Source: Marsupella aquatica
Lineage: Eukaryota > Plantae > Marchantiophyta
DNA length: 64,000 bases
Direction of reading: 5' to 3'
NCBI GenBank assembly: GCA_973895155.1
Contig: OZ316892.1
Span: forward strand, 12,154,238-12,218,237
In this document: in pieces, positions 1-64,000 of the stretch
How the letters are laid out: the number at the start of each line of letters is the position of its first letter
Numbering within the stretch: position 1 is the first letter of the stretch
Position numbers and translations under genes: made by a program
The notes under the pieces: generated by a model
The model's input: the letters and a program-made list of their open reading frames with translations, nothing else
What the model was told of the DNA's origin: nothing
Databases searched by the model: none

Positions 1-468
1 TACTGCTTCTTGAGCAATCTAGAGTTCCACAGGGCATTCATCCCCTTCACATGAGATAACTTAGACTGGTTCTCCCCAGCATTAGCAAATGACAATGCCA
101 CATCTACAAACACTTCAATCACACGCACTCAGAAGAAAGGACCATCCATGTAGTCATCATGCTTGCCAACTCCTTCATAGTGCCTTTCAACTCATCAACA
201 TCCAATTTCACAACCCCAATGGCACTGATCTCTTCTTTTGAATGTGGGGTCTGTAAATGACTCACAAGCCAACACAACATTCTCACTGTCAAACTAACAA
301 GAATTTGATCACAGCAAGATGTGTATTGAAGCAAAGGCAATCCTATATGTCACACACAGAACTTGTAAGTTCGTAGCTGATCATGAATTTTTCTTTGCAG
401 TCACCATAAACCATAAAAACCAGGTGCCACAAAATATACCACATGAGGAAGCGGGATCAGAGACTTAC

Positions 469-557
469 AGAGGGGTCAGACACTTCATGCTGGTGGATGT
501 AGCTACGATGTGATTCAAAAACCCAGTTACATCTTGAATTGAAGTAGTGACAGCCAC
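469..557 (-). pseudogene. Exon resembling the C-terminal appendage of coatomer subunit beta
   Basis: Translates VAVTTSIQDVTGFLNHIVATSTSMKCLTP followed by a GTAAGT donor; resembles plant beta-COP (..ENKVAVNT.IQD...FL.HI..STNMKCLT..). Neighbouring exons do not resemble COPB. Confidence 0.6.
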
Positions 558-1609
558 CTCCAAGGACAACAACCAAATAAGAAAGCATGATATTAGATAA
601 CTGTAGAACTATTGATTTTGTGATAACCATTTACTGCTAAGATTAAAACATACCAACTTACAACATAGTTGGGCAGAGCCTTGGGTGGTAGAGCTCTTAC
701 AACTTGCTTGTTCAGTCGAGTCCCCTTCCTTAGCAACTGTGAAAAATGGAAGCTCGCCAAGTGATTGTTAATGGTCAAAATTCCACCCTCCACTTCAGAC
801 AAAGATAGGTAGTACCCCCAATGATCCATAGAGCACAAGTGCATACCTTAGAAGACCAATCTGTCAAGTCCAGCTAAGAGAAAATTAAGTAGTAACTCTC
901 TGACTTTAGCTGGAATAAATTTGAATATTTTGCACATCTCATTGCTGGCTTAGTTTGAATGACGTATCTTCTATGACATAATTACAAAATATGATACAGG
1001 CCCAAGTTTTGCATGGGATTGTGCACACAAAACTATTCAGAGATGATCATCACCATGTGCATGCCAAACAAGATAGGAGATTCCTAGCATAAAGTAATAC
1101 ACACAGCTGCTGCAGACCGTTCTCAACACTTCTTCAAAATACAAGATTCTTGATGATAACCAAAAGTGGCCCAGTTTCTTTGAAAATGACCTATGCTCGT
1201 GATGTATTGGTCGCCTTTGAAAATAGTGAGAATAACAAAATAGAATTTAAGAAATGAGGAAAGCCAAACCAAACAATTCAAGATGAGATATGCGGGCGCT
1301 ACATCACTATGTGGCCTACCTGTTATGGATTTCTGGCCACTCGTGTTGGGACAGGGTGTCAATTTTTTCTACAGGGCCTCCACCTTTGTTTAAAGCTCCA
1401 CAGCCTGAAATAACCACTTCCAAACATTACCAAGAAAAACAATTATTCTTCACGCACAACGGTCTCCACCATAAAACCAAAATAAGATTACTACAATTAT
1501 TCTCCAGGCACAACCGCTTGCACCAATAGGGCACTACTTCAATCATTACCACACATATTGTTATTGAAGAAGTCACCACACAAATTTATGTAGGCTGCAA
1601 GTCCTGGGT

Positions 1610-1925
1610 GAGAGCTGCAAAACATATAATAAAACTTCTGAGATTGAAAACTGTTCAAGATTTATTCTTCGCAGGACTTTTCCAAAAAGTGTGAGCGGAG
1701 CTGCAACGATGTAAGCTTTTCAGATTAAAAAATGTTTGCATCATCAAAAAGTGCTTTTCTAAAAGATGGGAGTATTGTATAGTTCTATAATCAAACGTAG
1801 AGCTACAGTGATGTAAGCTTTTGAGATTGAATAACTATTTGAGATTACAAAAATGTTCCCATCCCGAAGAAGGGCGTTTCTAAAAGATGTGAGTAGTACT
1901 GTACATTCCTGTAATCAAAAGTCAA
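1610..1925. repeat. Degenerate short tandem repeat (~90-120 bp, about 3 copies)
   Basis: Recurring GAGCTRCA..GATGTAAGCTTTT.AGATT and TTTCTAAAAGATG.GAGTA blocks. Confidence 0.55.
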
Positions 1926-4900
1926 AAACATCCACTATATTGGAACCAAAATTATCACAGGATTCTTGTCACATAGCTATCATATCACATAGCTTGAATG
2001 ATTCCTCTAGCACTTAGGTAGAAGTCCACGACACAATCCATGCCAGACCAAGTGGGTCCGCTAGTACCTACTATGTCATGCAGGAGGAATGAAATGCTAG
2101 ACCAAGTGGGTCCGCTAATACTTACTATGTCATGCAGGCACAACAGCAGCAGCAGGCCAAGAGCTTCCAAGTTCCAATGCTGAAAGGTTTCTATTAAAAG
2201 GTCATATATTGCAATCTGTGGGACCGAACTCTGACATTTGTAAAGAACAATTTTTAAGTCAGGTAAACTTAATTATTCCCAAGTATAGGGCGGTGACAAT
2301 TGCATTTTCCATGCTTAACCTGGCTAGTCTACATGTAGAATCATTATTCCCAAAACATTCCACGGCAGTAGTAGTACGAAGCCAAAAAGGTTTCAAAGAT
2401 CTTGAGGGGAAAATAATCCAGATTGAGAATACAACGCGGAGCTTTGATCCTTCTCGGTTTTGTAATATCATAAAACACTGACTAAACTAATCTGCTCACA
2501 TAGAAATATGATCCGTTTCTACCAACACTGACCCCGAAAAGAGTATAAAGCCAGATTTCTTGCCTTCAAATTCTCAGACATTAAAATCAATCATATCTCT
2601 CATAATTGGAACTTATAGTAGTTTCCAATGTGTTTTCGTAGCCATCTGTCGGAACCATTTTTGGCTTGTTGGCTGAATTGAGTGAGGCGCCGAACAATAG
2701 ACCAATAGTACGTAATTACTTGACTAGATGGGATTTAGTGAGGAATAGCTCCAGATACCATAGAATTGATCTGTACAATCTCACGCTAAATGCTGACGTT
2801 CAGATATATGACTGGCCAACTAGCAAATTAAGCAATAAACAATCAAAATCCGAGAGGCACTATAAGTTCTTGAATAGCCTTGGAATCAATACACGGTTAG
2901 AAACGTTGCTCCATAAATGCGGCTACCTCTGAAATGCAACAAAATCTATTCAACTGGGCTATTGGATTTTAGTTAGTGATGGACGTGTATGGCACTGCTT
3001 CTTGTGAAGACATACAAAATGACGGATTGCTTTTCAATATATGATTCATGTGCCAATTCTTCTTTCCTAAAATTCTTTTAATTAGCGAAAAAAGCTAACA
3101 TACCGTCTACAAAAGGGCTGGAAGTGCCGCTGCAAGCTGTGTCCTAGCTTGATCTGTTGCCAAAAAGTAGACCCGGAAGGCCTGCAATAATTGCAAGTGC
3201 TACGTCCTTTGCAGCCAAAGTGAGCCTGGAAGGCTTGCGATTGGAAGTGCTGCATCCTCGGCTGCTAAAATGAAACCAAAAGGCCTGTGACTAAAATTGT
3301 TGCATCCGTCCTTTGTCTCTACAATTGCAAATCTTGCTCTTGCCCAAAATTGTATATGCCTTGTCGACCTTGTAGCCCCTTCCTCCCCACTCAAAGGCTC
3401 TCAATCACAACTACCATCGAAAGCAAAGCAATCACAAAGGCATTCTTGTGATTTAGCTCCGACCGTTTGTGCCAATCAGGTTGTCAGCAATGCCACAGTA
3501 TTGAAGTTGAGTGCGCCACTCTTCTTGGAGCCATCGTTTGTCTTGGCCAGACATTCTCCAGTCCAATAGTAGTCCTTGAGTGGGTCCTCCAATCGATTAC
3601 CACCCTCGTTCATAATCCTACTGATCAATTAGAAAATTTCAATCAGCAAGGTTTGAATCAAACCGTGAACTCAACAACACTAACACAGTGTATTGCCCTG
3701 CGCCCTACCCCCAGGGCCCTACCATTCCATCAATTTGTCCAAAACAAGAATGATGTGTTAAAACGCTACAACACAATCAGTGACGAAGGCATTCAAGCCT
3801 GAACTTTCTGAACTGTCCGATCCATCCACTCAGCACCAACAATAGGATTATACAAAGACTAGTCACACTGAAGCAATACTCCCAATCCACTGTGCGCAAT
3901 GTTCACGTACAGCTACATCTGCTTGTTCTTTTCAGACCTTCCACAAATCTAGATCGAGAGCATCGCAAACCACCATCAATCCCTCCCCACAGTCTCACAA
4001 CTCTCCAACGGAAAGCTATGGCGGTCAGCGGCTGCTAAAGATGGGCATGAGGGACAATGTGCAGGAGGGAAGCGAGGTCACGTGGGAGGATTCAAATCCC
4101 TCTCACCAAGAACGTGCCCACGCCCCACCCCACCCGTGAAACCTACCCTAGACGGCCCGTGAACCTCCACTATGCCCAGAGTGCAGATTCAATAGCTTAC
4201 AAAAATATTTAATTTTATATTTTGAGTTACATAACCCCTACTTTTATGCAATGACATGTGGACCAATATAAAAATGACACATGTTTTTGTTGACTATGTC
4301 ACACCTTTCCTTAGAAATAAAAATAAAATTTTGAATGGATATAATAAGGCTTTTGTATTGTAATATACTAATCCAAGGTTAATATAATCCCTTCATTCAA
4401 AAAAAATGCATTATGATTATTACAGGCCAATAAAATATAAATTACCTTCATGCGTGTAGGGGGGCTTCAGTATCTTTGTTGGGGCCCAGGGAATGGGTTC
4501 TCTACATAAGTGCAAGCATTTCAGATAGTAGAGATGTTGTGTAAAGTGGAATATCTCCAAACAAAGCTTTATTTGTAGAGAAACATTTTGTCCATCTACC
4601 AACTGAGTCACAAACAATTAAATTTCCCTCTTGTTCCTCATTATTATTGAAACTTTGTGGCAAAGGTTAGCAAAGGAGACACTAAAGTTTAACACTCGCA
4701 AATTTAGTATTAAGCTTGCCTTAACAAGTTAATGATGTTTTTGCTTTGTTTTTGCTTATTTATTAGTACGTCCTGGTACGTTAAGAACTTGATAAAAACT
4801 CCCTACACTATGTTCATTTTGCAATAACCCAGGTGTAAGGCAGTTGATTTGTGGCCTTTGCTTTGTTTGTTTGGAGTATTAATATTGCTGACTATTGTCC

Positions 4901-5039
4901 TCATTCACCGCCCTAGTTAATCCATATTTCACCCATATTGTGGTGAATGGGACCATGGAGAAGAGGGGGCCAAAGGAAGACTAAAATTGGGACCAAAATA
5001 GCCATTAGGTATTGTTAATGCATGAAATAGTTGGGTATT

Positions 5040-8000
5040 CAGCATCAATGACCCCATTTTCTGTCATTGTATGGAATTTATGACACAACACACAAATGAG
5101 CCAATGAGGAACTGCATCCCTCCAAACAGAGCCTTTCCATTGTTTAGGGTTTAGGTTTACACTCTAAACTCTAAACACCTCTACCCCTAGCCCTGGCCAG
5201 TTGGGTCATTTTAACCTATTTCCTCAATGACAGCATGAGGGACTCCTCTAATGACCCCATTTTGCGTGATTTGGTACTCCCATATCATAATCACAATGAC
5301 ATTATAGGAGGTCATTATTTGACATTTCTGACGTAGAATTGTTCACAAATGGCCCAATGAAGCACAAGTACCTCCAAAAAGAGAACCCCCATATCCCAAA
5401 GTGCAGGTTTATGCCACAACTAATGGATGGAGAATAGTATACAGTAGAGTGTACTGCACCCGGAGGCAGGTTCCCAGCTCTATGTAGTACCACATTTATG
5501 ACTCCACAAGGGACCAATGTAATGACCACAAGTCTGGTCATTTGACCTATATGACATCCTATATGACCGTTTCAATGACCCTATTTGTAGTCATTGGCAT
5601 TTATGACACAACTTTGTTCCAAAATGACCTAATAAAGATTACACTACCTCCCAGAGTGCCCCGTCACAATTTATTTGCAAAATATCCCCAAAATATCATA
5701 TCCCCCATCCAAACACCATCACAAACATGACATAGTTAAATAGAAGGACCACAACCTTCCATTGGTGTTGCGCTACCTCTTGGAGAGAGAAAACAAATGG
5801 CTCGATTTGCCTTTGCAAATGATGGTATTAATCCTTGGTGACACTTTTGGCAAATCACCTCAAAGTTGTACGACTTGGGAATGATTTCCCCAAGGTTGCA
5901 TCATGCCTTAAGTAAACATGAAAACATGTGTCCAAAATGTTCATGTAACTAACAACTAGTGGTTGGACAATGATGAGTATAGTGTCCCGCACCTAGTGGA
6001 GGGGTTACCACCTTCATGTAGGGCCCCATGGCGGGCCTCATGGCACATTGGGGCCCACCCAAAGTTCCTAGACCTAAAAGGGTCATTTCTACTGGTACAT
6101 AATGACATCATGAGGGACCTGTCTAATGACCTCATATGCAGTCATTTTGTACAAATGACATCCAAAATGACTCCCAAAATGACCCTTAGTGTAGTCATTG
6201 GCACTAATGACACAACATTACTCCAAAATAACCCAATGAAGATTACAACACCTACTCACAATGCCCCGACACTATTCATATGCAAAATGGAGTATCCCCA
6301 TCAAAACATCAACACAAAAATCACACACTTACATAGAAGGACAACAACCTTCCATTGATTGGTGACATTGCTTTACTTCTTGGAGAGACAAAACAAAAGG
6401 CTCAATTTGCCATTGATAATGATGGTATTCAACCACGGTGACACTTTTGGCAAATCACTCCAAATCTGTATGACTTGGGAGTGATTTCCCCAAGGTTCTA
6501 TCATGCTTTAAGTAAACGCAAAAAGACGGCTCCAAAGTGTTCATGGCACAACTAGTGGTTGGACAATGATGATTATAGTGTCCCGCACCTAGTGGAGAGG
6601 TTGCCACCTTCATGCAAGGCCCCATGGCAGTCTAGGGCCCACTTCCAATCCTTAGCACCAAACTGGTCATTTATGTTGGTCCATAATGACACTATGAGGG
6701 ACCTCTATAATGACCACATATGCAGTCATTTGGTCCAAATGACCTGCAATATGACTGCCAAAATGACCCTTACTATTGTCATTGGCTTTAATGAACACCA
6801 TTACTCGAATATGACCTAGTGAAGATTACACTACCTGTTGGAGTGCCCCCTCGCATTTCCTTTGCAATGGAATAGAATATTCCCCACCCAAACACTGGCA
6901 TAGATATGACACAGTTAAATAGAAGGACAACAACCTTCCCCTAGTTTTGCCCTACCTCTTGGAGAACAAGAAAACAACTATTATTTCACATGGTGAGACT
7001 TTTGGCAAATCACTCCAAAGCCGTATGACTTGGGAGTGATTTCCCCAAAGTTTCATCATGCCTTAGGTAAATGCAAAAATATGATTCAACATTAATTATG
7101 GTGCAACTAATGGTTGAAGAATAGTAAATATAATATCCCGCACCTAGTAGAGGGGTTTCCAGCCCCATGTGGGGCCACATGGCACTCTAGGGCCCACCTC
7201 CAGCACCTAGCCTCAAACTGGTCATTTATGTTTGTCTTCAATGACTCCACGAAGGACCCCCTCAAATAACAACAAATCCCGTCATTTGACTTATATGACA
7301 TTCCATATGACGGTTTCAATGGTCAACCCTATTTGTAATCATTGGTATTTATGACATCATGTCATTGTTCACAAATGACCCAATGAAGGCCCTAGTACCG
7401 GGCCTAGTACCTCCAAAGAGAGCCCCCAATAGATTCCTTGCAAGGTTGGAATATTCCTCTTTCCTAAACCCGCACCCACACGATACAGGGAAGCACGACT
7501 CCCCTGCCCATTCCATTGGTGCAGCACCACCTCTTGGAGAACCACAAAACAACCCTAAACCCCAAAGGTGCATCATGCCTTAAGTAAACACAAAAACATG
7601 TGTCCAAAGTGTTTATGTCGCAACTAGTGGTTGGACAATGATGAGTATAGTGTCCCGCACCTAGTGGAGGGGTTCTCACCTCTATGTGGGGCCCCATGGC
7701 ACTCTAGGGCCCACCTCCAACCCCTAGCCCCAAAATGGTCATTTGTGCTTTTCCTTAATGACTGCATGAGGGACCCCTCAAATGACAATAATTCAGGTCA
7801 TTCCGCTTATATGACATGCAATGTGACCATTTTAATGACCTTTGTTGTAGTAATTGGCATTTATGACGGGCAATTGCTCACATATGACCCAATAAAGGCC
7901 CTAGTACCTCCAAAGAGAGCCAGCTTTAGATTCCTTGCAAGGTTGGAATATTCCTATACCCTAATCCCGCACCCACACCATGCGGAGAAGCACCACTCCC

Positions 8001-9985
8001 CTGCCCATTCCATTGGTGCAACACTACCTCTTGGAGAACCAAAAAATAGGTTTTATTTGCCTTTGGATGTGATGGTATACATCCATGGTTGCACTTTTGG
8101 CAAATCACTCCAAAGTCGTACGACTTGGGAGTGATTTCCCCAAAGGTGCATCATGCCTCAAGTAAACGCAAAAACATGTGTCCAAAGTGTTTATGTCGCA
8201 ACTAGTGGTTGGACAATGATGAATATAGTGTCCCGCACCCAGTGGAGGGGTTCTCACCTCTATGTGGGGCCCCATGGCACTCTAGGGCCCACCTCAAGCC
8301 CCTAGCCCCAAACTGGTCATTTGTGCTTTTCCTTAATGACTGCATGAGGGACCCCTAAAATGACCACATATCCAGTCATTTGACTGATATGACTCTCCAT
8401 ATGACATTTTTAATGACCCTACTTTTAGTCATTGGCATTTATGACGGGCCATTGCTCACATATGACCCAATAAAGGCCCTAGTACCTCCAAAGAGAGCCA
8501 GCTTTAGATTCCTTGCAAGGTTGGAATATTCCTATACCCTAATCCCACACCCACACCATGCAGAGAAGCAGGACTCCCCTACCCATTCCATTGGTGCAGC
8601 ACTACCTCTTGGAGAACCAAAAATATGTTTTATTTGCCTTTGGATGTGATGGTATACATCCATGGTTGAACTTTTGGCACGACTTGGGAGTGATTTCCCC
8701 AAAGGTGCAACATGCCTCAAGTAAACGCAAAAACACGTGTCCAAAGTGTTTATGTCACAACTAGTGGTTGGACAATGATGAGTATAGTGTCCCGCACCTA
8801 GTGGAGGGGTTCACCTCTATGTGGGGCCCCATGGCACTCTAGGGCCCACCTCAAGCCCCTAGCCCCAAACTGGTCATTTGTGCTTTTCCTTTTAATGACT
8901 GCATAAGGGACCCCTCAAATGACCACAAATCCAATCATTAGACTGATATGACTCTCCATATGACAGTTTTAATGACCCTACTTTTAGTCATTGGCATTTA
9001 TGACGGGCCATTGCTCACATATGACCCAATAAAGGCCCTAGTACCTCCAACTAGAGCCAGCTTTAGATTCCTTGCAAGATTGGAATATTCCTATACCCTA
9101 ATCCCGCACCCACACCATACTGAGAAACACGACTCCCCTGCCCATTCCATTGGTGTAGCACTACCTCTTGGAGAACCAAAAAACAACTTTTATTTGCCTT
9201 TGGATGTGATGGTATGCATACATGGTGACACTTTTGGCAAATCACTCCGAAGTCATACGACTTGGGAGTGATTTCCCCAAAGGTGCATCATGCCTGAAGT
9301 AAGCGCAAAAACATGTGTCCAAAGTGTTTATGTCGCAACTAGTGGTTGGACAATGATGAGTATAGTGTCCCGCACCTAGTGGAGGGGTTCTCACCTCTAT
9401 GTGGGGCCCCATGGCACTCTAGGGCCCACCTCAAGCCCCCAGCCCCAAACTGGTCATTTGTGCTTGTGTTTAATGACTGCATGAGGGACCACACAAATAA
9501 CCACAAGTCCAGTCACTTGACTTATATGACAGTCCATATGACAAATTTAATGACCCTACTTGTAGTCATTGGTATTTGTAATGCAAATGTTTTTAGAAAT
9601 GACCCAATAAAGATTACACAAGCTCCTTGAATGCCCCATCACTATTTATTTGCAAATTAAAATATTCCCCATCCAAACACCGGCACAAACATGACACAAT
9701 TACAACAAAGGATGACAACCTTCCATTGGTATTGCCCTACTTCTTGGAGAGACAAAAAGGTTTCATTTGCCTTTGGATACGGTAGTATGCGCGCATCTAT
9801 ATATGGTGACACTTATGGAAAATCACTCCAAAGGTGTATGACTTGGGAGTGATTTCCCCAAAGCTAGGTGCATCATGCCTAAAGTAAATGCAAGACATGT
9901 GTTCAAATTGCTAATGCCCCAACCAGTGGGAGGACAATGATGAGTATTGTGTCCCGCACTTAGTGGAAGGGTTATCAACTATATC
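5040..9985. repeat. ~580-bp tandem repeat array (8-9 units) inside a CACTA subterminal region
   Basis: Anchor CAACTAGTGGTTGGACAATGATGAGTATAGTGTCCCGCACCTAGTGGAGG recurs at ~5953, 6549, 7104, 7621, 8199, 8758, 9336, 9920 (degenerate at ~5417); units are rich in AATGAC/GTCATT. Confidence 0.9.
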
Positions 9986-10073
9986 AATGACTCTACAATT
10001 ATGACCGGTGTCTGGAATGACTATTGAGTATTTTAATCTTCATATCTCTTGGGTTCTTTAATGACTCTATAAG

Positions 10074-10500
10074 TAGTCATTTATGCAATAAGTCCATAAT
10101 GACTATATGTTATTGTAAATATTGATATATCATGATTTTTAGATTGACCCTATATTTAGTCATTTATGCAACAAGTCCATAATGACAGTATATTGTTGTA
10201 AACACCGATATATCCTAATTTCAAGTTTGACTCTAGAGTTAGTCATTTATGAGAGAAGTCCATAATGACGGTATGTTCTTGTAAACACTGATATGTCCTA
10301 ATTTCAAGATTGACCCTAGAGTTAGTCATTTATGAGAGAAGTCCATAATGACGGTATGTTCTTGTAAACACTGATATGTCCTAATTTCAAGATTGACCCT
10401 AGAGTTAGTCATTTATGGGAGAAGTCCATAATGACAATATGTTGTTGTAAACATTGATATATTCTCATTTTCAGATTGACCCTATATTTTGTCATTTAAC
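10074..10500. repeat. 83-bp tandem repeat (~5 copies), CACTA subterminal repeats
   Basis: TAGTCATTTATG....AAGTCCATAATGAC at 10074, 10157, 10240, 10323, 10406; each unit has an inverted GTCATT...AATGAC pair. Confidence 0.9.
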
Positions 10501-10865
10501 ACCGTTGGTTAAAATGACGGTAATACATTTTTTGTCATTTATCACCATTGTCCAAAATGACTCAAATAGATTTTTGGTCATTTCAATCATTGTCCAGAGT
10601 GACTATAATGTTGTTAAACATTGATTTATCATTGTTGTTATTAATTGCGTCATTTAAGACATGTGTCTAAATTGACCATTTAGGAAAATTGGGTCATTTT
10701 GGTCACATCAGTCATTACAGACATTATACAAAATGACGCAAAAGTTAACATTTTGTCATTTCAGTCCATTGGTCATTGTGGACAGTCATTCCCCTGTCAT
10801 TCTTTTTGTGTCATTAAAAATTTTGGTCATTTATTCATCTCCGTCATTGGGTGATTGGTCATAAA

Positions 10866-10886
10866 GGGCCCTGTTTTCTTCTAGTG
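10866..10886 (-). mobile_element. CACTA right-end TIR, element A
   Basis: GGGCCCTGTTTTCTTCTAGTG (reverse complement CACTAGAAGAAAACAGGGCCC) ends the dense GTCATT/AATGAC zone; composition changes abruptly after it. Confidence 0.8.
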
Positions 10887-11375
10887 TATAAATCCCCTTT
10901 ATTGACCCCCACCCCCAAGTTGTATCCAAACCGACTCACCCTTGACATATAAACCCCCCTAAACCCCCTTTAGTGGTGACCCCCCACACCCTTCACATAT
11001 AACCGGCCCACCCTTGAGACGTAAACCCCCCCTAAACCCACTATGGAGTTTATGAGACATTAGGGCATTTAGACATTTATTGAGTTTGTACGTGTTCAAT
11101 ATAGCGGGACGTAAAGTCCCCCCATATGGCCATTATCAAATTAAAGTTGACAACTAAACCCCACAACCATCATGTGTGAGAGTGTTCACCCTTTCACAAA
11201 CTAGGGTACGTGGAAACTTTTGATAGTCTTATCCTAAACCAAAAAGCACTCACAGTCTTTTGTAGTGTTCATGTGAACCGGTGCAATGGTTTTGAGTCAT
11301 TTGAAGTTGCAAAAAAGGACTTAGTGGCCTTAGTCCCATAAGGTTTGGTCTAAATTGCCCCGGTTTCTACTAGTG
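10887..11375. mobile_element. Terminal remnant of CACTA element B with right TIR
   Basis: Ends CCCCGGTTTCTACTAGTG; its reverse complement CACTAGTAGAAACCGGGG is identical over 18 nt to the TIR at 51434. Confidence 0.8.
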
Positions 11376-12509
11376 ACATGAGCTTAACTTTGTGGTTCTT
11401 ATTCCTTACATTGTACATGCAAGCTTAGCACTTTTGTTGTTTGACTTAGAGTGTTTGGGGATTTTATACACTTGTGAATTTACTAAGACCCATAATTTGG
11501 ACCCATTCTTGATCCATTTTTCTCTATCATGAGATTAGATCTTTGCATCAAGTGACCTATTCTAGTTACCCTGTTACATTCCCCTAGAGAAACCAATAGA
11601 AATTTGGCAGGGGTCATTCGTCAATAGTAAAGCCTTCCTTCATTAGATTTGATATGGGATAATATTATGGCTTATTAGTTATTGATGATATTTTGGTCCT
11701 TCCAAAGCCTTAGCATCAATGGCTCTTGATTGTCTCATCTTTTATCAACTATGTTGTTGTTGGACTTGCAACAAAGACTACATGGGAGAAGCAATCTCCT
11801 TCTAGATGATGTATTTTGGACTTGGCTGCATGTTGAGCACATATTTCCTTAAGGGAACAATATGTTGGGTCTTGGAAGGAGGCAAAAACAACACTCAAGT
11901 CCATTTGTCTCAAGTATAAAGTTATTCATGCATGCAAGAATGATTGCATCTTTTGGGAAGAGTATGTCGGTGCAACCACATACCCCATCTAACACATCAA
12001 AACTTTTCATTCTAACACAATCAAAATTTGTCTTTTTGCCACAACCAGACTTTCCCATGCTCCCAGCATCGGACTTTCCCATTCTTCTAGCATCGGACTT
12101 TCCCATTCTTCTAGCATTGGACTTTCCCATACTCCCAGCATCGGACTTTCCCATTCTCCCAGCATCGGACTTTGCCATGTTAGCACAATCGGATATAATA
12201 TCCGTTCTTATTAACTATGGAACTTTTCCGATCAATATTGTAACGCACATCATTTTCGTTACAAAAAACGTCGGACATATCAATCAAAGTTTTTGTTGAG
12301 GGATCCGATGTGTTTTCTAACGGATATGATCCGTTTTTTAACGCATCGGAAAGGTTCCGTTGTCAATTATATCAGAAATGAAGATATCCGAAGCCGAGAG
12401 TATGGCATATTGCCATTTTGTGATAATCGGAATTTCCGATGCTAAAAGAATCGGACGCCAATTGTTCGCAAAAATTGAGCATCGGAAATCAGCTTAATGT
12501 GTACTAGTG
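11376..12509. mobile_element. Terminal remnant of CACTA element C with right TIR
   Basis: Ends GCTTAATGTGTACTAGTG at 12509; preceded by many CATCGGA/TCCGATG motifs; it cuts the copia pol frame exactly at ..LGVLDTN. Confidence 0.8.
12045..12195. repeat. 24-bp tandem repeat (~6 copies)
   Basis: GCATCGGACTTTCCCATTCTYCYA units; source of the spurious ORFs 11849-12178 and 11862-12299. Confidence 0.9.
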
Positions 12510-14150
12510 ATTTGTATCCAACACACCGAGTGAAATTGAATTCTTACGCATGCCAGGTACAAACCTGACCCCGGACACTGTGCGCACAATGCCATCAAAC
12601 ATTTGAATCTTTACAGATTCAATACCCTCAATTCGACAAGAGTGATCATTTCCCATCAAAACTGAACCGTTTGACACAGAATAAGAATCCACACATCGTT
12701 TGCTCTCCTAGATGTTGTGCACAGGGCATACTCTTGGCTTCATAAAACATACTCATCATTGAGTAAATCAACTTCTCCATCAGCACTAGCCACATTGGCT
12801 GATGAAGATCAGCTGCCTTATCCTTACAATCCCTCTTAACGTGATCAACCTTGTGACACTTCCAGCAGACTACTGGCTTTCTCTCTTGGGACTTCCCCCT
12901 TGAAGAAAATCTTGTCCTAGATTTATTTCGTCCCTTGCCATTCAATTGCTGCTCGGGACGCTTCTGTGACCTCCCACGATTCACATTCAAGGCAGCACCA
13001 GACGACAATGCTATCTGGGATTGACCCAATTTCTTCTGTGAATCATCTGACAGCAAAGAGCTTACCACCTCATCGTATGAAATAGACTTCAGGTCTCTAT
13101 ACAAGAGAACCTGCTTCAAACCCTGATAAGATGGGGGTAATGAGTTGAGAAGAAGCAAGGCCTTGTCCTCTTCTTCAACGCCCTTACCGAGATTAGACAA
13201 ATCAATAGCTAGACTATCGAATTCATCCAAGTGATCCTAAAGTTTGTTCCCTTCTTTGAACCTAAGGCTCATCAAGAGAGACTTCTTGTACAATCCATCT
13301 AATGCATACTTCCGATAGTACTTCTCCCTTAGGGCTTTGAACAGAGATGCACAATCCGCATAGTCATCCAACTTCTTGATGATATGCGGCTTCAAATAAA
13401 GCATCACCGCATTCACTACAATCACTTGTTCCTGCCTCCACCTCTTTAGTGGAATCTCCTCCTCATCATCGTACATCTCTCGTGTAGAGATGATCTAGTC
13501 CCATAGCACGAAGAACTCCTTTCACTTGCTTCTCCCAGAGCAAGTAGTCCGTACGCCCATCATATTTTTCCACCTCAAACTTAACACCTCCAAACCTGGA
13601 TGCCATATCTTTTTCCTTCACAATCCCCTCTATTTGCTGCACCGGTGATCGTACCGCTATCGCATGCGCTTCCTCTTGCTCCTCTCTCTCCTCCTCAAAC
13701 CATCGTGGTGATCCTCGTGCTTCAAGATCCACTTCTTCAAAAATCTCCTCCAAATCACTCATATGAGAATGCAAGAAAAAATAACATTTTTTCAACTTCT
13801 TCAAAAAACTCAAAACTTATCACCACCACGTAGCCCACGAGCCTAGCTTTCCAATGCTGAAAACCAAAATCAAAATTGAACTCCGACGTAAAAGTTATTC
13901 ACTTTTTGGTTGGGGTGGGTAAAACTTGGAATTCTTCCCCGTTTTGACCACCTCGGGGAATAACCAAAATGTGAACTAGTCCTCGACATCGGATTTGCAA
14001 TTCAATTTATGCACCGCGTTGCCAACTTCGATGGCTAGCAACTTGCCAAAGACGAACGGAAAAAGTTACCTTTCGGCGGACAGAATCTTCGACGGACGGA
14101 CAAAAAATAGCTCTCTGGTTTTTTGGAATATTCTACAACCCTTGTACAGG
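12510..14150 (-). mobile_element. Truncated Ty1/copia fragment (5'UTR, gag, zinc knuckle, start of protease region), pseudogenised
   Basis: KFEVEKYDGRTDYLLWEKQVKG, KALLLLNSLPPSY, CWKCHKVDHVKRDC, GSVLMGNDHSC; frameshifts and stops; close relative of the element at 36947-43797, with UTR similarity to ~41765-42140. No LTR or PBS found. Confidence 0.9.
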
Positions 14151-14909
14151 CTCGGTGAGGATTTTGGAAGAGCAATCAAGGGGTTAACACGTGTATTCAA
14201 ACCTCCAAAACCCCCTACCACCCTTCGTCCTCGAAATCTGGTCGCACGCGCAGAAAATACTCATGGCAAAATGTACCCCTCGACACCAAACGCAAGACAT
14301 CTCACTTGGGTTTTGACAAAATCAGGATCTGATTTCAGATTTGGAAACTAGACTCCGAGGCGGTGAAAATCGATATAAGAAGCACCCAAAATGAGGAAAG
14401 AACAAGGGAGAAACAAATTGGTAAAGATGACAGATTTTTTTCAATTGCCTTAGCCAATTTCGAATCAATTTTTCAAAGAGAAAAAAATGGTACCTTGTCA
14501 ACAACGAATGTTGATGAATTGCACTCAGTGCTGTCACCAAGTCCAACAAGGTAATTGATTTCTCTTAGATCAATGATTTCACTAATTCTAGAAATTCTTT
14601 TTTCCAAAGTGGCTTGGTAAAATTTCCAAATTAAATAAATACATTATCCAACAACCTTAAATGAAGTTTCCAAAACTTGGAACTGGAATTTCTAGAACAC
14701 TCTTTCAAGTTTCCTAAACACCAATTGAAATTTCCAAATCCATGTAAAATACATTTTTGGCGTACGAATTTGGTGGAGAATAGTCATATGAGTAATGTCA
14801 CATTTTCATTGTCACCCACTAACGGGAACCATACAGAAGTCCATAACAATTGTTTACTTATAATAGACCTCCCCTCAATATTCCAAGTCTCCAAATTTTT
14901 AAATAACGA

Positions 14910-15961
14910 TCATTGAATGTGTGTTGCTACAAAACATATTTGAGCAAGTAAGTCTACTTCTTGATCAAACTTTCTATCTCGGTTGCAAGCGTCTTTAGGA
15001 TACAAGTTTCTAAACTTATAAGTAAGGTCCCTAGTTTTTAGGACTTCCCAAACAAATTGTCGCTTATTTTGTAAATATGGGCCGGAATAACCATCTCCAA
15101 GTAGACCTTTAGCAATTGAATTGATGTCACGGTCACTCATATCCTGCACCGGTGGCAAACTTTGCACGGTATGCTTCACTTCCTAGGAAATCTCGTCTGC
15201 TGAGTGATCAAGGACAGTGAAATTATCGACGATGCCAGCAACGCGGTGCCCCCAGGCTTGAGTGAGTCTTGCAAAGATATCACAATGCCTCCTTTGGGCT
15301 TCACCCTTCTTGTAGGCGGACCATTTTGGGTAGTTAACATTCAGAAAGTGTCTTACATCAAAAGCATTGTGCATTCTTTGAAGAAGTGGAAGCAATATCT
15401 CCATCAGAAAAGTGTCGCCTCCCATGTTGTGAACAAACAGAACTGGAAACAACGTGTTAACATTGGATTCGCGAAACACTTCAGAGGAGAGTCATCGATG
15501 AGAACAGTATTTGTCGAACCATATCTATTGCCAAAGCGATCCCAAACAGTTTGGATTTCCTTGAGAAGTATGTTTGCCTTCCCATCCGTAATATCTGACC
15601 TCAAAAAGCCAATGTCAAACATTTCTTCTTGGGTGAATACAAACTTGAACTGCTTTCGTTCAGCATCGTTGAAAACAAGATCCATCATTTCATTTGTTCT
15701 CGGCCTTCCCGCGCAAGTCCAAATTGCGACATCGTAATACCTGAAAATCACTTGTAAAAATTTGTGAAGACCTGGACGCTCCACATACATAAATGTGTTC
15801 CCGCCCCGTCTTCCCCTGTGAACGCCCCTCACAGATGTGAGCCTCCAAAATGGTCCGGAGCTTTTACTCTTTACGGAATTGAAACAAACCTTATTAAGGT
15901 AAAAAATCAAGAGCTTTCGCTTGATCTCTGAGTGGAGTTTGGGAACAAACTCTGCAAACAT
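14910..15961 (-). pseudogene. FCP1/SCP (NIF)-like HAD phosphatase-domain protein, disrupted
   Basis: KLLIFYLNK (degenerate DLD/DLN motif), ERPGLHKFL, YDVAIWT, LLKEIQTVW, TNTVLIDDSPLKC; frameshift near 15470 and in-frame TAG at 15183-15185. Confidence 0.75.
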
Positions 15962-16062
15962 AAAATAATCAAATCCGGATGGTTAGTCATTGGAACAGTC
16001 TTGACCAAAGACCATTTGAAGTCAAGTCAGTCCTTGAAATCAAATACCCCGTCTATCACCCT

Positions 16063-17447
16063 CTACACGCGTCTCGTGCAGAAATCACTGTATTGCGGAG
16101 GAAAGCTCAATCTATTCCTGAATAGACTTAAAATGATTTCTCTCCTCTCCAAATCTATGTCCTCTCCTGTGAAATCAAAAGGAAGGTCCAAACTACGGTA
16201 GTTTGCAAACTTCATAACTAACACACCACAATTATAGTAATCAGTTTGTCTTGGGATGTCCTTGGGACTATGTTTTGGCCATAGAGTAGCTAAGACTTGC
16301 TTGTGACTTCTGCTTTGAATTTCATCCTCGACATATCTGGCTAAGTTTTCAAGAACCTCTGGCCTATTGTTATGCAGAGAATCGAGATATTCTAAATACT
16401 TGTGTTCCATGTCAATCACAACTAACGCCCAATGATCGCCACCTTCGTGAATGGGGACGAATATTCGATGACAATCAATTAAGAAAAATATTTCAGTCGT
16501 GAAGTCCAAGCCTCCACGGATCGGTAAGAGTAGCCATTCGACGTCAGTGGAGTATAGAACCAACTGTCAAACACATGGCACTTCAGAAGCTCCCTGTCGG
16601 GATGTTCATTCCTCTCCACTATGAGACTTAAGTAGGCACTTAGAATATCGGAACTTATCCAATTTCTAGGACTCAAGCACCTCATCTGTCCACGAGTTAT
16701 TAGGCACCCATTAGTCCTGACTAGAACCGCATCCTGATCCAACAGATCACTGAGGCAATTGTCAATCCTCGTTTTGTTATCCATTGGATCCGGAGACGGG
16801 AGAGGACATTTGTTTATGTTTAGAGCTTTATGACTTGAGACAAGAGAGAGGAAATTGGCACCTGCCTCATTGGTTGCCTCCGCACGATCGACTCGCCTCT
16901 CTGACACCTCAGGAAGATTCACTATGAGAGAAAATGAGTTATCATTCTCTCTTGTTACTTCAGCGCTACGAGAGTCAATATTGTCATCGCATTGAAATTC
17001 AATCGGAGTGTGATCTTTTCCCACAATCCCAATCTCCTCCACAACAATCTCTTTTAAGGATCCACAATCCACCACCCCCTTCTCGACATCCTTGAGTGTA
17101 GTTTTTGCCTCACAATCATCAAAAACTGGGCCACTTTGAAGAACTGAAGCATCAACCAAAAGAGATTGCTCAACACCTCTGTTGCACTCTAACCCTAGAG
17201 GGTCAAATGAATTTTGAGGATCTACACGATACGTGTGTAGGGAGACATCATCCACAACATCTTCCAAAGTTTTGTTGAATGCAATCAACCTCGTGCCCGC
17301 CTGTAAGTTTTCAGAATTATCTGCCAAGTTACCATAACCTCCTTCAGCCATTAGAAGAGGAAATCCTTTGCGACTTGCAATTGGAACGACTGATGGACCA
17401 ATTCTCATCTCCCCAATGGAACTTAGAAACTTTTCCTCCACTTCCAC
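16063..17447 (-). pseudogene. Ulp1/SENP family C48 SUMO protease domain, frameshifted
   Basis: CLSPRNWISSDILSAY, CHVFDSWFY, IFVPIHEGGDHWALVVID, YLDSL, IPRQTDYYNCGV: His, Asp, Gln and Cys catalytic residues present; frameshift near 16500. Confidence 0.9.
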
Positions 17448-17477
17448 CCCGGTGTAATGTAAAACTGTACCGACAAT

Positions 17478-18374
17478 CTAATAATGATGGCCCTCTTTTG
17501 CTCCACTAGCATTGGAGTTTTGAGTCGAACTCCCTTCAAGGCCAGGAGGTTTCCACAATGATTTGGCAAACTGTGCAACTGGAACTAACAATTTAAGATT
17601 CTCTGCATAAGCTGTGAGGTCATAGACATCCTCACGGTCAGAGCAGAATGAAAAACACTCACGCTCAAGCATCAATGCATTCTTCAGTACCTGCCCTCTT
17701 GTGAAAAAATCCAGGACAATTTCCTCCCTCAAAGAAAATGCATGAATAAAACTCTGTAGGATGCGATTGGGCTTAATATTCAATGTGAATGGTCGTCCAG
17801 TCGTCAATTTGAAAGGAACAAGGCCTTCAAGTCGTGAGATCAATGTGTCCCTTTTTTCTCCTGAATATCTTCCTTCAAAATATCGGAATAATCCTCTCGA
17901 CTTGGCTTGATTGTCTCCTCCAGGTCGGACTCCTCCAACACAAAGTGTCCGGTAAAATCCTTGAAATGCTTTTCCCAATCAGGAACCCAATCTTGGGAGA
18001 CGCCAAGGAAAAGAACCATGTCCGCATCGCCTCTCATGTGTTGCGAAGGAGCATTAACCAAATAACTCCTCATGAACAAACCATATTCAAGGTGCGCATT
18101 ATAGTTCTCCGGGAGATCTCGAACAGCTTCAATTATTCTTGCAAGAATAATACCAAGACGAACAAAAAAAACAACTGTTACCAGATCATTTGTTGGGATA
18201 TTCACGACGATCTTCAAGAAGTTCAAGATTTTGGACTGCGTCCAAACCGGTTGTATGGGTCAAATCAACAATCGCTAGAGATGCCAATATTGACTCCTTG
18301 CAGCTAGCCGAATCAAAAGGAGGATCAGCATACGCGAGCAGATTTCCAATATAGAAAACTTGGTAAGGATCCAT
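17478..18374 (-). pseudogene. Degenerate beta-class amino (N6A/N4C) DNA methyltransferase-like domain
   Basis: IKPNRILQSFIHAFSLREEIVLDFFTRGQVLKNALMLERECFSFCSD matches the motif X-I-II pattern KP..L...I...S..GD.VLDPF.G.G....A..L.R..IG.E/D; upstream candidate motif IV LAYADPPF (or LAIVDLTH); split over three frames. Confidence 0.55.
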
Positions 18375-21300
18375 CCTTGCGCGGAGATGGCCGCCAACCT
18401 CTTTTGATGAATATTTCTCAACCTATTTTTCAGTGGCTCCGACATCTCTGCTTTTAATGACACCTTCACAAGGCTCTTGAAATATCCAGTGTCCACCATT
18501 GCACAACAACGATCCAATTCCTCATCTGTGAAATTATATTGTTGAACTACATCACCCCAAGTTGATCCTTGCGAGAAAACCCCTTCGTACTTCTCCCGAT
18601 AAAATCGAAGTATTGCCCCCTTAAGTTTGTCAATATACTTTGCTTTTCTTGCCAATTCTAACATATATGGCGGGAAGATCAGTCAAAGCATGTTTCTTTT
18701 TCATCAAAAGCGCCTCCCCCGAATTCACTTTGTGGAGGATTTCCAAGATGTCGGATTCTACGGCATCCTCAAAAACCCGGAATGTTGTCCTTGTCAACTG
18801 TTTTGCTTCTTTCGATTCTCCAGTCATTTGTCCGGTTGAATCCACAAGATTACCCTTGAGCCAATTATTGCAAACCCCTCTCCATAAAGAGTAGAGCTTC
18901 TGGGGAGCAAACAAAATCCAATTGTACTCGCTGATGCTATTCACCTTTAACGTAACTTTCGCAAGTGTTTCATACTCCTGGGAGGAAAGACCAAACAACT
19001 CAAAGTTAGTCAGCTCAAAGTTTTGAATCCCAAAATACTGGAAAGGCTCTACACGACTCTCGCGTAGAAAGGAGAGAAGGACAGAGTGTCTAAATTTTGT
19101 TCACAACTCTCATGGAGAACCAACCTGAAATTCTGGAGATTTCCAACCCGATGGAAGTGGACGAGCTGGTCGCCCCATATCATTGTATTGCATTCTTGCA
19201 TGTTTCACTTGGTCAATAAATGGAGATGAAAACCAATGTGCCTCCGCCTGAAGGTTGTTCGCGTGTGAAATTTCTACAAGAACTTTCACCGGAGTTGACC
19301 CTTTGAGAATTTGCGCTCGACAATATTTGAGCAAATTGGCTGTTTGCATGAGAGATGGTTGGGTCTTTGAACTTCGGATAATTTTCTTGGCGGCCATTGT
19401 GGAATGTTGACCACTGATGGCAAAGAACTTGAATTCCGCAAGCTTCTTGGTGTCAATATCCTTCCCGCAAGGTCAATTAAACTTGGTACTCCGTCGATCA
19501 TCTTGTAAGGAACCAAATCTGCAGGTAAAGGTTCTTGCCCTGCATTTGTCATCATCAGTTGCACAAGATGGTTGACATGCTCCTCATTGAGGAGTCTCTC
19601 ATTCATCTTTGCAGGAGGGGGATGGATGTTTTCAACCGGGACAGAAAAAAATTTGGATATCCTGAAACAATACCAAGACTTATTCAACTCCAATGTTTTT
19701 TTTGCAATCTCCAGACGAGCACGGTCGACAACTAGCTTTGCGGAACTAGGGTTCTCGTCAATATCCACATCTTCCTGATTTTTCTTTGCTTTCTTGGGCT
19801 TGCGAATGACAGCTTGAGAGGTGATGACAACCTTCTTCTCAATGTTTGGGGCCTTCTTCTCCACGGCTCTGACCATGGGAGCTTTCACAACAATTTCAGC
19901 CAACTCTGTGGTCGTTCCCCTTTGCTTAGGAGGCTTTGCCCTTGATTCCACAACTACTGATTCAACATCAAGTTTTGCTTTTTTCTTTCCCTTTGGTGAA
20001 GGATCTTTTACGACTCCCTTTTGCTTCAGCGTCCTGATCTCTGATTTGACCTTTTCAACTTTCTTCCTGACCGACGCAGATTTCTGTCCAATGCGAGACT
20101 TTTGAGACGGTTTCTCCTCCTGAGGTTTTGTTGGTGAAGCGACTTTCTTTGCATTGCTTGTTTTTCGTATTTTGTCCTTGATTCCTTGCACTTCCTTGAC
20201 AACTTGAATTCTCTTTTGGGAAGACGTTGCCTTTTCTTGTTTATCAACCGGAGATACGTTTTTTCCACCTTTCACTTGAGGCACGACTTCGCGCTGGTCA
20301 GAAACAAGAACTCTCTTTTGAGATGGTTTCTTGTCTTCTTTTTGTTCTTCCCGTTGAACCTTCTTGCGGTCTGTTTTTGCCGCAGGCGACTCATCTGCTT
20401 GATCAACAACTTTCACTCTCTTCCGAGGTAGTTTAGCTTCTTCTTTTATTTTCTCAAAATCAACCTTCTTCCGGCCTAGTTTCCCTGATGGTGATTTTTC
20501 GTCCACTGCTTTTTTCTTCCCACTGGGTGTGGATGACTCTGACACAACACCAGCTTTCCCCTTCCTAGGTGAAACTCCCTTTGAAGTCTTTGCGTATCGC
20601 TTCTCTGTTGGAGGCTTTGCTGGGGGGATGACCTCATTTTGTTGAATTTCCCCACTCTCAACATCATTGTTAATTGGTTCAACTCCACCTTCTAAACTTG
20701 TTGACTCTGACTCATTCTCTGACCCCGCCCGATTCTGAAAAGTCTTCTTGCTCTCTTCTTGGACACTTCCCTCCTCTCCGTCATCCTCATTTTCTGACTC
20801 ATAGACTGATATCGTTTCATGGGACTTTCTCTCTCCAGAGGCGGACAAGTCATCATCGGAGGAGTCATCCTTGTCCTTTCCCTCCCCATTCATCATTGTC
20901 AATCTCTTTTCCACCAGCTTCTTTCTTCCTGGGCGTACCAAGTCTTGGATTACTGGATGCCCTCAAATCCATTCCTCCACCTTTGTCTCACTAAAGTGTT
21001 TCATGAACACAACATTCGGAGAAATAGTCATCTTTCTCCTCCAGTCATCGTCTGGGATCTTCATCCGCATTATATGATCCACCTCTCATGTCCGAGAGAT
21101 AAAATATTTTGACTGCTTCATGACATAGGAGACCCGTCCGAGCCCCATAATTATTTCATCAGCCGTAAAGATCCGATCAGGTGAGAGCCATCTATCCGCC
21201 AAGGATCAAAGAAACCACATGAGACAACATTTGTGTCCTGGTTGTAAGGTTCAAGACAATGTGCTGAGCAAAACCCATGAAGTGGAGCAACCATCTGCTT

Positions 21301-21501
21301 GAAATTCCAAGAACTCTCAAACTCCAATGTCAGCAGAAGAGATGGGTTGTCCTTTGGGGACGCAAATCTCGTACAGTCTACGAGAGTGCCAAAACTCACA
21401 AAATTTCTTCGTCCATTTTCTGTTTTAACTCCCCTCACAATCAAACGGGAGTTGCCTTTGACTGGTTGCAATTCAAAAGACCATGAATTCACAATCACCA
21501 A
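18275..21501 (-). pseudogene. Lys/Glu-rich N-terminus, ParB/Srx-like domain and helical region of the large accessory protein
   Basis: FSVPVENIHPPP..MNERLLNEEHVNHLVQLM; after a frameshift at ~19462, KFFAISGQHSTMAA (cf. DGQHR/GERR box) and LVEISHANNLQAE (cf. ENLQRE); probable short intron ~19039-19124. Confidence 0.6.
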
Positions 21502-21989
21502 AATATTCTCAAGTTTTGCAACCGTTGGAGTTTCAATCCGAAGCCTGTCAGAACGGAAATAAACAGAGTGAACTCCTAGAAGACAAGGAGAAATATGTCA
21601 AACATCTGCACGACACTCGCGTAGAAAATAAAGTGAGCCCACAAACTGTTGCTTCATTATAAACAAAATGATGTGAAAACATCCTTTACAAAATGGCCTC
21701 TTTGGCGTGTAAACGGTCTGGCAAAAAATGACTATCAGAACTTTGGAGATAGTCTTATGAGCCATTTGAGCTCATCATGATTCAGAGTCAAAACATTGTC
21801 CAGATTTAAGAAAACAATCTAATCCGCTAGAAACATAAGAGTTCCCTAACTCAAAGTATGCGCACACATGTGGCCATGAAGGCAACAATTTTTCTTTTCC
21901 AATTCAATCCATCACACTTTGGTATCTAATTGTCTTTCCCTCTCTCGGCCATCGGCCAGCTCCTGTCGCAGGTCATGAACTTGACGATC

Positions 21990-22640
21990 TCAAAACTTCT
22001 CCATCTCAAGAGAAGCTTTCATGGACTTTGCCGCTACGTCGCAAGTAGTCAAATGCTGGATCTGTGCCCATTGATACTTTGCAAACATCTGCTCCCGTTC
22101 GTATTCTATTGCTTCCTTTTCATCCTCCAACGCTTTTTGGAGAATGGAACTCTCCATCAAACTCATATCAAATGCATAAATACTTTTTTGTAACAATCCC
22201 TCAATCTTCTCAAAATTGTCCTTGCGATGAGCGCCTTCCTCTAGAAAAGTTGAACGAACAAAGTCACATGAACAATGTTTTGATTCCATATGGTACATAT
22301 GAACGAGGATTCTACAAGACAGTCGCGTTGAAATCCATTATCTCCAAGATTGGAGAATCGGTTCTACGCGAGACTCGCGTAGAACTAAATAGGAAATTCT
22401 AAATTCTAACATAATGGCTCTCAAATAGAGACTATGGGTCGATGAAAGAGACCCATTCTACACGACTCTTGTGTAGAGCAGACTCAAGTTTAGCACAATC
22501 CATTGAAAACAGAGAAATGTAGGTCAAAATTACCTTTGAGCTTCCTCAATGCAGCGAGAGCAAGTAATTCGGCGTCATTTTCTGCCAAAGAAGTCGTCAT
22601 TCCCTTTGCACGTGCAAACTCCTCCACGATAATGTCAAGG
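21990..22640 (-). pseudogene. Upstream exon(s) of unknown coiled-coil-like protein
   Basis: ORF 21990-22298 plus a short exon ending ..ALRKLK|GTAATT near 22533. Confidence 0.35.
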
Positions 22641-22811
22641 ACCGATGAGTTGAGAAAAAACAAATAGAAAACATAAATGATCCAAGGTCCAAGGTCCGAG
22701 GTCCTTTTATAGTCCGAGACAAGCGTGAAAGAGCGTATCGTCCGAGGGGAGCGTGAAAGAGCGTATCATCCAAAGCGAGCGTGAAATGGCGTGAAACAAT
22801 CTAAGGGCCAA

Positions 22812-22935
22812 GCGTGAGAGAGAGAGAGAGAGCATGAGAGAAAGAAAGAGAGAGAGCAAGAGAGAAAGAGAGAGAGAGAGCGAGAGAGAAAGAGAGAGAG
22901 AGAGCGTGATTGAGAGAGAAAGACAATGAGAGCGA
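22812..22935. repeat. (GA)n microsatellite in the region between the divergent genes
   Basis: Long imperfect GAGAGA tract; CT-rich on the minus strand, typical of plant 5' leaders. Confidence 0.9.
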
Positions 22936-23429
22936 CAGCGAGCTGGAAAGCAACATATACCCCTTTCGCGTGGAATACTGTTGAACAATGATTGCGGTTG
23001 CTACCCGGCCGCCAAACCTGACACTCGGGATCCTGGACGTGTCACTAACATGGCAAACCACCACCCGCCGCCAAACCAATCTGCATTTATGGAAACGACT
23101 GCTCACCACACACCACGCCGCCACAAAAAAGTACTACACGACAATCTGGTAGAGTTGAATGTCTGAAATTCTTGCACCCCCACTCACTATATAACATGAC
23201 AGACCACTTTGTGCAAGTTATTTTTTGAGACCTGACTCATTCGTGCCTTCAGTCCGAGGTGGGACTGTCATTAAAGCGTGCTCTGTTGTTTCAGGTACTG
23301 CATCGGTACAGTTTCTCGTACAATTTTTCTCCTATCATTTTCAATTTTGTTTTAGTGATTGTGTCAGTATGTGAATGCATGTGCTTGAGTCTTTCCCATT
23401 GGGATGTGGTTGAACTGTATATTCAGTAG

Positions 23430-23765
23430 TAATCTCTATTGAATTTTGGACTTTTGATTGTCTACACGAGCCTCGTGTTGTTCCCTTCGTCTATGCAAAT
23501 ACAACGTTCAATAGGAAGTTCCTATAAGAAGAATACTCATTTCAAAATATCCATCTCTATATAGAAGGTTTAAGAGCCTACTAGTTGGATTCAGTCGTAA
23601 ACTGTATTGAATATTGGACTTTGGATTGTCTAACAAGCCTCGTGTTGTTCCCCTTGTCTATCCAAATACAACGTTCAATAGAAAGTTCCTCTAAGAAGAA
23701 TACTCATTTCAAAATATGCATCTCTATATGGAAGGTTTAAGAGCCTACTAGTGTGGATTCAGTCG
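23430..23765. repeat. 168-bp tandem repeat carrying the palindrome; third copy resumes at 33204
   Basis: TATTGAAT.TTGGACTTT.GATTGTCTA at ~23437, ~23605 and ~33211. Confidence 0.85.
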
Positions 23766-25063
23766 TGTGACGGGGCCAATGGTCCCAAGGAATGATTTTA
23801 AAGGGTAGTAGTGACGCATACATGTAAATACATAGATTTGTGTCAAGTTTTTTTTCTTTTGTTCTCTTACAACCTTGCCAACAATAGTTTATGCGCAATA
23901 TAGATGAGATAAGTAGTGATATTTTTTTCTAGGTCCTCTTAATTTTAGTTATCGGGCCAAGCCTCAGAGTTGGGGGGTTGGCCGCTGGCCGGTCCGGGCC
24001 AAGGCATGTGCCCTATTGCCATTCCATGCTGGAGCCGGGGGATTATCTAGCTTTACATTTTTATCACCAGCCCTAGTATTTGCGCATGGGGGCCGGTCGA
24101 AGGAGTTAGTGGCCAAGCACCGCATGAGGTGCCCCGGCCAGCAACATGGACCCTAGCACAAATTAGCCTCGGCCGAAAAGAGCTGGCCATAAGGGCAAGA
24201 AGTCCCGGAGAAGGGAGCCGGCCAAGAAGGAGGCCCGGCCTTAGCTTATAGGGGCACTAAGGGGGGATTAAATTCCCCTTTCCAAGAAAGCCAGCCAAGG
24301 GCAAGAGGCCTGGGAGAAGGGAGCCGGCCAGGAAGAGCAGGAGTGGAGCCGGCCCAGGAAGGCGCAAGAAAGAGGGCACGAGGAAGGAGCTGGCCAAAAG
24401 GTGGCCCGGGCTTAGGAGGAGGGAGCATGATCATGGGGATTAAATCCCCCTTCCAAGGGGAGGCCTCGGCCATAGGGGTGCGAGCCAAAGGGGAGCCGGC
24501 CAAGGGAAGGTGGCCCGGGAGGAGGGAGACGGCCAGGAGGCTTCGTGAACGAAGGGCAGGTGGCGCCAGAGGGAGCGAGAAAAGGTGAGGGGGGAGGGGA
24601 GTAATAAACCCCCCACACCTGGAGGAGGAGAAGGTACATAGGGGGCAGTTAAGGGCCCTTGGATCCCAGGGGGATCCCCAAACCCGGGAGCATAGGGCAC
24701 CGGGCCCCAAAGTGGTGGAGGGATTGGCCATTAAGGCGCCCATAGGGACGTGCGCCAGAGGGAGCGAGAGAGGGCGTGATGGGGGGAGGGGGATAATAAA
24801 TGCCCCAACCCTAGGGAGCAGGTCCGTGGGGGAGGGGGGCAGTTAAGGTCCCAAGGGATCCCCCAAATTGGGCAGAGCAGGTGCGTAAGGAGGAATGGGG
24901 AGGGGGATTAAAATCCCCCAAACCTGGGGGAGAAGGTTCATGGGGGAGGGAGGCAGTTAAGGTCCCTGGATCCCAGGGGATTCCCCCTTTGGGCAGAGCA
25001 GGTATGCAGGGTAGGAAGGGAGGCCTTGGCCATTAGGAGCGAAACTTGGGGGGAGGAGCGGCC

Positions 25064-25070
25064 TATATAA
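25064..25070 (+). promoter_or_regulatory. Putative TATA box for the long ORF
   Basis: CCTATATAAG after a G-rich repeated region and before a pyrimidine-rich leader. Confidence 0.55.
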
Positions 25071-25233
25071 GTGCTCATTTCCAACTCTTTTTTCCCAGTT
25101 TTTTTTGCGCTCCTCACTCATTGCCGAAACTCTTTTCTCTCCTCATCGATCAACCTTCCCCTTTGTGTCATGTACTACCTCTATTTTCCTTGAGTGATTC
25201 TGAGAGCGGCCATGGAGTGAGCTGGAGTGGGGA

Positions 25234-28200
25234 TTGACAAGGACTTGGAGAGGGAACCTGATTTATTTTATCGTGGTTGGGTACGGGGGCCGCACGAGGC
25301 CAAGCTCTAGGAATTGCGAAACGGGAATCGGTCCCCAGTTGTGCTCTTCAGGGGGAGTGGGGTGGATGAGATCCCCAGACAGACCTGAGTTCACCAACGC
25401 TCGCATTAGGAGGTACAAGGCAGCCTACCGGGAGTACATCACTTTGCAGCTAGCCCGAGAAGAGGAAGAGAAATTGGCAACCAGGGCCACAATGTCAGGG
25501 ACCAATGAAGCACCCATGTCACAAAGGACTCAATGATGTTCATACCCCAAGACATTGGCCAAGCTTCTAGACGATAGCCGTGAATTGTTTGAATCCACCG
25601 TGATTATCAATTTAATGCGAGTGGACATGCGTGCTCCAATGGATAGGCATTAAAAGATTGAGGATGGGATGGACTTACGGGATGATGGATTGTACTTTGC
25701 ATGCATCAAGCGCACCCTCCCTCATGACGAATTGACTCGGTTGCTGATGTTGCACAACCAGGACCTGACATTCTACCCCATGGAGCCACCAGGGACACTC
25801 ACATTGGAAGAGCTGGCCATGTATGTGAAGGAGGCTACCTCTGTGGTACACATTTCCCTTGCATCCTTCAAGGACCCAACGCTCAGGGGTTTTGTTGGAA
25901 AGGTCCATGTGATGCCTAGACAGGAATCACTCGGCCAGTTAAGTGGGTAAAGCAGGAAGGCACCCTAGGAACACCTTAGTATAGGGACAAAACAAGGAAA
26001 ATATAAACCATTAGGGGCAACCATGGAACCCGGGCCGAGGCCGGAGGTAAGGACGCTGAGGGTGAAAACTCGATTAGGGTTAGGGCGCGTTAAGCGTCGG
26101 CGGCTAGGAAGGATCAACGGGAAGAAGGACCGGCAGAGGAGAGGGGTAAGGAGTGCTTGCAGGAGATGGTGGCTCATTTGCAAGCACGAACTAGACAGAC
26201 GACTACGGGAGGCCAACTACTGTCAGCTGCTTAGGCAAGCACTCGGGGAGAGAGTAGATACTGACGATCGACCTAAGGAGGGTATGAGCAACGTCAATCA
26301 AGCGGCACATTTCTGGGGATGCCTGTTCGAACGGGCAACTGAGTACATCAAGACTTACGAGGACGAGGAATCAGAAAGGGCAGCTCGAGAACGGTAGGAG
26401 CTCGCTCGATTGTGGGAGCTGCAGAAGACGGTTTTCTTAGGAGGCGAACTCATCAAGGACGAGTTCCTATGGACGCCTACTTCCAATCAACTCGACGATC
26501 TTCTATTTTGCAAAGACAGCGTCGTCGGCATCCGAGAGGCCATCAAGAACTGCAACGACATACACTGGGAATTAAAGGGTAGCACGGAAAGGTGGACCCA
26601 GGCAACGGTGCTAGGAGAAACCTCCACGGCAGCAGAGATGAAGAGGAAGGGAGCTGTCAACGATGAAGCCACCCCGGCAAAAAGAACGAGGTCGGCGGCA
26701 CCAAAGAAGCCAGCCGAGCAGCAGAGCAGGAGGCAGGGAGAAGCCGAAGAGGAGGAGGTCGATCCCATCAAGGCCATTCCAACCAGGGATGACACCTGGA
26801 AGGGCTGGGCGGCAACCCTACCGGTGGAGGTGCAACTACATTTTGCACGGGAGGAGGATGCATGCTTCACGGCCATGCAGACCAAGAAGTACCAAGGCTT
26901 CATGGCCGGATCCAGCTTAGAGGCCTTTGTAAGATTACCATGGCTGAAGCCGGAGGTACCGGAGTCAGACCTATTAGAATTCGTGGGGTCATGGGAACCC
27001 GAGACCAATTGCACGAGGATATATGGGAAGGATTTCTATCTTACTCCCAAGGTAATTGCCGAAGTGTTTGGCTTGCCGATAGGCAATAAGACCAAAGTTG
27101 ATACCAGGAAGACCTTGCCTGACAAGGAGTTCCGGTCGTTCCCCGGGCCATCAACGAAGAATGGCTTCTTCCGGAACACCTGCACCAACCCGCACATAGG
27201 AGAGATGATCGACTTCTTGCGGGTGACCATGCATTGTAACTTGCCGAGGGCAGAGATCGGCAAGGCACAGGTCTATCTGGCAGAAAGGCCAGACCCAAGC
27301 CGGGACTACAATGGGTACCTCCTCAACCAATTGAAGAAGATCTTAAAGGAGGAGCAACAGGTAATCGGCATGGGGAGCGTGTCGCGGCTTGGCTATCACA
27401 TGCCGCTGTTGTGCCGGTATGCCAGAGGTCAGACTTTTGCCCCGGTACTTCCCCTGCAGGTAAGGGCACCCAAGGAAGCTCCAATGCCGAGGCCGTTGGC
27501 TGAGAAGCCTCAACCACCTGTTAGCCCTACGATTGAGCAGGTGTTTAGGCCCAGGAAGGAGGACTTGCCGATGCAGCAACCAGGCATGCAGAGTCTGCTG
27601 AAACTACTGGAGAACGAAAAGAAATCGGCATCGGCAACAACAACGGCAACGGCAACAATGGAGGACACTACTACAGAGGTAGGCCTACACCGGCTCACAA
27701 GAGAAAACCCCTTTGCTGGAGACAAGGAGAGAATCAGGCCGGAATCCAAGCCCGGTGTTCGAATGTATGTGGGAATCTCAAGCTCCGAATCTGAGGCAGA
27801 ATTGCCTGAAGCTCCTACCGACGAAGAGGAGAGGGAGAAGCCGGACGGCCAAGAAGTAGAGGAGGCAGTGGAGGACTGCAGCCATGATAATTCCGGCTAT
27901 GGGTCGGACCATCACGTCCCAGGAGTAAGGACCTGTGGCCGGTTTGTCCCCACACTTCCAAGGGTAGTGCGAGGGGACCCCAACCAGCAGAGTAGCCCTG
28001 AGTCTCCCCCACCAGATGTTGCTCCCCCGAGCTTCGACGGCATAAAACAGACGGTGCAGGAATTTCAGGAGCGAATCAAGCAGGAAGAGGAGGCAGCCCT
28101 GGCTAGGGAAAAGGATTTACCAGGAGGAGATTGGCCGGAGGACATCAGGCGGCTAGCCAAAAAAGGAAGCAAACCTCTAGCCACGATTGAAGAGATCCGC

Positions 28201-29613
28201 AAGACGGCTTGGGAGCAGAGGCCGCGATGGGCGATGCCGATTACTTCTACTTACTCCACCTACGCTAAGAATAGAGCCATGGAGTATGGTGAGATGTTTG
28301 GGGAACTTGCGCTCGGCATCTTTGGAGAGGAGTTGGAGGTAGGACCCTTTTTCCATAGGGAGCAGTTGGAGAAGCACCAATTAGAAGAAGCGGTGGCTTT
28401 AGAGAGAAGCAAGAAGGACGAGGTCATTCGGCAGCTTAGGAGGATGGAAGCCGAGATTGAAGATCTAAGGGCGGCCAAGAAAGCCCAAGATGAACTACGG
28501 ATTAAACGACATGAGCTGAACATCATGCAGGGGCAGTTGGACACCGCGCAGGCTGATAATCAGAATATCAAGGATAAACTGACTCAGACGCAGGGAGAGT
28601 TGGCCGACACGATCAAAGAGAGGGAGAAGTGGAAGCAAGAGCTGAAGAATACAGAGGAGGCCCACATAACAGCCAACAGCCGGGCCATGGCGGAGACCCA
28701 AAGAAAGGAATGGGCGTTGAAGGGGGAGCTCGAGAAAATCCGCGGAGCCCTTGAGCAGAAGGAGGCCGAGTTAGGGAAATCCTATCAAGGGATTATGGCG
28801 CTGCAGTAGGAGCTTGCGTCCCTGACGGCCAGCTTCAAGGCCGACCTAAGGGAGAAGGACGAGATGCTCGAACAGACTTACGCCAAGATGAACCAGATGG
28901 AGTCTGTCATCATTGCGGAGCTCGACAAGGAGCTAAGAGCAACCCAGGAGGAGAGGACTACCTTGAAACAAGAACGGGAGGAAGCCCAGAAGGAACTAGA
29001 GGAGGCACGCAAGGACCTGGATGAGACCCAGGAGGAGTTGGAGGAAATCACGAGGAAGATGGAGAACCTCCAGCGGCGGGCCGACAACCAAACGGAGCGG
29101 CTGAAGAAACAAGCCGCAGTATTTAAGTGCTTGTCTTCATCAGGCCCAACTCCAATTGGGCCACCTGCACCAGTGCCGGAAGTAAGTGGGAAGGGGAAGG
29201 GACCAGCTGCCGAACCAGAAAAGAAGAAGAAGCGGAAACCTTCAGGGTCAAGGAGTAATCCGACTCCACAAGCCGTGGTGACCAAGGAGGTAGAACTAGC
29301 ACCATCCTCCGACATGAATACGGCAATAGATCCCGCTATCATCACAGGTGGGGGTGGTGCGGCCCAAGCCGAACTACTCAGTAATGAGGCCGGTATCCCA
29401 GATCCGCCTCTTGAGCAGGCCAGGGAGACCCAAGCCGTGGCTGAGGCCGTAACCGGTTCCCGAGCCGATGCCGACGCCGATGGTGGACCCAGTCAGGCCG
29501 ATGGAGAGTTGACTCAATCAAGGGCAGGTAATCTGTCAGAGAATGAACCTACGGCAGTGGCTGAGGAGGAAGCGTTGGGGGCGTCCATTAAGGATCCACC
29601 ACCGGTGTCGTGA
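25234..29613 (+). pseudogene. ~1460-codon ancestral ORF: plant-retroelement accessory-type domain plus long coiled coil
   Basis: Five track ORFs share one frame, separated only by stops at 25534, 25651, 25948, 25966, 26395, 28807; LLEFVGSW..TRIYGKDFYLTPKVIAEVFGLP resembles Athila/Tat extra-ORF (Transposase_32/PMD-like) domains. Confidence 0.7.
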
Positions 29614-30510
29614 CGGTGCAAGGGCGCCATTCCTTTTAGGGAGGGCGGACGTGGAGGGAGGAGGCGTGAGTGGGCAGGGCGGGCGCTGATCTCCAAGTTT
29701 AGGATTAGGATCAGGACCAGGAGCGGCCCTGACACTTAGCTTAGTGGGATTGCGGTTCCACTGGTAGGAGCAACACTTGTGCTCCTGCCTTGCTGTACAT
29801 AGGTAGATTCGGGCAAGTAGATTACTGTTAAGTAGATTAGGCTTACGATGCAAAGAATGGCGGATCCACTACCAGGATAAGTACCTGGGCAGCGGGGAGC
29901 TCAGGGCCTCTTCTTTAGCAAGTTTTTAGTTTGCACCAGCCGGGCTGGGATCAAGTAGTACGAGAAGCTCTCGGTTAGTCATACAGTGACCCTTGTGTAT
30001 ATTCATGTTTCCTCATGCCTAAGAGCTGAATAGAGTTGGCCTCACGGCTTAGTTCGCAGAACTTGTGTATGAGATGTACTGTTTGTATGGCAAGTGCATG
30101 GTATGACTCAGTCAGAATGAGTCATTTTGCTATTTGTGTATCGCATTAACTTGTGTGAAGAGTGCCCACATCAACCAAAAGGAAGGAAAGTAAGCAGGGG
30201 AGTGAGAGTTGGATGTGTCGAGCTGAGAGAGGTCTTAGCGGCTTAACCAAGCCTATTGGGGATCATTCCGGCGGCGGAATCCAAACATACCTAACAAGAC
30301 GGAGGGGAAGACAGGGGAAGGCCTAGATTAGGCCGGCTACGTATCTCATGACCCGATGAAGGATCTGTCCAGTATATGTGTGTAAAATGTTAATAGTAGT
30401 AGTAGAAGGTTAGCAGCGTCCCATGCCGCTAAGCCGCGGAAACGGCCTCGCCAAGCGCGAAACCTGCGGGAATCGGCTTGAGCTGGGGGGTTTCTTGGGT
30501 TTAGGGAGCC

Positions 30511-31884
30511 ATGGGACGCACCACAGTCCATCAACGGATACTCAGTTGGGTGCAATCAAGTATAATTATAGGGGAACACTTGGCCATTGCATTGGACATC
30601 AAGCAGCACCCGGAGCACACATACGGATGGTGGGTGTTTGGTTTGAGGAAAACGCTGACCGCAGATCCCAAAGGCCACAAGCCTGGAGGAATCATCCATT
30701 TTCTTGGGTCATTTCTCTTGAACAGGATGGAGGGGCTCATCTCAGTTCCCGAACCAGAGGAAGGAGTATTGCCCTCCTTCCCAACCGTCTTACGAAAGAT
30801 TGCCACCACCGTCGTGCAGAATTTGACCACAGATTCCACCAAGGAGCTGGCCACTGATGTCGTGGTGGAGGGGGCACCGGACGAAGAGGAGGATATGGAT
30901 GAAGAGTTTACCATGTAGTGGTTGAAGTCCTTGATTGGTAATCCCGAGGAGCCCATTGTGTATGACATTCCAGAGGTATACTTGGCGGAATTGCAAGAGT
31001 ACCGTGATGCTATTAACGAGGGCTGGCAATTGTGCAAAGCCATGAAGTGGGCTCTGAGTAGGGCCAATGCTAAGGTGGCCACCTTGCAAGTTGGGCACAA
31101 GGCGCTGAAGGAGGTCATACTGTCCAAGGAGGAGACTATTCAAGAGAGGAGTAGGTTGTTGAAGCAAGCCTATGACCAAGTTGGCCACTTGCAAGGAGCC
31201 CTGTCCACCAAGGCCAAGGAGGCCGAGGAAGCAGTTGCTTTGAGGAAGGAGCTGGTAACGATGAAGCAAGCCGAAAAGGGCGTGGATGCCCTCAAAAAGC
31301 AGATTTCAAAGTTGCGTGGCCAGGTGAGTGCTTATGAGACAAGGGCCAAGAGAGCCGACGCCCTGAGTCTAGGGAAGAGGAAGAAGCCCTGTCCACCCGG
31401 TGTTACTCCCGTTGCTTTGCCAGAGATGTTGGCCAAGGCCATTGATGCAGTGGTCATCGAAGTAACCAAGACTTATGGGCCAATGTTGGAAGCGGCCAAA
31501 AAGGACAAGGAGAAGTGCAAGAGCCTGGAGAATAAGTTGAAGTCAACCCGCAAAGCACTAAGGAACGCAACGTCTGGCCAGGGAACCACGGGTATGCCAC
31601 CTAGGTCGGTGACCCCGGGAACTCCCATGGCCATGGGCCAAGTCTTGCCACTGGAATTGCAGGGTGATGAGGAGACAACGTTGTGGAAGGACACCATCGG
31701 TCATGGATACATTAGGGCTTGGCAGGCTTTGGCGGCATTACAGAAGCAAGGAACCTCGGGCCAAACGTTGGGAAGGACCACCCCGGGGAGGAGTAGGGGA
31801 GGAGGTGTTGCATCTACCCAGGGGGGCAGTGATGACTCTCGGGGATGGAGCCTTGGCACCGTAAGTGAGTCCGAGGAGGATTAG
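30511..31884 (+). pseudogene. Second coiled-coil ORF of the 9.4-kb insertion
   Basis: ORFs 30511-30918 and 30922-31884 are in frame, separated by one TAG; heptad-rich. Confidence 0.6.
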
Positions 31885-33410
31885 TAGTAGTACGGATGTT
31901 GACCGTACAGAGATTGGTTTTGGGCACATGTCCAACTGGCCAACTCATGGGCTTATTGGAAGGAGCTTGTCGAGCTGAATCTAACAATGTAAGACACGCC
32001 TCAAACGGAGTTAAAATGAGAGAGATACGGACCGGAGCATTTTGGTGAAGAATTAGGGTCCAATGTCGTACGGACGTCCGTACAACCTTCAGGAGAGTGA
32101 CCCGGCCAAGTCAGGGCATGTGGCCAGGGTACCTCAATTTGATGTCGTGATGGGAGGCCGGGACCGTACGGACTATTTGGACGCGGCGGTGACCAGGGTA
32201 AAGTTTGGGACTTGGCAAGCCATATCTCAGGCGTCTGATGTCCATTTTGGGAGCCGTTTTCAGGGTTACGATCAGGATGGCCGTGGCTACTCATAAAATT
32301 TCTCAGGACCAGATTTAGATCAACTTCTACTTTTGGCTATTTCCATGGTCACTCAGTGGGAGGCGTTGGCCACACTGTAGTAGGAAGGTAGGCCATGGCC
32401 TACATAGGACATTAGTCTAGTTTTGTTTAGTTGGTGTGATGGCCGATGAAGGCACCGTTGGCCTCACTTAAGTAGCAATAGGATTAGGGGTGCATGTGTG
32501 TGCCGCATGTGTAGAAAACTTTTAGGTTAGCGTCGTCGCCAGTGGATGGCGGCCAGCCAGGGCAGTGGCCGCCGCCACACCCTAGGGCTTGTGTGTTTAC
32601 ACATTGTTGTTTTCAGTATTTAACCAGCAGCCCCCGGTAGGAGCAGGGGGGAACTCAATCTAGTGTTGTTTTTGTGAGGATTAGCCTTCAACAAGAGTAG
32701 GGAATTGATCTGGAGTATTGAGGTGGAGAGGGCTCATTGTCCCGTGAGGTAGGAGTTGTGTAGACGATAGGAGACCGGGTTGCCCATGCAATGTGCTACC
32801 TTGGCCACTAATAGATATGGATTTGATTGAATTCTCATGACTTCTTGTGTGTTATTCCCTCTCTTGGTTGCACGATTGTGTTCTTCCCCTAGTATGAGTA
32901 TTTAGAGAAACTTACATGGCTTGGTCAACCCTGTGAGTGGGAGAGTGGTGACAGCACTTTGCCAAAGGCCAGGAGGAGTAGAAGCAAGGTAGTCCACGGG
33001 ACTTGATCAAAAGCAGATTACGTATAGTCGGTAGACTTGATCAAAAAATACATTTCCGGGAGCGGAAACAAATCTACTCATCCTTAGTATGAAATTGATC
33101 CATATAACGTCCCTCCACGTCCCCGTCATACGATACAAACAATTTTTAGTGGAACCATGTGGTGTTTGTTGTGTTAGTCATTTGATAAGCAAGTGACAAG
33201 TCGTAATCTCTATTGAATATTGGACTTTTGATTGTCTACACGAGTCTCGTGTTTTCTATTTAATGAAAGAACCTTCAACTTTGTAGATGACTGTCTCCAT
33301 TGCTTGTTCTGTGATATTTGCTTAGATTAGAGTTAGAGATTTTCACACGAGCCTCGTGTAGGCTGTTTTAAAAGATGTTTTTGTTGCAAATATTTTTCTT
33401 CAGATCCAGA

Positions 33411-36400
33411 ATGGCTTCAAGAACGCAGCTTCTACTTGGAGAAGTCGTTCACCTGCTTATCAATGAACAACCAGTTGCTGGTGGAAAGGTTTTTTGTGTT
33501 CTATCTTTCGACACCTGCCACTCTGTGTTGCTTGGAGCAGAACGGATAAGTGTGGTGGTGGACAATGCTTTTTTTCACCTCGAACAGCTGCCGAATCCAC
33601 ATGTGGGAGCTGATCTAGTAGGAGAGTCGGTGAACTCCGTTGTTTTGTGGGATCGGCAAGATGTCCGCCATGCAAATGACATGAATCTTGGAGGTCAAAC
33701 AGATTCAGCTTATGTCATTGATGACCCAGTTGACAATATTCAAGGTAATTCTGAATCAGCCACCGGACTGGAGGGGAAAAAGGTTTTTGCGGAGGATCTG
33801 AAAGATCGTAGCACATGGTTCAAGAAGTTTGCCCTTCTCTATGCGGACAACGGAGAAACCTTGCTTGCAAGAGGTTGCATCATTATCCCACATCCTCTCG
33901 CGTCCATTAACAACGAGCGAGTTGGGGAAGATCATGTTGGTGTGAATATTTCGAGTCTAGCTATTGAAGCTGGCTTGGGAAAAGTTTTGTTCCCTCAATT
34001 TGTTGACGGATCACCATGCACAGTTTGATGGCCAATCAACAAAACTAGGATTGAGCCTAGAATGGAATGTCTGAGTGATCTTTTAGATTGGAATGATGGT
34101 AACGATGAGGGAGTTAGAATTCTCTCATATATCAAGCCAAAAAGGGGCTATAACAATCAACAAAGAAATCCTCAAGATTCAAACAAGAAGGAGAGAAAAT
34201 GACTCGAGAAAAGACGCAATCAAAAGATGTCTCGAGTGTCCATAGATACTCTTTATCGGGTTGATTGTTGCTCACAGAGTTGTTGTCAACGACAACTCCG
34301 TGAGACCGTCACTAACATTAGGGAAGAGTACTATGGTCTATCTCATGTTGAGCAACATACTTACGTGCTCAATCATCTTCATTGTCGTGACGATGAAACC
34401 ATCGCCTTAGGCATGATTGTATTCAAGGGAAGCAGGATCTGCAAGGAAGCTTTCTAGAATATTCATGGATTTTCTCGAGGAACATTTTACACAATGTATT
34501 CAGGATACATGGTGGGGGCAAAAGTTGGTGTTCATGGGAATGAATGGACCATCAAGACCAAAGACTACGTTGTGTTGTTCACAAAATCAATTCGAAGTAT
34601 CCTACATAAATGTGCAGAACCAATGCCACATCTTCACAAAATTGGTGTTTCAGGCAAGTAGGAAGTTGTTTTCAGGGTTCCAATAAGTTTCAGGAGAAAA
34701 GATGTTTTTGAAGAGGCTTGCGAGCTTAACAAAAACCTGGGTATTCACTCGCCCTCTCTCCCAACCTTCTACAAGCTTTTGGATAAATATTTCCCCAATT
34801 TCCAATTCCAAGGTTGGAGCAACTTTGCAAAATGCGATCTCTGCACGACCATTAAAGAAACACTTCGGGGGGAGAAACGGATGGATAAGATTTTAGAAAT
34901 CAAGGCAAAGCGCAAACGGCATATGTTGGAACAACAATCACGCAGGAGTATGTACTATGCAGCAAAACTTGCGGCGGACCAAGAGCCCAACAAATATTTT
35001 TCTGTGATTCACGATAAAATGGATCAAGCCAAGACCGGAATCCCTAAAATGACTTCTACACTCAAGAGCCAAGGAGGCAAATCAATCCCGCTACCAATGA
35101 CGCTGATGGGGATGTTAACGCATGGACGGGAGCCTGGAATTTATGCACATTTTGCCCTTTCTGGTTTGTGGGCAAGCGGTCCTGATTTTACAGTCTCTTT
35201 GCTTGCAAAGTTATTTTGTGATCTCGAATCATTTGTGGGAGATAAGACCGGCGATCTAGCTCTCAACACCTCTAACGTCACAGATCCAATCTTTGTATCC
35301 CTCTTGGATTGGCGTGCCTTTGAGGTAGGATACCTTGAAACCAAAAAGATCTCTCTCGCTCACTTCGCAGGGCTTGGTGACTCACACAAGAGTCGCGTAG
35401 AGCCTTCAACATCGCTACCCTTCAAGGCGCTTCCTTGACACCTCCACCTTCAACTTGATAACTTGGGAAAGGATAACAAGAACCAGACAGTTCTGGCTTT
35501 CTGTAGCGAGCTTGTTCTAAGAGGAGTGTTTGAGTCTGTAACTCTTTCCTTTTTGATGGTGGGGCACACTCATGAGGATGTGGATGCCTTCTTCTCTAGA
35601 GTCGGGATAAGGATCTACAATCGAGAGCTTACCACATTTTTTGGTTTGATGGCGGAGGTTTGGGAGTGCAAGAAGAAACATCCGGTTCCAAGGTTCATCC
35701 GCAAAGTTGCATCTTACAAAGCTTATGTAGGACCATTTGTCAAAGGATCCAGGGTCAATCAACACCTATTCAATTCTTGTTCTCAATGAAGGAGAATGTC
35801 CCAGTCTACCAATATCGAGAGAAAATTGATACGCCTTGGCTACCGACAAAGGGTCAAACAATTTGGTTGTTTGACTTAGAGAGAAACCAATACAAATTTC
35901 CAATTGGAAGTCCTTATTCCAAGTGGATGGAGTCTTCTCACAAGCGAGCGAATGACATTTTGGAATACTTGATCCATTATATCTCATGGTTGAAGACTGC
36001 ATGGAAGGATGTTACATTGGAGGGATATCGTCTCCAAAGTCCAGAGATTCAATACTGGAAAAACATTGTTTCTGTGTTTCAGGACACACTTTGCTCTCCT
36101 TCGCTAGCAGGGGTAGATTATCCATTACTTGCTGGATTCTAGCCTCGAACGAACCATGGAACTGGGTATTGTCAAGATGGTCAGAACATGGATACCAACC
36201 CAAGCGAAGACAATGGGGTGATGCATAATCTGGAAAGAGAGCTTCAAGAAGATGAAGAAGAGAGGCAAACAATCTTTGTCGGACACCCTTCTCAGCGTGA
36301 GAGGTCAAGATTTACTCCTCTAGAAGATATTAAAAAGAATACATTTGTTATTATTTGACCCACCGATGAATTTGAAACCAGAATTCCGCAACAATTTTGG

Positions 36401-36620
36401 CTTGCAAAAGCAATCGATTGTGTCGTAAGAGATCCCGACGATGCGCATGTTGGAGAGTTCCAAGTTGAATGGTGGCACCCTCTTAATCGCAAGAGTTTGG
36501 CAACCAAATCAAAAAGATATCAGGACTGCTTTAATTCAAGCAAACGTGGGAAATGGATCCCAATTACCTCATTCCCCCAATCATGAATGATTGGATCCTA
36601 GCAACTTCAACCATCACCGG
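33411..36620 (+). pseudogene. DUF7869/Sola-like DDD transposase, disrupted
   Basis: CCSQSCC..IREEY, ICKEAF*NIHGFS, FAKCDLC, IHDKMDQAK, LQLDNLGKDNKN, FLMVGHTHEDVDAFFS; multiple stops and frameshifts. Confidence 0.75.
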
Positions 36621-36946
36621 ATGGACATCAAAAGCAAAAGCAAAGGTAAAAGTTCCAGTAAGAGTTTTGGAAAGTGTGAAGGTTTACATTTCAAAAACGA
36701 TTGAAGAGAACTAAAATCCTTTCTCGACTCGAGACTCGCGTGGAAGACACTTGGTGATGCACGGCACGTCCTAATTGTCAGGTTCAGGATTGTGGGAGAA
36801 CAATAGGCGAGGTTGGAGCTGGTTTGTTCCAATCACTTTTCGCACGAGGCTCGTGTAGGTCGGATTACTTAGCTCGAGGATCATTTTTTGGAAAGTGAAA
36901 GGTGTGTACTTGTACTCAATGTCATATTCACTGCAATGGCGTGCAT

Positions 36947-37290
36947 TGTTGAGCATAGACGACATTCGCAACGGCAAGCCCATGAACCATCCAACGCACA
37001 ATAGTCGACGCAGAGAGATACGTGGTTCACCTCCACATGAGGCTATGTCCACGGGAACACACAAGAGCTTTACTGCACTCTAGGCCGACCGGCCATACCA
37101 AGCATCCACAGCACAAGCTCTTCCTATCTCTCAACTAGCTCCGTAACAATGAGCCTAAGTTCCACTAGGGTCTGGCATCAGCCCTGGCTATATGCACAAC
37201 AGCACTACCGCTAACATTAGCTAAGTCCTAACCCGAGTTAGCCTAACTCTAGTTAGCTCATGAGTCACAAGACTAGAGCAATATCTAACA
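36947..37290 (-). repeat. 3' LTR
   Basis: TGTTGAGCATAG...TATCTAACA; 5 mismatches to 43454-43797 by my count. Confidence 0.97.
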
Positions 37291-37303
37291 AACTCCCCCT
37301 TGA
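37291..37303 (-). other. Polypurine tract
   Basis: TCAAGGGGGAGTT on the minus strand, adjacent to the 3' LTR. Confidence 0.9.
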
Positions 37304-37497
37304 CTCTTGTCTTGGGGACTAGACTAAATGCTACCATATGGAATCCTCAGCGGGAAGTTCTAGACAATCACCAAACCAGGTCTCCCCCTAAAAACCACAA
37401 GGGTTAACTAAGGGTTAACTAGAACTAAGCCGTAGCCTAACAGGAATGAGTAATCCATATACAAAGAGTCACACATTGCTAAATAACTCTACTTGCA

Positions 37498-40400
37498 CTA
37501 CAACTGCAAAACCTGCAAAGTAGCACGGTGTCTTGAGAAACTCTCCAAAGGAATCACTTTGGTAAAGGCATCAGCAGGATTGAGCTTTCCATCAATCTTG
37601 ACTAGCTCAAAAGTTTTATCAGACACTGCTTGCCTGATAAAATGGTACCTGATATCAATGTGCTTCACCCTGCTATCCATCACCTGGTTAGCAGCCAAGT
37701 GAAGAGCACTCTGACTATCACAGTTTAGAGTCATTTTTCCATGCTCTAAACCCATCTCCGCGATCAACTTATCCAACCAAATTGCTTCCTTTGTAGCTTC
37801 TGCTGCTGCAACATACTCTGCTTCTGTAGTAGACTGAGATATGCACTTCTGCAAGGTAGATTTCCAACTGATACATCCTCCTCCAAGAGTGTATACAAAC
37901 CCAGTTGTAGATCTCCTTGTATCCAGATAGCTTCCATAGTCAGAATCTACATAGCCAACTAACGTTCTATTTGATCTGTTATTAAATAGTAATCCATAGT
38001 CCTGTGTTCCCTTCACATACCTGAGAATCCATTTCACAGCTTCCCAATGTACCTTCCCTGGATTTGACATGAATCTGCTAACCTTGCCCATCGCTAGGGC
38101 CAAGTCAGGCCTAGTACAAGTCATCAAATACATCAGACTGCCTACTGCCTTCTCATAAGGAATCTTAGCCATTAGACCTTTCTCCACAACATCCGTAGGA
38201 GAGAAAGCCGATGATAACTTGAAATGTGAAGCTAAAGGAATACTCACTGGCTTACAGCTCTCCATGTTGAATCGTGCAAGTACTTTCCTCGCATACTGGC
38301 CTTGACTCAAGCACAACTGTCCAGTCTCAGAGTTCCTAAAAATCTCCATCCCTAAGATCCTCTTGGCCTTACCAAGATCCTTCATCTTGAATTCAACGCT
38401 CAATTTCGCCTTGAGACTGTCAACCTCAGATTGATCTTTAGCCACAATTAGCATGTCATCCACATAGATCACCAGAATGATGAAACCAAATACATCATTC
38501 TTGACTGATTTTGTATACACACAAGGATCATACACCATCCTTGTAAAACCTTGAGCAAGCATGAAATCATCAAACCGCTTGTTCCACTGTCTGGGAGACT
38601 GCTTCAATCCATACAAGGATTTGAGCAATCTGCAAACTAAGTTCTCTTGGCCCTTCTTCATAAAGCCTAGTGGCTGTCTCATGAAGATCATCTCTTCCAA
38701 GTTGCCATAGAGAAAAGCAGTAACAACATCCACCTGATCCATCACCAGATTAAAAAACACAACAAGCTGACACAAGATCCGAATTGTGGAATACTTAGCC
38801 ACCGGTACGTGAAAAGACCTCATTGTAATCCACTCCTTTCTCCTGAGTGAACCCCTTGGCAACAAGCCTTGCCTTGTAGATCTTATCTCCACCCTCTGAA
38901 GGACTGTCCTTCAACTTGTAAATCCACTTGCTGTCCACCACTTGTTGACCTCTTGGAAGCTCCACCAGCTCCCATGTCTTGTTGTCACTCAAAGATTGCA
39001 ATTCCCTCTACATTGCTGCATTCCACTCATGCTTCTGCTCTGAAGCACAAGCCTCACTATACGAAGAAGGCTCTCTTTCTTCCAAGATCAAAGCCATATC
39101 ATCTTCATCAGGTGCAATGTCAATATCATCTAGCTTAGATGAGTCTGCCCATTGACCATACCTGGTAGGAGCTCTAGTAGAACGATTGGAAGTTCTTCTA
39201 GTAGATGACTCTAGCTGATCTGCTGCTGCTGCTGGCTGAATTTGAGGTACCCCAGCAACAATCTGCTCCTCTTGTTCCATCATAGGAACCAGCTCCAAGC
39301 CCGGAGCTTCTCCATCTCTCCTGTCATGAACTGCATCATGACTAATCTCCCCCTCAACCTGGTCCGGGATGGGAGATTTCCCCTTGTCAGTATGGGAGTC
39401 CTGAGAACTCTCCCCCTCCTTTGATGATCTGGATTCATTAAAGGACACATCTCTACTGACAATTAGTTTACAGGTTACTGGATCCCATAACCTATAACCC
39501 TTAACACCTTTCTGATAGCCAAGGAAAATGCACTTCTTGGACTTGGACTCCAGCTTGGATCGAAGTTGGGAAGGTGTAAGCACATAAGCATCACATCCAA
39601 AAATCCTCAGATGTGAGTAATCTGCTGGACGCCCGTACCTCATTTCAAATGGCGTCTTGAATCCAATAGAACTGGATGGAGAAAAATTTACCAAATAAGC
39701 TGCAGTGTTGACAGCTTCAGCCCAAAACTCATGTGGTAAGCATGATTGACTCAACATACTCCTCGAGCGATCCAATAGTGTTCGGTTGAGTCTCTCAGAA
39801 ACACCATTCTGTTGAGGAGTATAGCTTGTTGTGAGATGGCGGGTAATCCCCTGCTCCTTACAATACGTTCCAAATTCACCGGAACTGTATTCACCGCCGT
39901 TATCCAATCGAAGATATCTCACCTTATTACCAGTCTGATTTTCAACTTGGGCTTTCCACTCCTTAAAAGTGGCAAAAACATCAGACTTATTGTGTAGAAA
40001 GTATATCCACACATACCTTGAGTAATTGTCAATGAACGTGACATAGTATAACCGTCCAGAATGTGAGGGAGTAGGGGCGGGACCCCACACATCACTATGT
40101 ACATACTCAAGTACCTCCTTGCTGGTGTGAGTTCCAACTCCGAAGGGTTTCCTGTGCTGCTTCCCTAGCACACAGTGCTCACAAAATTCTAACTTACAAG
40201 ATTGCAAATTAGAAAGTAATCCTTTCTTCTGAAGAATAACCAAACCTTTTTCACTCATGTGGCCCAAACGGAAGTGCCACAGCCGGGCCGTCTCCTCATG
40301 AGATAAGGTTACATTGGCTTCATCATAGACTACACTGCCCTCCATAACGTATAGATTGCAATGTCTCTTTCCCTTCAATACAACTTTAGTACCAGTTGAA

Positions 40401-41773
40401 ACCTGAAGGACACCATTAGCAGAACTCCACTGATGGCCATTTGCCTCTAAAACTCCAAGTGAAATGAGATTTTTCATCATGTTGGGAATATGTCTCACAT
40501 TCCTCAATGTTCTCACAGCACCATCAAACATCTGAAATCTTACAGATCCAAGTCCAACAACTTGACATGGGATTCCATTTCCCATCAACACTGACCCGTT
40601 GGAAACCGTGTAAGAACTGAAATAATCTCTTCTAGAGCAAATGTGAAAAGTACATGCACTATCTAGAATCCAGTCATCACTACCTGGATTTGACACTACG
40701 TTGAGAGCATAACCTTGACATCACAATATGTCATCATCATCGAGTAAATCTACCTCATGCGAGCTCGATGCCGCGTTAGCAGAGGCAGTAGGGACCTTTA
40801 CTCGACAATCCCTTTTCATGTGGCCAGGCTTGCCACAATTCCAACATGCAAAAGGCTTTCTCTCTTGCGATTTCCCTCTGGATTTAGATCTCCCCCGTGA
40901 TGTAGATCTAAACCTATTTTGTCTATTCGTGCGTTGCGCTGCTCTTCCCCATTCACATTGAGCGCAGTGCCAGAAGAAGATGATGTTTGTGATTGACCCA
41001 ACTTCTTCTGAGCATCATCAGACAGTAATGAGCTCACCACCTCATTATACGAAATGGACTTCAGATCTCTGTACAAGAGCACCTATTTCAAGCCCTGATA
41101 AGACGACGGTAAGGAGCTTAGCAGAAGCAAGGCCTTATCCTCATCTTCAACTCCTTTTTCTAAGTTTGACAAATCCACCGCTAGACTGTCAAACTCATCC
41201 AGGTGATCCTGTATCTTGCTCCCTTCCTTGAGCCTGCGGCTCATCAAGAGAGACTTCTTGTACAGCCGGTCTGACGCATCTTCCCGGTAGTATTTCTCTC
41301 TTAGAGCCTTGAACAGTGACGTGCAATTCGCATAATCATCCAATTGCTTGATGATGTGCGGCTTGAGATATAGCATCACTGCATTGACAGCAATCACCTG
41401 CTCCTGTCTCCACTGCTTCTCTGAGATCTCCTCTTCTCCATCATACTGCTCTCGCGTAGAGAGCAGATGAGCTAAGCCCATGGCCCGAAGGACACCCTTC
41501 ACTTGCTTCTCCCACAGCAAGTAATCAGTACGACCATCGTACTTCTCCACCTCAAACTCACTCCTCCAAATCTAGCCATCTCCCTCTTCTTTCCAACTAC
41601 CGACAGCTCTGGTAGTAACACAGCTTCCTCCACTGCACGTCGCACCGGTGATCATATCGGTGTCACTAGTTCCTCCTCAAACGGTAGCAGCTCCTCAGAC
41701 TCTCCGTCTGACCGTCGCGATCCTGAAGCTCCACCGATGCCAATTCTTCCAGTATCCTCCGAGTCACTCATAT
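37498..41773 (-). pseudogene. Copia gag-pol polyprotein with stops and frameshifts
   Basis: gag EKYDGRTDY; PR WILDSACTFH; IN HSDVWGP..YYVTFIDNYSR..QNGVSERLNRT; RT LLKSLYGLKQSPR, YVDDML; RH SQSTTEAEY, KHIDIRYHF. In-frame TAGs at 41083 and 39008; frameshifts near 40950 and 38810. Confidence 0.95.
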
Positions 41774-43439
41774 GAAACAATCACAAAAAAATGTCTTTTT
41801 TCGAAACTTCTCACAAAACTCAAAACTCAACACCGCCGCGTAGCCCACGAAGCTAGGAGTCCAATACTGAAAGCCGAAATCAAAATCAAAATTCGACAGA
41901 AAAGTTATTCAAATTTCGGTCGGGGTGGGTAAAACCTTGGGAAACTCCCCTGTTTTGACCACCTCGGAGAATACCCAGTATAACCCGTCGTTGGAATTGC
42001 GATGTGATCGGTGCGCCGCGATGCTAACTCCAGTGGCAACGTCCTCACCGAAAAAGAACCAAAAAAGTTACCGTTCGGCGGACAGAATCTTTGTCGAACG
42101 GCTGAAAAACAGCTCTTTGTTTTTTGGGAATATTCCCGCACAGTATAGCAGGTCTCACAGGGGGCCGTTCCCCCTGTCGGAGCGGTTAAAACGGAGGGTC
42201 ACAGGGCCCAGGACAGCCAATAGAAGAGTCAGCAAGAAAGACAAAAAATTGGCCTTGAAAAGGGGGTGTAAAGGCCCTTTGGCAAAAATACGCCTTAAAA
42301 GCACGACGCGAGGCGGGCCAGGCAGAGTACAGGGATACGGGTGGGGGTAAACACGGGCGGGAAGGGAGGAACGACGGAGCCGCGTACAGGCGGTAGCCGC
42401 CGTGTATAGGCAGAGCTGGGCTGGGGGTCGCGAGTACGTCGTCGCGAGGCAGCGGCCGGCCGTGAGGGAGTTACAAAGGGCGAGGGCCTGTATACGGGCT
42501 CACTTAGGGCCGAGGGGGGCTAAATGCGGCCAGCAGCAGCTGCAAACGCACCGGTCGGCGCTGCGCTGCGCCGTGTATTCAGGGTGCACCGGGGTTTGCA
42601 AAGGTAGGGGGGCGCGGGCCTAGCAGGGGCGTCCAGCGAGCGGGGAGGGGGGGGAAACAAATACACAGGGGGAGGAGTCGGGGCCCAAGTGTGTGTATAC
42701 ACCTCGTATACACACACAGGGACCAAACCCCCTTTAAACGCCAAAAATGACCCCCCCAAGCAAAAATCAGTCACACACCTTAATTGCCGCTGATTTAAAC
42801 GAGAAAAGTGAATGCCGCCAAAGGGATATGTAGCCGAAGTGCACCGACACAGTCTGCAGCTCCAGCAGAGTAAATTATTTCCGCCGCGTCGCCTTCACTC
42901 CGCGTCAAGTACCAATCCGGGCTCAAAACGACCGCCTCGCCGTGATCAAACCGTAGAGCCGTGGCACTTCGCGTCTCTCCCAACAAGTCGGACGTCACAA
43001 AGGGAAACCCGTTTCAGATGAGAACAAGCTCCATAGCTTGTGAAAAAACCTGAACGTCTCCTTCACTCGTCACGACGCACTCGGTAACAACTCGGCAGCA
43101 ATCCAGCTACCAAAACGACCAGCTCGCTTCAACCTTCAACTTGAGCTATAATGTGTGATCCCTCCCGTACCGCACAGCTCACTCCGTTGAAAAATGCAAA
43201 CTCTGGTCTCTCCCCCGAAAACCCGTCGAACACGAATAAAACCTGAACGACGCAAACTTTGATTCCTCCGCACCACAGATACCGATCAGCGAGTTCTAAC
43301 CACCGTTAGAAAGCCCTCTCACTAACCTATCCGCTCAGCCACACACATTCGAGTTTCATGCGACAAAACTCTGAATGTGTCACCGACAATGAACGCTGGA
43401 AAAACCTGTCACGAAAAAACCTCGTCACCTCCCAGGCAT

Positions 43440-43451
43440 GCTCTGATACCA
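43440..43451 (-). other. Primer binding site (initiator tRNA-Met)
   Basis: TGGTATCAGAGC on the minus strand, 2 nt inside the 5' LTR. Confidence 0.95.
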
Positions 43452-43453
43452 CT

Positions 43454-43797
43454 TGTTGAGCATAGACGACATTCGCAACGGCAAGCCCATGAACCATCCA
43501 ACGCACAATAGTCGACACAGAGAGATACGTGGTTCACCTCCACATGAGGCTACGTCCACGGGAACACACAAGAGCTTTACTGCACTCTAGGCCGACCGGC
43601 CATACCAAGCATCCACAGCACAAGCTCTTCCTATCTCTCAACTAGCTCCGTAACAATGAGCCTAAGTTCCACCAGGGTCTGGCATCAGCCCTGGCTATAT
43701 GCACAACAGCACTACCGCTAACATTAGCTAAGTCCTAACCCGAGTTAGCCTAACTATAGTTAGGTCATGAGTCACAAGACTAGAGCAATATCTAACA
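43454..43797 (-). repeat. 5' LTR
   Basis: Direct repeat of 36947-37290. Confidence 0.97.
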
Positions 43798-44503
43798 TGC
43801 ATGTCGACCTTTGGCTCGTGTCCGTTGTGGCCACAATGATGGTTTGGTGCCGGATCACGAGATTTGGGTAGGATGTGCTCAATTTCCTCCGTTATTGAGG
43901 TTAAATTGACAGGTGCTTTTGTATCATAATTGTGCTACACGAGGCTCGCGTAGGATGTCATAATCAACTTATGACTTGCAAATCCCGGATCTTATCACAG
44001 ACACCCATATCACACGGCATGTACTAATTGTCGGGTTGAGGACTGTGGGAGAACAATAGGCGAGGTTGGAGTTGGTTGGTTCCATTCACTTTCCGCACGA
44101 GGCTCGTGTAGGCCAAACTACTCAGCTCTAGGATCATTATGACCTTGGAAAGTGAAAGGTGTGTACTTGTACTGAATGTCACTTTCACTGCAATGGCGCG
44201 CATGTCAACCTATGGCTCGGGTCCGTTGTGGCCACAATGATGGTGTGGTGCCGGGTCACGGGTTTTAGTATCATAATTGTGCCATACATGGCTCGCGTAG
44301 GATGTCATAATGAACTTATGACTTGCAAATCCTGGATCTCATCACACACACCTTTATTCGAGAGGCTTATTTCTCTCCTTCAAGTTATGCTTTGTGATGA
44401 ACTTCTGGCTCAGTCTCCAACATCTCTCTGATCAAATCTTCCTTTTCCCAATTGAGCGTTTGACAACCATTTTGGATCGTGGTGATTTTCCTTAACTTTC
44501 ATA

Positions 44504-44902
44504 ATGGCACATGGGAGACGATTGAGGAGTTCTTTGGCATTACATACGGAGGAGAGTTCTAGAGCATTACAGGCAGAGAATGCGAATGACGAGCGGTCCA
44601 ACTTCTCTATGTGCTTGGAGCCATCCGATAGTTTTGACTCTGGAGTTGCTGCAAGAACAGAAACCATTCCTCCTCTTGGCAACCAAACTGTGGTTAGTCA
44701 TGACAAGACGAATGACCAGGCACCTGTTGCAGATGAGGTGGAGGAGGAACAAAAAGAGCAAGAGAAGAAGCCGACAAAGGCCGCGGAGGAGGAACAAAAG
44801 AGGATCCGTCGGGAGGAATGTCGAACGATGAGGCGTCGTTGGAAGAGGGAGCATTTGGCCACTAGAAGAAAACGTCCCCTTTTGAGACCCTATGCTTTGT
44901 GA
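44504..44902 (+). CDS. Hypothetical charged low-complexity protein (132 aa)
   Basis: ATG-started ORF with E/K/R-rich C-terminus and basic NLS-like end; no recognised domain. Confidence 0.3.
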   Translation: MAHGRRLRSSLALHTEESSRALQAENANDERSNFSMCLEPSDSFDSGVAARTETIPPLGNQTVVSHDKTNDQAPVADEVEEEQKEQEKKPTKAAEEEQKRIRREECRTMRRRWKREHLATRRKRPLLRPYAL

Positions 44903-46164
44903 CTTTAGGGAGACTTTCAAAAATACATGACTCCAAGTTTAGGGGAGTCATTGTTGTTACATTTTATCAACTGATTTTTGGGGGATATTTGTGAAAGTCA
45001 TTCCTACAACTTCTGATAAAGTAGCAATTGTAACACTAGTAGGGCAGTCATATGTAAGTTGAATAAGCTACTCTCCATTACGGCATTCTGAAATAGAGTG
45101 CAAGAAGGATTACATGCACTCTAGACATCACGGAATGTTCCATTTACAACCCTTGACTTGCAACTTGCGGAGTCGGGAGCACTAGGTGCACATAGAAGGA
45201 ATGGGGGTTTAGGGTTGCAAAACTAGTTAAATGTCTTCATGTCAAGAGCATTGTAGCTAGTTATCCTAGCTAGCCTAATTAAACGTGCATGGGAGTACTT
45301 GCCTCTATAATAGTAAGTCTTATGCTGCTCAATGGATTCCTTAGAGTTCATGGGCAACTTTGACAAGAATATTGGGGTGATATCATTTTCAATTCAGGGC
45401 TAAAGTAGTGTCTGGCCCCCATTCTTTGTCCACCCTCCCTAAGTGGCATGTGTAAGGGTTAATTTACAGTTGCGTTCTAAGAGGTTACAGTTGCGTTCAT
45501 TTAATCTTTGCTCACAAAGTGTCGTGTCCAATTTGCTTTAGGGTACTAACATGTGTATCAACGGCTCATGTCAATGCAAAGTGGTCGAGCTCATTGGGTT
45601 TGGTTCACTAAGTGTCACTAAGTGTTAAGGTATGCTTTGTGCGTGAGTGTGCCTTTGGACACGAGTTTAGGGTGCGCGGGTTTTGTTTAGGGTTTAAACA
45701 CGCCAGCAGAGTGCAAAGTTCAGTTCAATGTGCGTGGGAACTCGGAGGGTTTTGTTTCAGAAAAACTCACTTGTCCATTACGGGGACATTCGTCGTGCCT
45801 GAAGGTCGTCACATTGTGCGCAGTCTCACAAAGTGGGGAGTGTGCTTCGCGATCGGGGCAGTTCCTTCGCGTAGGGGAGTTTTGCGCTTGGAGCTTGAAG
45901 GTTTACCTTCAAAGCTCTAGAGCATTCAAGCTGAGAGGGCGACCGGCTTGCGGAGTGGAGAGGTGAGCTGCAGTGGACGACGAGCTCTAGGACTGGGAGG
46001 AGCTGTGGGCGGGCAGGAGCTGCAATTTGGGAGCTGCTCTGGCCGCCGGTCTGGCCGAGGAGCTACGAGCGGAGAGCAGCTGGAGTGGAGCTCGAGCGGA
46101 GTGGAGCTGGAGTGGAGTGCTTCTGTCACACACTGCTGAGGATTGCTACGTAGCTTCAGTTTGG

Positions 46165-46382
46165 GCGGCGGTGCGAGCAGAGGTGCTGAGAGCGGCTCAG
46201 GTGCCAAAGGAGGTGGTGCGAGCGGAGGTGCGAGCGGAGGTGCTGAGAGCGGCTCAGGTGCCAAAGGAGGTGGTGCAAGCGGAGGTGCGAGCGGAGGTGC
46301 TGAGAGCGGCTCAGGTGCCAAAGGAGGTGCTGAGAGCGGAGGTGCGAGCGGAGGTGCGAGCGGAGGTGCGAGCGGAGGTGCT
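46165..46382. repeat. 60-bp / 12-bp GC-rich tandem repeat
   Basis: GGAGGTGCGAGC and GCTGAGAGCGGCTCAGGTGCCAAA units; open in several frames. Confidence 0.85.
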
Positions 46383-48090
46383 ATTGGATCACTGAGAAGG
46401 CTGCAACCTCTCTATCTTATTCCTACTATTTGGCGGTTGCAGTTGGAAGGAGGGTCGAGTGGCGAACATTTTGTCAGTTGAGGACTCAGCTGCGGGTTTG
46501 TCATTTCCTGGAGCTCAATCGCTTGCTACTAAGACTACTGTTGCTGCAATTGCAAGTTGCTTGATCATGAGCTACCTAGCTCCATTGTGAGTTGCCTCCC
46601 TATTCTCCTTGTTCTCCCTGTCTCCCCCTTGCTTGCAGTTACTATCGCCAGGAAGAATGTGTTTGGCCAAGATGCTAGATTGCGACTTGTCTTCTTGCTT
46701 CTAGCTCGTGTATATGCTGGCATCCGTGGGGGTTCCTCGAGTTTGAGTCTGCAGAGGAAGAGTCTATCATAGTCTAATTAAATGTGGGCCATATTACTCT
46801 GGTCAATGAATGAGTTCCCTGGAAATAGAACCTCTCTGATTATAGAGGTGCGATTTGGTCAGAATTTTTTCCCCTCTCATTGTATCCACTGATGCCAACT
46901 CACTTTCATCACCTCAATTCTGAACAATGAGCGTAGTCTCAGGCTCCATACTGCCTATACTGAATGGTCTAGCTGCGATGTCCACCTCGGCTGAAGTGAG
47001 CTCTGACTTGGAGCCTTAACATTTGTGTTCGATCTGTGGGGCTGTTTAGAGTTGGTTCCGTCCAGAAGCTGCTCTACTGAAGTGATAGAGCTCCGGCTTG
47101 GAGGTGGATCTTCACTTTTTTGTGGGTCTGAGTGACTTCTGTCTAGCTGGGCTTAGCTGAGTCAGTAATACATTCAAAAGAGGTGAGTATCCCTGACCAA
47201 CATTTATTTACTCTTGACCACGCCAAACTAATGGCGCTTCAATTTGAACTTTCTAAGTCTGACTGCTGACTCCGCTCCTTAAAACCTACCTTAATTATAT
47301 TCATGTCTTTCTTTTGTGCATGCGCATAATGTCTTTCATTCAGTTTAACATTAAATGTGAGACAGGGCTGCATCCAGCTCTTCTAGATGACAAGAAGGCA
47401 TTGATCAGTTGCTTTTTTATCTGTCCTCACCAAACAAGAAATCTTTCTTACAAGAAACCTATCTTACAAGAAATCCAGCCTGGCCGAGAAGCTGCAAGTG
47501 GGGAGGATGTCTGTAGAAATTTGTAAGGAGTGGTTTGTCTCACAATGCCATTGTTGATGAAACCTTGCTTCTGCTGATGAAACCTTGCTTCTTCTTAATC
47601 CAATGCTTGCTGCCTTGTTACAACGTTTGTCTAGTTGACCACTTCAGTGCCTATTCTTCATTTCCTGTTGTTCCATTTTTGGAAATTTATGCTTAAGGAA
47701 CCTGCATTTCCTTCCCTGTCCCCATGCTATCTCCACTGCACCTTCCACTGCTAGCTATGTTGATTCCTTCCACTGCTAGCTCTAGACAATGATGCAGTCC
47801 AAATGCTGATCAGTCTCACTGGGGGTGCCGGTGCAGACACAACTCGCACTGTGTGATTGTAGTTTTGCTTTGTCAGGACGAATGTGTTTGGCTAAGATGC
47901 TAGATTGTGGCTTATCTTCTTGCTTCCATCTCGTGTATATTCAATTAGTAGAAGCTGGGAATGAAGTGAAAATTGAATTTCCTTATATTAAGCATCCTGA
48001 CCTAGAAACTCAATACATAAACTCCTGGAGTCCCTCGGGACATAAAATGAGCCAAATTGTTTCAAAATTGGGAACCTGCACCCGCACTAC

Positions 48091-48432
48091 TCAAACAAAT
48101 GTGTTGGGCTTGGTGGCCTTGTAAGTCGTCTTTAGCTTTCGCGATGGAGGTTGAATCTTGCGGTACGTCAAGGGGAACTTGATCTTTGAATCATGGAACT
48201 GCTTGGTACTTTCTCGCTTGCACAGAGAGACAGGAACTGTTGTAGTCTTGATGATCTGGATGCAAGGGAACCAAACTCTATGACAAGAAGCCATCTCATC
48301 ATACATCTGCTCTACAACGATGTTCAATGTGGTATCACGATATTTCTTGTACATGTTGGGATAACCTGTACGACTCTGATACCTCACCCAGATACCGAAG
48401 TTCTTAATTGTGGTGGGCTTCTTTTCGAAGAT
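48091..48432 (-). pseudogene. RPL18A: 60S ribosomal protein L18a (eL20) last-exon fragment
   Basis: CAG|[24 protein letters not shown]...[10 protein letters not shown]...[13 protein letters not shown]; conserved residues altered (GYH>GYP, YKE>YKK, RHRVR>CHRVW); upstream exons not found. Confidence 0.9.
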
Positions 48433-49440
48433 CTGGTAGACACATTATTCAGCATTTGCTAACTTCGAAACTAGAAGGGTAACACATTAAACAACAGAGA
48501 AACTCACAACATCCTCCTTTGGTCCTTCAGAGTCTGTACTTTGATTATGAAGTTTGACTGAGTTTCTGTTTACTGAAAGAATGTGACTGTGTAAGAGTTC
48601 CGTTTGGCAGTGGATTGGTTGAAGCACTTCATGCTAGTGTGTTGTCTACAGCTCTTCAACCAGCTTTCGTCTTCCTTGTCTTTCACCACTTACGATGACA
48701 TCAATTCAGCTAAGACCATAGAAGGTTCCAAAGCATCTAACTTGTAAAATTGCATTCTGTTACATCAAGGACTAAGGTGTTGGGTGCCAAAGGAGACAAC
48801 ACAACAAACACGCTGAAAAGACTTCAGGACTGGGTTCAACAAGGTAGTGAAGGTGCTTAGAGCCTAGTAAGTATGCATTCTGTATCTTTCTCTGTTGATG
48901 TGAGCTTGTGCATAATGGGAGTTGTAGTTGGCAAGAGTTCCAAATATGAATAGATCCAGAAGTATGTGATCATGTACTTGCTCTATAAAGTTCTGAAGAT
49001 ATAAGCATTTTCTGTTAGACCAGGCAACTTGGGAGTTGGTAAGTGTCACCTGCATCTGAGGGGCTACACCGGGGGCATCAGTGGAGGTTCACTTGCACAA
49101 CACGACAACCAGTGAATTTTCTCTCTGCTGCAACCTGCAAGGTGAGACTTTCGGTCTTTCTGGATGAAAAAACAGGATTTTAATATGATTGATATACATG
49201 TCCGTCGAGAATATGGGTTTATCACCAAGCTCTTTGTCTTAGGAAACTCATAAACTCAGAATCAAATATGTACTATGCACGTTTCATGCTATGTGTATAC
49301 TATGACCTGTAGTTGGAACCAAGACAATGAGTGAGAACTGATTAGTTTAGGTGGTTGCTGTTGGCGAGGCAAGTCGACCTCCTGCTCACCTTGCTCATCA
49401 AAGGACGTGAACAGAGGACATCACAACGAAAGCAACACTT

Positions 49441-49890
49441 ATGGTGAGGACCCGCAACGCTGAACATGTGCGACTTGCACGCAAGGCAGAGATGTTGCGC
49501 CTTGAGTATGTCAGACTTGGGATCCTTCCAGCCCAGTCTGCATGGTACTTTGAGTACCCTGTTGTTTCCAGGAACAACTACAGCCGGCCTCTACCTGCTT
49601 CAGTACCCTTCCCGACATCCTTGGTATTTGTGTCTCTTGTACATGACCCGCCACAAATTAGGTGCCAAGGGTGTGTACACAGTTGCCTATATGACTGTCC
49701 TGCCTGTAGGGCTTCTGGCCCAGAATTGGATGACCGTTCTCTTGGATGCCGATTTTTGCACAGAGCACAATGTATCATCTGGAACCACTCACCATCCTGC
49801 AGTGTGCCTGGTGATGTCACTTGTCCTGCCCTCCCAGACCCCACCACCGGTGACTTTGGTGTCTACACATGTTTGGATCACATGCTCTAG
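49441..49890 (+). CDS. Cys/His-rich hypothetical protein, copy 2
   Basis: Near-identical protein to 61576-62025; C..C...C..C and H...C motifs. Confidence 0.65.
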   Translation: MVRTRNAEHVRLARKAEMLRLEYVRLGILPAQSAWYFEYPVVSRNNYSRPLPASVPFPTSLVFVSLVHDPPQIRCQGCVHSCLYDCPACRASGPELDDRSLGCRFLHRAQCIIWNHSPSCSVPGDVTCPALPDPTTGDFGVYTCLDHML

Positions 49891-50662
49891 AGGACCACTT
49901 GTCACACCGCATGCACAGACCAGATACCATTGACCTATAGCTTAACACTCTGACTTCAACACAGAGGATATTTACTTAAAATTTTGATGTATGAGCAATT
50001 TTGGGTCCAGGGTTTAGGGTCAACAGTACATAACTTATATCCTATTATGCCTGCACTAAGCAAAATATCCTAATTTAAGAGGCTAGCAAACTCGCATAAA
50101 AGTCTCTATTGAAAGACTGCTTTCATGACTGCTTTAACCTGGTGAACATTGCAACGTTCAATGAATTAATGGGCCATGTGATAACCTGTAAAATGTGATT
50201 TATGCATCACTTATTTGTCTCAGCCACTATCATAGCCTATTTAGGATGTATAAATTTCAACCCTTATGACACTGCTTCATACCAATCCTCTTCGAAGAAT
50301 GCGCGTTTTACATGTCACGACTATTGTATGTGATTCAAATGCATGAAATATTGTTGCAGATCTCCTTTGGTGAATCATAGCCACAATTAAAATTGAGGTG
50401 TTGGTGGAGCAATTGTATTAGGGGATCAGGTTTGTGTGTGGGCTCAACATACCAAAAGTATGTCTGCTCTGCATCCTTGTGTGGCCATTCCAATTCATTG
50501 CAGTAGCAAATGCCTTTGTACCTTAAATGCTAAATATATTTTACTTTCTGTGCAGTCTGCTAAATTGTAGAGTCTATCTAAATGCCTTTGTACCTTAAAT
50601 GCTAAATATATATTACTTTCTGTGCAGTCTGCTAAACTGTAGAGTCTATCTCATGCGCAGGC

Positions 50663-51343
50663 ATGGCATGACCTAAAATTCAAGCCAAAAAGCATGTGAC
50701 AGAGGTGAGAAACACAGGTGTACTTGGGGCAGATGCTACTAACTTCTCTGCAAGTCAGATTTTCTAGAAGGCAGCTCATTGTTGTGCCATTTGTGACGAT
50801 GGTGGGGGCCTGGTCATTTGTGAGGGCCCTTGCATGAGGCATTTCCACCTCAACCCGGAGTCTGACCTTGCTGCAGAAAACAACTGTCCAGGGGTGGGCC
50901 TCCCGTCAACACACCAGGGAGACTGGATGTGCACTGATTGTTTGGAGAAGCAGGCTAAGTGTGCACAGTGTGGGAAGTTGGGGTCCTATGAGGGCTCTGT
51001 TGATGCTGCAGCAAATGTTAGGAAATGTCCAGACCGTTTTTGTGTGAGATTTTTCTGTTTTGAGTGTTTGCCTGCTCATGCCACAGCTTGCCCACTTCAT
51101 AGGTGCAAGGCATGTGGTGAGCATGATCATGAGTACTGGACTGACATAGTCCACTGTGCTAGGTGTCCCACCATGTGGCACTATCATTGCCTGAAAGATC
51201 GTCAAGCAGAGGGTTATGCTTGTGATAGAGAAATCTATGATCACTCTGCACATGGTGTTGATCGATGGATATTTTATTGTCATCGCCATGCCATTGATCC
51301 TACCTCGCGCACTCCTGTGAGAGATCACATATCTTGGCTGTGA
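50663..51343 (+). pseudogene. EDM2-like composite PHD protein, copy 2 (two premature stops)
   Basis: In frame with the 226-aa copy but CGA>TGA at codon 3 and CAG>TAG at codon 35. Confidence 0.85.
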
Positions 51344-52261
51344 AGCTGAACATTGTACATGCACAGTGCACCTGATGTGGATGTACTATTTTTTGAGATT
51401 GCAGAGATTCCAATTTTGAAAAGGAGTTGGGTACACTAGTAGAAACCGGGGGGTATTTAGACCCCATTAAACGACTATTCAGTACCGTATAGGACTTGGA
51501 AACGACTGGGAAGGACTCCAGTCCTTTATAGGACTGCGAGTCGTATGTTTTGTTACTATAATCAACTGAGTCCTTTATAGAACTGGTTTATAAGTCGTTT
51601 AATAGACTGGATTTTCAGTCTATTTTAGTCTTTGTGTGGGTAGCTTTGGTGAGTCGTTTTCAGTCTTTTATGGGCTGCGATGGTGAGTCGTTGGGAACGA
51701 CTAAAAAGGTTATGGAGGGTAGTCTTTAAATATACTTTGTGGGGTATGTATAAGTCTTTCATGTCAACTGGATATGAGTGATGAAGACCCCACTATACTA
51801 CTTGGAATGAACCCACTCTTGTGCACAAATAACATATTGCATTCATGTTTTATTGTGTACTTGGAATGAACTCACTCTATAAGTTCACCATTCATTATGT
51901 TAACATTAGAATACATAGTTTCAGAAAGCCATCTTCTATACCATGTACACTAATATGAATTCACAGATTCAAACTTCATAGACTACAAAGAAGGTCACAA
52001 AGTATTCCTCTATACCATACACACTAATACTGAAATGATACAAAACAGATTCAAGTATCATAGACAATCACCATAGAGCCATAGTTTGACATCAATCACT
52101 TGTTTCATACATACAGAATTCAGAAATATCAATGTCACACACAACGGCTCCTTCATCCTCTTTACCAAATGGAAAAATTGGTACAGATATGTCTTGGATC
52201 TTTCCAAGGCAATGTCAAAATGTGACACAATTCACATGATTCTATCTACACTTGCATTCAG

Positions 52262-53950
52262 TCACTGCAGACTAACACACTCTGATGGCCAAAGCACAAG
52301 AGATCCTACTGCATCTGCAATTATTTCCTGAGGTGGATCATCGTCTCTATTCGGAAATGGCAAATTACAATCAGATACAATCACTGTAGTCAACAACACT
52401 ACTACATGGTCATCCGGGACCACTTTGCCATGGAATTTTGCATGGTCCGGTCGCAAAATGCCTGTACCCACACATACCTGCGAGTCATCCTCCCATGATA
52501 GAAGATTATGGACTGGCTCTGCTGTGGCTATCACCTCCACCTTACCCTGGCTGTTTTTCTTGGCTTTCCTGGGTGGCTTATACATGACATTATTCATACC
52601 TTGGTTGCGAGTCATGACTTTGGCACGAGTGTTTTGTGCTGGTGATCGAGAATTGGCTACACTCTTCTTCAAAGAATCTGCATCCATATTTGACACTTCT
52701 GATTGTGTAGCAGGATTTCCCTGCGACATCATCTCAGTATCTGCCAACATTGTACTTGCTTCAATTGAAGCATCTACAATCTTACTTGCATCCAATGTTG
52801 CTCCCAAGTTTTGACGTCGCTTCACCTTGCTCCCACTTGGTTGAGAGTCTGTCAACTCTGCATCAACTACAATTCAGTGTCATGTCCAACATAAGTCAAT
52901 CACTCATCACATGTGCTAAATGTACATGTCACCAACCACAAAGTTGTCACTATCTCCTTACCATTATGAACAGCCTTCTTCCCCTTCTTTGCCATTGCCA
53001 TATGCTCCATGTCTGCTTCTGTTGATCAATAAACACACCACAATATTCAAGTTGAATCTATTAACCACTGAATTGTTTCTCAACATTCATATAGAGGAAT
53101 TTAAAGCATCAGCTTACCTGATACCTCCTTGGCTATGGTCACTGAGGCACTGGGCACATCTTCTTCATTATTGCTCTTTGAATCACCTGATACATCAATC
53201 ATGATGTCACTTCAGATCCCAGTTCATCCAACCAGTTCTTACAGAAAAGATTACCTCCAACCGGCTTAAGCTTCACAAAACTCCATGCACTTTTCAAATG
53301 TAATGTACTGGATCATAGCAGGTTACCTGTCTCAGCAACCTTCTTGCCCTTTTGCTTACTGATTACAGGGTCCTTCTCTGCCTCCACTCTTCCTGCATTC
53401 AAACCATTCACTCAATTCATGAAAACTTACTTCTAACATTTGAACATAGGACACAATGAACAATGGGCCGGTGTCATTTCCATACCTGTGTCAGATTTGC
53501 CAATTCCCTTTTTTGTTAACAAGGGCACACTTTGTACAATGTTGCCCTCATTGTTTGGTTGGGAACCACCCAATTTTTCAATCACAAGCTTGAAATTAGA
53601 TTCCACTGATGCAAGAAGGTTTGCTACAGATGCCTCCACAATATCCAAACGATCAGCCAATTTACTTTCCACTCGAGGGAGTCCACACTCTAATGACTTC
53701 AACCGTTCACACATCTCTGTGAGAGTTGTAACAGTTCACTGTCATAACACAACTTACATATCTCAGATAACTGTCCCCAAGAACTGGTTGCTTACTTCCT
53801 ACTACATTTCTTTCTGATGCTCAAGGCCAAATAGTCACAGAACATACAGAATTACAACATAATCACCTGTTTGGAAGTTACACTTGTCACCTCACTCCTT
53901 TGTTTCATGAACTCCTCTCTCACTTCTTGTGCTGATGGTTCTTCACCTAT
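52262..53950 (-). CDS. CACTA ORF2/TnpA-like multi-exon gene
   Basis: Coiled-coil exon 53433-53714 and terminal exon with En/Spm TnpA C-terminal-type motif VGTGIL..FHGKVVPDDHVVVLL..LPFP..IADAVGSLVLWP. Confidence 0.7.
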
Positions 53951-54041
53951 CCTAAACATCATTCCAGGCAGCAATTCCCGTTCTGTGACTCTGTGTAGGT
54001 AGTCATCCTCAACCTCATACTTGCCAACCGCCAGCTGTTGC

Positions 54042-57000
54042 CTATTGCAAATCATCAACCTCATCATATTCCATTTGCCCAGGTTCATCATATGTCTCTC
54101 TCAATGTTAAGGGGATGTAGTCAGTCCCTGCCCGAGTTGGAAGTACAGTCTCATGACTAGGATGCTCGAATGCAGCATGGTCATCCAAACTGAACTCTAC
54201 TTTACTTCCATCCATCCGCCTGTTCCGTGCTTGGCTATGGCATACCACCCTCCAGCCATGTGACTCCTCCACATCTGCAAAGAAAGCCTGTTCAACTTGG
54301 CTAGGGAAAACAAAAGGCTCAGACCATTCTGGTACTCTGGACCTAAAATTGGCCAACAAGAACCCATCATGATCACGCTTCATGGTGGCCCTTGGTCTCT
54401 GCCACTCTGATTTCACCCATGATCCCTTCATCAATATCACTGGGACACTTGTGTTACCATAATTCAACACCCAAATGTTGGTCAACTCCCCCACGTAACC
54501 CATCTTCATCCACCCCCTCTGTTCTTCAGAGGTTCTCTGCTCAAACACAGAAATCAAACCACAATCATATGATACACAATGGTCACCCTGCTCATCCCTC
54601 ACTCGATAATGATTTCCATAAGCTCTCATCCGTTTGTAGGTCAGAATAGACAATCGTGGTGGCACAGATAGAAGATACAAATCCTTCTCCATATCTGGGT
54701 GATGTCTACTATGCTCTCGAATTGTCACCCGAATCCACTGCTCGAACTGTGGGAAGGGATCCTGCTGCCTAGAGTGTGCAGCTTTTTGCATATCATATTC
54801 CCTGCAATATGAGGTACAGGCATAGTTAGGTCTAAACAACACATGACAACCTAAGATCACCCTTGGAACAGACAAGAAGCATCACAACAAAGGCAAGTCA
54901 ATTCAATCACTCACCTCCACCATGGTTGGATAGGCTCTGTGTTTGCCAGCACATATGAATGAGCCTTGTCTCGAATCGCAACAGGCAGCTGAACAGCACG
55001 TCCCACACCTTCAACAACCTCGCCACTCACTCCATCATCTTCACCAGATTTCCAAACTCTTGTCATAGCTTCACCAGACCCAGCCATGTACTCTGTTAGG
55101 AATCCCAACGTCTCATCCTTAATGTACCCCAATGCCATGGAAGCCTCTGGCCTGTAGTATGTTCTCACATGACCTTTCAACAACTTCATGTATCGCTCCA
55201 TAGGGTACATCCATCTGGTACTGACTGGCCCATACTGCCCTAGCTCTTCTACCACATGGATTAGGAGATGAGTCATAACATCAAAGAAAGCAGGGGGGAA
55301 GTATATCTCCAAGTCACAGAGGACATAAGCAGCATCCTGCTTCAACTGCTCCAATCCTTGGGGATCCCACACTTTCACACATATATGGCGAAATACATTG
55401 CACAGTCGAAGAATGACATTACGGACTGGTTTCTGCATGAGACCTCTGAGGCATAGGGGCAGAATGTGCTGCATCAACACATGGTAGTCATGTGTTTTCA
55501 TACTGCCAAGTTTATTCTTTGTAATATGCTTCTTGAAGGCACCAGCATAGCCAGAGGGCACTTTCAGACAGCTCAATCTATACAAGAATGTCTTCCATTC
55601 ATCCTGTGTGCACACATAGGGAGCTTGGAACTTGAGAAGTACATTGGGATTGCTTGCATGGGGCTTCAACCAAAGGTGAGGGCGAATCCCCTTCTGTTGC
55701 ATATCAGCTCGAACTGCTCCTGTATCTTTCTCACCCGACAAGAACTTCAGCAAGCTCTCACAAATATTTTTCTCAATGTGCATGACGTCCACATTGTGTT
55801 TGCTGGGCTCGAATTCCTGCACTCCACAAAGCAAAGAATTCAACAACAGAAACACTAATTAACCACATAGGAGGATTGTAACCAACATCAATCCACCATT
55901 GCTCCAATCTAAAATTGCAATCATACAGGGGCTGGAGGCTAAGTACATTACCCTCCAGTACTCCAACTCCAAGTCCATCAAGGTCTGTCTTTTCACACCG
56001 TGTTTCACCACTGGATCCTCAGGTTCTCGATCAGTGGCACTTCTCTTGTCCCAATCAGCCTTCCTGGCTGCCCACCTCAGGACTTGCTCTCTGGTGATCC
56101 TCTGTGGTGGGCCACGAAGCTCTGTTTTGTTGTTGAAGTGTGCAATTTGAGACCGTGTGTGCCTGTAAGGATGATCAACAGGCAGATACCTTCTATGCCC
56201 CTGAAATTTCATACTGTGCAGGGCATGCGACCACTCACTTGTCACATTTTTCCCACATGGTGTGCACCCCACATAGCCCTTTGTCACTCGTCCAGATATG
56301 ATGCCATGGCCTGGGTAATCTGCTATATCCAGCAAACAAATTGCATGCAGTCTAAAGGGGCTGGGTCGAAGAAGCCCCTTCAGAACATCATGGGTTAACA
56401 CCCCTTCTATCCACAAAGTCTTCCACTCTTCCACTGCTGGAGCCAACATGATATCTATGAATTGCTCGGTCACAGAAGCTGGTCTAGGGATTAACAGCAC
56501 CATCATGACAAAAAACCTCTTTGTAGTCATCCATGGGGGAAGGTTGTAATTTAGCAGCGTAACCGGCCAACATGAATAACGGTTGTTTTTGTCTCCAAAT
56601 GGGTTTACTCCATCCAGTGATAGACCAAATCGAAAGTTCCGCTTCTCTGCAGCAAACTGTGGCCACCTCTCATCAACAAATTTCCAATGGTTGGAATCTC
56701 CAATGTGACGCTGCAGGCCATCACTACTCTTGTTATCAGGAGTCCATGTCATCAGCTTGGAAATGGCAGGGCATCTAAACAGACGTTGTAGTCTAGGAAT
56801 GAGAGGAAAATGACGAAGAACCTTGGCAGGGTGTGTACATTTCCCTACATTCTTGTACCTGTGCTTACCACAATGAGGGCATGTCAATTTATCTGCATGC
56901 TCTTTGCGAAAGAGAACACACCCATCAGGGCATGCGTCAATAGACACATAGTTCAGCCCAAGGTTAGACATCAATTTCCTAGCCTCGTACATATTTTTTG

Positions 57001-57742
57001 GAATTGAATTACCATCTGGTAACATATTTCGGCGCAGGAAGGTCAACAACTCTGTCACAAATATATTGGGAACATTGTGATTGCCACAGATGTTCAACAA
57101 CAACACGACAAAACCCAGCTTGGAGCAGTTCGACCCCTCGTAGATAGGAATGCAAGCTTCTTTGATGTGTTTTGGGCCCCCAAACACCCACTCCCTCTCT
57201 GCTGCACCTTCCCCAATGTCAAAGTCAGGTTCAGCTTGGCTGTCGCCAATGTGTGGCTGCGGTTCATTGTCCTCTTCTGATTCCACTGTGTCGTAAAAAG
57301 CATCAAGGTCTTCAAAAATCTCTTGAACCATTCTTGGGACATCCATCCCACCGTCCTCAGTGACTGCCTCTACATCTCCATCTTGGTCATCCACGTTCTC
57401 ATGTTGGACCCCAGGACCATCCTCTGCACAGTCTATGTCCTGCTCTACGTAGTCTCTACGCCTAGCTGTATTAGAATCCACAAAGTCAGCTCTCCACTCT
57501 TCATCAGAGGAGTCTTCTTCTGCTGGTACATTCCAAACCCTCCACCGAGGGTGCCTTTCATGCCGCAGCAGGTGAAGGTGCACAGTGTTCAAACTCAACG
57601 ACTTGAATCCTTGGCACTGTGTGCATGGGCATCTCATCCTCCTACTCCTACCTTGGGCGGCCCGGGCTTGTTCACGCATCCACAATTTAGAATCATGATG
57701 CCTAATCCTAAATGGGTTGTGAAGAGGCAACCTTGGAGCCAT
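54042..57742 (-). CDS. CACTA transposase TnpD (3 exons: 57742-55952, 55816-54915, 54801-54042)
   Basis: CPCTQC transposase-associated domain, IDACPDGCVLF, LSLDGVNPF, ADYPG, DVMHIEKN, FPPAFFDVMTHLLIH, RWMYPMERYM, EPFVFPSQVEQAFF; canonical GT-AG introns keep the frame; no internal stop seen. Confidence 0.93.
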
Positions 57743-58068
57743 CACTATACACACGCACTCAGCACCCTGTCATTTTATTATGCAAGTGAAAAATACACTT
57801 CCTGTTAAGGATTTCACCCCCGACTGTACTTGCCAAAATACGTAACGTTCCAAAAAAACAAAAAAACAAAAAATATAGGTGCCTGAGTCATGTACCTATT
57901 CTCAAGTGAATGAGACAAAATTCCTAAATGTTTGAGGGTGTCAACTCCTCCGCTGTCCTCACATGTACTGCCTCTGCACGTACATCCATGACCATATCAG
58001 AGTCCAATCATGTATAGTCATAGACACAGGTGCCAGGTGCGAGACCGGTGTGAGATGTCCTCATCTTA

Positions 58069-58638
58069 CTACCACATCAAATACGGATACCAATCCTGTT
58101 GTCGATGCCACTCAGCCCTGAGGTACTCAGGCATGTACATTAAGTCATCAAGGTCTAAACCCTGCTCATGCCATGGTGGTCTTCGATCCGTGCCTACAAG
58201 CAGTGGCAGCAGTGCCCTCCATGGTGCACATGTTGCTACCAAGTCCCTCCACTGGGTACTAATTAGTCTATATTTGCAGATATCTTGTGCGCCAGACACC
58301 ACAAGAACCCTCGGCCAGACATGTGTAAGAACTATATCATCTGCCAAATCAGGCAACAAGGAACCACCTACAGCATCGTGCTTGTCTAACTCATCTGCTA
58401 AAAAGTAAATGTCCTCTTCCGACTGTGCATCCTCATTCACCACAGCATTCACAACACATCCAAGGTCTGCAGGCATTATCTCGGATGGAGCTACACTCTG
58501 TCTGGTTGCCAATCCACACAAGTAAGCCCAAGCAATAGCCATGCACGATGCAACCCGTAGGAGGACCCTACATAGGGCCTGACGGTCTGGAAGAGGCAGC
58601 ATACCCACCAAAGTCTTCAGCCAAACAGAGCCCAGCAA
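58069..58638 (-). CDS. F-box-like protein
   Basis: SLLPDLADDIVLTHVWPRV...KYRLISTQWRDLV fits the plant F-box pattern LLPGLPDD....C..R....R.VS..WR.LV; start uncertain. Confidence 0.6.
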   Translation of the reverse strand: MLGSVWLKTLVGMLPLPDRQALCRVLLRVASCMAIAWAYLCGLATRQSVAPSEIMPADLGCVVNAVVNEDAQSEEDIYFLADELDKHDAVGGSLLPDLADDIVLTHVWPRVLVVSGAQDICKYRLISTQWRDLVATCAPWRALLPLLVGTDRRPPWHEQGLDLDDLMYMPEYLRAEWHRQQDWYPYLMW

Positions 58639-58778
58639 GTAGATTCACAGTCACACCCCACGCAGCAGGAAACAACAATCACTTCAACTGCGACCAACCA
58701 TGACAAGATGAGTTAGTTCAAGGATCACATTTATTACAAAATTGTGATTTATACAAAAATATGAGGGACTCCTACTCC

Positions 58779-59642
58779 TCACTCTCTCCCACCTTTGCTA
58801 AGCATACATCTCCGCTGAATCTTGGAGGGCCAGGCCTCAAAAATATCAAAGTCCCAAGCATTCTGTCGCTTCCCTCTAGCTGCTGATTCCAGAAGCCAAT
58901 CAGGGGAAAGCACCCAAAGATTGTTGTTCATGACAAAATCACGCACTGTTGTCTTAAAGAATTTTCTGCATATTTTCATGTATGACAGACCTACAACATG
59001 AGTGGAGGTTTCTGTTAGACTCTCCTCCACTGTCCCACCTAGCTCAACAACTATAGACTTGTACAATCTGCACTTAGTCTCCCCAATTCCTTCTTCTGCA
59101 AATACCACACTGAACCCCTTCATAATGGTATTTCTCTCCTTGCCATGCTCATTCAATATAGCATCTGCACGCATAGGATGGTGTCCTATGTTGACAACAG
59201 GTCCATATTGGACAGAAGCAAAGTTGGGTTTCTCTGCCACTGCTTCATAGGCTTCCTTTTCAGCCAAAGCCTCTGCAGTGGCCTCCTCACTCTCCCACAA
59301 CTCATATTGCTCAGTACTCTGTACACACCTATGTTTAACAGAATCGGTCAGCCAAGAGACTTCAACTACTTTTAGACCTTGGTTGGTAATGGCAGAATCA
59401 ATGAAGGACCATGACCACTTGTTCATCACATCCAGCCATGTCCCCGCAACAACATGTGTAGTCTGTGGAGTGATGTCCTTGACTTCAGTCCCATGGAACT
59501 CTGAGAATCGTTTTTGTACGATTGGCCAACTCACTTGGGTGAACCCATAGTGGCCAGGAATCAAAATGGCTTTGATTCCAGCCAACAGAGGCGGGTGGTC
59601 AACCTTTGTACGTTTCCTAGAGGCCATGTACACACGGGCCAC
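58779..59642 (-). CDS. Tandem BRCT-domain protein (287 aa)
   Basis: Two repeats, each with G.V....T...THVV and V...WL..S, resembling the BRCT of plant DNA polymerase lambda. Confidence 0.8.
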   Translation of the reverse strand: MARVYMASRKRTKVDHPPLLAGIKAILIPGHYGFTQVSWPIVQKRFSEFHGTEVKDITPQTTHVVAGTWLDVMNKWSWSFIDSAITNQGLKVVEVSWLTDSVKHRCVQSTEQYELWESEEATAEALAEKEAYEAVAEKPNFASVQYGPVVNIGHHPMRADAILNEHGKERNTIMKGFSVVFAEEGIGETKCRLYKSIVVELGGTVEESLTETSTHVVGLSYMKICRKFFKTTVRDFVMNNNLWVLSPDWLLESAARGKRQNAWDFDIFEAWPSKIQRRCMLSKGGRE

Positions 59643-60225
59643 CTAATCACTGCAGACCGGAAGATAATGCGTTCACCTGATAATCGGAGGGCCCTTAAAA
59701 TGCTGCGTTTATAACTTGGTCCAGTCCAGTCGTCTGGTGAGTCTCTGCTCCGATTCCAAATGGGAGAAATATTGGGACAAACGTACTAGACACCTGCAAG
59801 CATGCACCTCATAGTTTGAATATGTGCCTTCACAATATTGAAGGTGACAAGTGCAATTGTTTTGTGATGCCACATACAGATGTTGTAAATGGGCAGACAT
59901 TCAATGACAATACAAAATGTTGGTACACTTTAAGGGAATTTTCGCAAATTAAATAGCCTTGTAACTTATATGCTCATAATGAGAAGTCCTGATTTAATTT
60001 AAGCAGTGTCATGTAAGTCGTGATCAAAATGATTGCAGAGTAAAAAAGGTTCCTAGAAGGCTTAAGGGGAGTTTTTGAAGGCATGTACCCAGGAACAAGT
60101 AATGAACTTAGGGTACTTGTTGCCTAAGCATCCTCTCCTACAGAGGTCCTTCTTCTCAAAATTGGAATGTCTGCAATCTCCAAGGTATCCACATCAGGTG
60201 CACTATGCATGTACATTATTCAGGT

Positions 60226-60906
60226 TCAAAGCCAAGAAATGTGATCTCTCATGGGAGTGTGCAAAGTAGGATCTATGGCATGGCGATGACAATAGAAGAT
60301 CCATCGATCAACACCATGTGCAGAGTGATCATAGATGTGTCTGTCACAAGCATAGCCTTCTGCTTGACGCTCCTTCAAACAATGAAAGTGCCACATGGTG
60401 GGACACCTAACACAGTGGACTATGTCCACCCAGAAATCTTCATCGTGCTGACCACATGCCTTGCACTTATGAAGTGGGCAAGCTGTGGCAAGATCGGGCA
60501 AACATGAAAAACAAAAGAACCTCACACAATATCTGTCAGGGCATTTCCTAACAAGTGGTGGAGCATCAACAGAGCCCTCATAAGACCCCAACTTCCCACA
60601 CTGTGCACACTTAGCCTGCTTCTCCAAACAATCAGTGCACATCCAGCCTCCCTGGTGTGCTGACGGGAGGCCCACCCCTGGACAGTTGTTTTCTGCAGCA
60701 AGGTCAGACTCCGGGTTGAGGTGGAAATGCCTCATGCAAGGGCCCTCACATATGGCTAAGCCACCACCATCGTCACAAATGGCACAACAATGAGCTGCCT
60801 TCTGGAAAATCTGACTTGCGGAGAAGTTACTACCATCTGGCCCAACTACACCTGTGTTGCTCACCTCTATCCCCCGCTTCTTGGCTCGGATTTTAGGGCG
60901 TGCCAT
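60226..60906 (-). CDS. Stand-alone EDM2-type composite PHD finger protein (226 aa)
   Basis: CAICDDGG....CEGPCMRHFH, C..C....C..C..LGS, CPLHKCKAC, CVRCP..WH..CL, FYCHRHAIDP...TPMRDH: the ordered motifs of the EDM2 PHD module; basic N-terminus. Confidence 0.85.
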   Translation of the reverse strand: MARPKIRAKKRGIEVSNTGVVGPDGSNFSASQIFQKAAHCCAICDDGGGLAICEGPCMRHFHLNPESDLAAENNCPGVGLPSAHQGGWMCTDCLEKQAKCAQCGKLGSYEGSVDAPPLVRKCPDRYCVRFFCFSCLPDLATACPLHKCKACGQHDEDFWVDIVHCVRCPTMWHFHCLKERQAEGYACDRHIYDHSAHGVDRWIFYCHRHAIDPTLHTPMRDHISWL

Positions 60907-61575
60907 GCCTACGCATGAGACAGATAGTACAATTTAGCAGAGTGCACAGACAATACAATTTAGTGCAGTGTACAAAAAGTACAGTGTAGCATATGGACTA
61001 GAGTGGCAATTGCTACTGCAATGAAATGTTCACACACATGTGCAGAGTAGACATACTTTTTGGTTTGTTGAGCCCACACTAAAAACTGATCCCCTCGTAC
61101 AATAGCTCCACCTACACCTCAATTTTGTGGCTATGATTCACCAAAGGAGATCTGCAACAAGATTTAATGCATTTGAATCACATATAACAGTCGTGACATG
61201 TAAAACAGGCATTTTTTGAACAGGATTGGTATCAAGCAGTGTGATCAGGGTTGTAATTTATACATCCTAAATAGGCTATGATAGTGAATGAGACAAATAA
61301 GTTAGGCATAAATCACTTTTTCCAGGTTATCACATGGCCCATTAATTCCAGTCTTTGAAAGGAGACTTTTAAGTGAGCTTGCTAGCCTCTTAAATTAGGA
61401 TATTGTACTTAGTGCAGCCATAATAGGATAAGTTATGTACTGTTGACCGTAAACCCTGGACCCAAAATTGCTCATAATTCAAAATCTTAAGTAAATATCC
61501 TCTCTGTTCAAGTCAAAGTGTTAAGTTATAGGTCAATGGTCTCTGGTCTGTGCATGCGGTGTGACAAGTGGTCTT

Positions 61576-62025
61576 CTACAGCGTGTGATCCAAACATGTG
61601 TAGACACCAAAGTGACCGGTGGTGGGGTCTGGGAGGGCAGGACAAGTGACATCGCCAGGCACACTGCAGGATGGCGAGTGGTTCCAGATGATACATTGTG
61701 CTCTGTGAAAAAACCGACATCCAAGAGAACGGTCATCCAACTCTAGGCCAGAAGCCCTACAGGCAGGACAGTCATACTGGCAACTGTGCACACACCCTTG
61801 GGCCCTAATTTGTGGCGGGTCATGTACGAGAGACAAAAATACCAAGGATGTTGGGAAGGGTGGAGAAGCAGGTACAGGGCGGCTGTAGTTATTCCTGGCA
61901 ACAATTGGGTACTCAAAGTACCATGCAGACTGGGCTGGAAGGATCCCAAGTCTGACATACTCAAGGCGCAACATCTCTGCCTTGCGTGCAAGCCGCACAT
62001 GTTCAGCATTGCGGGTCCTCACCAT
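61576..62025 (-). CDS. Cys/His-rich hypothetical protein, copy 1 (149 aa from the conserved ATG)
   Basis: Open and conserved in both diverged copies. Confidence 0.65.
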   Translation of the reverse strand: MVRTRNAEHVRLARKAEMLRLEYVRLGILPAQSAWYFEYPIVARNNYSRPVPASPPFPTSLVFLSLVHDPPQIRAQGCVHSCQYDCPACRASGLELDDRSLGCRFFHRAQCIIWNHSPSCSVPGDVTCPALPDPTTGHFGVYTCLDHTL

Positions 62026-64000
62026 AAGTGTTGCTTTTGTGGAGTGTCGTGTGTTCACGTCCTCTGATAAGCACCTTCGATCAGCAAGGTGAGCAGGAGC
62101 TGTACTTGCCTCACCAACAACAACCAACCTTAAATTATCAGTTCCCACTCACTGTGTCATTCCATTGGTTCCAGCTAGGGGTCACAATGTAAACATAGCA
62201 TGAAACACTCTTAATCAACTTGCTTACAAACTACAATATCCAGAAAGAGTGAAAGTCTCACCCTCCAGTGAGCAGCAGAGAGGTAGTTCACTGGATGTGT
62301 TGATGTGCAGTTAAACCTCCACTATTGCTTACTTCTGGTGTATGCTGCTCAGTCGAAGACATATTAGTAGCAGCAAATTGCAAATAATGGCCATAAGCAA
62401 ACCGTGAGAGTTTGCAGAATGCTACGACAACTATTCATCCATCACAACAGTGCTCCACAGGAATGAAACCAAGCAAAATTTGGTGACCTCGGCCAATGAC
62501 AAGGCCAATGTAGTTCACAATCCTTGACCGATCAGGATATGGATTGGAATTACAATTAGTCAGCTCTTCTTCTTTGTTTCCTAACTCTGCGGGAAATGAG
62601 CATGACAAGGGAATTCTCTGAGAAATAGAAGTGCACAGGGAAAATGAAATTGACTCATTGAGCTGCGCAAGATGACCACTACAGCATACTTGGACAGTAG
62701 GTTCCGCAATCCATAAAATCCCCGTCTGACGTATTTAAGCAGTGCAATTTAAGCAGTCAGATGCTACATAGCAATTAAGCACAAAGGCTACTTCATGTCT
62801 GTTTACATAGAATTTTGGATTGAAGTAATGAGAGCTATACATTTAAACTTACGGTGCCAACTCCGTCAGTAGTTGCTGAAAATGGCATGGGAAACACTGG
62901 TATGACAGGAACTCAAGGAAACATTTGCGGCAATGTCTTCACAGGAAAAGAAGAATTGCTAAGTACAGTATTCTTAATAGTAGTTTCGTTCTAATTCTGA
63001 AATCTACACATAGGACGGAAACCCAGGACATTTCTCATGAAAATTGAAGATCCATTCGACAACTCCATGACAGCCTATTCCGCATTGTGTCCGTCCCATG
63101 CAAGCAAGGGGTGTTCAGCCGAGCTTAGTCTAACCACGAATGATTGTTCTGGAAGCAGTTGCGATAATGTTTTGGTAATTTTCTCCTATATCCAACTCAG
63201 TAGCTCACAAACATGGCATTGGACCCATTAAAAAATTATACTTGCCATCATTCTCAACTGTATTACATGGCCCACACTGCTGATGTCCCTGACTCTTAAG
63301 GGAAACTCATCTCCTGGGCCAGCAACATCTCAGATTCTACAAAAATGAGAAACTATGAAGACTTATTGAAGTCATATCCTGTGATTGTAGCATGTATGAT
63401 TTGCTGGGACTACAAGCAGTTCTAGATCCTGCTGCACTTTATATACAACAGCAACCTGAGCTACATGAACTTGTTTTTAATAGACGTGCGTTTGACCACG
63501 GCTACAACTCCAAAACAATCAGTCACCCAATCAAATCATAACAAACCCACCCGCAAGCTGAATGTAGAGGATAGAGATAGAGAAAATCACCGGGGCAATG
63601 AAGTTGGATCACAGGGTGCAAAACTAGTACTCAACAGGGTAAGACCGATCACAGCAAACAAAGCACAGAGCTAGACCAACAAAACTCCAGCAAAGATAGT
63701 GTCATGTCCATTTATTTGTAGGGAATGAAGTCGGATCGCAGAGTGTAAAACCAGTAGGGTAAGACAGATCACAACAAACAAAGCTAACACAACAAGCACA
63801 TAGAGGAACAAAACTCCAGCAAGACATAAATTAGACCTCGCAGCTTTTTGACTAGCAAAGGGAGATAGTCTACGCTTTCCATTGCTGGTCACAGCGCGAC
63901 AGGCAATCAGGATGATGCCATGCCGAGTAGAAGAACAACAAAGCATTCTATAAAAAGCATTGAGGTTGGCGTTATAGTAAAAGTGGTAGTACTTCCAGTA

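Follow-up and report, generated by a model that had tools for sequence, protein, structure and literature searches.

The closest described system is Sola1-1_Ec32 of Ectocarpus, a giant DNA transposon of 21.5 kb with nested insertions. As described in its published account (PMC12477816), it encodes a 1104-aa protein with ParB-like and N4C/N6A methyltransferase domains on the strand opposite the transposase, this protein is proposed to bind its own element and modify it, and the best Repbase match is the moss transposase Sola1-1_PPa. The string "palindrom" has no occurrence in the main text of that paper.

Other systems resemble single parts of the locus studied here. VANDALs are Mutator-like elements with MAIN-related, dicot-specific VANC proteins. 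VANC21 is reported to bind motifs that lie in non-coding DNA (introns, intergenic stretches and termini) and are multiplied by tandem repeats; the VANC motif, YAGTATTAY, is a short sequence rather than a long dyad (PMC5735166). Fusions of ParB and N6_N4_Mtase domains in phages and prophages, as well as ParB/Noc proteins with their palindromic parS/NBS sites, are described in a recent report, in which an R-to-A change in GxxR abolishes NTP binding in the tested ParB folds (10.1101/2025.10.10.680097). Rotifer N4CMT and Marchantia DN4MT1 are host genes with a beta-class methyltransferase fold and an SPPY motif, for which the accounts drawn on here report no ParB domain; in CcrM and N4CMT the target base is described as being held by the Pro-Pro-Tyr. 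In rice, proteins that join Ulp1 to transposon domains are common.

A locus of the land plant Marsupella aquatica, contained in a window of 64,000 nt, shares with Sola1-1_Ec32, going by its description, the ParB-methyltransferase protein and the opposite-strand transposase (PMC12477816). A first, sequence-only reading had called it a candidate new system; however, its core architecture and the idea of self-modification were already in print for the algal element. It differs from Sola1-1_Ec32 as described by its land-plant host, erosion of the DPPY and GxxR motifs, addition of Ulp1 and NIF genes and a dispersed palindrome. New here is thus a variant from a land plant, in which active sites are eroded, genes have been added and a candidate target site is arranged in the manner of VANC targets. 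No printed account of the palindrome or of the Ulp1 variant was found, a weakly established negative as the searches also missed the Ectocarpus passage, and a keyword search found no literature on ParB in moss or liverwort transposons.

Extent, copies and transposase of the element

The visible span of the element (Table 1) holds about 14.0 kb of native sequence after the two nested insertions are subtracted. The first reading had treated 14910-44300 as one unit, but the GC-rich insertion and the Copia retrotransposon interrupt it. A high-copy Copia-related piece adjoins the element on the left at ~14568, and the CACTA terminus CACTAGAAGAAAAC borders it on the right at 44860. Both true element ends are missing from the window copy, and no inverted repeat was found between the left and right zones of the visible span. 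The empty-site joint of the Copia insertion (36940 to 43799) was seen in public contigs of run X2. This insertion splits the first ~400-bp tandem unit into 36760-36946 and 43798-44012, and the second unit lies at 44013-44352.

Table 1. Features of the Marsupella aquatica locus (window coordinates)
Feature	Position	Strand	Basis or remarks
Visible span of the DNA transposon copy	14569..44859	.	Depth steps at ~14568 and ~44860
NIF/FCP1-family phosphatase-like gene with C-terminal extension, ~360 codons, broken	14913..15982	-	Pfam
Linker and Ulp1/C48 SUMO-protease domain	16063..17477	-	Pfam, SENP2 alignment
Beta-class N4C/N6A methyltransferase-fold domain	17568..18370	-	Profile and homologue model
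Conserved helical region, putative DNA-reading domain	18371..18977	-	High pLDDT in homologue model
Intron, 147 nt, GT..AG, phase 0	18978..19124	-	Two TGA codons and one palindrome inside
ParB/sulfiredoxin-fold domain, GQHSxxA replacing GxxRxxA	19125..19714	-	Homologue models
Acidic and Lys-rich low-complexity linker	19715..20962	-	Translation
N-terminal domain, no Pfam match, common to a subset of homologues	20963..21597	-	HMM
Predicted small spliced coiled-coil-like reading frame	21990..22640	-	Six-frame translation, splice contexts
167-bp tandem repeat between the divergent genes, with palindrome	23421..23765	.	Third partial unit resumes at 33199-33253
Nested GC-rich insertion, 9.4 kb	23766..33198	+	TG..CA ends, 5-bp TSD AGTCG; 0 palindromes
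DUF7869 DDD/E-type transposase, likely Sola1, ~1,100 codons	33372..36710	+	Pfam, homologue alignment
Two ~400-bp tandem units downstream of the transposase	36760..44352	.	blastn; two palindromes each
Nested Ty1/Copia retrotransposon	36947..43797	-	LTRs 98.6% identical, TSD TGCAT; 0 palindromes
19-bp palindromes, first half	16063, 17222, 19049, 21606, 22364, 22458, 23462	.	Motif scan
19-bp palindromes, second half	33236, 33343, 36725, 36840, 43935, 44093	.	Motif scan
Weaker palindromes	22312, 23134, 35382, 44282	.	Looser scan

The element belongs to an interspersed multi-copy family. Deep contigs cover its native parts over their full length, the left part in three of four runs and the right part in all four; run X5, a small share (0.11), was left out. 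Near-identical and ~10% divergent forms are both present in the public contigs. Over the accessory genes, the main contigs of run X4 reach depths of 176-227, compared with 153-213 over the transposase; the corresponding depths of the minor, ~10% divergent set are 34-38 and 39, contig depth not being equal to copy number. No public contig spans both an accessory gene and the transposase. The main form of the family lacks most of the frameshifts of the window copy. The window copy had been judged a pseudogene, and it does carry stops and frameshifts, but the main form is largely open and two TGA codons at ~19100-19112, which had looked like stops, fall inside the 147-nt intron. Comparison of the window with contigs of three runs gave 101-105 A>G and 98-102 T>C differences against 44-51 G>A and 38-43 C>T, a C-to-T decay of the window copy which suggests that it was likely methylated. 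The observed/expected ratio of CpG is 0.56-0.72 in the element versus 0.32-0.43 in the neighbouring Copia coding region, CACTA and satellite, a weak contrast and a non-specific one, with 0.71 in the left Copia piece and 0.59 in the GC-rich insert. CHG is lower in the element.

The transposase gene contains a DUF7869 domain (35439-35786, E=4e-30, Pfam) and is 52% identical to the homologue P0083 over residues 33-782. It lies on the strand opposite the accessory gene in the same element, as seen in the window copy, where the palindrome is common to both parts and contig depths agree, and the divergent arrangement noted at first sight is thereby confirmed. Seven in-frame TGA/TAG stops and two frameshifts damage this copy. 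The motif HDKMDQ is invariant in 13/13 transposase homologues and LQ(L/M)DN is present in 10/13, the other three ending earlier; D538/D541, D687 and GHTHED(V/I)D are also invariant. Extra domains are found at both the N- and C-terminus. A transposase profile had no match in the PDB, and no literature on DUF7869 was found. The element is likely a transposon of the Sola1 kind, on account of the Ectocarpus layout, the moss best match of that element and transposase motifs that we take to resemble those of Sola1. Exact-peptide scans of viral contigs, which are weak, gave no relatives of either protein, and such scans of GTDB genomes gave none of the accessory protein. Among the few Riccia locus tags examined, those of accessory and transposase matches were not adjacent, which is uninformative.

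Accessory gene and its neighbours

Both fold assignments of the accessory protein were made on intact homologues, onto which the window was mapped by tblastn. The homologues of the ParB fragment were obtained by HMMER over representatives; a word-based search with a 120-aa fragment returned nothing. The proposed order of Lys-rich, ParB-like, helical and methyltransferase-like regions agrees with these intact proteins. An HMM of the N-terminal domain built from seven homologues matches 20963-21169 (domain E=8e-7), and the FQV junction at the 147-nt intron is the end point of many homologue gene calls.

In the homologue models the first conserved domain has a ParB/Srx fold, to which the top eight of 20 VIA rows belong (Z 4.7-7.9); the best match is moderate (Z 7.9, rmsd 4.2, 120 aligned). 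With the isolated domain, Noc, ParB and Srx lead the Foldseek results at E 0.03 or worse, and a whole homologue model matches Noc 7nfu_B with E=1.4e-3 over 312 columns. The suggested ParB fold therefore stands on Foldseek and VIA comparison of models, but Pfam ParB has no match in 37 window ORFs or 73 homologues. A PDB sequence search with the ParB profile was also negative, NCBIfam gave nothing useful for the accessory proteins, and PHROGs gave a weak ParB match in one of 12 proteins (E=0.07). The residues G-Q-H-S-x-x-A, S and N are near-invariant (39-42 of 42 homologues), which indicates a conserved site. The arginine of Box II GxxR is found in 0/42, being Ser in 40 and Leu in 2, and this makes the canonical CTP clamp once envisaged for the protein doubtful. 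An Atlas feature search with the ParB fragment ranked clusters of DUF3723, a conserved cargo of fungal Starship elements, at 0.90-0.91, which is a lead only. Starship elements differ in using a tyrosine recombinase, and PF12520 has no match among the 73 homologues.

The second domain was correctly recognized as having a beta-class methyltransferase fold. Pfam N6_N4_Mtase is below cut-off in the window ORFs (E=0.018), a profile of the domain matches M.RsrI with E=5e-6, and the homologue model matches CcrM (Z 15.3, rmsd 4.3, 209 aligned), RsrI (Z 14.3), N4CMT (Z 13.7) and PvuII (Z 13.5), with motif IV before motif I as in the beta class. SAM motif I reads D(F/I)FS(G/S)G in eight homologue sequences and is one residue shorter than in RsrI; the SAM-binding region NP..K..DFFSGG is kept in the family, with DFFTRG in the window copy. 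The position of motif IV was assigned from strand order in the model and from aligned ranges. It reads D-F-(A/S/T) in 9/11 homologue rows and D-L-T in one, the last row ending earlier, and the Asp is present in 10/10 homologues covering the position. The corresponding strand of the window ends in D-L-T, within the range of the homologues (D-F-(A/S/T/G) or D-L-T). The DPPF initially named as the catalytic motif is thus likely the wrong segment: homologues do not conserve it, the model places it on a coil, and it disagrees with the strand order. No (D/N/S)PP(Y/F/W) follows the motif IV strand in the homologues examined, and the DNA-modifying activity assumed earlier is doubtful because this catalytic DPPY is absent from all of them. 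An active, atypical enzyme that marks the element by placing 4mC or 6mA on or close to the palindromes, as proposed for algal elements, is accordingly a slim prospect. The retention of the whole fold, the SAM-binding region and the motif IV Asp would suit such a writer, as would the beta-class 4mC writer described from a liverwort, but the Pro-Pro-Tyr is replaced by F-A/S/T/G-R/Q/W, and the plain sequence alignment in which a phage DPPY falls close to the DPPF region of the window is visibly unreliable there.

The modelled accessory protein therefore combines the two folds of the phage and prophage fusions in the same order, in an element that has a palindromic DNA site as ParB/Noc systems do, and differs from these and from ParB/Noc by loss of the GxxR arginine and by being encoded in a spliced eukaryotic gene. 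Among phage proteins, the SAM region is matched best by a stand-alone methylase of 240 aa, so that descent from a ready-made phage fusion is a candidate idea at most. With N4CMT and DN4MT1 it shares the beta-class fold and not the SPPY; DN4MT1 comes from a liverwort, like the named homologues of the accessory protein.

A Peptidase_C48 domain at 16066-16566 (Pfam E=3e-19 among 37 ORFs; SENP2 E=4e-19) keeps the Ulp1 His, Asp, Gln and Cys, with DHW, YLDS and RQTDYYNCG aligned to SENP2. The single joined minus-strand protein of the sequence-only reading holds as to this domain and its intact triad, but not as to continuity, since the frame is interrupted by a TAG (17478-17480) and by frameshifts close to 17840 and 16485. 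Ulp1 may be fused to the upstream accessory protein or may be an adjacent gene. No Peptidase_C48 or NIF was matched in the homologues (73 plus 4), and those running past the methyltransferase end in a different small domain; Ulp1 is thus specific to this family and could be passive cargo. The FCP1-like phosphatase reported next to Ulp1 is supported by a NIF match (15407-15982, E=2e-11, Pfam; UBLCP1 E=5e-5). With the indel sizes of the deep contigs at 15462 and 14963, one internal TAG is left in this gene. The usual NIF motif is DxDxT; the window copy has a non-canonical FYLNK.

The 19-bp palindrome

The palindrome has the consensus CTACRCGAG-N-CTCGYGTAG. A total of 13 matches to CTACRCGAGNCTCGYGTAG with up to three mismatches were found between 16063 and 44111, compared with a mean of 0.00 in 100 shuffles, and a looser scan (up to five mismatches) gave 18, all within 16063-44300. 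All 13 lie within the native 14.0 kb, and none in the 16.3 kb of nested inserts or the ~34 kb of window flanks. Scattering through the whole unit, as first described, is therefore true of the native DNA but not of the nested insertions. Eleven of the 13 are non-coding though coding sequence makes up ~70% of the native DNA (binomial p=9e-5; p=7e-4 without tandem duplicates). They are placed in introns, intergenic DNA and tandem repeats, including two (22364, 22458) that share the predicted intron 22241-22533 of the coiled-coil-like frame with the weaker palindrome at 22312, and the suggested likeness to VANDAL/VANC site placement is borne out in this respect. No MULE or plant-mobile-domain Pfam match was obtained in the element ORFs; with no homology to VANDAL/VANC found, the likeness is a functional analogy at most. 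A metagenome scan yielded a single related locus of 1.8 kb (L001) without a long palindrome, a stretch too small to bear on linkage or on co-variation of the motif.

The position pair 5/15 is non-complementary in 4/13 sites, mostly with each half-site consensus kept, which fits a protein dyad site and not a hairpin. On this and on the absence of an Rfam match, a structured-RNA reading was rejected. It is quite improbable that the palindrome serves a host transcription factor or arose through local duplication, with the accessory genes as hitch-hikers without joint function. Six palindromes (up to four mismatches) do fall in tandem duplicates, motifs are gained more freely in non-coding DNA and Ulp1 capture is common among plant transposons. 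However, at least nine palindromes have no flanking similarity to one another, the long CpG-rich dyad is kept by this element only, and a ParB-methyltransferase gene opposite the transposase is also described in brown-algal Sola1 (PMC12477816).

The palindromes may instead be binding sites of the transposase, serving synapsis or self-activation, with the ParB-methyltransferase protein, Ulp1 and NIF otherwise employed or mere cargo; we consider this rather unlikely. Transposases and TnpA-type proteins are described as possible sequence-specific activators of their own copies (10.64898/2026.08.24.746577), the extra terminal domains of the transposase could accommodate such a role, and the palindromes at 33236, 33343, 36725 and 36840 closely flank its gene. 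On the other side, palindromes also occur in internal introns and intergenic DNA of this copy, whose ends are missing, and a perfect dyad suits ParB-type or dimeric beta-methyltransferase readers as these are described.

Possible self-marking of the element

We read the locus as a decayed copy of a multi-copy land-plant transposon, whose ParB-methyltransferase-fold protein likely binds the palindromes and would counter silencing through a linked SUMO protease, and give this reading about an even chance; binding of the palindrome by the protein and anti-silencing are the parts that we infer. The accessory protein would, as a dimer, read the two half-sites of a palindrome. Its ParB domain may bind a ligand or dimerise, rather than act as a canonical CTP clamp, and its methyltransferase fold may serve to bind DNA or flip bases and not to write a mark. 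SUMO has a role in plant transposon silencing, and Ulp1, fused or adjacent, would strip SUMO from silencing factors at marked copies. The palindromes would multiply by tandem duplication, as VANC targets do. A bolder form, which we hold doubtful, is a parS-like system: a prokaryote-derived ParB and pseudo-methyltransferase would load at the palindromes, spread and deliver the SUMO protease, giving early-diverging land plants a sequence-specific anti-silencing of an origin separate from VANC, in which site and protein co-evolve from family to family.

Algal ParB-methyltransferase accessory proteins were proposed to bind their own elements and to mark them, with no target site named in the account of them cited here (PMC12477816). 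The Marsupella family supplies a concrete, long and element-restricted candidate site together with a young family whose main form is largely open, and these make the self-marking idea directly testable. If binding and anti-silencing are true, plants would have a second sequence-specific means of countering silencing, independent of the first and built from bacterial parts, which might also serve as a tool for targeted chromatin editing.

Layout of the decayed element

The transposon is a single decayed copy interrupted by two later insertions. A sequence-only reading had proposed one unit at 14910-44300; the single copy was upheld but not its continuity, and subtraction of both nested insertions leaves about 14.0 kb of native sequence. 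The divergent layout proposed there was also recovered, with the DUF7869 transposase gene on the plus strand opposite the accessory gene, the Ulp1 domain and the NIF-family gene on the minus strand. Neither terminus of the element was found in the window copy. Its left side adjoins a very high-copy Copia-related piece; the right side meets a CACTA terminus, and at that point (44860) the contig depth of the public run X3 rises from 123 to 440.

Coordinates of features in the window
Feature	Positions	Strand	Remarks
Repeat arrays	1-10886		units of ~580 bp (5.2-10 kb), 83 bp and 43 bp; CACTA-type terminus TTTTCTTCTAGTG at 10886
Truncated Copia gag and leader	12500-14568		71% similar to nested Copia
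Decayed transposon copy	14569-44859
ParB-like fragment	19113-19472	-
Repaired accessory frame	21597 to 17843	-
N-terminal domain of accessory protein	20963-21597	-	~190 residues
Nested GC-rich element	23766-33198		9.4 kb; TG..CA ends; target duplication AGTCG (5 bp)
Transposase gene	33372-36710	+	about 1,100 codons, DUF7869
Two copies of small domain	33411-34030	+	transposase N-terminus; PF26133, precomputed annotation
Nested Copia	36947-43797		target duplication TGCAT
Further element sequence	44353-44859		at family depth
Glu/Arg-rich frame	44486-44902		interrupted by CACTA insertion
Inverted duplication	49281-51426 / 60149-62206		2.1 kb, 84% identical; gene with NSD-like PHD fingers
CACTA terminus	51434		directly at inner edge of left duplication arm
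Frame in neighbouring CACTA	52262-52873		resembles small N-terminal domain of transposase
Two-BRCT gene	58779-59642		between duplication arms

The GC-rich insertion has no matching LTR pair despite its ends and duplication, and its long coiled-coil ORFs (803, 267 and 321 aa) gave no significant Pfam family. The Glu/Arg-rich frame is possibly another accessory gene. Transposase_21, DUF4218 and DUF4216 genes also lie between the duplication arms, and the arrays at the start of the window are likely the long subterminal region of another CACTA.

Family copies and frame repair

Contigs from public runs span the native element parts end to end, and the transposon family is repeated and younger than the window copy appears. 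The deepest contigs have indels at the window frameshifts 19461, 18663, 18395, 18252, 21200, 15462 and 14963. When N placeholders of the contig indel sizes were inserted into the window and the intron was removed, the minus strand gave a single accessory frame from 21597 to 17843 with just two TGA stops left, of which the one at 20965 reads as sense in each of the four runs. The continuation into Ulp1 is putative, as the best-supported rows of the contig differences do not account for a TAG (17478-17480) or for two frameshifts, near 17840 and 16485.

Differences between window and contigs run about 2:1 in the direction of C-to-T decay in the window copy, and all seven in-frame stops of its transposase are TGA or TAG. 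The transposase shares 52% identity across 750 residues with its homologue P0083, and its acidic motifs are invariant across 13 homologues. In run X4 the main contigs reach depths of 176-227 for the accessory genes and 153-213 for the transposase, and the minor divergent contigs 34-38 and 39, on separate contigs and with depth not equal to copy number. These matching depths fit one element holding both, though no contig covers the two together.

Folds and active sites of the accessory protein

A total of 73 relatives of the accessory protein were found by HMMER (E ≤0.001). Organisms were looked up for 30 clusters, comprising 27 of these relatives, one further accessory hit and two transposases, and were given for seven (Riccia sorocarpa four, Calypogeia fissa three); Riccia also accounts for three of 13 transposase matches. 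The names make a non-seed land plant the likely host. The homologues P0074 and P0078 are intact and unite the ParB-like, helical and methyltransferase-like parts in one protein. The N-terminal domain has no Pfam match and is conserved in P0010, P0012, P0022, P0028, P0032, P0057 and P0116.

Both proposed folds were borne out in homologue models. In the AlphaFold model of P0074 (pLDDT >90 in 402 of 1009 residues), the part from residue 463 to 728 aligns with beta-class methyltransferases (Z 15.3 for CcrM, 14.9 for MboII, 14.3 for RsrI and 13.7 for rotifer N4CMT), and a profile search matches M.RsrI at E=5e-6. The model of P0019, covering the N-terminal catalytic-like domain, gave the ParB/sulfiredoxin fold in the top eight of 20 wide-search rows (Z 4.7-7.9), and Noc, ParB and Srx lead its Foldseek list at E of at least 0.03, scores that are moderate but consistent. 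An Atlas feature search with the ParB-like fragment returned unnamed animal clusters (0.93) and fungal DUF3723 clusters; the scores of the latter (0.90-0.91) hint that Starship DUF3723 proteins may carry a ParB-like domain.

Alterations affect both active sites. In the ParB-like domain, Box II reads GQHS, and the GxxR arginine, whose loss abolishes NTP binding in the tested ParB folds described in 10.1101/2025.10.10.680097, occurs in none of 42 homologues. The DPPF pointed out in the sequence-only reading lies upstream on a coil in the model and is unconserved among homologues. The motif IV strand ends in D-F-(A/S/T) in nine of 11 homologue rows and in D-L-T, as in the window, in one; this assignment rests on model strand order and aligned ranges, since one plain sequence alignment put phage DPPY near the window DPPF. 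The Pro-Pro-Tyr with which CcrM and N4CMT grip the target base is missing after this strand, and the SAM region is retained; that the protein is an atypical active 4mC/6mA writer seems quite improbable.

The Ulp1 protease reported on the minus strand has an intact catalytic triad. Ulp1 and NIF are absent from all 77 homologues scanned, and thus are additions of the window's transposon family. The C-termini of P0013, P0051, P0074, P0078 and P0079 have a small conserved domain, HY(V/I)W..GP.KG, where the window family has Ulp1.

The palindrome and its possible role

The scattered palindrome, CTACRCGAG-N-CTCGYGTAG, was confirmed with 13 matches at ≤3 mismatches in the window against none in 100 shuffles. 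All 13 sites lie in native element sequence, and the same scan found none in the nested inserts or the flanks. That motif and cargo are unrelated is an improbable reading. Although ~70% of the native sequence codes, 11 sites are non-coding (p=9e-5, or 7e-4 with tandem duplicates dropped, under an approximate gene model with the small upstream frame taken as non-coding). They occupy a 147-nt intron and a second, predicted intron, a 167-bp tandem repeat separating the divergent genes, and two ~400 bp units downstream of the transposase. Such placement resembles that of VANC21 targets, which according to PMC5735166 multiply as tandem repeats and are found within introns as well as in intergenic and terminal non-coding sequence. 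Possibly, though with low probability, the sites serve the transposase instead. The variable position pair is A/T in eight sites, A/C in three, G/C in one and T/C in one; with four of the 13 pairs non-complementary, the halves vary independently, like those of a protein dyad site, and an Rfam search of the palindrome gave no match.

We give about an even chance to a predicted mechanism in which a dimer of the accessory protein would recognise the palindrome, engaging DNA through its ParB-derived domain and its pseudo-methyltransferase, and would deliver the SUMO protease to element chromatin, opposing silencing. CpG retention is higher in the element (0.56-0.72) than in three of its neighbours (0.32-0.43), which tends to favour escape from methylation; against this, two further neighbours have values of 0.59 and 0.71, and the window copy has itself undergone C-to-T decay.

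The core architecture is not the new system first suspected. The account of Ectocarpus Sola1-1_Ec32 in PMC12477816 gives a 21.5-kb element with, as here, a ParB-like and N4C/N6A methyltransferase gene (1104 aa) opposite the transposase, and proposes that the product binds and modifies the DNA of its own element; ParB-methyltransferase fusions are stated to be common in phages (10.1101/2025.10.10.680097), and chlorophyte and chytrid ParB-HTH Dam fusions are listed by Iyer et al. 2016. A literature search of limited reach turned up no published target site, no version with Ulp1/NIF and no land-plant version with eroded catalytic sites. The value of the present element lies in its candidate target site, with which the published hypothesis of self-binding and self-modification can be put to the test.

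Follow-up and report, generated by a model that had tools for sequence, protein, structure and literature searches.

In brown, red and green algae, giant transposons carry ParB-like accessory proteins, and the observations described here extend this arrangement to liverwort-related plants. Sola1-1_Ec32 of Ectocarpus is a giant DNA transposon of 21.5 kb with nested insertions, in which a gene opposite the transposase encodes a ParB-like domain together with an N4C/N6A methyltransferase and was proposed to bind and modify its own element (PMC12477816). For the Plavaka elements PAG2 and PAG3 of Bostrychia, which encode a ParB-like accessory protein, inverted repeats were proposed as the binding sites of this protein, and the available text of the preprint gives no consensus for these repeats (bioRxiv 10.1101/2025.02.11.637652). 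The idea that a ParB-like transposon protein binds inverted repeats of its own element has therefore already been put forward in print for red algae. In Arabidopsis, the VANC protein encoded by VANDAL elements binds a short motif enriched in introns and upstream sequences of the family that encodes it, the motifs multiply by tandem duplication and the effect spreads over the element (PMC5735166, PMC10398659). For KorB of plasmid RK2, a cited title mentions 12 OB sites (PMC11790492). What is new here is a defined site on a land-plant element, scattered as single copies over its introns, linkers and promoter DNA. In the literature searched we found no ParB-like transposon protein with a defined binding site, nothing on DUF3723 combined with ParB or on a transposon-encoded eukaryotic or liverwort ParB with Ulp1, and no ParB-like, palindromic (parS) site design on a bryophyte DNA transposon; the available portions of PMC4738411, PMC5751038, PMC12633428, PMC12730594 and PMC13547354 contain nothing on such sites.

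The element lies within a 64-kb window of Marsupella aquatica DNA (the whole stretch that was analysed) and comprises the following features:

14569..46100, host DNA transposon, with its left end near 14569 and its right end at or beyond 46100
14601..14738, plus strand, short direct repeats TTTCCAAA (4 of the window's 10 exact copies)
14913..15982, minus strand, gene pieces of an NIF/FCP1-like phosphatase fold (Pfam NIF, E 2.3e-11 on 15407-15982)
16066..16700, minus strand, Ulp1/C48 protease domain split by a frameshift (Peptidase_C48, E 3e-19 and 0.0028)
17481..18422, minus strand, broken N4/N6 DNA methyltransferase-like region with a SAM-binding-like motif at 17694-17711
18978..19124, minus strand, accessory-gene intron with GT..AG ends, holding the site at 19049
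19125..19750, minus strand, ParB/Srx-fold domain with a GQHS box at 19401-19412 and one frameshift near 19461
22241..22533, minus strand, probable intron of a coiled-coil gene, bounded by GT..AG and flanked on either side by open frames, holding the sites at 22312, 22364 and 22458
23767..33130, nested insertion 1, free of the palindrome, with a very high-copy repeat as its core (25552-30863)
33411..36714, plus strand, intronless DUF7869 transposase (Pfam E 3.8e-30; tblastn with the homolog P0001 over residues 33-1094)
36946..43797, minus strand, nested Copia element, free of the palindrome, with 345-bp LTRs that are 98.6% alike and a TGCAT target duplication

The left boundary is apparent from a contig (X5) that exits the window after 14568, from another (X3) that begins at 14569, and from the read depth in X1, which changes there from about 55,000 to 2,200. 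X3 contigs continue at similar depth to 46100, and the transposon was found in several read runs. Its length is at least 15.3 kb when the nested insertions are excluded. Within the 64-kb window, a search for an inverted counterpart of the left end, for the right end, for a terminal inverted repeat (TIR) and for a 4-bp target duplication gave nothing. Several of its ORFs, for example those of the coiled-coil gene near 22000-22700 and those beyond 44400, have no family in Pfam.

The transposase copy is dead (7 in-frame stops counted, 2 frameshifts). The protein is large and multidomain (about 1,100 residues) and shows the features of the DDE type: invariant acidic residues in three motifs (D538/D541, D687 and E726/D727/D729). 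In fold comparisons it comes closest to TnsB strand-transfer complexes, at a weak E of 1.5e-3, and on sequence and model it looks like a DDE rather than an HUH enzyme. DUF7869, which we take to be Sola-like, was the only domain recovered on the transposase and on three full-length homologs, and these do not classify as Mutator transposases.

The accessory gene, which lies on the other strand from the transposase, joins a ParB-fold domain, a methyltransferase-like region and an Ulp1 domain; the named homologs of the element's proteins are from liverworts. Word-based searches starting from either the ParB or the methyltransferase piece gave no match, and a full HMMER scan gave 45 homologs of the ParB-fold domain. 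The earlier note had called this protein ParB-like, a label borne out by the fold of the homologs: the model built from their alignment (pLDDT 86) matched PadC (Z 8.6, rmsd 3.0, 100 aligned) and, second-best, KorB (Z 7.9, rmsd 2.7, 94 aligned) in VIA, and the ParB/Srx fold family fills the first 9 rows of VIA and the first 44 ranks of Foldseek among the matches listed, with no Foldseek match at E ≤0.001 (best 7e-3). The GxxR(xR) phosphate-binding box of ParB is replaced by G-Q-H-S, with Ser in 39 of 40 homologs and Arg in none; the protein is therefore not a canonical ParB CTPase, and CTP-driven sliding appears doubtful from this sequence. No helix-turn-helix family was matched after the ParB fold among the sequence pieces scanned. 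At the frameshift, a T behind 19461 occurs in reads, among the 40 best-supported read differences of its table (2,124 and 71 further rows lie beyond the best 40 of the two tables). The intron that follows is indicated by homolog matches, which end near 19122-19158, and by the spliced homolog P0136, which resumes at the exon starting at 18977.

The methyltransferase-like region was recognised by Pfam below the cut-off (N6_N4_Mtase, E 0.018), by PADLOC (MTase_II, E 0.002) and in the ESM Atlas (0.91, with 30/30 matches in the N6_N4_Mtase family). Its three PDB sequence matches include no MTase, and PDB sequence searches otherwise yielded nothing informative. Ahead of the SAM-binding-like motif, where an active beta-class N4C/N6A enzyme has its catalytic (D/S/N)PP(Y/F) motif, a DPPF occurs at 18315-18326, but where visual inspection placed the strand end (18261-18272) the sequence is IVDL, at a frameshift; in the homolog P0164, which did not align, inspection showed no such motif. 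The combination of ParB-like and methyltransferase-like domains in a gene opposite the transposase is present, with weak support for the methyltransferase in each single test. The Ulp1 domain keeps His-Asp-Cys (DHW, DSL and QTDYYNCG in translation). The VANC domains DUF1985 and DUF287 had no Pfam match on the ORF pieces scanned of this broken copy.

Along the element a palindrome of 19-21 letters with the pattern CTACRCGA-SNS-TCGYGTAG occurs 15-17 times, at the following positions:

16063..16081, site that supplies the Ulp1 stop with its TAG
17222..17240, site in an open linker that joins the methyltransferase-like and Ulp1 domains
19049..19067, intronic site with 0 mismatches
21606..21624, site that probably lies in an intron, about 30 bases short of an AG
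22312..22476, three clustered sites (22312, 22364 and 22458), with 22364 inside a perfect 25-bp palindrome
23134..23646, intergenic sites 23134 (borderline) and 23462 and a decayed twin near 23629, in a 168-bp tandem unit
33236..33361, two sites (33236 and 33343) ahead of the transposase start
35382..35400, site in a transposase linker that is variable and disordered
36725..36858, sites 36725 (10 bases past the transposase stop) and 36840
43935..44300, three sites (43935, 44093 and 44282) in a duplicated unit that the Copia insertion interrupts

The refined pattern CTACRCGASNSTCGYGTAG was found 16 times at ≤3 mismatches against 0.02 expected, a number reached in 0/100 shuffles. The pattern given in the earlier note matched 13 times at ≤3 and 17 times at ≤4 mismatches, all within the three host segments, and at ≤4 mismatches not once in the nested insertions and flanks; an order-3 Markov background gave no match to it at ≤3 mismatches in 60 simulations. 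The confinement to one element that had been claimed thus holds for the 64-kb window, in which the other DNA (50 kb) is devoid of the motif. The motif is present at all 16 starts that had been listed and at the weak 23134; the further weak copy placed at about 23630 is a tandem duplicate of 23462 that has decayed and lost one base. In a leave-one-out weight matrix 15/17 sites scored 20.4-31.2, the best score in 200 shuffled windows being 19.7; 23134 is borderline (15.1) and 44282 (8.6) was retained only as the twin of 43935. The score gap between the sites and all other DNA of the window is sharp. Position 44288 is a G in other copies, closer to the consensus (among the best 40 read differences).

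In the arm-spacer scan a spacer of 3 gave 16 matches and any other spacer at most 3 scattered ones, except for 5 shifted re-hits at spacer 1. The fixed spacing that had been reported is real; the strict 9-1-9 form is to be replaced by an 8-3-8 core with an S-N-S centre, often with T/A just outside, which extends it to 21 bp. The flanks, described as mostly unrelated, are at background identity in 133/136 site pairs (median 0.29), and they are shared in three (23462/33236, 36840/44093 and 43935/44282) because these pairs sit in duplicated units, which leaves 14 independent sites. The unit around 23462 recurs at 33199-33253, across nested insertion 1. The arms vary independently: 79.1% of the cells pair, a value equalled by 475/500 shuffles, and covariation is absent, with a two-sided change in 1 pair (as high in 470/500 shuffles). 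Taken together, the fixed spacer, the unrelated flanks and the lack of arm covariation argue for a double-stranded protein site and against a MITE remnant or a hairpin. The earlier proposal of a site for a dimeric protein, and not a tandem repeat, is partly supported on these grounds, with the amendment that some copies stem from local tandem duplication.

The placement of the sites is not indifferent to coding sequence. Two of the 17 lie within long open frames, both in linkers, and one further site lies on a stop; the binomial P is 0.0005 for 3/17 at a coding fraction of 60%, itself a rough estimate, and 0.04 if the right-hand units code too. In the right-hand tandem unit no coding frame stands out and there is no Pfam match. 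The linker that holds 35382 shows an indel relative to P0001, gappy alignment columns (660-666) and a pLDDT below 50 at residues 659-672. The final TAG of the palindrome was also considered as a splice acceptor and rejected, the homolog-supported acceptor being 18978, away from the site at 19049. The sites cluster around the divergent promoter region, the largest gap between them is at most 2.6 kb, and the transposon is wider than the motif zone, with no site in its first 1.5 kb nor in 44302-46100.

With respect to CpG, the outer dinucleotide of the palindrome has the CA/TG form in 23/34 arms and the CG form in 9/34, while C4 is kept in 33/34; the split therefore represents a choice and not random decay. 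5mC and T can be read alike. At this outer position, what had been taken for retained CpGs is mostly a genuine degeneracy, and CpG retention is not peculiar to the transposon, whose CpG o/e (0.67) is no higher than that of other young insertions (0.59-0.70). Protection near the sites was not seen either (0.53 within 100 bp, 0.73 beyond 1 kb).

We give a probability of roughly 0.55 to the reading in which the palindrome is the docking site for a dimer of the element's own ParB-fold/methyltransferase-like/Ulp1 protein. A twofold-symmetric protein would read two CTACRCGA half-sites on duplex DNA, and the binder would be the ParB-fold protein. New sites arise by short local duplication and would be kept wherever they are tolerated, i.e. 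in introns, linkers, the promoter and gene ends; the gaps of at most 2.6 kb would suit a factor reaching about 1 kb, and the C/T choice at one CpG would keep the site readable when methylated. The output would be chromatin control via the Ulp1 and methyltransferase-like domains: the accessory protein, coating the element, is predicted to bring about escape from host silencing or regulation of the element's genes. This reading is supported by the position of the palindromes, none of which is terminal, and by the presence at the left end of a repeat of another kind.

The alternative that survives best, unlikely as we hold it to be, is that the transposase binds the palindromes, as a help in synapsis or to control the transcription of its own copies. 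Transposase end sites usually take the form of direct repeats close to the termini, and it is the left-end TTTCCAAA repeats that are candidates for this role; the palindrome nearest to the left end is 1.5 kb away and those on the right stay at least 1.8 kb from the end, which speaks against binding by this large, multidomain protein in spite of the palindromes that closely bracket its gene (49 bases before the start and 10 past the stop). In favour of this alternative, transposases are reported to regulate transcription (preprint 10.64898/2026.08.24.746577). A different binder, either the product of an unannotated gene of the element (the coiled-coil gene or the ORFs beyond 44400) or a recruited host transcription factor, seems less probable again. 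Several ORFs without a family are available for it, the sites gather around the divergent promoter region, and the half-site contains CGCG/CGTG, a core that is read by CAMTA-type plant factors; a strictly twofold-symmetric site of 16 specified bases is long for a host factor, however, and the other 50 kb of the window contain no site. That the copies are neutral remnants, left behind by a tiny mobile unit or by local duplication, we regard as improbable. The three pairs with common flanks, the decaying tandem twins (23629 and 44282) and an X2 contig that doubles back from 22333 to 22310, a local gain of one site, fit this explanation, whereas the background flanks of the remaining pairs, the sharp score gap, the avoidance of conserved coding sequence and the position-specific variation do not. 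Action as single-strand hairpins or cruciforms in DNA or RNA is largely refuted: one copy forms a perfect 11-bp stem (-12.4 kcal/mol) and the folding z is below -2 in 8/17 sites, but arm covariation is absent, 6/17 have a mid-stem A-C mismatch, z is no better than -1.5 in 9/17, Rfam gave no match, and the transposase looks DDE, not HUH.

Returning to the docking-site reading, binding of its own element by a ParB-like accessory protein has so far been a guess, which a 15-fold repeated site beside the gene makes testable in a gel. The site offers a handle on transposon resistance to silencing outside Arabidopsis, and a 16-base, possibly methylation-tolerant site with a spreading protein could, if true, serve in the targeting of chromatin editing. 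Outside the window, a metagenome scan recovered one distant transposase locus in two copies (L001/L002), with no ParB gene and no dispersed palindrome within 10 kb; the viral contigs contained no exact 21-bp site and no transposase, and a ParB match among them was false (a phage tail gene).

Among the known systems, Sola1-1_Ec32 is alike in being giant, in its nested insertions and in its ParB-like and methyltransferase gene opposite the transposase, a likeness of gene make-up and layout; it differs in belonging to a brown alga, in having neither a described binding site nor Ulp1 in the main text, and in its 282-bp TIR and 4-bp target duplication, neither of which was found for the element here (PMC12477816). 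PAG2 and PAG3 share the giant size, the ParB-like accessory protein and an N6 methylase-like gene, but have an EnSpm-type transposase, a ParB fused to a 2OG oxygenase, and repeats in tandem arrays adjoining the ParB gene where single sites are spread here over the whole element (10.1101/2025.02.11.637652). MpDN4MT1 of Marchantia has a bacterial-type N4/N6 methyltransferase fold, like the one suggested for the accessory gene, and comes from a liverwort; by the description to which this likeness is confined, it is a host gene with TSPPY intact, and the available text of the preprint mentions no ParB (bioRxiv 10.1101/2021.02.12.428880). With KorB/OB and ParB/parS the palindrome system has in common a ParB-fold dimer (putative here), a short odd-centred palindrome, a dozen sites on one mobile element and long-range gene control (predicted here), and the palindrome, judged on sequence alone, has the roughly 16 specified bases that a ParB/parS site needs; KorB is bacterial, keeps the box Arg (GARRYR, against GQHS in the family here) and hydrolyses CTP, and the site sequences are unrelated (PMC11790492). 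We offer a full plant counterpart of the parS/KorB systems as a speculation with the odds clearly against it. A clamp of ParB fold, its nucleotide box rewired, would load at 15-17 palindromes that tolerate methylation and point outward from the divergent promoter; from there it would spread along the entire element, bringing in a SUMO protease and a methyl-DNA module to remove host silencing. This would be a second VANC-like system, built independently of the first. VANDAL elements are of the Mutator family, their motifs are non-palindromic and of 8-9 bases, VANC has DUF1985/DUF287 and no ParB fold, and its binding and demethylation are proven, whereas the palindrome is known from its sequence (PMC5735166, PMC10398659). 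The VANC motifs are nonetheless its functional analogue: enrichment in introns and upstream DNA and gain by duplication are found for the palindrome as well.

A dispersed palindrome with sites starting from 16063 to 44282, for which the earlier note gave the pattern CTACRCGAG-N-CTCGYGTAG, was present at the positions listed there and is a real, sharply defined feature. Scanning the window with that pattern yielded 13 matches at ≤3 mismatches and 17 at ≤4, all within 14351-23766, 33127-36945 and 43798-44400, and none (≤4 mismatches) in the other 50 kb; order-3 Markov simulations of the three stretches (n = 60) gave no match at ≤3 mismatches. The refined pattern CTACRCGA-SNS-TCGYGTAG, in which a fixed spacer of three bases separates the arms, has 16 matches (0.02 expected). 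In a leave-one-out test, with twin sites (those in duplicated units) taken out together, 15 of the 17 sites outscored the top score among 200 shuffled windows; site 23134 was borderline and site 44282 stands solely as a twin. The palindrome may extend to 21 bp, because position 0 is T in 13/17 sites and position 20 is A in 9/17.

The sites are carried by a giant DNA transposon; contigs from four public runs cover the stretch, and parts of it are present in three organisms. One contig departs from the window after 14568, another begins at 14569, and read depth, which is not copy number, falls there from that of a high-copy neighbour; we therefore place the left end of the element at 14569. The right end was not found up to 46100, since contigs run on to that point at similar depth, and the left end has no inverted counterpart anywhere in the window. 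Many divergent contigs fit membership of a repeat family. The features of the element are:

23767-33130: nested insertion 1, within the element
Within the element: nested Copia element with a TGCAT target duplication
33411-36714, plus strand: DUF7869 transposase, intronless, 7 stops counted, two frameshifts
Minus strand: coiled-coil gene
Minus strand: long broken gene with ParB-like, methyltransferase-like and Ulp1 regions
Minus strand: NIF-fold gene

The insertion at 23767-33130 has near-inverted ends (TGTGACGGGG ... CCCCGTCATA); its long coiled-coil ORFs matched neither reverse transcriptases nor transposases, and the read depth of its core (25552-30863) is 100 to 300 times that of the surroundings. 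The host element appears to be inserted into a decayed Copia relative (12576-14568; 71% to the intact Copia element), whose continuation to the right was not found in the window. Other repeats include a CACTA (Transposase_21) element (49080-62323) with 2.1-kb inverted arms, 84% alike and each encoding NSD-like PHD fingers, and a BRCT ORF inside; an array (5200-10880) whose ~580-bp units contain inverted repeats and give way to 83-bp units, terminating near a CACTA-like end; and 24-bp tandem units (12048-12443), each with a palindrome of TCCGATGC-like arms around a spacer of 5 (7 matches), which adjoin a CACTA-like end at 12502 and are typical subterminal repeats. A ribosomal protein L18a pseudogene fragment lies at 48094-48444 (minus strand).

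The best reading, to which we give a probability of roughly 0.55, is that the palindrome would be a site for the accessory protein encoded by the long minus-strand gene. Binding by the transposase is an unlikely alternative. This protein has 181 homologs at E ≤0.001 (names, where given among the 120 listed: Riccia sorocarpa and Calypogeia fissa), which makes the host probably a bryophyte or some other seed-free plant. Three acidic motifs are invariant, and the model built from the homolog alignment best matched TnsB-type DDE transposases, weakly. The transposase model (homolog P0001) also partly matches Tudor/Agenet/KOW-like reader domains (ADCP1, AGDP3, Spt5), all weakly. Site 19049 lies in a homolog-supported intron, and four further sites are in probable introns. 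Another four are located between the divergent genes, two sit at the ends of genes, and four belong to a duplicated unit whose coding status is unsettled. The remaining two fall in linkers of coding sequence; that in the transposase (35382) occupies a gappy, disordered loop. Such placement favours a factor acting along the whole element rather than recognition of the ends by the transposase, because with the insertions removed the widest gap between sites is 2.6 kb, the 1.5 kb next to the left end is free of sites, and a different repeat, TTTCCAAA, occupies that end (four copies in 140 bases). The better arm mostly points outward, being 3' relative to the sense strand of the closest genes; its side changes from 33236 to 33343 (Fisher P 0.048 on the 10 independent sites that were informative, with the breakpoint picked post hoc), which is weak and a lead only.

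Binding by some other protein is more doubtful still. In the best reading the candidate binder is the ParB-like protein, in which no recognition domain was found. The piece at 19125-19750 has 45 homologs, and the three organism names found among the nine looked up were all liverworts. A homolog model (pLDDT 86) adopts a ParB/Srx fold (PadC Z 8.6, KorB Z 7.9); Foldseek ranked Noc, PadC and ParB top, with no match at E ≤0.001. Near the homolog P0121, the ESM Atlas contains fungal DUF3723 clusters (score 0.95) and a ParB_N cluster. DUF3723 is reportedly Starship cargo, and our literature search found no paper combining 'DUF3723' and 'ParB'. The box reads GQHS, with Arg in none of 40 homologs, so that the protein falls outside the canonical ParB CTPases; the corresponding box is described as GERRxR in ParB and GARRYR in KorB (PMC11790492). 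The element's protein may work like a ParB despite the altered box. Three weak signals (Pfam, ESM Atlas, PADLOC) favour the methyltransferase-like region, for which a PDB sequence search gave no support and in which no clear catalytic motif stands out. From the domain order we infer that ParB, methyltransferase and Ulp1 would form one protein; a stop at 17478-17480 parts the last two frames.

That the sites are neutral is improbable. They are not remnants of a longer repeat, as the 40-base flanks on each side show background identity in 133/136 site pairs, the remaining three being internal duplications, which leaves 14 independent sites. At the outer CpG, CA/TG occurs in 23/34 arms and CG in 9/34, while C4 is C in 33/34; this degeneracy is real, because random deamination would strike both strands. 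5mC and T at this CpG may be read alike by a protein. CpG content is not raised near the sites, nor is the host element above other young insertions, which counts against a protective role. A hairpin is the least probable and was rejected, as the arms lack covariation (79.1% of cells pair, equalled by 475/500 shuffles), six sites have an A-C mismatch at mid-stem and no Rfam family matches the window. The arms drift separately around CTACRCGA, which would suit protein-dimer half-sites on duplex DNA.

A system of the kind proposed here, with an accessory protein binding its own element, has already been suspected in print. In Ectocarpus, Sola1-1_Ec32 carries a ParB-like and N4C/N6A methyltransferase gene opposite the transposase, and the product of that gene has been proposed to attach to the element's own DNA and modify it (PMC12477816). 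VANC proteins bind short motifs that lie in the introns and upstream regions of the elements encoding them, and they strip methylation (PMC5735166, PMC10398659); KorB works over long range from its palindromic OB sites (PMC11790492). Our literature searches found neither a dispersed site nor a bryophyte case of such a system. In the Bostrychia Plavaka element, tandem inverted-repeat arrays adjoin a ParB-like gene and are proposed as binding sites (10.1101/2025.02.11.637652); as described, these are arrays beside the gene, whereas here single sites are spread over a whole land-plant element. This arrangement, beside a ParB-fold gene with an altered box and a Ulp1 domain, is new, and the defined site makes the proposed self-binding of transposon accessory proteins directly testable.

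Follow-up and report, generated by a model that had tools for sequence, protein, structure and literature searches.

The locus and its transposon

The window, a stretch of 64,000 nucleotides from the liverwort Marsupella aquatica (contig OZ316892.1, positions 12,154,238 to 12,218,237 of the forward strand), is repeat-rich eukaryotic DNA with Copia and CACTA elements and tandem arrays. Positions 17478-18374 (minus strand) are the middle part, broken by frameshifts, of a long gene on that strand, called here the accessory gene, in which the domains follow the order ParB-like, helical, beta-class amino-methyltransferase fold, Ulp1 and NIF. This region comprises three pieces in two frames, the first reading ...LLAYADPPF...LAIVDLTH, the second ...WTQSKILNFL...HLEYGLF...MVLFLGVS... 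and the third ...IKPNRILQSFIHAFS...VLDFFTRGQVLKNALMLERECF. A first-pass annotation had singled out the strings DPPF, AIVDLTH and DFFTRGQ; all are present on the minus strand, though not in one ORF, since ADPPF and AIVDLTH both lie in the frame 18422-18189 and DFFTRGQ in the frame 17978-17481. From its sequence and the fold of relatives the methyltransferase part was assigned to 17560-18400, in three reading frames. Alignment to relatives placed on the same strand the motif III strand at about 18360, a linker with DPPF at about 18320, motif IV (AIVDLTH) at about 18270-18255 and motifs X-I-II (KP, DFFTRGQ, REC) at 17780-17650.

The remaining domains of the gene, all on the minus strand, surround this fold. 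The profile and model of the relatives delimit a ParB/sulfiredoxin-fold domain at 19125-19730, where SGQHS replaces G-x-x-R. It is preceded by a low-complexity arm rich in Lys and Glu and by an N-terminal domain with a weak match (19730-21600; the N-terminal domain of relatives matches 21085-20966 with a profile E of 0.002) and followed by a helical domain (18400-18977) that is a candidate DNA-binding part. Just 3' of the ParB domain a 147-nt GT-AG intron with one palindrome inside (18978-19124) was predicted by tblastn placement against relatives. Many gene-caller products of relatives end at this position after the ParB domain, and together with the intron prediction this indicates that the gene is eukaryotic and not a bacterial contaminant. 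On the other side an acidic linker and a Ulp1/C48 SUMO-protease domain (16066-17477, E 3e-19) continue the frame of the methyltransferase fold, with the His-Asp-Cys motifs of the protease retained (HWALVVID, QTDYYNCG). A NIF/FCP1-like phosphatase domain (15407-15982, E 2.3e-11), which is an exon or a separate gene, reads YLNKV at its first DxDxT motif in the window copy. Seven relatives with a full C-terminus carry a small end domain, which a profile search did not detect in the window, and no Ulp1. This indicates that the SUMO protease and NIF effectors are not core to the family. Of note, a segment before Ulp1 (KTRIDNCLSDLLDQD, 16730-16790, minus strand) resembles the beginning of the transposase reading frame (KTRIEPRMECLSDLLDWND, 34041-34100, plus strand), in DNA too, and a DNA stretch similar to these segments lies within the CACTA gene at 55895-55927. 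Upstream of the accessory gene, a short ORF of coiled-coil-like character (21990-22337, minus strand) has three flanking palindromes and no Pfam match.

The window copy of the gene is broken. Placement by tblastn against relatives gave frame changes near 19461 (in the ParB domain), 18663 (in the helical domain), 18395, 18252 and 17860, and a stop at 17478-17480 ends the frame of the methyltransferase fold. When other copies in public sequencing runs were compared with the window, the changes listed (for indels the best 12 of 82, for substitutions the best 40 of 769) included indels at the 19461, 18663, 18395 and 18252 sites, as well as copies without the stop at 17478-17480 and without a frameshift at 16484. 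One contig of run X3 has five additional bases at 18252, which bring DLTH into frame with the downstream piece.

The accessory gene lies in the left arm of a transposon (14569-23765). Its edge at 14568/14569 against another repeat is sharp, as judged from depth, loose ends and contigs starting at 14569, and in public contigs 14569-22500 appears as a multi-copy repeat bounded on the left by the same sharp edge. Across this whole stretch, numerous variant contigs with 80-99% identity are present in runs X1-X4, as for dispersed multiple copies. A 9.4-kb foreign insertion (23766-33198) with TG...CA ends and a 5-bp duplication, AGTCG, splits a 167-bp repeat of the element, which is found at 23421-23766 and picks up again at 33199 (94.5% over 55 nt). 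One contig of run X4 begins exactly at 33199, and depth in the middle of the insertion is more than 100-fold higher. This insertion is GC-rich without an LTR pair. Its middle, about 25600-30670, consists of a repeat in very high copy number, with long ORFs of coiled-coil type that match nothing in Pfam. Beyond it, the right arm begins with promoter-side palindromes, the transposase and the start of the terminal tandem repeats (33199-36946), is interrupted by a 6.9-kb Copia LTR retrotransposon (36947-43797, minus strand; 345-bp LTRs 98.6% alike, 5-bp duplication TGCAT) and continues with tandem repeats and three palindromes (43798-44360). With both insertions set aside the element measures about 13.5 kb and is multi-copy. 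We link the two arms on the basis of the 5-bp duplication, the split repeat and the depth, which for long contigs within run X2 is alike over the accessory gene (111-163) and the transposase (117-144). The 15 joints listed, out of 191, did not include the empty-site joint 23765/33199. Searches found neither terminal inverted repeats nor a target duplication of the element, and neither its right end nor a continuation of the left neighbour repeat; the ends are apparently truncated or hidden.

The transposase gene (33400-36700, plus strand) encodes a DDE-type DUF7869 protein (E 3e-33), is broken in the window copy and stands head-to-head with the accessory gene at a distance of about 2.4 kb. DUF7869 has near-invariant conserved acids at D118/D121, D266 and E305/D306/D308 of the query. 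We call it Sola1-like because we take DUF7869 to be the Sola1 transposase and because of the precedent in Ectocarpus discussed below; a literature search on DUF7869 found no papers. A 218-aa ORF with two repeats (33372-34028, plus strand) lies directly upstream of the transposase and has no Pfam match. By eye its repeats resemble the CACTA-associated DUF8039. Elsewhere in the window, a CACTA element (49075-62330) carries Transposase_21, DUF4218 and DUF4216 with a twin-BRCT ORF inside. On both sides of it lie 2.1-kb inverted arms, 84% alike, and each arm codes for an NSD-like PHD-finger protein. Positions 5300-10600 hold a tandem array of units of about 578 bp followed by 83-bp and 43-bp arrays, with strong CpG and CHG depletion.

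The same gene pair is found in a second liverwort. In Riccia sorocarpa a member of the accessory family, R1sor_013425, adjoins R1sor_013424, a DUF7869 gene. Among the transposase matches listed (195-622 aa), one of the three Riccia family members has such an adjacent tag. Chance adjacency for three tries is about 1%, based on 55 Riccia tags of 120 listed transposase rows and about 26,800 tags, and is higher if that list is incomplete. In all, the gene at 17478-18374 is very probably an accessory gene of a DUF7869 transposon. A location in a plant transposon had been proposed by the first-pass annotation and agrees with the DUF7869 partner, the multi-copy element and the Riccia pair; the partner itself, the ParB domain and the palindromes had escaped that annotation.

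Relatives and predicted fold

To collect relatives, one frame was read through with X at stops and searched with HMMER against 1.84 billion representatives. This gave a family of 72 proteins at E <=0.001, to which a profile search added three. Among the 30 relatives looked up, those assigned to a species were all from liverworts (three from Riccia sorocarpa and three from Calypogeia fissa). Six long open relatives (P0002, P0005, P0058, P0073, P0077 and P0078) span the whole domain, which indicates that the broken pieces of the window join in intact genes. The first-pass annotation had suggested a profile search against PF01555. For the 166-aa piece of the window the match is weak (E 0.018, under the curated cut-off), and for relatives it is firm (down to E 3.3e-7); all 30 Atlas clusters drawn for this piece were PF01555, at 0.91. 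The same piece retrieved none of 524 candidates in a word-based search for longer proteins and only three chance matches in a sequence search of the PDB, and a PHROGs search gave nothing useful.

Structure prediction was more informative. In the AlphaFold model of P0073, most of residues 50-750 have a pLDDT above 80, and the top Foldseek matches of the model are M.RsrI, CcrM, PvuII and MboIIA. Residues 463-740 match CcrM with a VIA Z of 17.2 (rmsd 3.7, 226 aligned), followed by M.BceJIV (16.3), MboIIA and RsrI (15.9), the rotifer N4CMT (15.6) and PvuII (15.2). The domain of P0002 folded alone (mean pLDDT 87.7) matches CcrM with Z 16.6 and ranks its matches as P0073 does, the score falling to 4.9 past the amino-methyltransferase group among 48,161 chains. 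The window pieces align to both modelled relatives. On these models the methyltransferase domain is predicted to be a permuted Rossmann fold in the beta-class order IV-VIII, TRD, X-I-II. The first-pass annotation had proposed a prokaryote-type amino-methyltransferase fold with motif IV before X-I-II; the CcrM matches agree with this fold and the models of P0073 and P0002 with this order. It had also named two findings that would count against it, namely no Rossmann methyltransferase match or fragments that cannot be joined in intact copies. The structural matches supply the one and the long open relatives the other.

The upstream part of the protein resembles another fold. Residues 55-240 of P0073 match ParB/Srx-fold proteins only (Z 5.3-7.6), with PadC at 7.6, KorB at 7.0, SerK at 6.6 and Pnob8 ParB at 6.5 over 201 residues; these scores, all below 8, were taken from a 1009-residue model. 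Foldseek also matched Noc over 279 columns (E 1.5e-3), and profile searches with the ParB-like domain gave no PDB match. The best viral model matches span the ParB and methylase domains together (699-726 columns), a pattern in line with descent from a phage protein that fused ParB and methylase. Fusions of this kind are known in phages (PMC4738411). In the viral contigs searched, neither domain had a relative and the palindrome did not occur. As a side observation, the ParB-plus-helical part of P0073 (residues 50-460) falls with fungal DUF3723 Atlas clusters at 0.91, and DUF3723 may be a ParB-like relative.

Motifs of the two canonical active sites

We then compared the catalytic motifs of the family with those of prokaryotic methylases. 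Motif IV was assigned from the strand order of the models and from whole-domain structural matches. In the window it reads DLTH, which departs from the catalytic pattern [DNS]-P-P-[YFW]. The 14 relatives covering this motif, which include one near-duplicate pair, all keep the Asp and all lack PP[Y/F]; 11 of them have an Arg at +3. Their motifs are DFAR (four), DFTR (three), DFSR (two), DLLR, DLAR, DLTS, DFSQ and DFSW. As controls we used prokaryotic methylases related to the X-I-II region, 80 of which were kept out of 196 from a metagenome scan that yielded prokaryotic methylases only. Motif IV was readable at 68 loci, the other 12 lying nearly all at contig ends, and every readable locus keeps DPP[F/Y] (65) or DLPY (3). 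Since the controls were chosen by their motif I pattern, only the motif IV and motif II counts are fair comparisons. The first-pass annotation had offered two candidates for motif IV. AIVDLTH aligns to motif IV of the family. DPPF was rejected as it aligns to a variable linker between the motif III and motif IV strands, which in relatives reads TLDPPQ, TVDPPK, TMKPEV or CEPSL.

The other motifs of the cofactor side are also unusual. Motif I reads DFFSGG in 11 of 16 relatives, one residue shorter than DFFAGSG and with a gap against M.RsrI. The window has DFFTRGQ instead, likewise without F-x-G-x-G, where the TR may be specific to this copy or subfamily. The motif II acid is missing from its aligned position in all 16 relatives, which have S, A, C or V there, versus D or E in 64 of 67 parsable controls. 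The position was set by sequence alignment, and in nine of the 16 relatives a D or E stands one residue beyond it. A profile-profile comparison with the controls aligned X-I-II (E 1.7e-12), and its global mode mis-registered motif IV. Other features are kept in the family, with D/N in motif III in 10 of 12 relatives, the motif X Lys in 16 of 16, DFF-G, and an almost invariant R-E-C. The conservation of the motif III D/N, the motif X Lys and DFF-G suggests that the cofactor pocket may survive.

A similar situation is found in the ParB-like domain. G-x-x-R is the consensus nucleotide-binding motif of ParB/Noc CTPases. The corresponding motif of the family is G-Q-H-S, and the arginine is absent from all 40 rows covering it (Ser in 38, Leu in two). 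Both canonical active sites are therefore altered family-wide with their folds kept. For the methylase, the first-pass annotation had asked whether FxGxG and DPPY/F are conserved in intact copies, and among intact relatives neither is. It had also considered that the odd motifs arose by decay. The same non-canonical motifs recur in relatives with open frames at 20-59% identity, which makes the loss of the catalytic motifs a property of the family and does not support decay of the window copy as its cause. The catalytic death that it regarded as possible now appears probable, on the complete lack of PP[Y/F], and the protein is probably not a conventional N6A/N4C DNA methylase.

Palindromes, proposed role and known systems

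Screening of the window revealed a 23-bp imperfect palindrome, core CTACACGAG-N-CTCGTGTAG, with 17 copies within 16061-44302. They start at 16061, 17220, 19047, 21604, 22310, 22362, 22456, 23132, 23460, 33234, 33341, 35380, 36723, 36838, 43933, 44091 and 44280. Searching for the core with up to three mismatches gave 12 matches versus 0.01 expected. A weight matrix found 17 sites scoring at least 11 inside the 13.5-kb element, which is 21% of the window, and no score above 5.1 in the other 50.5 kb. This matrix was built from sites in the same element, where tandem duplicates leave about 13 independent sites. In letter-shuffled windows the best scores ranged from 5 to 17.0, and five of 20 exceeded 12.5. 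The 15 sites scoring at least 19 are consequently secure and the two weakest (12.6 and 11.0) are not. Eight palindromes lie between the two genes, five in the right-end repeats, one in the transposase gene and three within the accessory gene (in the predicted intron, over the Ulp1 stop and in the linker).

ParB binds parS and Noc binds NBS, and such palindromes are bound as dimers. We lean towards a reading in which the gene, head-to-head with the transposase, encodes a likely dead methylase that would bind the 23-bp palindromes of its own element with its ParB-like domain. By analogy with ParB/parS and Noc/NBS, the ParB-plus-helical part would bind the palindrome as a dimer, a step we regard as somewhat better than even, and the dead methylase fold would serve as a DNA-binding or dimer scaffold. 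In the window subfamily the fused SUMO protease and CTD-type phosphatase could then act on local chromatin, so that the element would stay expressed in the manner of VANDAL/VANC. This anti-silencing outcome, also drawn from analogy, is tentative and somewhat below even odds. CpG observed/expected ratios are 0.65-0.69 for the element, 0.30 for the CACTA element and 0.63-0.76 for Copia copies; the element is thus depleted like the Copia copies and its CpG content does not support an escape from methylation. In its most far-reaching form, which is speculative and rather doubtful, liverwort Sola1-like transposons would have domesticated a phage ParB-methylase and rebuilt both active sites into a parS-like self-recognition system. 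The protein would load at the palindromes and relieve silencing by delivering the SUMO protease and the CTD-type phosphatase, as a second, independently evolved anti-silencing system of land plants, possibly with a new D-F-x-R chemistry.

Three other explanations have to be weighed against this reading. The palindromes could be bound by the transposase or used as synapsis sites, with a dead methylase helping through protein contacts or non-specific DNA clamping. The five sites in the right-end repeats and the one inside the transposase gene fit such a role, as does a 2026 preprint reporting that a plant transposase itself activates cognate copies. However, the eight sites between the genes and the three in the accessory gene are far from either end, and in Plavaka elements of red algae, whose transposase is a different one, inverted-repeat arrays are reported beside the ParB-like genes. 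We consider this explanation unlikely. Slightly less probable still is an active SAM-dependent enzyme with the site rebuilt as D-F/L-x-R in place of DPPY and with DNA, RNA or a chromatin protein as its substrate. The persistence of the motif IV Asp, the motif III D/N, the motif X Lys, DFF-G and R-E-C across 20-59% identity, the well-folded model and the 4mC/6mA activity guessed in print for the algal relatives all speak for it. Yet the base-holding aromatic and the prolines that all readable controls keep are missing from every relative covering them, motif I lacks one residue, no acid stands at the aligned motif II position, and inactive amino-methyltransferase domains are known from DIRS1 elements and METTL14 (PMC4738411).

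Finally, the gene could descend from a captured phage ParB-methylase, long without function and now carried along as neutral cargo, as the many breaks of the window copy and the alteration of both active sites might suggest. Against this, distant relatives retain frames of 500-1000 aa that are open and show the same altered motifs, the family occurs in two liverwort genera, and the intron position is shared and the fold kept. All this is unexpected without selection, which makes neutral cargo very improbable.

Two papers of 2025 put forward the conjecture that algal transposons use accessory genes for ParB plus methylase to bind their own DNA and methylate it, and the liverwort family carries this design into land plants. 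If the methylase is a pseudo-enzyme, as argued here, the proposed mechanism shifts from writing a mark to recognising self. The palindrome provides a concrete candidate binding site, which makes it possible to test how silencing is evaded by transposons other than VANDAL.

The rotifer and Marchantia N4C enzymes, which the first-pass annotation named as known eukaryotic cases, are more distant than these algal accessory genes. The Ectocarpus element Sola1-1_Ec32 carries a 1104-aa gene for ParB plus an N4C/N6A methylase opposite its transposase, and the paper refers to comparable proteins of red and green algae, for the latter with reference to Iyer 2011 (PMC12477816). The element is from a brown alga, its methylase is predicted to be active, and the accessible part of the paper does not mention lost motifs, palindromes, Ulp1 or NIF; it has 282-bp TIRs and a 4-bp TSD, neither of which was found for the window element (PMC12477816). 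In the red alga Bostrychia, the Plavaka PAG2/PAG3 genes are likewise transposon-borne with PF01555 and ParB-like domains, and inverted repeats beside the ParB gene were proposed as binding sites, comparable to the palindromes here (10.1101/2025.02.11.637652). They differ in having two genes (methylase plus SET; ParB plus 2OG oxygenase), an EnSpm/Plavaka transposase and tandem arrays instead of dispersed single palindromes (10.1101/2025.02.11.637652).

With CcrM, M.RsrI, M.PvuII, M.MboIIA, the rotifer N4CMT and the phage ParB-methylase fusions the family has in common the fold, the order IV...X-I-II and, for the phage proteins, ParB before methylase. Beta-class enzymes keep [DS]PP[YF] and FxGxG, whereas the liverwort family has D-F/L-x-R, DFFSGG and no aligned motif II acid. 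Marchantia DN4MT1 has TSPPY and, according to the rotifer paper, no extra domains. In Arabidopsis the accessory protein VANC of VANDAL transposons also binds short motifs of its own element, located in introns, intergenic and terminal regions and often in tandem repeats (PMC5735166). Its binding and demethylation were demonstrated, on non-palindromic motifs of 8-9 bp (PMC5735166), whereas for the liverwort protein we infer both, and we claim no homology. DIRS1 retrotransposons also carry an amino-methyltransferase domain, inactive in all copies; it has a Group-2 (PCIF1-like) fold and not the beta-class one, belongs to a retrotransposon polyprotein and lacks ParB (PMC4738411). Our literature search returned neither a land-plant description nor a statement that such domains are dead, and supplements or subscription papers may contain one. 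ParB-methylase accessory genes are thus already published for algal transposons, as putatively active enzymes, and what is new here is a version from liverworts that appears to be catalytically dead and comes with dispersed palindromes.

What the first reader, a model, noticed from the sequence alone, without database searches (positions are those of the whole stretch)
23766..33198. 9.4-kb integrase-type insertion with no LTR pair and no gag-pol: giant gene-containing solo LTR?
TG...CA ends and a 5-bp TSD indicate LTR-integrase insertion, yet I find no terminal direct repeats, PBS/PPT or RT. It holds a TATA promoter and two long accessory ORFs. If it is a solo LTR, it is unusually long and carries genes inside the LTR; otherwise it is a distinct non-autonomous unit.
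Basis: partly seen in the sequence, partly recalled or inferred. Interest (0 to 1): 0.7.

Follow-up and report, generated by a model that had tools for sequence, protein, structure and literature searches.

The report
Two nested gene-bearing solo-LTR-like units
The 9.4-kb insert is two elements, an abundant 4.6-kb mobile element sitting inside a rarer 4.8-kb one; each is likely a leftover end-repeat (solo LTR) of a plant retrotransposon and each holds a long reading frame, which would be unusual because the plant papers read here place such extra genes between the end-repeats.

Summary
The outer ends are real: TG 23766, CA 33198, duplicated AGTCG, and the empty site is seen in 4 of 4 runs. But this is not one 9.4-kb element. 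A second unit, 25908-30525 (4,618 bp, TG..CA, duplicated GTCCA), is nested inside. It is 69-348 times deeper in public runs, its empty site is seen in 3 of 7 runs, and dozens of contigs leave its right end into mixed flanks. The outer unit alone is 4,810 bp. Neither unit has terminal repeats or gag-pol. The inner unit is 78% one 1,196-codon frame (2 stops; other frames 24-60), with a helical domain shared with liverwort proteins, a likely coiled coil, and a strong terminal hairpin. The outer unit has its own TATA-led frame, split in phase by the nest. Best reading (0.65): solo LTRs of two retrotransposon families whose roughly 5-kb LTRs carry an accessory gene. No full-length parent, primer site or polypurine tract was seen, so LTR identity is inferred. 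The 9.4-kb size is refuted; a gene inside the LTR remains plausible, and five phrase searches found no plant precedent.

The parts
23421..23765 (.). 167-bp tandem repeat into which the outer unit inserted; the interrupted unit resumes at 33199-33253
   Evidence: empty-site joint 23760->33199 in 4 of 4 runs
23761..23765 (.). outer target-site duplication, left copy (AGTCG)
23766..25907 (+). outer unit, 5' part: starts TGTGAC; GC-rich degenerate repeats 24183-25023; TATATA at 25064; pyrimidine-rich leader
   Evidence: low depth tier
25204..25907 (+). outer ORF, 5' half (first in-frame ATG 25366; stops at 25534 and 25651), cut by the nested insertion
   Evidence: 2 stops in 231 codons; shuffle mean 11.5, minimum 1, so weak on its own
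25903..25907 (.). inner target-site duplication, left copy (GTCCA)
   Evidence: joint 25902->30526
25908..30525 (+). inner unit, 4,618 bp, TGTGATGC...GCACCACA (7 of 8 inverted), no terminal direct repeat, very abundant family; likely a solo LTR
26023..29613 (+). inner ORF, 1,196 codons, stops at 26395 and 28807; 78% of the unit
   Evidence: 2 stops in frame against 24-60 in the other five frames; shuffle mean 50.7, minimum 29 of 2,000
26782..27480 (+). predicted helical domain of about 230 aa, shared with unnamed Logan proteins and two Calypogeia fissa proteins; weak lead to DUF1985/PMD
28423..29100 (+). proline-free, E/K/Q/R/A/L-rich segment of the inner ORF, likely a coiled coil
   Evidence: 64-68% EKQRAL and 0% P in residues 801-1000; sub-cutoff coiled-coil-type Pfam hits
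30408..30522 (+). predicted long rod-like hairpin ending 3 nt before the inner unit's terminus
   Evidence: -63.3 kcal/mol, z -4.26, 0 of 200 shuffles as good; the other three termini tested have z -0.25 to +0.46
30526..30530 (.). inner target-site duplication, right copy (GTCCA)
30531..33198 (+). outer unit, 3' part: ORF 3' half 30532-31884 (one internal stop at 30916, coiled-coil-like), then 1.3 kb non-coding with TATTTAA at 32617 and a T-rich tail ending GTGACA
   Evidence: 1 stop in 450 codons; shuffle mean 21.3, minimum 9
33199..33203 (.). outer target-site duplication, right copy (AGTCG)

Best explanation
The 9.4-kb stretch is two nested insertions (a 4,618-bp unit inside a 4,810-bp unit, each with TG..CA ends and its own 5-bp duplication), and each is likely a solo LTR of a plant retrotransposon family whose roughly 5-kb LTR carries a long accessory gene. 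Shown: the nesting, the boundaries, the absence of terminal repeats and of gag-pol, the abundance of the inner family, and the long frames. Inferred: a full-length parent (LTR, gag-pol, LTR) was integrated by an LTR integrase, first the outer family into the tandem repeat and later the inner family into the outer's ORF. Recombination between each element's two LTRs then removed the internal domain and left one LTR between the original duplications. With the gene inside the LTR, every solo LTR would keep a whole copy of it. The inner protein (basic N-terminus, a PMD/DUF1985-like helical domain as a weak lead, a coiled coil) is predicted to be a nuclear accessory factor, possibly anti-silencing; this step is a guess by analogy. 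The superfamily (Ty3/gypsy more likely than Ty1/copia) and the orientation of the inner LTR are not established.
For: Nesting: inner bins are 69-348 times deeper than outer bins by median in 4 of 4 runs. In X2 the depth falls from 661,609 to 664 across 30525. The empty inner site appears in X2 and X3 and as a loose end in X4, that is 3 of 7 runs laid. One X2 contig bridges the filled right junction (record 7). Independent element: 35+14+11 contigs in X2 and 19+4 in X4 leave the right end at 30525-27 into mixed flanks (agreement 0.37-0.57). The ORF is a standing part of the unit: depth across the ORF is as high as at the ends (table 2), and the two ends share no homology (8-nt longest match), so it is not a rare internal region between two LTRs. 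Frame kept: 2 stops in 1,196 codons; 10 of the 12 indel rows shown lie in the 912-bp 3' non-coding part and 2 in the ORF, one of them a 3-bp in-frame change (table 4). The ends resemble Del/Tekay-type ends as printed in PMC3485330 and PMC4029996 (passages), and 5 bp is the commonest LTR duplication (PMC6911290 passage). Established knowledge: LTR retrotransposition needs terminal redundancy, so an integrase-type unit without it is most simply a solo LTR. The outer 3' end is deeper than its 5' end, as a shared U5 with a subfamily-specific U3 would be.
Against: No full-length parent, primer-binding site or polypurine tract was seen. The majority lines behind 30525 do not start with a TGG-type primer site, whereas the copia element in this window has both signals. 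The inner unit lacks a clear LTR promoter: the only TATA-like word near an end is ATATAA at 26001, 22 nt before the ATG, and there is none on the minus strand. The left inner end and both outer ends were not shown to have many different flanks. The indel rows are 12 of 92, chosen by the tool for support, and they cluster, so P = 1e-5 overstates the case. The PMD/DUF1985 link is only an atlas lead under 0.9: no Pfam hit to it for the query or for 18 homologs, and the model is poor (pLDDT 51). The outer ORF halves show no similarity to the inner domain. The runs come from related organisms and are not independent.
Confidence: 0.65

Rival explanations
1. The inner unit (and perhaps the outer) is an LTR-less non-autonomous element, moved as DNA by an integrase-like DDE transposase (Ginger/GingerRoot-like) that recognises short TG..CA ends.
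For: A very abundant unit with sharp ends, 7 of 8 inverted terminal bases and no primer site seen. Integrase-related DNA transposons exist in a clubmoss (PMC6839031 passages). A terminal hairpin could serve as a cis signal.
Against: GingerRoot has 100-150-bp inverted repeats, a 6-bp duplication and mostly TA..TA ends; Ginger1 and Ginger2 have 4- or 6-bp duplications. Here the duplication is 5 bp and no terminal inverted repeat of 12 nt or more joins the two ends among the 25 longest of 27 pairs shown. No transposase is encoded.
Confidence: 0.15
2. The units are deletion or recombination derivatives of ordinary elements. For the outer: a 5' LTR stub joined to an internal extra ORF and a shorter (about 1.3-kb) 3' LTR, or a chimera of two families, so the ORF is internal as in Ogre, Retand or Retrosat2.
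For: The outer unit's last 1.3 kb looks like a self-contained LTR (TATTTAA at 32617, T-rich tail) and is deeper than its 5' part. Extra ORFs in plant elements are described as internal (PMC7264820 main text; PMC6317226 and PMC3485330 passages).
Against: A stub of the 5' LTR should recur at the start of the 3' LTR, and no such repeat exists in either unit. For the inner unit, depth is even from end to end in 4 of 4 runs (lowest to highest bin within a factor of 3-8), which fits one standing unit rather than a rare chimera.
Confidence: 0.15
3. One 9.4-kb solo LTR with two accessory genes.
For: The outer ends and duplication are real, and the nested form is also present in another run (X2 record 7), so the composite is not an assembly artefact.
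Against: The inner unit has its own TG..CA ends and duplication, is 69-348 times deeper, occurs at many other sites, and outer copies without it exist.
Confidence: 0.02

Closest known systems
Solo LTRs of large-LTR Ty3/gypsy elements (Del/Tekay such as rice Retrosat2; Ogre/Tat non-chromoviruses)
   Same: TG..CA ends, 5-bp duplication, size within the about 5-kb maximum (PMC6317226 passage), and ends like TGTCACACCC..GGGCGTGACA (PMC3485330 passage). Nesting and solo LTRs are common.
   Different: Their extra ORFs (ORF0, PMD, TRP28, env-like) are described between the LTRs. Here a 1,196-codon frame fills 78% of the unit itself. No parent was seen and the lineage is not assigned.
Extra ORFs of plant LTR retrotransposons (PMD in Ogre, TRP28/Smc-like in Retand, Athila ORF-1)
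   Same: A fast-evolving accessory protein with a coiled-coil part; the atlas lists DUF1985 and PMD clusters among the nearest (0.83-0.85).
   Different: No Pfam match; the only named homologs are from a liverwort; it lies inside the putative LTR.
MMTV sag/Naf, an ORF in the U3 of a retroviral LTR
   Same: A protein-coding gene inside the LTR with its own U3 promoter (PMC9412291 passage); the outer unit's layout (TATA, ORF, second TATA-like box, tail) works like this.
   Different: An animal retrovirus. No homology is claimed; the parallel is architectural only.
GingerRoot / Ginger integrase-related DNA transposons
   Same: TG..CA-type ends in some members, known from a non-seed plant, can carry extra sequence (PMC6839031 passages).
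   Different: They have 100-150-bp inverted repeats, a 6-bp (or 4-bp) duplication and a transposase; none is met here.

Membership tests
Solo LTR of an LTR retrotransposon | TG..CA ends with a 4-6-bp target duplication and an empty site elsewhere | tested here: met
   Both units; outer empty site in 4 of 4 runs, inner in 3 of 7
Solo LTR of an LTR retrotransposon | No terminal direct repeat and no gag-pol inside | tested here: met
Solo LTR of an LTR retrotransposon | Same ends at many loci with different flanks | tested here: inconclusive
   Met for the inner right end (60 contigs in X2, 23 in X4); not shown for the inner left end or the outer ends
Solo LTR of an LTR retrotransposon | The same sequence occurs as a direct-repeat pair around gag-pol in a parent element | not testable with these tools
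   No genome held; contigs are short; collection scans found no related locus
Solo LTR of an LTR retrotransposon | Primer-binding site after and polypurine tract before the LTR in parent copies | tested here: inconclusive
   Majority lines behind 30525 show no TGG start; 3 of 4 share TAGAT at +11 to +15, which is a hint only; self-primer motifs not above chance; the left end was not examined
Solo LTR of an LTR retrotransposon | U3-R-U5 layout with a promoter and poly(A) signal | tested here: inconclusive
   Outer: two TATA-like words (25064, 32617). Inner: only ATATAA at 26001. No RNA data.
Ty3/gypsy Del/Tekay lineage | RT/RH/INT phylogeny, chromodomain, tRNA-iMet primer site | not testable with these tools
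   No polyprotein linked to either unit; only a loose resemblance of the ends
Ginger/GingerRoot DNA transposon | Terminal inverted repeats of 100-150 bp (GingerRoot) | tested here: not met
   7 of 8 (inner) and 5 of 8 (outer) inverted bases only
Ginger/GingerRoot DNA transposon | 4- or 6-bp duplication and a DDE transposase | tested here: not met
   5-bp duplications; no DDE hit
PMD (PF10536) / DUF1985 (PF09331) domain | Profile match at or near the curated cutoff | tested here: not met
   No hit at E up to 10 for the domain or at E up to 0.1 for 18 homologs; atlas lead 0.83-0.85 only

The most novel reading that the evidence does not exclude
A plant lineage, likely non-seed, hosts at least two LTR retrotransposon families that have moved their accessory gene into the LTR. 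In one family a 1,196-codon gene fills 78% of a 4.6-kb LTR and is kept in frame across a highly abundant family. Solo-LTR formation, the host's main way of deleting these elements, would then leave intact gene copies all over the genome, able to act in trans (for example against silencing).
Probability: 0.45. Interest if true: 0.68.

Novelty: new variant of a known kind. Interest (0 to 1): 0.48.

Why it matters
Extra ORFs of plant LTR retrotransposons have no known function, and the papers read here describe them as internal. An ORF inside the LTR would be doubled in every full element and would survive solo-LTR formation, which changes how such genes persist and how they could act on the host. 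An abundant family with a compact gene-bearing LTR would make the function of an extra ORF easy to test with RNA data and a reporter. It also matters for annotation: such solo units would be called host coiled-coil genes, as may be the case for the two annotated liverwort homologs. If the parent turns out to have the ORF outside its LTRs, this is ordinary nested transposon debris.

Tried and rejected
No genome is held for the window, so the genome-wide test was not possible. No RNA holder listed. Word-index protein searches found nothing for the inner ORF (one search covered only proteins of 1,379-3,935 aa, so it says little). Collection scans: exact end patterns gave 0 loci in viral contigs and metagenomes. 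Eleven viral loci matched 17-letter end patterns, but none shows more than the pattern (best 32 nt at 87.5%, no tblastx hit), so they were rejected as chance. Protein scans confirmed no locus. The AlphaFold model of the inner domain was poor (pLDDT 51, pTM 0.25); Foldseek against PDB gave nothing at E 0.001 or better, and the PDB sequence search gave nothing better than E 0.73. The atlas gave no usable hit for the outer ORF's 128-aa piece. A common origin of the inner and outer units was rejected: no DNA, tblastx or profile similarity. Short TRIM-like LTRs were rejected (8- and 9-nt best matches). A self-primer was not supported: four short motifs gave chance-level matches. The shared TAGAT behind the inner end (3 of 4 majority lines; X6 lacks it) was considered as a sign of a common internal domain. 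It is kept only as a hint: the runs are of related organisms and may share loci, and the lines at 30526 also resemble each other between X2 and X4. The chance figure ignores both points and the X6 miss. P0009 among the 18 hits is a bacterial-type repeat protein and was left out of the alignment, as were P0005 (N-terminal match only) and P0016. Four look-ups of earlier findings returned nothing. Contig depth was used only as a ratio between parts, not as a copy number.
Full report
Observation. The outer boundary is as described. The sequence reads AGTCG, TGTGAC at 23766, through GTGACA at 33198, then AGTCG. That pattern alone means little: a scan of the window finds 52 TGT..ACA pairs with a 5-bp duplication and at least 6 of 8 inverted bases, a rule the outer unit itself does not pass. 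The boundary is real for other reasons. It cuts a unit of a 167-bp tandem repeat, whose remainder resumes at 33199, and contigs join 23760 to 33199 in 4 of 4 public runs laid. No terminal direct repeat exists. None of the 9 frames of the unit among the 32 window frames scanned hit RT, gag or integrase. The window is repeat-rich plant DNA, with copia and CACTA domains elsewhere. No genome is held for it.

The unit is two elements. Laying contigs of four runs on 23680-33290 shows a block from about 25.9 to 30.5 kb whose median depth is 348, 235, 118 and 69 times that of the rest. A joint from 25902 to 30526 that skips 4,623 bases appears in X2 and X3, and not in X1 or X5. At those places the window reads GTCCA, TGTGATGC at 25908, through GCACCACA at 30525, then GTCCA. 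A closer lay of 30400-30640 shows depth in X2 falling from 661,609 to 664 across 30525. It shows 35, 14 and 11 contigs in X2 and 19 and 4 in X4 leaving at 30525-30527 into mixed flanks (agreement 0.37-0.57). An X4 contig carries the outer element's upstream letters in front of 30526 (the empty site), and an X2 contig bridges the filled junction. So a 4,618-bp abundant element inserted into a 4,810-bp rarer one. The two share no DNA or protein similarity. The runs are coded, come from related organisms and are not independent. Contig depth was used only as a ratio.

The inner unit. A frame from the ATG at 26023 to 29613 has 1,196 codons and 2 stops, against 24-60 stops in the other five frames and at least 29 in 2,000 shuffles. 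It fills 78% of the unit. Depth over the ORF is as high as at the ends, and the first and last 400 bp share only an 8-nt match, so the ORF is a standing part of the repeated unit and is not flanked by an LTR pair. Of the 12 indel rows shown (92 exist), 10 lie in the 912-bp 3' non-coding part and 2 in the ORF, one of them a 3-bp change. This points to selection on the frame, but the rows are tool-selected and clustered, so the P of 1e-5 overstates it. A 361-aa piece finds 18 proteins at E up to 0.001, the best at 41% identity and E 1e-48. Of 17 looked up, 14 are unnamed Logan proteins, one is in NCBI/ENA without a name, and two are unnamed products of the liverwort Calypogeia fissa at 24% and 31% identity. 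Pfam gives no family for this domain and no plant transposon family for the 18 hits. The atlas lists DUF1985 and PMD clusters at 0.83-0.85, a lead only. The model is mostly helical but unreliable (pLDDT 51), and has no PDB match. Residues 801-1000 are proline-free and 64-68% E/K/Q/R/A/L, a likely coiled coil. The last 120 nt fold into one long hairpin (z -4.26, 0 of 200 shuffles), while the other three termini do not.

The outer unit. GC-rich degenerate repeats at 24183-25023 lead to TATATA at 25064 and a pyrimidine-rich leader. A frame opens at 25204, is cut by the nest and continues in the same phase at 30532-31884, since 4,623 is a multiple of three. The halves have 2 stops in 231 codons and 1 in 450. 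After it come 1.3 kb of non-coding DNA with TATTTAA at 32617 and a T-rich tail. Depth rises towards the 3' end, and some copies lack about 550 bp of the 5' repeats, as expected of a conserved U5 and a variable U3.

How it most likely works. [quoted passage not shown] I infer that the outer family inserted first, the inner family then inserted into its ORF, and both were reduced to solo LTRs. The ORFs would then lie inside the LTRs. For the outer unit the layout fits a gene in U3 with its own promoter. For the inner unit neither the promoter nor the orientation is clear: ATATAA at 26001 is only 22 nt before the ATG, and no TATA-like word was found on the minus strand. The parent was not seen. 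Majority lines behind the inner right end do not begin with a TGG-type primer site. Three of four share TAGAT at +11 to +15, which could be an internal domain, a target preference or shared loci. By contrast, the copia element at 36947-43797 has a standard primer site and polypurine tract. A role of the protein as a nuclear accessory or anti-silencing factor is analogy only; PMC5418596 (passages) links PMD to Gypsy elements and calls an anti-silencing role speculation.

Rivals. An LTR-less unit moved by an integrase-like transposase fails the tested features of GingerRoot and Ginger (100-150-bp inverted repeats in GingerRoot, 4- or 6-bp duplication, a transposase; PMC6839031 passages), but a different element of that kind is not excluded (0.15). 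A deletion or chimeric derivative with an internal ORF remains possible, mainly for the outer unit (0.15), although no 5' stub recurs. The single 9.4-kb LTR is refuted.

Comparison with what is known. [quoted passage not shown] Both units fit that size. PMC7264820 (parts 1 and 2 of 3, the whole main text) describes additional ORFs in the internal region. PMC3485330 (passages) puts ORF0 of the long-LTR Retrosat2 upstream of gag-pol. PMC11963269 (passages) puts Retand's between pol and the 3' LTR. PMC4029996 and PMC6911290 (passages) supplied the Del end motifs and the duplication lengths. PMC12885004 and PMC1560396 (passages) added nothing on this point. The architectural precedent is the MMTV LTR's U3 ORF (PMC9412291, passage). 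Five phrase searches found no plant LTR with an ORF inside it. These cover open-access text and exact phrases only; I read no supplements, and the extra-ORF tables of PMC6317226 and the 2011 Genetica survey cited by these papers (not read) could hold such cases.

Verdict. What remains is a pair of nested, ORF-bearing, solo-LTR-like units, one of them a very abundant family that is 78% coding. Solo-LTR identity is inferred (0.65). It is a new variant of a known kind, with interest 0.48, and about 0.68 if a parent with the gene inside both LTRs is found.

Noticed in passing
window 36947-43797 (-): Full-length Ty1/copia element: 345-bp LTRs 98.6% alike, duplication TGCAT, primer site TGGTATCAGAGC, polypurine tract, gag/integrase/RT Pfam hits, and an unusually long GC-rich stretch (about 42136-43452) between the 5' LTR and gag.
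   Followed up: partly
window 54042-62206: CACTA Tnp2 (Transposase_21, DUF4218, DUF4216) with a BRCT-domain ORF (58779-59642) and NSD-like PHD-finger ORFs (60226-60933) beside it; the PHD region is duplicated in inverted orientation at 49281-51426 (84% alike).
   Followed up: no
window 15404-20962 (-): Broken ORFs with Ulp1 protease (Peptidase_C48) and NIF phosphatase-like domains left of the finding, possibly cargo of a large DNA transposon that also holds the 167-bp repeat.
   Followed up: no
window 5495-9984 and 10074-10498: Degenerate tandem array of about 580-bp units and an 83-bp array.
   Followed up: no
window 12576-14133 (-): Copia fragment 71% alike to 40505-42135.
   Followed up: no
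window 30525 -> 29680 and 30526 -> 27974: Joints in X2 in which the inner unit's right end runs into the middle of another copy, likely self-nesting of the abundant family.
   Followed up: no
window 29160: Many family contigs in X1, X2 and X3 carry extra letters here, so the window's inner copy likely has a local deletion or replacement relative to most copies (table 7).
   Followed up: no
window 30526-30545 (flank position in other copies): Majority lines behind the inner right end share TAGAT at +11 to +15 in X2, X4 and X5 but not X6; in X4 and X5 it sits in a short inverted repeat. Unexplained.
   Followed up: partly

Follow-up and report, generated by a model that had tools for sequence, protein, structure and literature searches.

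The cassette and its CACTA element

The window analysed here, a whole stretch of 64,000 nt from whose start all coordinates are counted, contains one end of a CACTA transposon, its transposase gene TnpD and, likewise on the minus strand, a cassette of four genes predicted to encode F-box, twin-BRCT, PHD and Cys-rich proteins (Table 1). As the earlier note had described, the four ORFs are uninterrupted by stops, co-oriented with an intact-looking TnpD and directly upstream of it, the TnpD ATG at 57742 standing 327 bp past the F-box stop.

Table 1. Features of the window
Feature	Position	Strand	Basis or remark
End of another copy, same TIR family	11358..11375	-	opposite-facing match to 51434
Copy L, related repeat, insertion target	49075..51426	+	84% nt identity; outside TIR at 51434
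Copy L Cys-rich gene, intact	49441-49890	+	sequence
PHD gene of copy L, interrupted early by stops (codons 3 and 35)	50663-51343	+	sequence
CACTA TIR, element 3' end	51434..51451	+	CACTAGTAGAAACCGGGG; GTA directly before, predicted 3-bp target duplication
Subterminal GACT-type repeats, both orientations	51452..51760	.	motif count
Probable TnpA-like spliced gene	52262..54040	-	downstream of TnpD; open stretches
TnpD transposase, three exons	57742-55952, 55816-54915, 54801-54042	-	predicted 1150 aa
Small F-box protein (family level), 177 aa	58069..58602	-	relatives, Atlas, fold
Protein of 282 aa with two BRCT repeats, a basic N-terminus and an acidic linker of ~50 aa	58779..59627	-	Pfam, relatives
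Stand-alone NSD/EDM2-type multi-PHD protein (EDM2 part putative), 226 aa, basic N-terminus	60226..60906	-	profiles, relatives
Cys/His-rich protein, no known family, 149 aa	61576..62025	-	ORF, relatives

Predicted in-frame joins over GT-AG introns (55951-55817 and 54914-54802, the acceptor of the second being one of four in-frame candidates) give a TnpD of the Tnp2 family that is intact by prediction and matches the Pfam families Transposase_21 (E 2e-58), DUF4218 (E 2e-27) and DUF4216 (E 1.5e-5). The TnpA-like region has stop-free stretches of 62, 100 and 203 aa and found no match in Pfam; the C-terminal part of its product presumably resembles TnpA. GACT-type motifs reach at least three copies in just one 500-bp bin of the window, which holds eight. 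A search of 51300-64000 found a single TIR, at 51434, and none between TnpD and the cassette, where the earlier note had looked for a possible refutation; the far TIR of the element is not within the window, which stops at 64000. The end at 11375 is identical to the TIR at 51434 in 18/18 bases, and was rejected as its partner because it faces away, in the wrong orientation. By TIR, subterminal repeats and Tnp2-family TnpD, this is an intact-looking, autonomous-type CACTA element. CACTA elements are usually described as TnpD plus TnpA; the window element shares with CACTA/En-Spm the TIR, the subterminal repeats, a Tnp2-family TnpD with DUF4218/DUF4216 and a probable TnpA-like gene downstream, and differs by four additional intact genes 5' of TnpD.

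At 51433, contigs of two public runs, X1 and X5, depart from the window sequence, indicating an empty site, so the target of the insertion was a related repeat (copy L; the cassette inside the element is referred to as copy R). The second copy of the earlier note is not part of the element, since copy L lies beyond the TIR and is the insertion target. For the same reason, and because the empty site exists, we rejected a composite element with copies L and R as its long terminal repeats. An RPL18A fragment is present in the neighbouring repeat. The insertion point follows the copy L PHD gene at a distance of 90 bp, as might be expected if the cassette steered integration, with the PHD protein choosing target chromatin, the BRCT and F-box proteins finishing and disassembling the complex, and no anti-silencing role; PHD and Ulp1 domains fused to Ginger1 transposases are also on record (PMC2836005). 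However, a single insertion in a repeat-dense region cannot show preference, and we consider this explanation quite unlikely.

The four predicted proteins

The F-box protein consists of a variable hydrophobic N-terminus, an acidic stretch, the F-box (aa ~82-130) and a ~45-aa tail that is conserved in relatives at 34-56% identity. The window protein alone matched the Pfam F-box at E 0.11, under the cut-off, whereas 11 of 12 short relatives matched F-box or F-box-like (1/12 above cut-off), and the Atlas placed it with F-box clusters at 0.90-0.91. Among 13 matches, 12 were 100-190 aa long; P0023, a 651-aa repeat (E 1e-3), was left out of the set. F-box chains made up 10 of the 12 top fold matches of the predicted model, at Z 3.5-4.0, below the tool's trust range, and Foldseek with the F-box model found nothing. 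The F-box assignment of the earlier note is thus supported at the family level by relatives and Atlas, the window protein itself staying under the Pfam cut-off. The gene varies between runs: X2 and X5 have a 43-nt deletion 5' of the F-box motif, and a minority of X1 has lost 122 nt.

Tandem BRCT repeats, as claimed before, were borne out by Pfam (two stretches, E 6e-14) and by the relatedness of the two repeats to each other (E 4e-7). In the PDB ranking BRCA1 came first, ahead of LIG4 (0.003) and Pol lambda (0.014); a Pol lambda origin of the BRCT, suggested by likeness, is thereby weakly supported. A BRCA1-type phosphopeptide pocket has Ser/Thr-Gly and Thr/Ser-x-Lys in repeat 1 and a short linker; by eye these residues were not evident in repeat 1 here, in a weak alignment (E 0.13).

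The PHD protein matched three NSD-type PHD families in Pfam, all under their cut-offs, and its profile gave NSD2/NSD3 as top matches in PDB (E 1.5e-10). Its top Atlas cluster is Streptophyta NSD-type PHD (0.93, 195 shared features), a cluster not named EDM2. Of the earlier designation as EDM2-type, the plant NSD-type PHD class is what profiles and cluster support; the EDM2 label comes from a presumed likeness of the C-terminal motif to that of EDM2 and from the Streptophyta cluster. The NSD-type multi-PHD module is common to EDM2, animal NSD2-3 and the window protein, which differs in being stand-alone and without other EDM2 or NSD domains, its binding being predicted. PHD1 is without the acidic residues ahead of the first Cys that are present in AIRE. 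An alignment of PHD proteins found no loci in metagenome and viral contigs.

The Cys-rich protein found no match in PDB, Pfam or PHROG; its predicted model had a pLDDT of 43, and a complex prediction with the PHD protein, made without alignments, scored 0.00, a value that carries no evidential weight.

Conservation and linkage to TnpD

Each of the four ORFs has relatives of similar size, in searches restricted to lengths near the query, from which fused forms would escape; the relatives (P0001-P0022) were compared without genomic context. Those of near-equal length were 1 of 731 candidates for BRCT (62% identity), 5 of 118 for PHD (217-245 aa, 38-82% identity, Cys/His ligands mostly invariant) and 2 of 24 for the Cys-rich protein (53-55% identity). 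In all three cases starts and ends nearly coincide, which argues against the ORFs being spliced together into a larger protein, or into two, perhaps fused to TnpD. An AG behind a pyrimidine-rich tract shortly 5' of several cassette ATGs would suit such exons, but also introns in the leader or a single promoter whose transcript is alternatively spliced, and every ORF ends in its own stop, so that we rate the exon explanation as very improbable.

The earlier note had also stated that two genes are conserved at the protein level in the second copy. In copy L the Cys-rich gene is intact and the PHD protein is 85% identical to that of copy R; its PHD gene, however, carries the two stops. Comparison of copies R and L gave dN/dS well below 1 for the Cys-rich gene (0.25-0.32, p 0.0005-0.003) and the PHD gene (0.31-0.43, p 1e-5 to 0.002), indicating purifying selection on both, while shifted-frame controls gave 0.69-2.2, none significantly below 1. 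These values, together with the same-length relatives of all four, agree with the former description of stand-alone modules rather than random Pack-type fragments. Pack-CACTA elements likewise have host-derived coding DNA by a CACTA end, but are non-autonomous fragment carriers (PMC6379663); an identity as Pack-CACTA was ruled out for the window element, which has an intact TnpD and whole ORFs, two of them under selection. That the genes are passive fragments, intact merely through recent amplification, would fit the near-identity of X1 copies (a 1644-bp contig with 4 differences), the RPL18A fragment in the adjoining repeat and the two stops in the PHD gene of copy L. The low dN/dS opposes it, as do the full-length ORFs that share 26-62% identity and include one adjoining a distant TnpD, and it is largely ruled out for the Cys-rich, PHD and BRCT genes; overall we hold it to be highly improbable.

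That distant TnpD came from a set of 20 TnpD loci, of which three extend 5' of TnpD (L001 by ~2.3 kb, L016 by ~0.8 kb, L020 by ~4.9 kb). L001, an independent contig with a TnpD 46-56% identical to that of the window, carries an intact 269-aa BRCT ORF on the same strand, which stops 429 bp before TnpD and matches the window BRCT at 26% identity (E 1e-22), the repeats aligning in order (repeat 1 to repeat 1, E 5e-15; repeat 2 to repeat 2, E 2e-15). Judged by sequence, it is an ortholog of the window gene. BRCT is thus one cassette gene linked to TnpD in a distant element, and its position directly upstream of TnpD there shows that the link is old; that it persists although the transposases have diverged by about 50% points to a CACTA clade not yet described. 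No F-box was found between BRCT and TnpD in L001, and no PHD or Cys-rich gene in the 874 bp upstream; as far as this DNA extends, the set of four genes thus varies between elements. In L016 and L020, which are broken, distant copies, no cassette match was found upstream of TnpD. Neutral evolution of the ORFs and a lack of linkage to TnpD elsewhere, which the earlier note had set against its own proposal, are therefore opposed for particular genes, the former by selection on the Cys-rich and PHD genes and the latter by BRCT in L001.

In X1, long near-identical contigs cover the TnpA region, TnpD, F-box and BRCT at a depth of 1768-2011, and the window-type spacer between the Cys-rich and PHD genes has 1958 (depth, not copy number); past 62418 the mean drops to 506-813, and no single contig spans the element. 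From this similar contig depth, the four genes likely move together with TnpD. A host gene cluster lying beside the transposon by chance would be compatible with a far TIR beyond the window, but the shared depth, the lack of a TIR between TnpD and cassette, a CpG depletion resembling that of TnpD (O/E 0.23-0.41) and the BRCT-TnpD synteny in L001 make it scarcely credible. On the sequence we regard the carriage of accessory genes as a real and previously undescribed variation on CACTA; a literature search, whose coverage did not extend to Repbase and subscription papers, found no account of such a cassette. Table S6 of PMC12973397 (775 active CACTA clusters) lists CACTA in 0 of 5 PHD rows, 0 of 3 F-box rows and 1 of 3 BRCT rows, the latter a singleton.

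Possible functions of the cassette

Our preferred reading, with a probability of roughly 0.55, is a CACTA element with four upstream genes, likely inside it, whose products are likely non-enzymatic adaptors favouring its spread; a role in host manipulation is a plausible inference from the domains. The domains would have been captured from host genes, cut down to the binding module and expressed as separate or alternatively spliced mRNAs. The PHD protein is predicted to engage the tails of histone H3 where chromatin is silenced, and may keep element transcripts full-length, like EDM2 at intronic H3K9me2 genes, or tether the transposition complex; EDM2 binds H3K9me2 and favours full-length transcripts (PMC7529245). 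At cut sites, proteins of end-joining repair would be docked by the twin BRCT, which is predicted to recruit LIG4/XRCC4-type factors; AtPol lambda binds LIG4/XRCC4 via its BRCT and aids repair of excision sites (PMC4444747). The F-box is predicted to link a protein of the host to SKP1/SCF so that it is degraded, the substrate selected by its tail being a factor in silencing or restriction, and the Cys-rich protein may be a zinc-binding partner.

A more far-reaching form of the adaptor reading is tentative and in our view doubtful: a CACTA lineage with a virus-like modular accessory genome, comprising an SCF adaptor that destroys a host silencing factor, a stand-alone EDM2-derived heterochromatin reader, an old twin-BRCT end-joining recruiter and, in the Cys-rich protein, an invariant N-terminus that perhaps mimics the H3 tail. 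The proteins might instead be decoys, domain-only copies that act as dominant negatives by titrating away what the EDM2, BRCT proteins and SCF complexes of the host would bind. Each protein barely exceeds its binding module, with no catalytic or EDM2 flanking domains, and the F-box tail is short, as expected of decoys; the conservation of that tail, however, fits a substrate-binding surface, and the BRCT duplication is retained in L001, so that we think decoys unlikely.

Several accessory genes are also found in DNA transposons of the Mutator-like group, where VANDAL VANB/VANC and KAONASHI Ulp1 derive from host chromatin or ubiquitin-like-pathway proteins, and TE accessory proteins can be co-opted from host domains (PMC13547354, also PMC13317346 for the former). 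VANDAL differs in superfamily, and VANC reads DNA motifs, whereas the modules of the window element, known from sequence, are PHD, BRCT and F-box. Experimentally tested plant transposon counter-defences are few, namely VANC, TnpA and a rice microRNA (PMC12973397). The small, clonable, selected genes permit direct tests of whether the proteasome is aimed at host factors, heterochromatin is read and repair is recruited; a repair-recruiting module, if true, could bear on transposon-based tools. Polerovirus P0, nanovirus Clink and Agrobacterium VirF are F-box hijackers of viruses and bacteria. By description, the window protein would share with them the form of a small F-box protein of a genetic parasite, its gene, unlike theirs, sitting in a chromosomal DNA transposon.

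Layout of the cassette and its insertion site

Translation of the window confirmed four co-oriented ORFs upstream of TnpD, as earlier described; on the minus strand their order is Cys-rich (149 aa), PHD (226 aa), BRCT (282 aa) and F-box-like (177 aa), and TnpD starts 327 bp beyond the F-box-like ORF. TnpD is intact-looking, as had also been claimed: Pfam detected Transposase_21, DUF4218 and DUF4216 over three open stretches, which join via two GT-AG introns into a predicted protein of 1150 aa. The CACTA type, the Copia elements, the RPL18A fragment and the Streptophyta-type PHD point to a land plant as host; it is probably a seedless one, as the relatives of the ORFs include no named protein.

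The TIR of the element is followed by GACT-type subterminal repeats. The earlier note had allowed that a second TIR might lie between TnpD and the cassette; no further TIR-like site was found in 51300–64000 at any of four stringencies, and therefore this objection fails. No far end was found within the window. The first 18 bases of the TIR are identical to another end, which was rejected as its partner because it points away from the TIR and forms part of a different copy. Contigs of the public sequencing runs X1 and X5 track the window to 51433 and then diverge into other sequence, and represent the empty site; the element was therefore inserted into a related repeat (outer repeat). The diverged second copy previously reported thus exists (84% at the nucleotide level), but it is the insertion target and lies outside the element.

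In X1, long near-identical contigs cover the TnpA region, TnpD, F-box and BRCT at contig depths of 1768–2011, with 1958 for the window-type Cys-PHD spacer and about 1290–1540 for the outer repeat; these depths, which are not copy numbers, agree with one multi-copy unit. That the ORFs are instead a host gene cluster is very improbable. No run contig spans the whole element, whose 5′ part seems to vary between copies; the outer repeat seems to do the same in its 5′ part, left of ~47900.

Features of the window
Feature	Position	Strand	Remark
TIR of the element	51434
Second copy in outer repeat	49075–51426
RPL18A fragment	48091–48354	−	inside outer repeat
Depth drop	62418–64000		several-fold in runs; no TIR
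Repeat array	5495–11375		diverged ~570-bp repeats
TIR-like site	10886		end of 83-bp repeats in the array
Other end	11375		same TIR family as 51434
Co-oriented cluster	15404–21600	−
GC-rich block	26398–31884	+	long ORFs of 803, 267 and 321 aa
DUF7869 transposase-like ORFs	34662–35789	+	E = 4e-30
Copia-like element	36760–44350
Its direct repeats	36946–37290, 43453–43797

Selection and linkage to TnpD

Neutral evolution of the ORFs was not borne out for Cys and PHD: between the cassette copy and the outer-repeat copy, dN/dS was well under 1 with three transition weights (Cys: 0.25–0.32, p = 0.0005–0.003; PHD: 0.31–0.43, p = 1e-5 to 0.002), and shifted-frame controls on the same two copies gave no comparable signal. 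Passive capture of the ORFs is scarcely credible. In the window, codons 3 and 35 of the outer-repeat PHD are stops; at codon 3, X1 and X5 contigs carry different letters. Beside these selected Cys and PHD genes, the RPL18A fragment (depth ~1400 in X1) is a Pack-type capture.

In searches confined to lengths near the query, similar-length relatives, all from Logan contigs, were obtained for PHD (5 of 118 candidates, 38–82%), Cys (2 of 24, 53–55%) and BRCT (1 of 731, 62%); 12 of the 13 F-box matches were short proteins. It is most improbable that the ORFs are spliced exons, and we consider, with a probability of about 0.85, that they are selected genes carried by the element.

Searching metagenome contigs for TnpD yielded 20 loci, three with upstream DNA. 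In the closest of these, which is intact (L001; TnpD 46–56% identical to that of the window), a BRCT ORF of 269 aa runs in the same direction as TnpD and stops 429 bp short of it, with 26% identity to the window BRCT (E = 1e-22). The BRCT repeats of the two loci match in order, the first with the first and the second with the second, indicating that the twin arrangement is older than the split of the two loci. Linkage to TnpD elsewhere held for BRCT in L001. The F-box is absent between BRCT and TnpD there, and the short further stretch upstream (874 bp) contains no PHD or Cys; no cassette matches were found in the two broken, distant loci with upstream DNA. The cassette looks modular, with BRCT its oldest demonstrated member. 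Read by eye, X1 loose ends at 59011 and 59212 encode a second, diverged BRCT gene. The TnpD frame of L001 has a ~60-aa N-terminal extension (2113–2310) ahead of the part matching the window TnpD.

Domain identities and candidate functions

The PHD Cys/His ligands are largely invariant across the family; the best solved relatives are NSD2/NSD3, and the best cluster in the Atlas protein resource is plant NSD-type PHD. The first finger resembles AIRE PHD1, without the acidic residues before the first Cys. EDM2 is presumably the plant carrier of this module and would share a C-terminal motif with the cassette PHD. The BRCT protein has two repeats separated by a long acidic linker, and its profile ranked BRCA1, LIG4, PARP4 and then Pol lambda in the PDB.

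The window F-box is weak on its own; F-box profiles match 11 of 12 relatives (one above cut-off), the top three PDB profile matches are F-box proteins (E = 0.06–0.15), the Atlas comparison agrees, and of the 12 best fold matches of the model, 10 are F-box chains, at low Z. A conserved acidic motif precedes the F-box and a ~45-aa tail follows; against this identity, however, X2 (a further run) and X5 lack 43 nt ahead of the F-box motif. The Cys-rich protein matched no family, and its structure model was too poor to use; its first five residues, invariant in 4 of 4 sequences, give a tentative hint of likeness to the H3 tail.

Host-derived accessory genes in plant transposons are already known, such as VANC taken from MAIN and an NDX-B domain in EN/SPM (PMC13547354), Ulp1 in VANDAL (PMC13317346) and PHD fused to Ginger1 transposase (PMC2836005). 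The main text of a structural survey of 962 Spm proteins describes various accessory domains without BRCT, PHD or F-box (bioRxiv 10.64898/2026.08.24.746577). Another survey covers 775 active CACTA clusters, with few clusters from mosses and algae; its PHD and F-box rows include no CACTA element, and a single BRCT row, a singleton, is CACTA (PMC12973397). Literature searches found no published description of the PHD/BRCT/F-box/Cys-rich CACTA combination.

We lean towards the cassette products acting as element-encoded adaptors. EDM2 is an H3K9me2-binding protein that helps transcripts run to full length across transposon chromatin (PMC7529245, PMC9292364); an EDM2-like PHD action would serve a long, methylated, multi-gene element, and CpG O/E here is 0.23–0.41. 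Arabidopsis Pol lambda uses its BRCT to bind LIG4 and XRCC4 and has been tied to the repair of excision sites (PMC4444747). The cassette BRCT would act on this model. Small F-box proteins with a conserved tail are the form by which parasites redirect SCF, as the cassette F-box would. Decoy action of the cassette proteins is unlikely, and steering of integration by them more doubtful still.

Neighbouring sequence

The co-oriented cluster, probably another accessory-rich element, includes a NIF/FCP1 phosphatase-like ORF (E = 2e-11), a Ulp1 protease (E = 3e-19) and a long charged ORF lacking a Pfam match, whose end is presumably ParB-like. Scans of the 803- and 321-aa ORFs of the GC-rich block gave no convincing Pfam family. 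The repeat array, in which the TIR-like site is followed by the other end, may resemble the missing far end of the element. The Copia-like element contains further inserted sequence, and its direct repeats are 98.6% identical.

Follow-up and report, generated by a model that had tools for sequence, protein, structure and literature searches.

EDM2 binds H3K9me2 and has a role in full-length transcription and read-through (PMC9910501, PMC7529245, PMC10852260, PMC5364540), and its similarity to NSD1 has been described (PMC3776765). More generally, PHD fingers recognise the H3 tail (PMC5415848). With regard to mobile elements, VANC is a described plant transposon-borne anti-silencing cargo (PMC10398659), the chromatin-reader domains that transposons are known to have recruited are for the most part fused chromo or PHD domains (bioRxiv 10.1101/2021.11.30.470311), and CACTA elements have been reported to gain extra domains and fragments (PMC8978399, PMC13317346). 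Histone mimicry, e.g., by the ARKT motif of G9a and the ARSK motif of influenza NS1, has also been documented (PMC6028506).

In this study we analysed a window of 64,000 nucleotides of the Marsupella aquatica contig OZ316892.1 (the term refers to this whole stretch of DNA). The EDM2/NSD-type PHD gene located in it, hereafter copy R, is cargo of a multi-copy CACTA DNA transposon with an open transposase frame. We propose that it is a selected accessory gene, the product of which would be a putative H3-tail reader on the chromatin of the element, favouring expression or read-through against host silencing; the probability of this reading is roughly 0.45.

Similarly to VANC of the VANDAL (Mutator-like) elements, copy R is an accessory gene on a plant DNA transposon which is proposed to counter silencing. 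However, VANC binds specific DNA repeats (PMC10398659), whereas the product of copy R, a gene of a CACTA element, is homologous to histone readers. The chromo- and PHD-fused transposon proteins resemble it in that a mobile element has recruited a chromatin-reader domain, but the reader of copy R is a free-standing EDM2-type gene. The usual extras of CACTA elements are Peptidase_C48 and Transposase_24, and the accessible part of the paper describing them (PMC8978399) does not mention an EDM2-type PHD. Moreover, no EDM2-type gene in a transposon was found in the titles and abstract openings of the literature searched, in which subscription journals are thinly covered. Copy R is a predicted chromatin reader of the TE-recruited kind and an EDM2 homolog, not a full member of the family.

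The PHD gene and its zinc ligands

60226-60906, minus strand: intact stand-alone EDM2/NSD-type triple PHD gene of 226 aa, copy R (ORF, Pfam, BLASTP, ligand alignment)
60909-60911, minus strand: candidate 3' splice acceptor 2 nt upstream of the ATG, present in copy L too (sequence)

Translation of 60906-60226 (-) gave an uninterrupted ORF of 226 codons from ATG to stop, which encodes a triple zinc-finger protein of 226 aa. Pfam detected three NSD/EDM2-type PHD models in order (E 1e-5 to 6e-3), although all three matches were below the curated cut-offs. In BLASTP, residues 41-225 aligned with residues 225-432 of Arabidopsis EDM2 (P0161) at 29% identity (E 3e-25), and the matches that came next after the stand-alone relatives were EDM2-like and not unrelated PHD proteins. 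The RFD and methyltransferase-like (ELP) domains are absent from the ORF, as judged by Pfam, BLASTP and its length. Thus, the sequence-only reading, which had recognised an EDM2 module of which only the PHD part is kept, was right in both respects. It had also described the ORF as intronless. This is true of the frame itself, but an acceptor-like YAG site lies 2 nt 5' of the ATG in both PHD copies, and the PHD ORF may be spliced onto an upstream exon. The CpG observed/expected ratio within the ORF is 0.28, which points to a methylated past of the gene.

The conservation of zinc ligands was assessed in 26 alignment columns, namely those in which 85% or more of a set of 20 EDM2-like proteins from hosts have Cys or His. 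Cys or His was retained by copy R in 25 of these columns; when compared with Arabidopsis EDM2, 24 residues were identical, one was changed from His to Cys and one was lost. The equivalent of EDM2 H316, the His ligand of the second finger, is Cys in copy R and in all eight members checked of the clade of stand-alone PHD-only proteins to which copy R belongs. The likeness to Arabidopsis EDM2, a component of the ASI1-AIPP1-EDM2 complex, therefore comprises a homologous PHD module, the same ligand pattern and a C-terminal tail motif. In contrast to EDM2, copy R is encoded by a transposon, lacks the RFD, acidic, methyltransferase-like and proline-rich regions, has a basic leader in place of the acidic stretch before PHD1, and its second finger is about 19 residues shorter. 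The PHD1-3 module of NSD1-3 matches the same Pfam models as copy R. However, NSD-like matches scored below the EDM2-like ones, the match to NSD2 ended at residue 174 of copy R, and the C-terminal tail motif was present in none of four NSD-like proteins.

All 29 proteins examined from outside the stand-alone clade (25 EDM2-like and 4 NSD-like) have Asp or Glu among the six residues preceding the first PHD Cys, but none of the eight clade members does. In PHD structures, an acidic residue just N-terminal to the first PHD Cys contacts unmethylated H3K4. Since this residue is missing and the second-finger His is replaced with Cys, the histone readout of copy R may differ from that of EDM2, and the H3K9me2 specificity of EDM2 is not to be presumed. 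At the same time, the PHD1-internal acidic residues that align with those of H3-binding PHD fingers such as AIRE, in which they have a role in H3 binding, are retained. This retention speaks against the idea that the protein has lost histone reading and serves as an adaptor, which would bind a host protein (e.g., EDM3/AIPP1-like) or a transposon protein together with the BRCT and F-box-like cargo. Such an adaptor is suggested by the loss of the pre-PHD1 acidic residue, by the BRCT and F-box-like ORFs in the same element and by the several protein partners of EDM2 (PMC7529245, PMC10852260); we consider it improbable. In the accessible parts of the literature, no passage was found on the PHD module alone recruiting EDM3/AIPP1.

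The AlphaFold model of copy R, built on a 14-row alignment, had a mean pLDDT of 77.5, with residues 1-24 disordered. Its fold matches were PHD/PZP modules (BRPF1, JADE1 and NSD1/2/3) with low TM-scores of 0.30 or less, and at these scores (TM ≤0.30) they included the H3-tail-bound modules JADE1 PZP and NSD3 PHD5-C5HCH. When the PDB was searched with the protein sequence, NSD2 was the best multi-finger match (E 0.03) and no EDM2 structure was returned. At 226 aa, the protein represents a natural minimal EDM2 module that could be useful for structural and binding work.

The host CACTA element and its cargo

44860-44875, plus strand: 5'-terminal CACTA repeat of the left element, which carries copy L (sequence; contig start)
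49441-49890, plus strand: left-element copy of the 149-aa Cys/His-rich ORF (sequence comparison)
50663-51343, plus strand: second PHD copy, copy L, interrupted by nonsense codons at positions 3 (50669-50671) and 35 (50765-50767) of the frame (sequence)
51434-51447, plus strand: terminal inverted repeat of CACTA type marking the 3' end of the element of copy R, followed by subterminal repeats (sequence)
54042-57742, minus strand: TnpD-type transposase with Transposase_21, DUF4218 and DUF4216 (Pfam)
58069-58602, minus strand: cargo ORF with a weak F-box match, E 0.085 (Pfam)
58779-59627, minus strand: cargo ORF that contains two BRCT stretches at E 6.5e-14 (Pfam)
61576-62025, minus strand: 149-aa Cys/His-rich cargo ORF directly upstream of the PHD gene (ORF)

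On the minus strand of the right element, the 149-aa ORF is followed by the PHD gene, the BRCT ORF, the F-box-like ORF and TnpD, the last of which has 1150 open codons after removal of two predicted GT-AG introns (55951-55817 and 54914-54802). The starts of the BRCT ORF and TnpD are preceded by acceptor-like YAG sites 20-25 nt upstream, and the acceptor-like sites would fit one spliced transcription unit for the cargo and TnpD. The BRCT and F-box-like ORFs might represent a host-interaction cargo suite. The 149-aa ORF, which lies directly 5' of both PHD copies, had no Pfam or Atlas match, but two relatives with 53-55% identity share its basic N-terminal start; between 61576-62025 and 49441-49890 its dN/dS was 0.25 (p 5e-4). 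Short ORFs without a Pfam match were also observed downstream of TnpD at 52262-53735 (-); by their position, they are probably exons of a TnpA-like gene.

A 2.1-kb inverted homology connects 49281-51426 with 62206-60149 at 84% identity. The CACTA terminus at 51434 is situated 8 nt past the end of the copy L homology, at a distance of about 90 bp from the stop codon that ends the copy L frame. Copy L is thus just outside the terminus of the right element, and within the left CACTA element starting at 44860. We also considered whether both PHD copies could belong to one element with terminal arms of 2 kb, and rejected this because this CACTA terminus is located just inside the left arm; the contig depths in run X1, about 400 on the left and about 1900 on the right, are against it as well.

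Contigs of sequencing runs were compared with the window, four runs over 57600-64000 and two runs over 44000-58000. Among the 12 runs listed, ten contained part of the window and five at least half of its words; these five come from three studies with three organism labels, and a top run may be the source of the window. For X1, depths of 1767-2011 with 0-4 differences (at least 99% identity) were recorded for the long contigs listed between 53360 and 60613, where the transposase, the F-box and BRCT ORFs and the PHD gene are located, whereas the contigs from 44860 onward, in the left element, had depths of 376-440, contig depth not being equal to copy number. One X1 contig starts exactly at the terminus 44860. 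The X1 bin depth decreased about 5-fold at 62736, from 961 to 209, and in run X5 the region 44000-47735 was nearly absent and depth was low past ~62500. These data fit two multi-copy CACTA families with a PHD gene, one inserted directly behind the PHD gene of the other. The location of copy R inside the right element is indicated by the uniform depth from 51434 to ~62735 and from the collinearity with the left element; of the termini of this element only that at 51434 is in view, its 5' end being beyond the window. The description of the PHD gene as transposon-borne is supported: it is accompanied by a transposase, a CACTA terminus and uniform contig depth.

The sharp depth drop lies at ~62735-62757, and two contigs match the window from 62757 onward, probably because the right element is interrupted here by another repeat. 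The left element carries a fragment of ribosomal protein L18a at 48091-48444 (-) (Pfam E 1.8e-13), an amplified captured piece of a host gene with high contig depth in both X1 and X5. Two further CACTA termini, nested and of the same two types as those at 44860 and 51434, were found at 10886 and 11375 (-), and they adjoin a tandem array of ~580-bp and 83-bp units at ~5300-10500.

The insertion of the right element into a related CACTA element, together with the second nested pair of the same terminal-repeat types at 10886/11375, could also be explained if the PHD module served to guide the transposase complex to a certain chromatin state, e.g., heterochromatin. Chromodomains play this part for some Gypsy integrases, and PHD and chromo domains are the commonest TE-fused chromatin domains, tethering being one of their known uses (bioRxiv 10.1101/2021.11.30.470311). 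However, the PHD gene is a separate ORF without fusion to the transposase, and in a window so dense in repeats, little weight can be given to two nested insertions. Targeting of this kind is unlikely.

Comparison of the two PHD copies

Over codons 36-226, copies R and L differ with a dN of 0.068 and a dS of 0.263, and the resulting dN/dS of 0.26 (bootstrap 95% CI 0.13-0.50; Fisher p 2e-6) was obtained from a single pair of copies of which one, copy L, is broken. This implies that copy R is a maintained gene rather than debris. The dS of the PHD pair (0.26) was higher than the intergenic divergence (0.10) and unequal between the halves of the gene (0.11 and 0.38), which suggests that recombination or CpG mutation may have inflated it. 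Among the six contig variants listed inside the copy R ORF, four were synonymous. In the leader region no selection was seen (dN/dS 0.80, CI 0.22-3.96). The sequence-only reading had reported two copies with conserved Cys/His ligands and presupposed purifying selection. Selection of this kind is now supported by the dN/dS and its p value, and copy L keeps 36 of the 38 Cys/His residues of copy R; the second copy does exist at 50663-51343, but its frame is interrupted twice by stop codons and the CACTA element around it is not that of copy R.

The two nonsense changes of copy L would be expected if the PHD gene were a neutral passenger, i.e. a captured gene fragment that had been amplified with the element and was now decaying. 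Captured fragments are frequent in CACTA elements (PMC8978399), and the L18a fragment of the left element is an ordinary capture. Nevertheless, the dN/dS of 0.26 and the preservation of 24 ligand columns, with a shared start and end, across relatives that are just 36-54% identical render a passenger highly improbable.

Relatives and origin of the module

Of 118 candidates from a word-index search, five proved to be related proteins; they are 217-245 aa long and 38-82% identical to the copy R protein, and four end on the same residue as it does. Among 1.84 billion representative sequences, 242 matches were obtained; of the 150 listed, the top seven were short PHD-only proteins and most others were EDM2-like. 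The RFD domain was detected in 8 of the 34 relatives scanned. Named relatives came from Arabidopsis, Marchantia, Riccia, Calypogeia, a Mesotaenium-labelled record, Chlorella and Tetraselmis. The short PHD-only proteins are 36-82% identical to copy R and mostly share its start and end; some of them are partial or frameshifted, as expected of transposon copies, linkage to a transposon being known within the clade for the copy R/L family alone.

These proteins formed one clade on a long stem both in a quick tree, for which 140 proteins were retained after 15 short ones had been dropped from a set of 155 (support 96), and in a careful tree of 33 proteins, from which 10 of the 43 selected rows had been left out (100/99). 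In the free tree the clade was joined weakly to NSD-like proteins (77/83). However, AU tests did not reject any of the three alternative placements, i.e. with the methyltransferase-less liverwort proteins (p 0.37), with all streptophyte EDM2-like proteins (p 0.37) and with seed-plant-type EDM2 (p 0.17). The C-terminal tail motif, the pattern of which was written after inspection of the alignment, was shared by 8 of the 9 members of the clade and by 19 of the 21 EDM2-like proteins from streptophytes, but by none of 9 NSD-like or chlorophyte proteins, and this distribution favours a streptophyte EDM2-like donor. With respect to the kinship with host EDM2/ELP assumed in the sequence-only reading, the EDM2-like homology is upheld, whereas the tree places the clade firmly neither inside EDM2 proper nor elsewhere and singles out no donor.

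Methyltransferase-less liverwort EDM2-like proteins (CAM6087769.1, KAL3685775.1) carry the EDM2-type module and have several motifs in common with the clade, and the short grass-like proteins P0031, L001 and L003 resemble copy R in having this module without the methyltransferase-like domain. Unlike copy R, these liverwort and grass-like proteins lie on separate branches and are apparent host genes. The N-terminal regions of the liverwort proteins are long, and the frames of L003, L006 and L007 are interrupted in a manner that introns would explain. The occurrence of PHD-only forms on separate branches indicates that truncation to the module happened more than once. Further PHD-only EDM2 paralogues resembling grass host genes (L001, L003-L007, P0031, P0046 and P0053) were noted; they look like the outcome of an independent truncation to the PHD module.

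The metagenome scan yielded nine loci from 221 pattern matches, all of them distant host-type EDM2-like sequences (25-46% identity) and none from the stand-alone clade. The scan of viral sequences for the PHD protein was negative (0/42). No longer fused forms of the close relatives were detected among 430 candidates, which is a weak blank, since the representative search did find long EDM2 proteins.

The histone H3-like leader

60874-60906, minus strand: basic leader of Met + 10 residues with 5/10 identities to histone H3 1-10 in register (sequence)

Directly after the initiator Met, the leader of copy R, which the sequence-only reading had called NLS-like, matches H3 1-10 at A1, R2, K4, A7 and K9. 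Among the 351 Met sites of the window, that of copy R itself is the sole one to reach five of ten Met-anchored identities; in other matches 2 of 2253 Met sites reach this level, as compared with 5 of 22 clade members. In addition, 11 of 19 leaders scored better than shuffled versions of themselves (p<0.05), and as a family the leaders exceeded permuted H3 orders (p 7e-4), the test having been devised after the match was noticed and the sequences compared being related. Among 16 anchored leaders, A7 and K9 were each present in ten and positions 5-6 were variable. On these grounds the leader is a possible histone H3 mimic: after Met clipping it could be bound or modified by the host readers and writers of H3K4/K9 and so act as a decoy, or it could auto-inhibit the PHD pocket of its own protein.

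We regard this reading as conceivable but doubtful for several reasons. The same 16 leaders have T3 in only two cases, R8 in four and S10 in none, so that most leaders lack the ARKS/T motif seen in known K9 mimics. When the PDB was searched with a profile built from ten leaders, no chain, not even one of H3, was matched at E<=10. Moreover, the leader is disordered in the AlphaFold model, its dN/dS of 0.80 between the copies gives no sign of selection, and a plain nuclear-import signal would be basic too. Several liverwort and algal EDM2-like proteins (P0020, P0036, P0038, P0040, P0014, P0017 and P0097) also start with Met-Ala-Arg, an H3-like beginning that is absent from most seed-plant EDM2 matches. 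As these are non-seed host proteins, part of the leader match may be inherited, and the Met-Ala-Arg start is possibly an ancestral auto-regulatory motif. Like the known mimics of G9a and influenza NS1, the leader is a short basic H3-tail-like motif (PMC6028506); unlike them, it stands at the N-terminus of a transposon PHD protein, mostly lacks R8 and S10 and is a candidate mimic. If it is a real H3 mimic, histone mimicry would be extended from viruses and G9a to plant transposons.

Possible role of the PHD gene

According to the H3-tail reader reading that we prefer, a plant EDM2-like gene would have been captured long ago and cut down to its PHD module. The gene would be expressed, and the module would read H3 tails on the element's own chromatin and help to keep the CACTA element expressed despite host silencing, to the benefit of the element. 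Four cargo ORFs precede the transposase on one strand, several of them with acceptor-like sites before the ATG, and a single promoter is supposed. With such a promoter, the transposase mRNA would need read-through of proximal poly(A) sites in methylated DNA, the kind of read-through that is the job of host EDM2. More speculatively, the H3-like leader might tune the reader by filling its own PHD pocket or, alternatively, might engage the host H3K4/K9 enzymes. If the proposed role holds, histone marks and the choice of the transcript 3' end would provide a second anti-silencing route beside the DNA-recognising VANC.

The sequence-only reading had suggested that the gene either helps the element to be transcribed through its own heterochromatin or competes with host EDM2. 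These are different hypotheses, since a decoy of EDM2 would oppose the host activity that promotes full-length transcripts over heterochromatin. The missing pre-PHD1 acidic residue and the position of the clade, which is not placed inside EDM2 proper, weaken a direct transfer of the Arabidopsis EDM2 function. The suggestion is plausible, although somewhat over-transferred from Arabidopsis. A stronger version, in which the EDM2-derived free-standing reader and the H3 mimic together form a counter-silencing device hijacking or jamming the host machinery of heterochromatin read-through, appears rather doubtful to us; if true, a reader-plus-mimic device would be distinct from the DNA-binding VANC proteins.

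Other features of the window

Ulp1-type peptidase (C48) and NIF phosphatase-like ORFs at 15404-17477 (-), beside a long basic ORF at 19286-20962, are probably the cargo of another transposon. ORF pieces with DUF7869 (E 3.8e-30) at 34662-36142 (+) likely belong to a different transposase type. The GC-rich block (50-61%) at 24000-32300 (+), with long coiled-coil ORFs devoid of clear Pfam matches, is probably a retroelement accessory region. Copia-type retrotransposon ORFs (gag, integrase and RT by sequence appearance) were observed at 37498-41935 (-) and 12646-13925 (-), and LTR-like direct repeats of ~300 bp at 36946 and 43453 accompany Copia-type ORFs.
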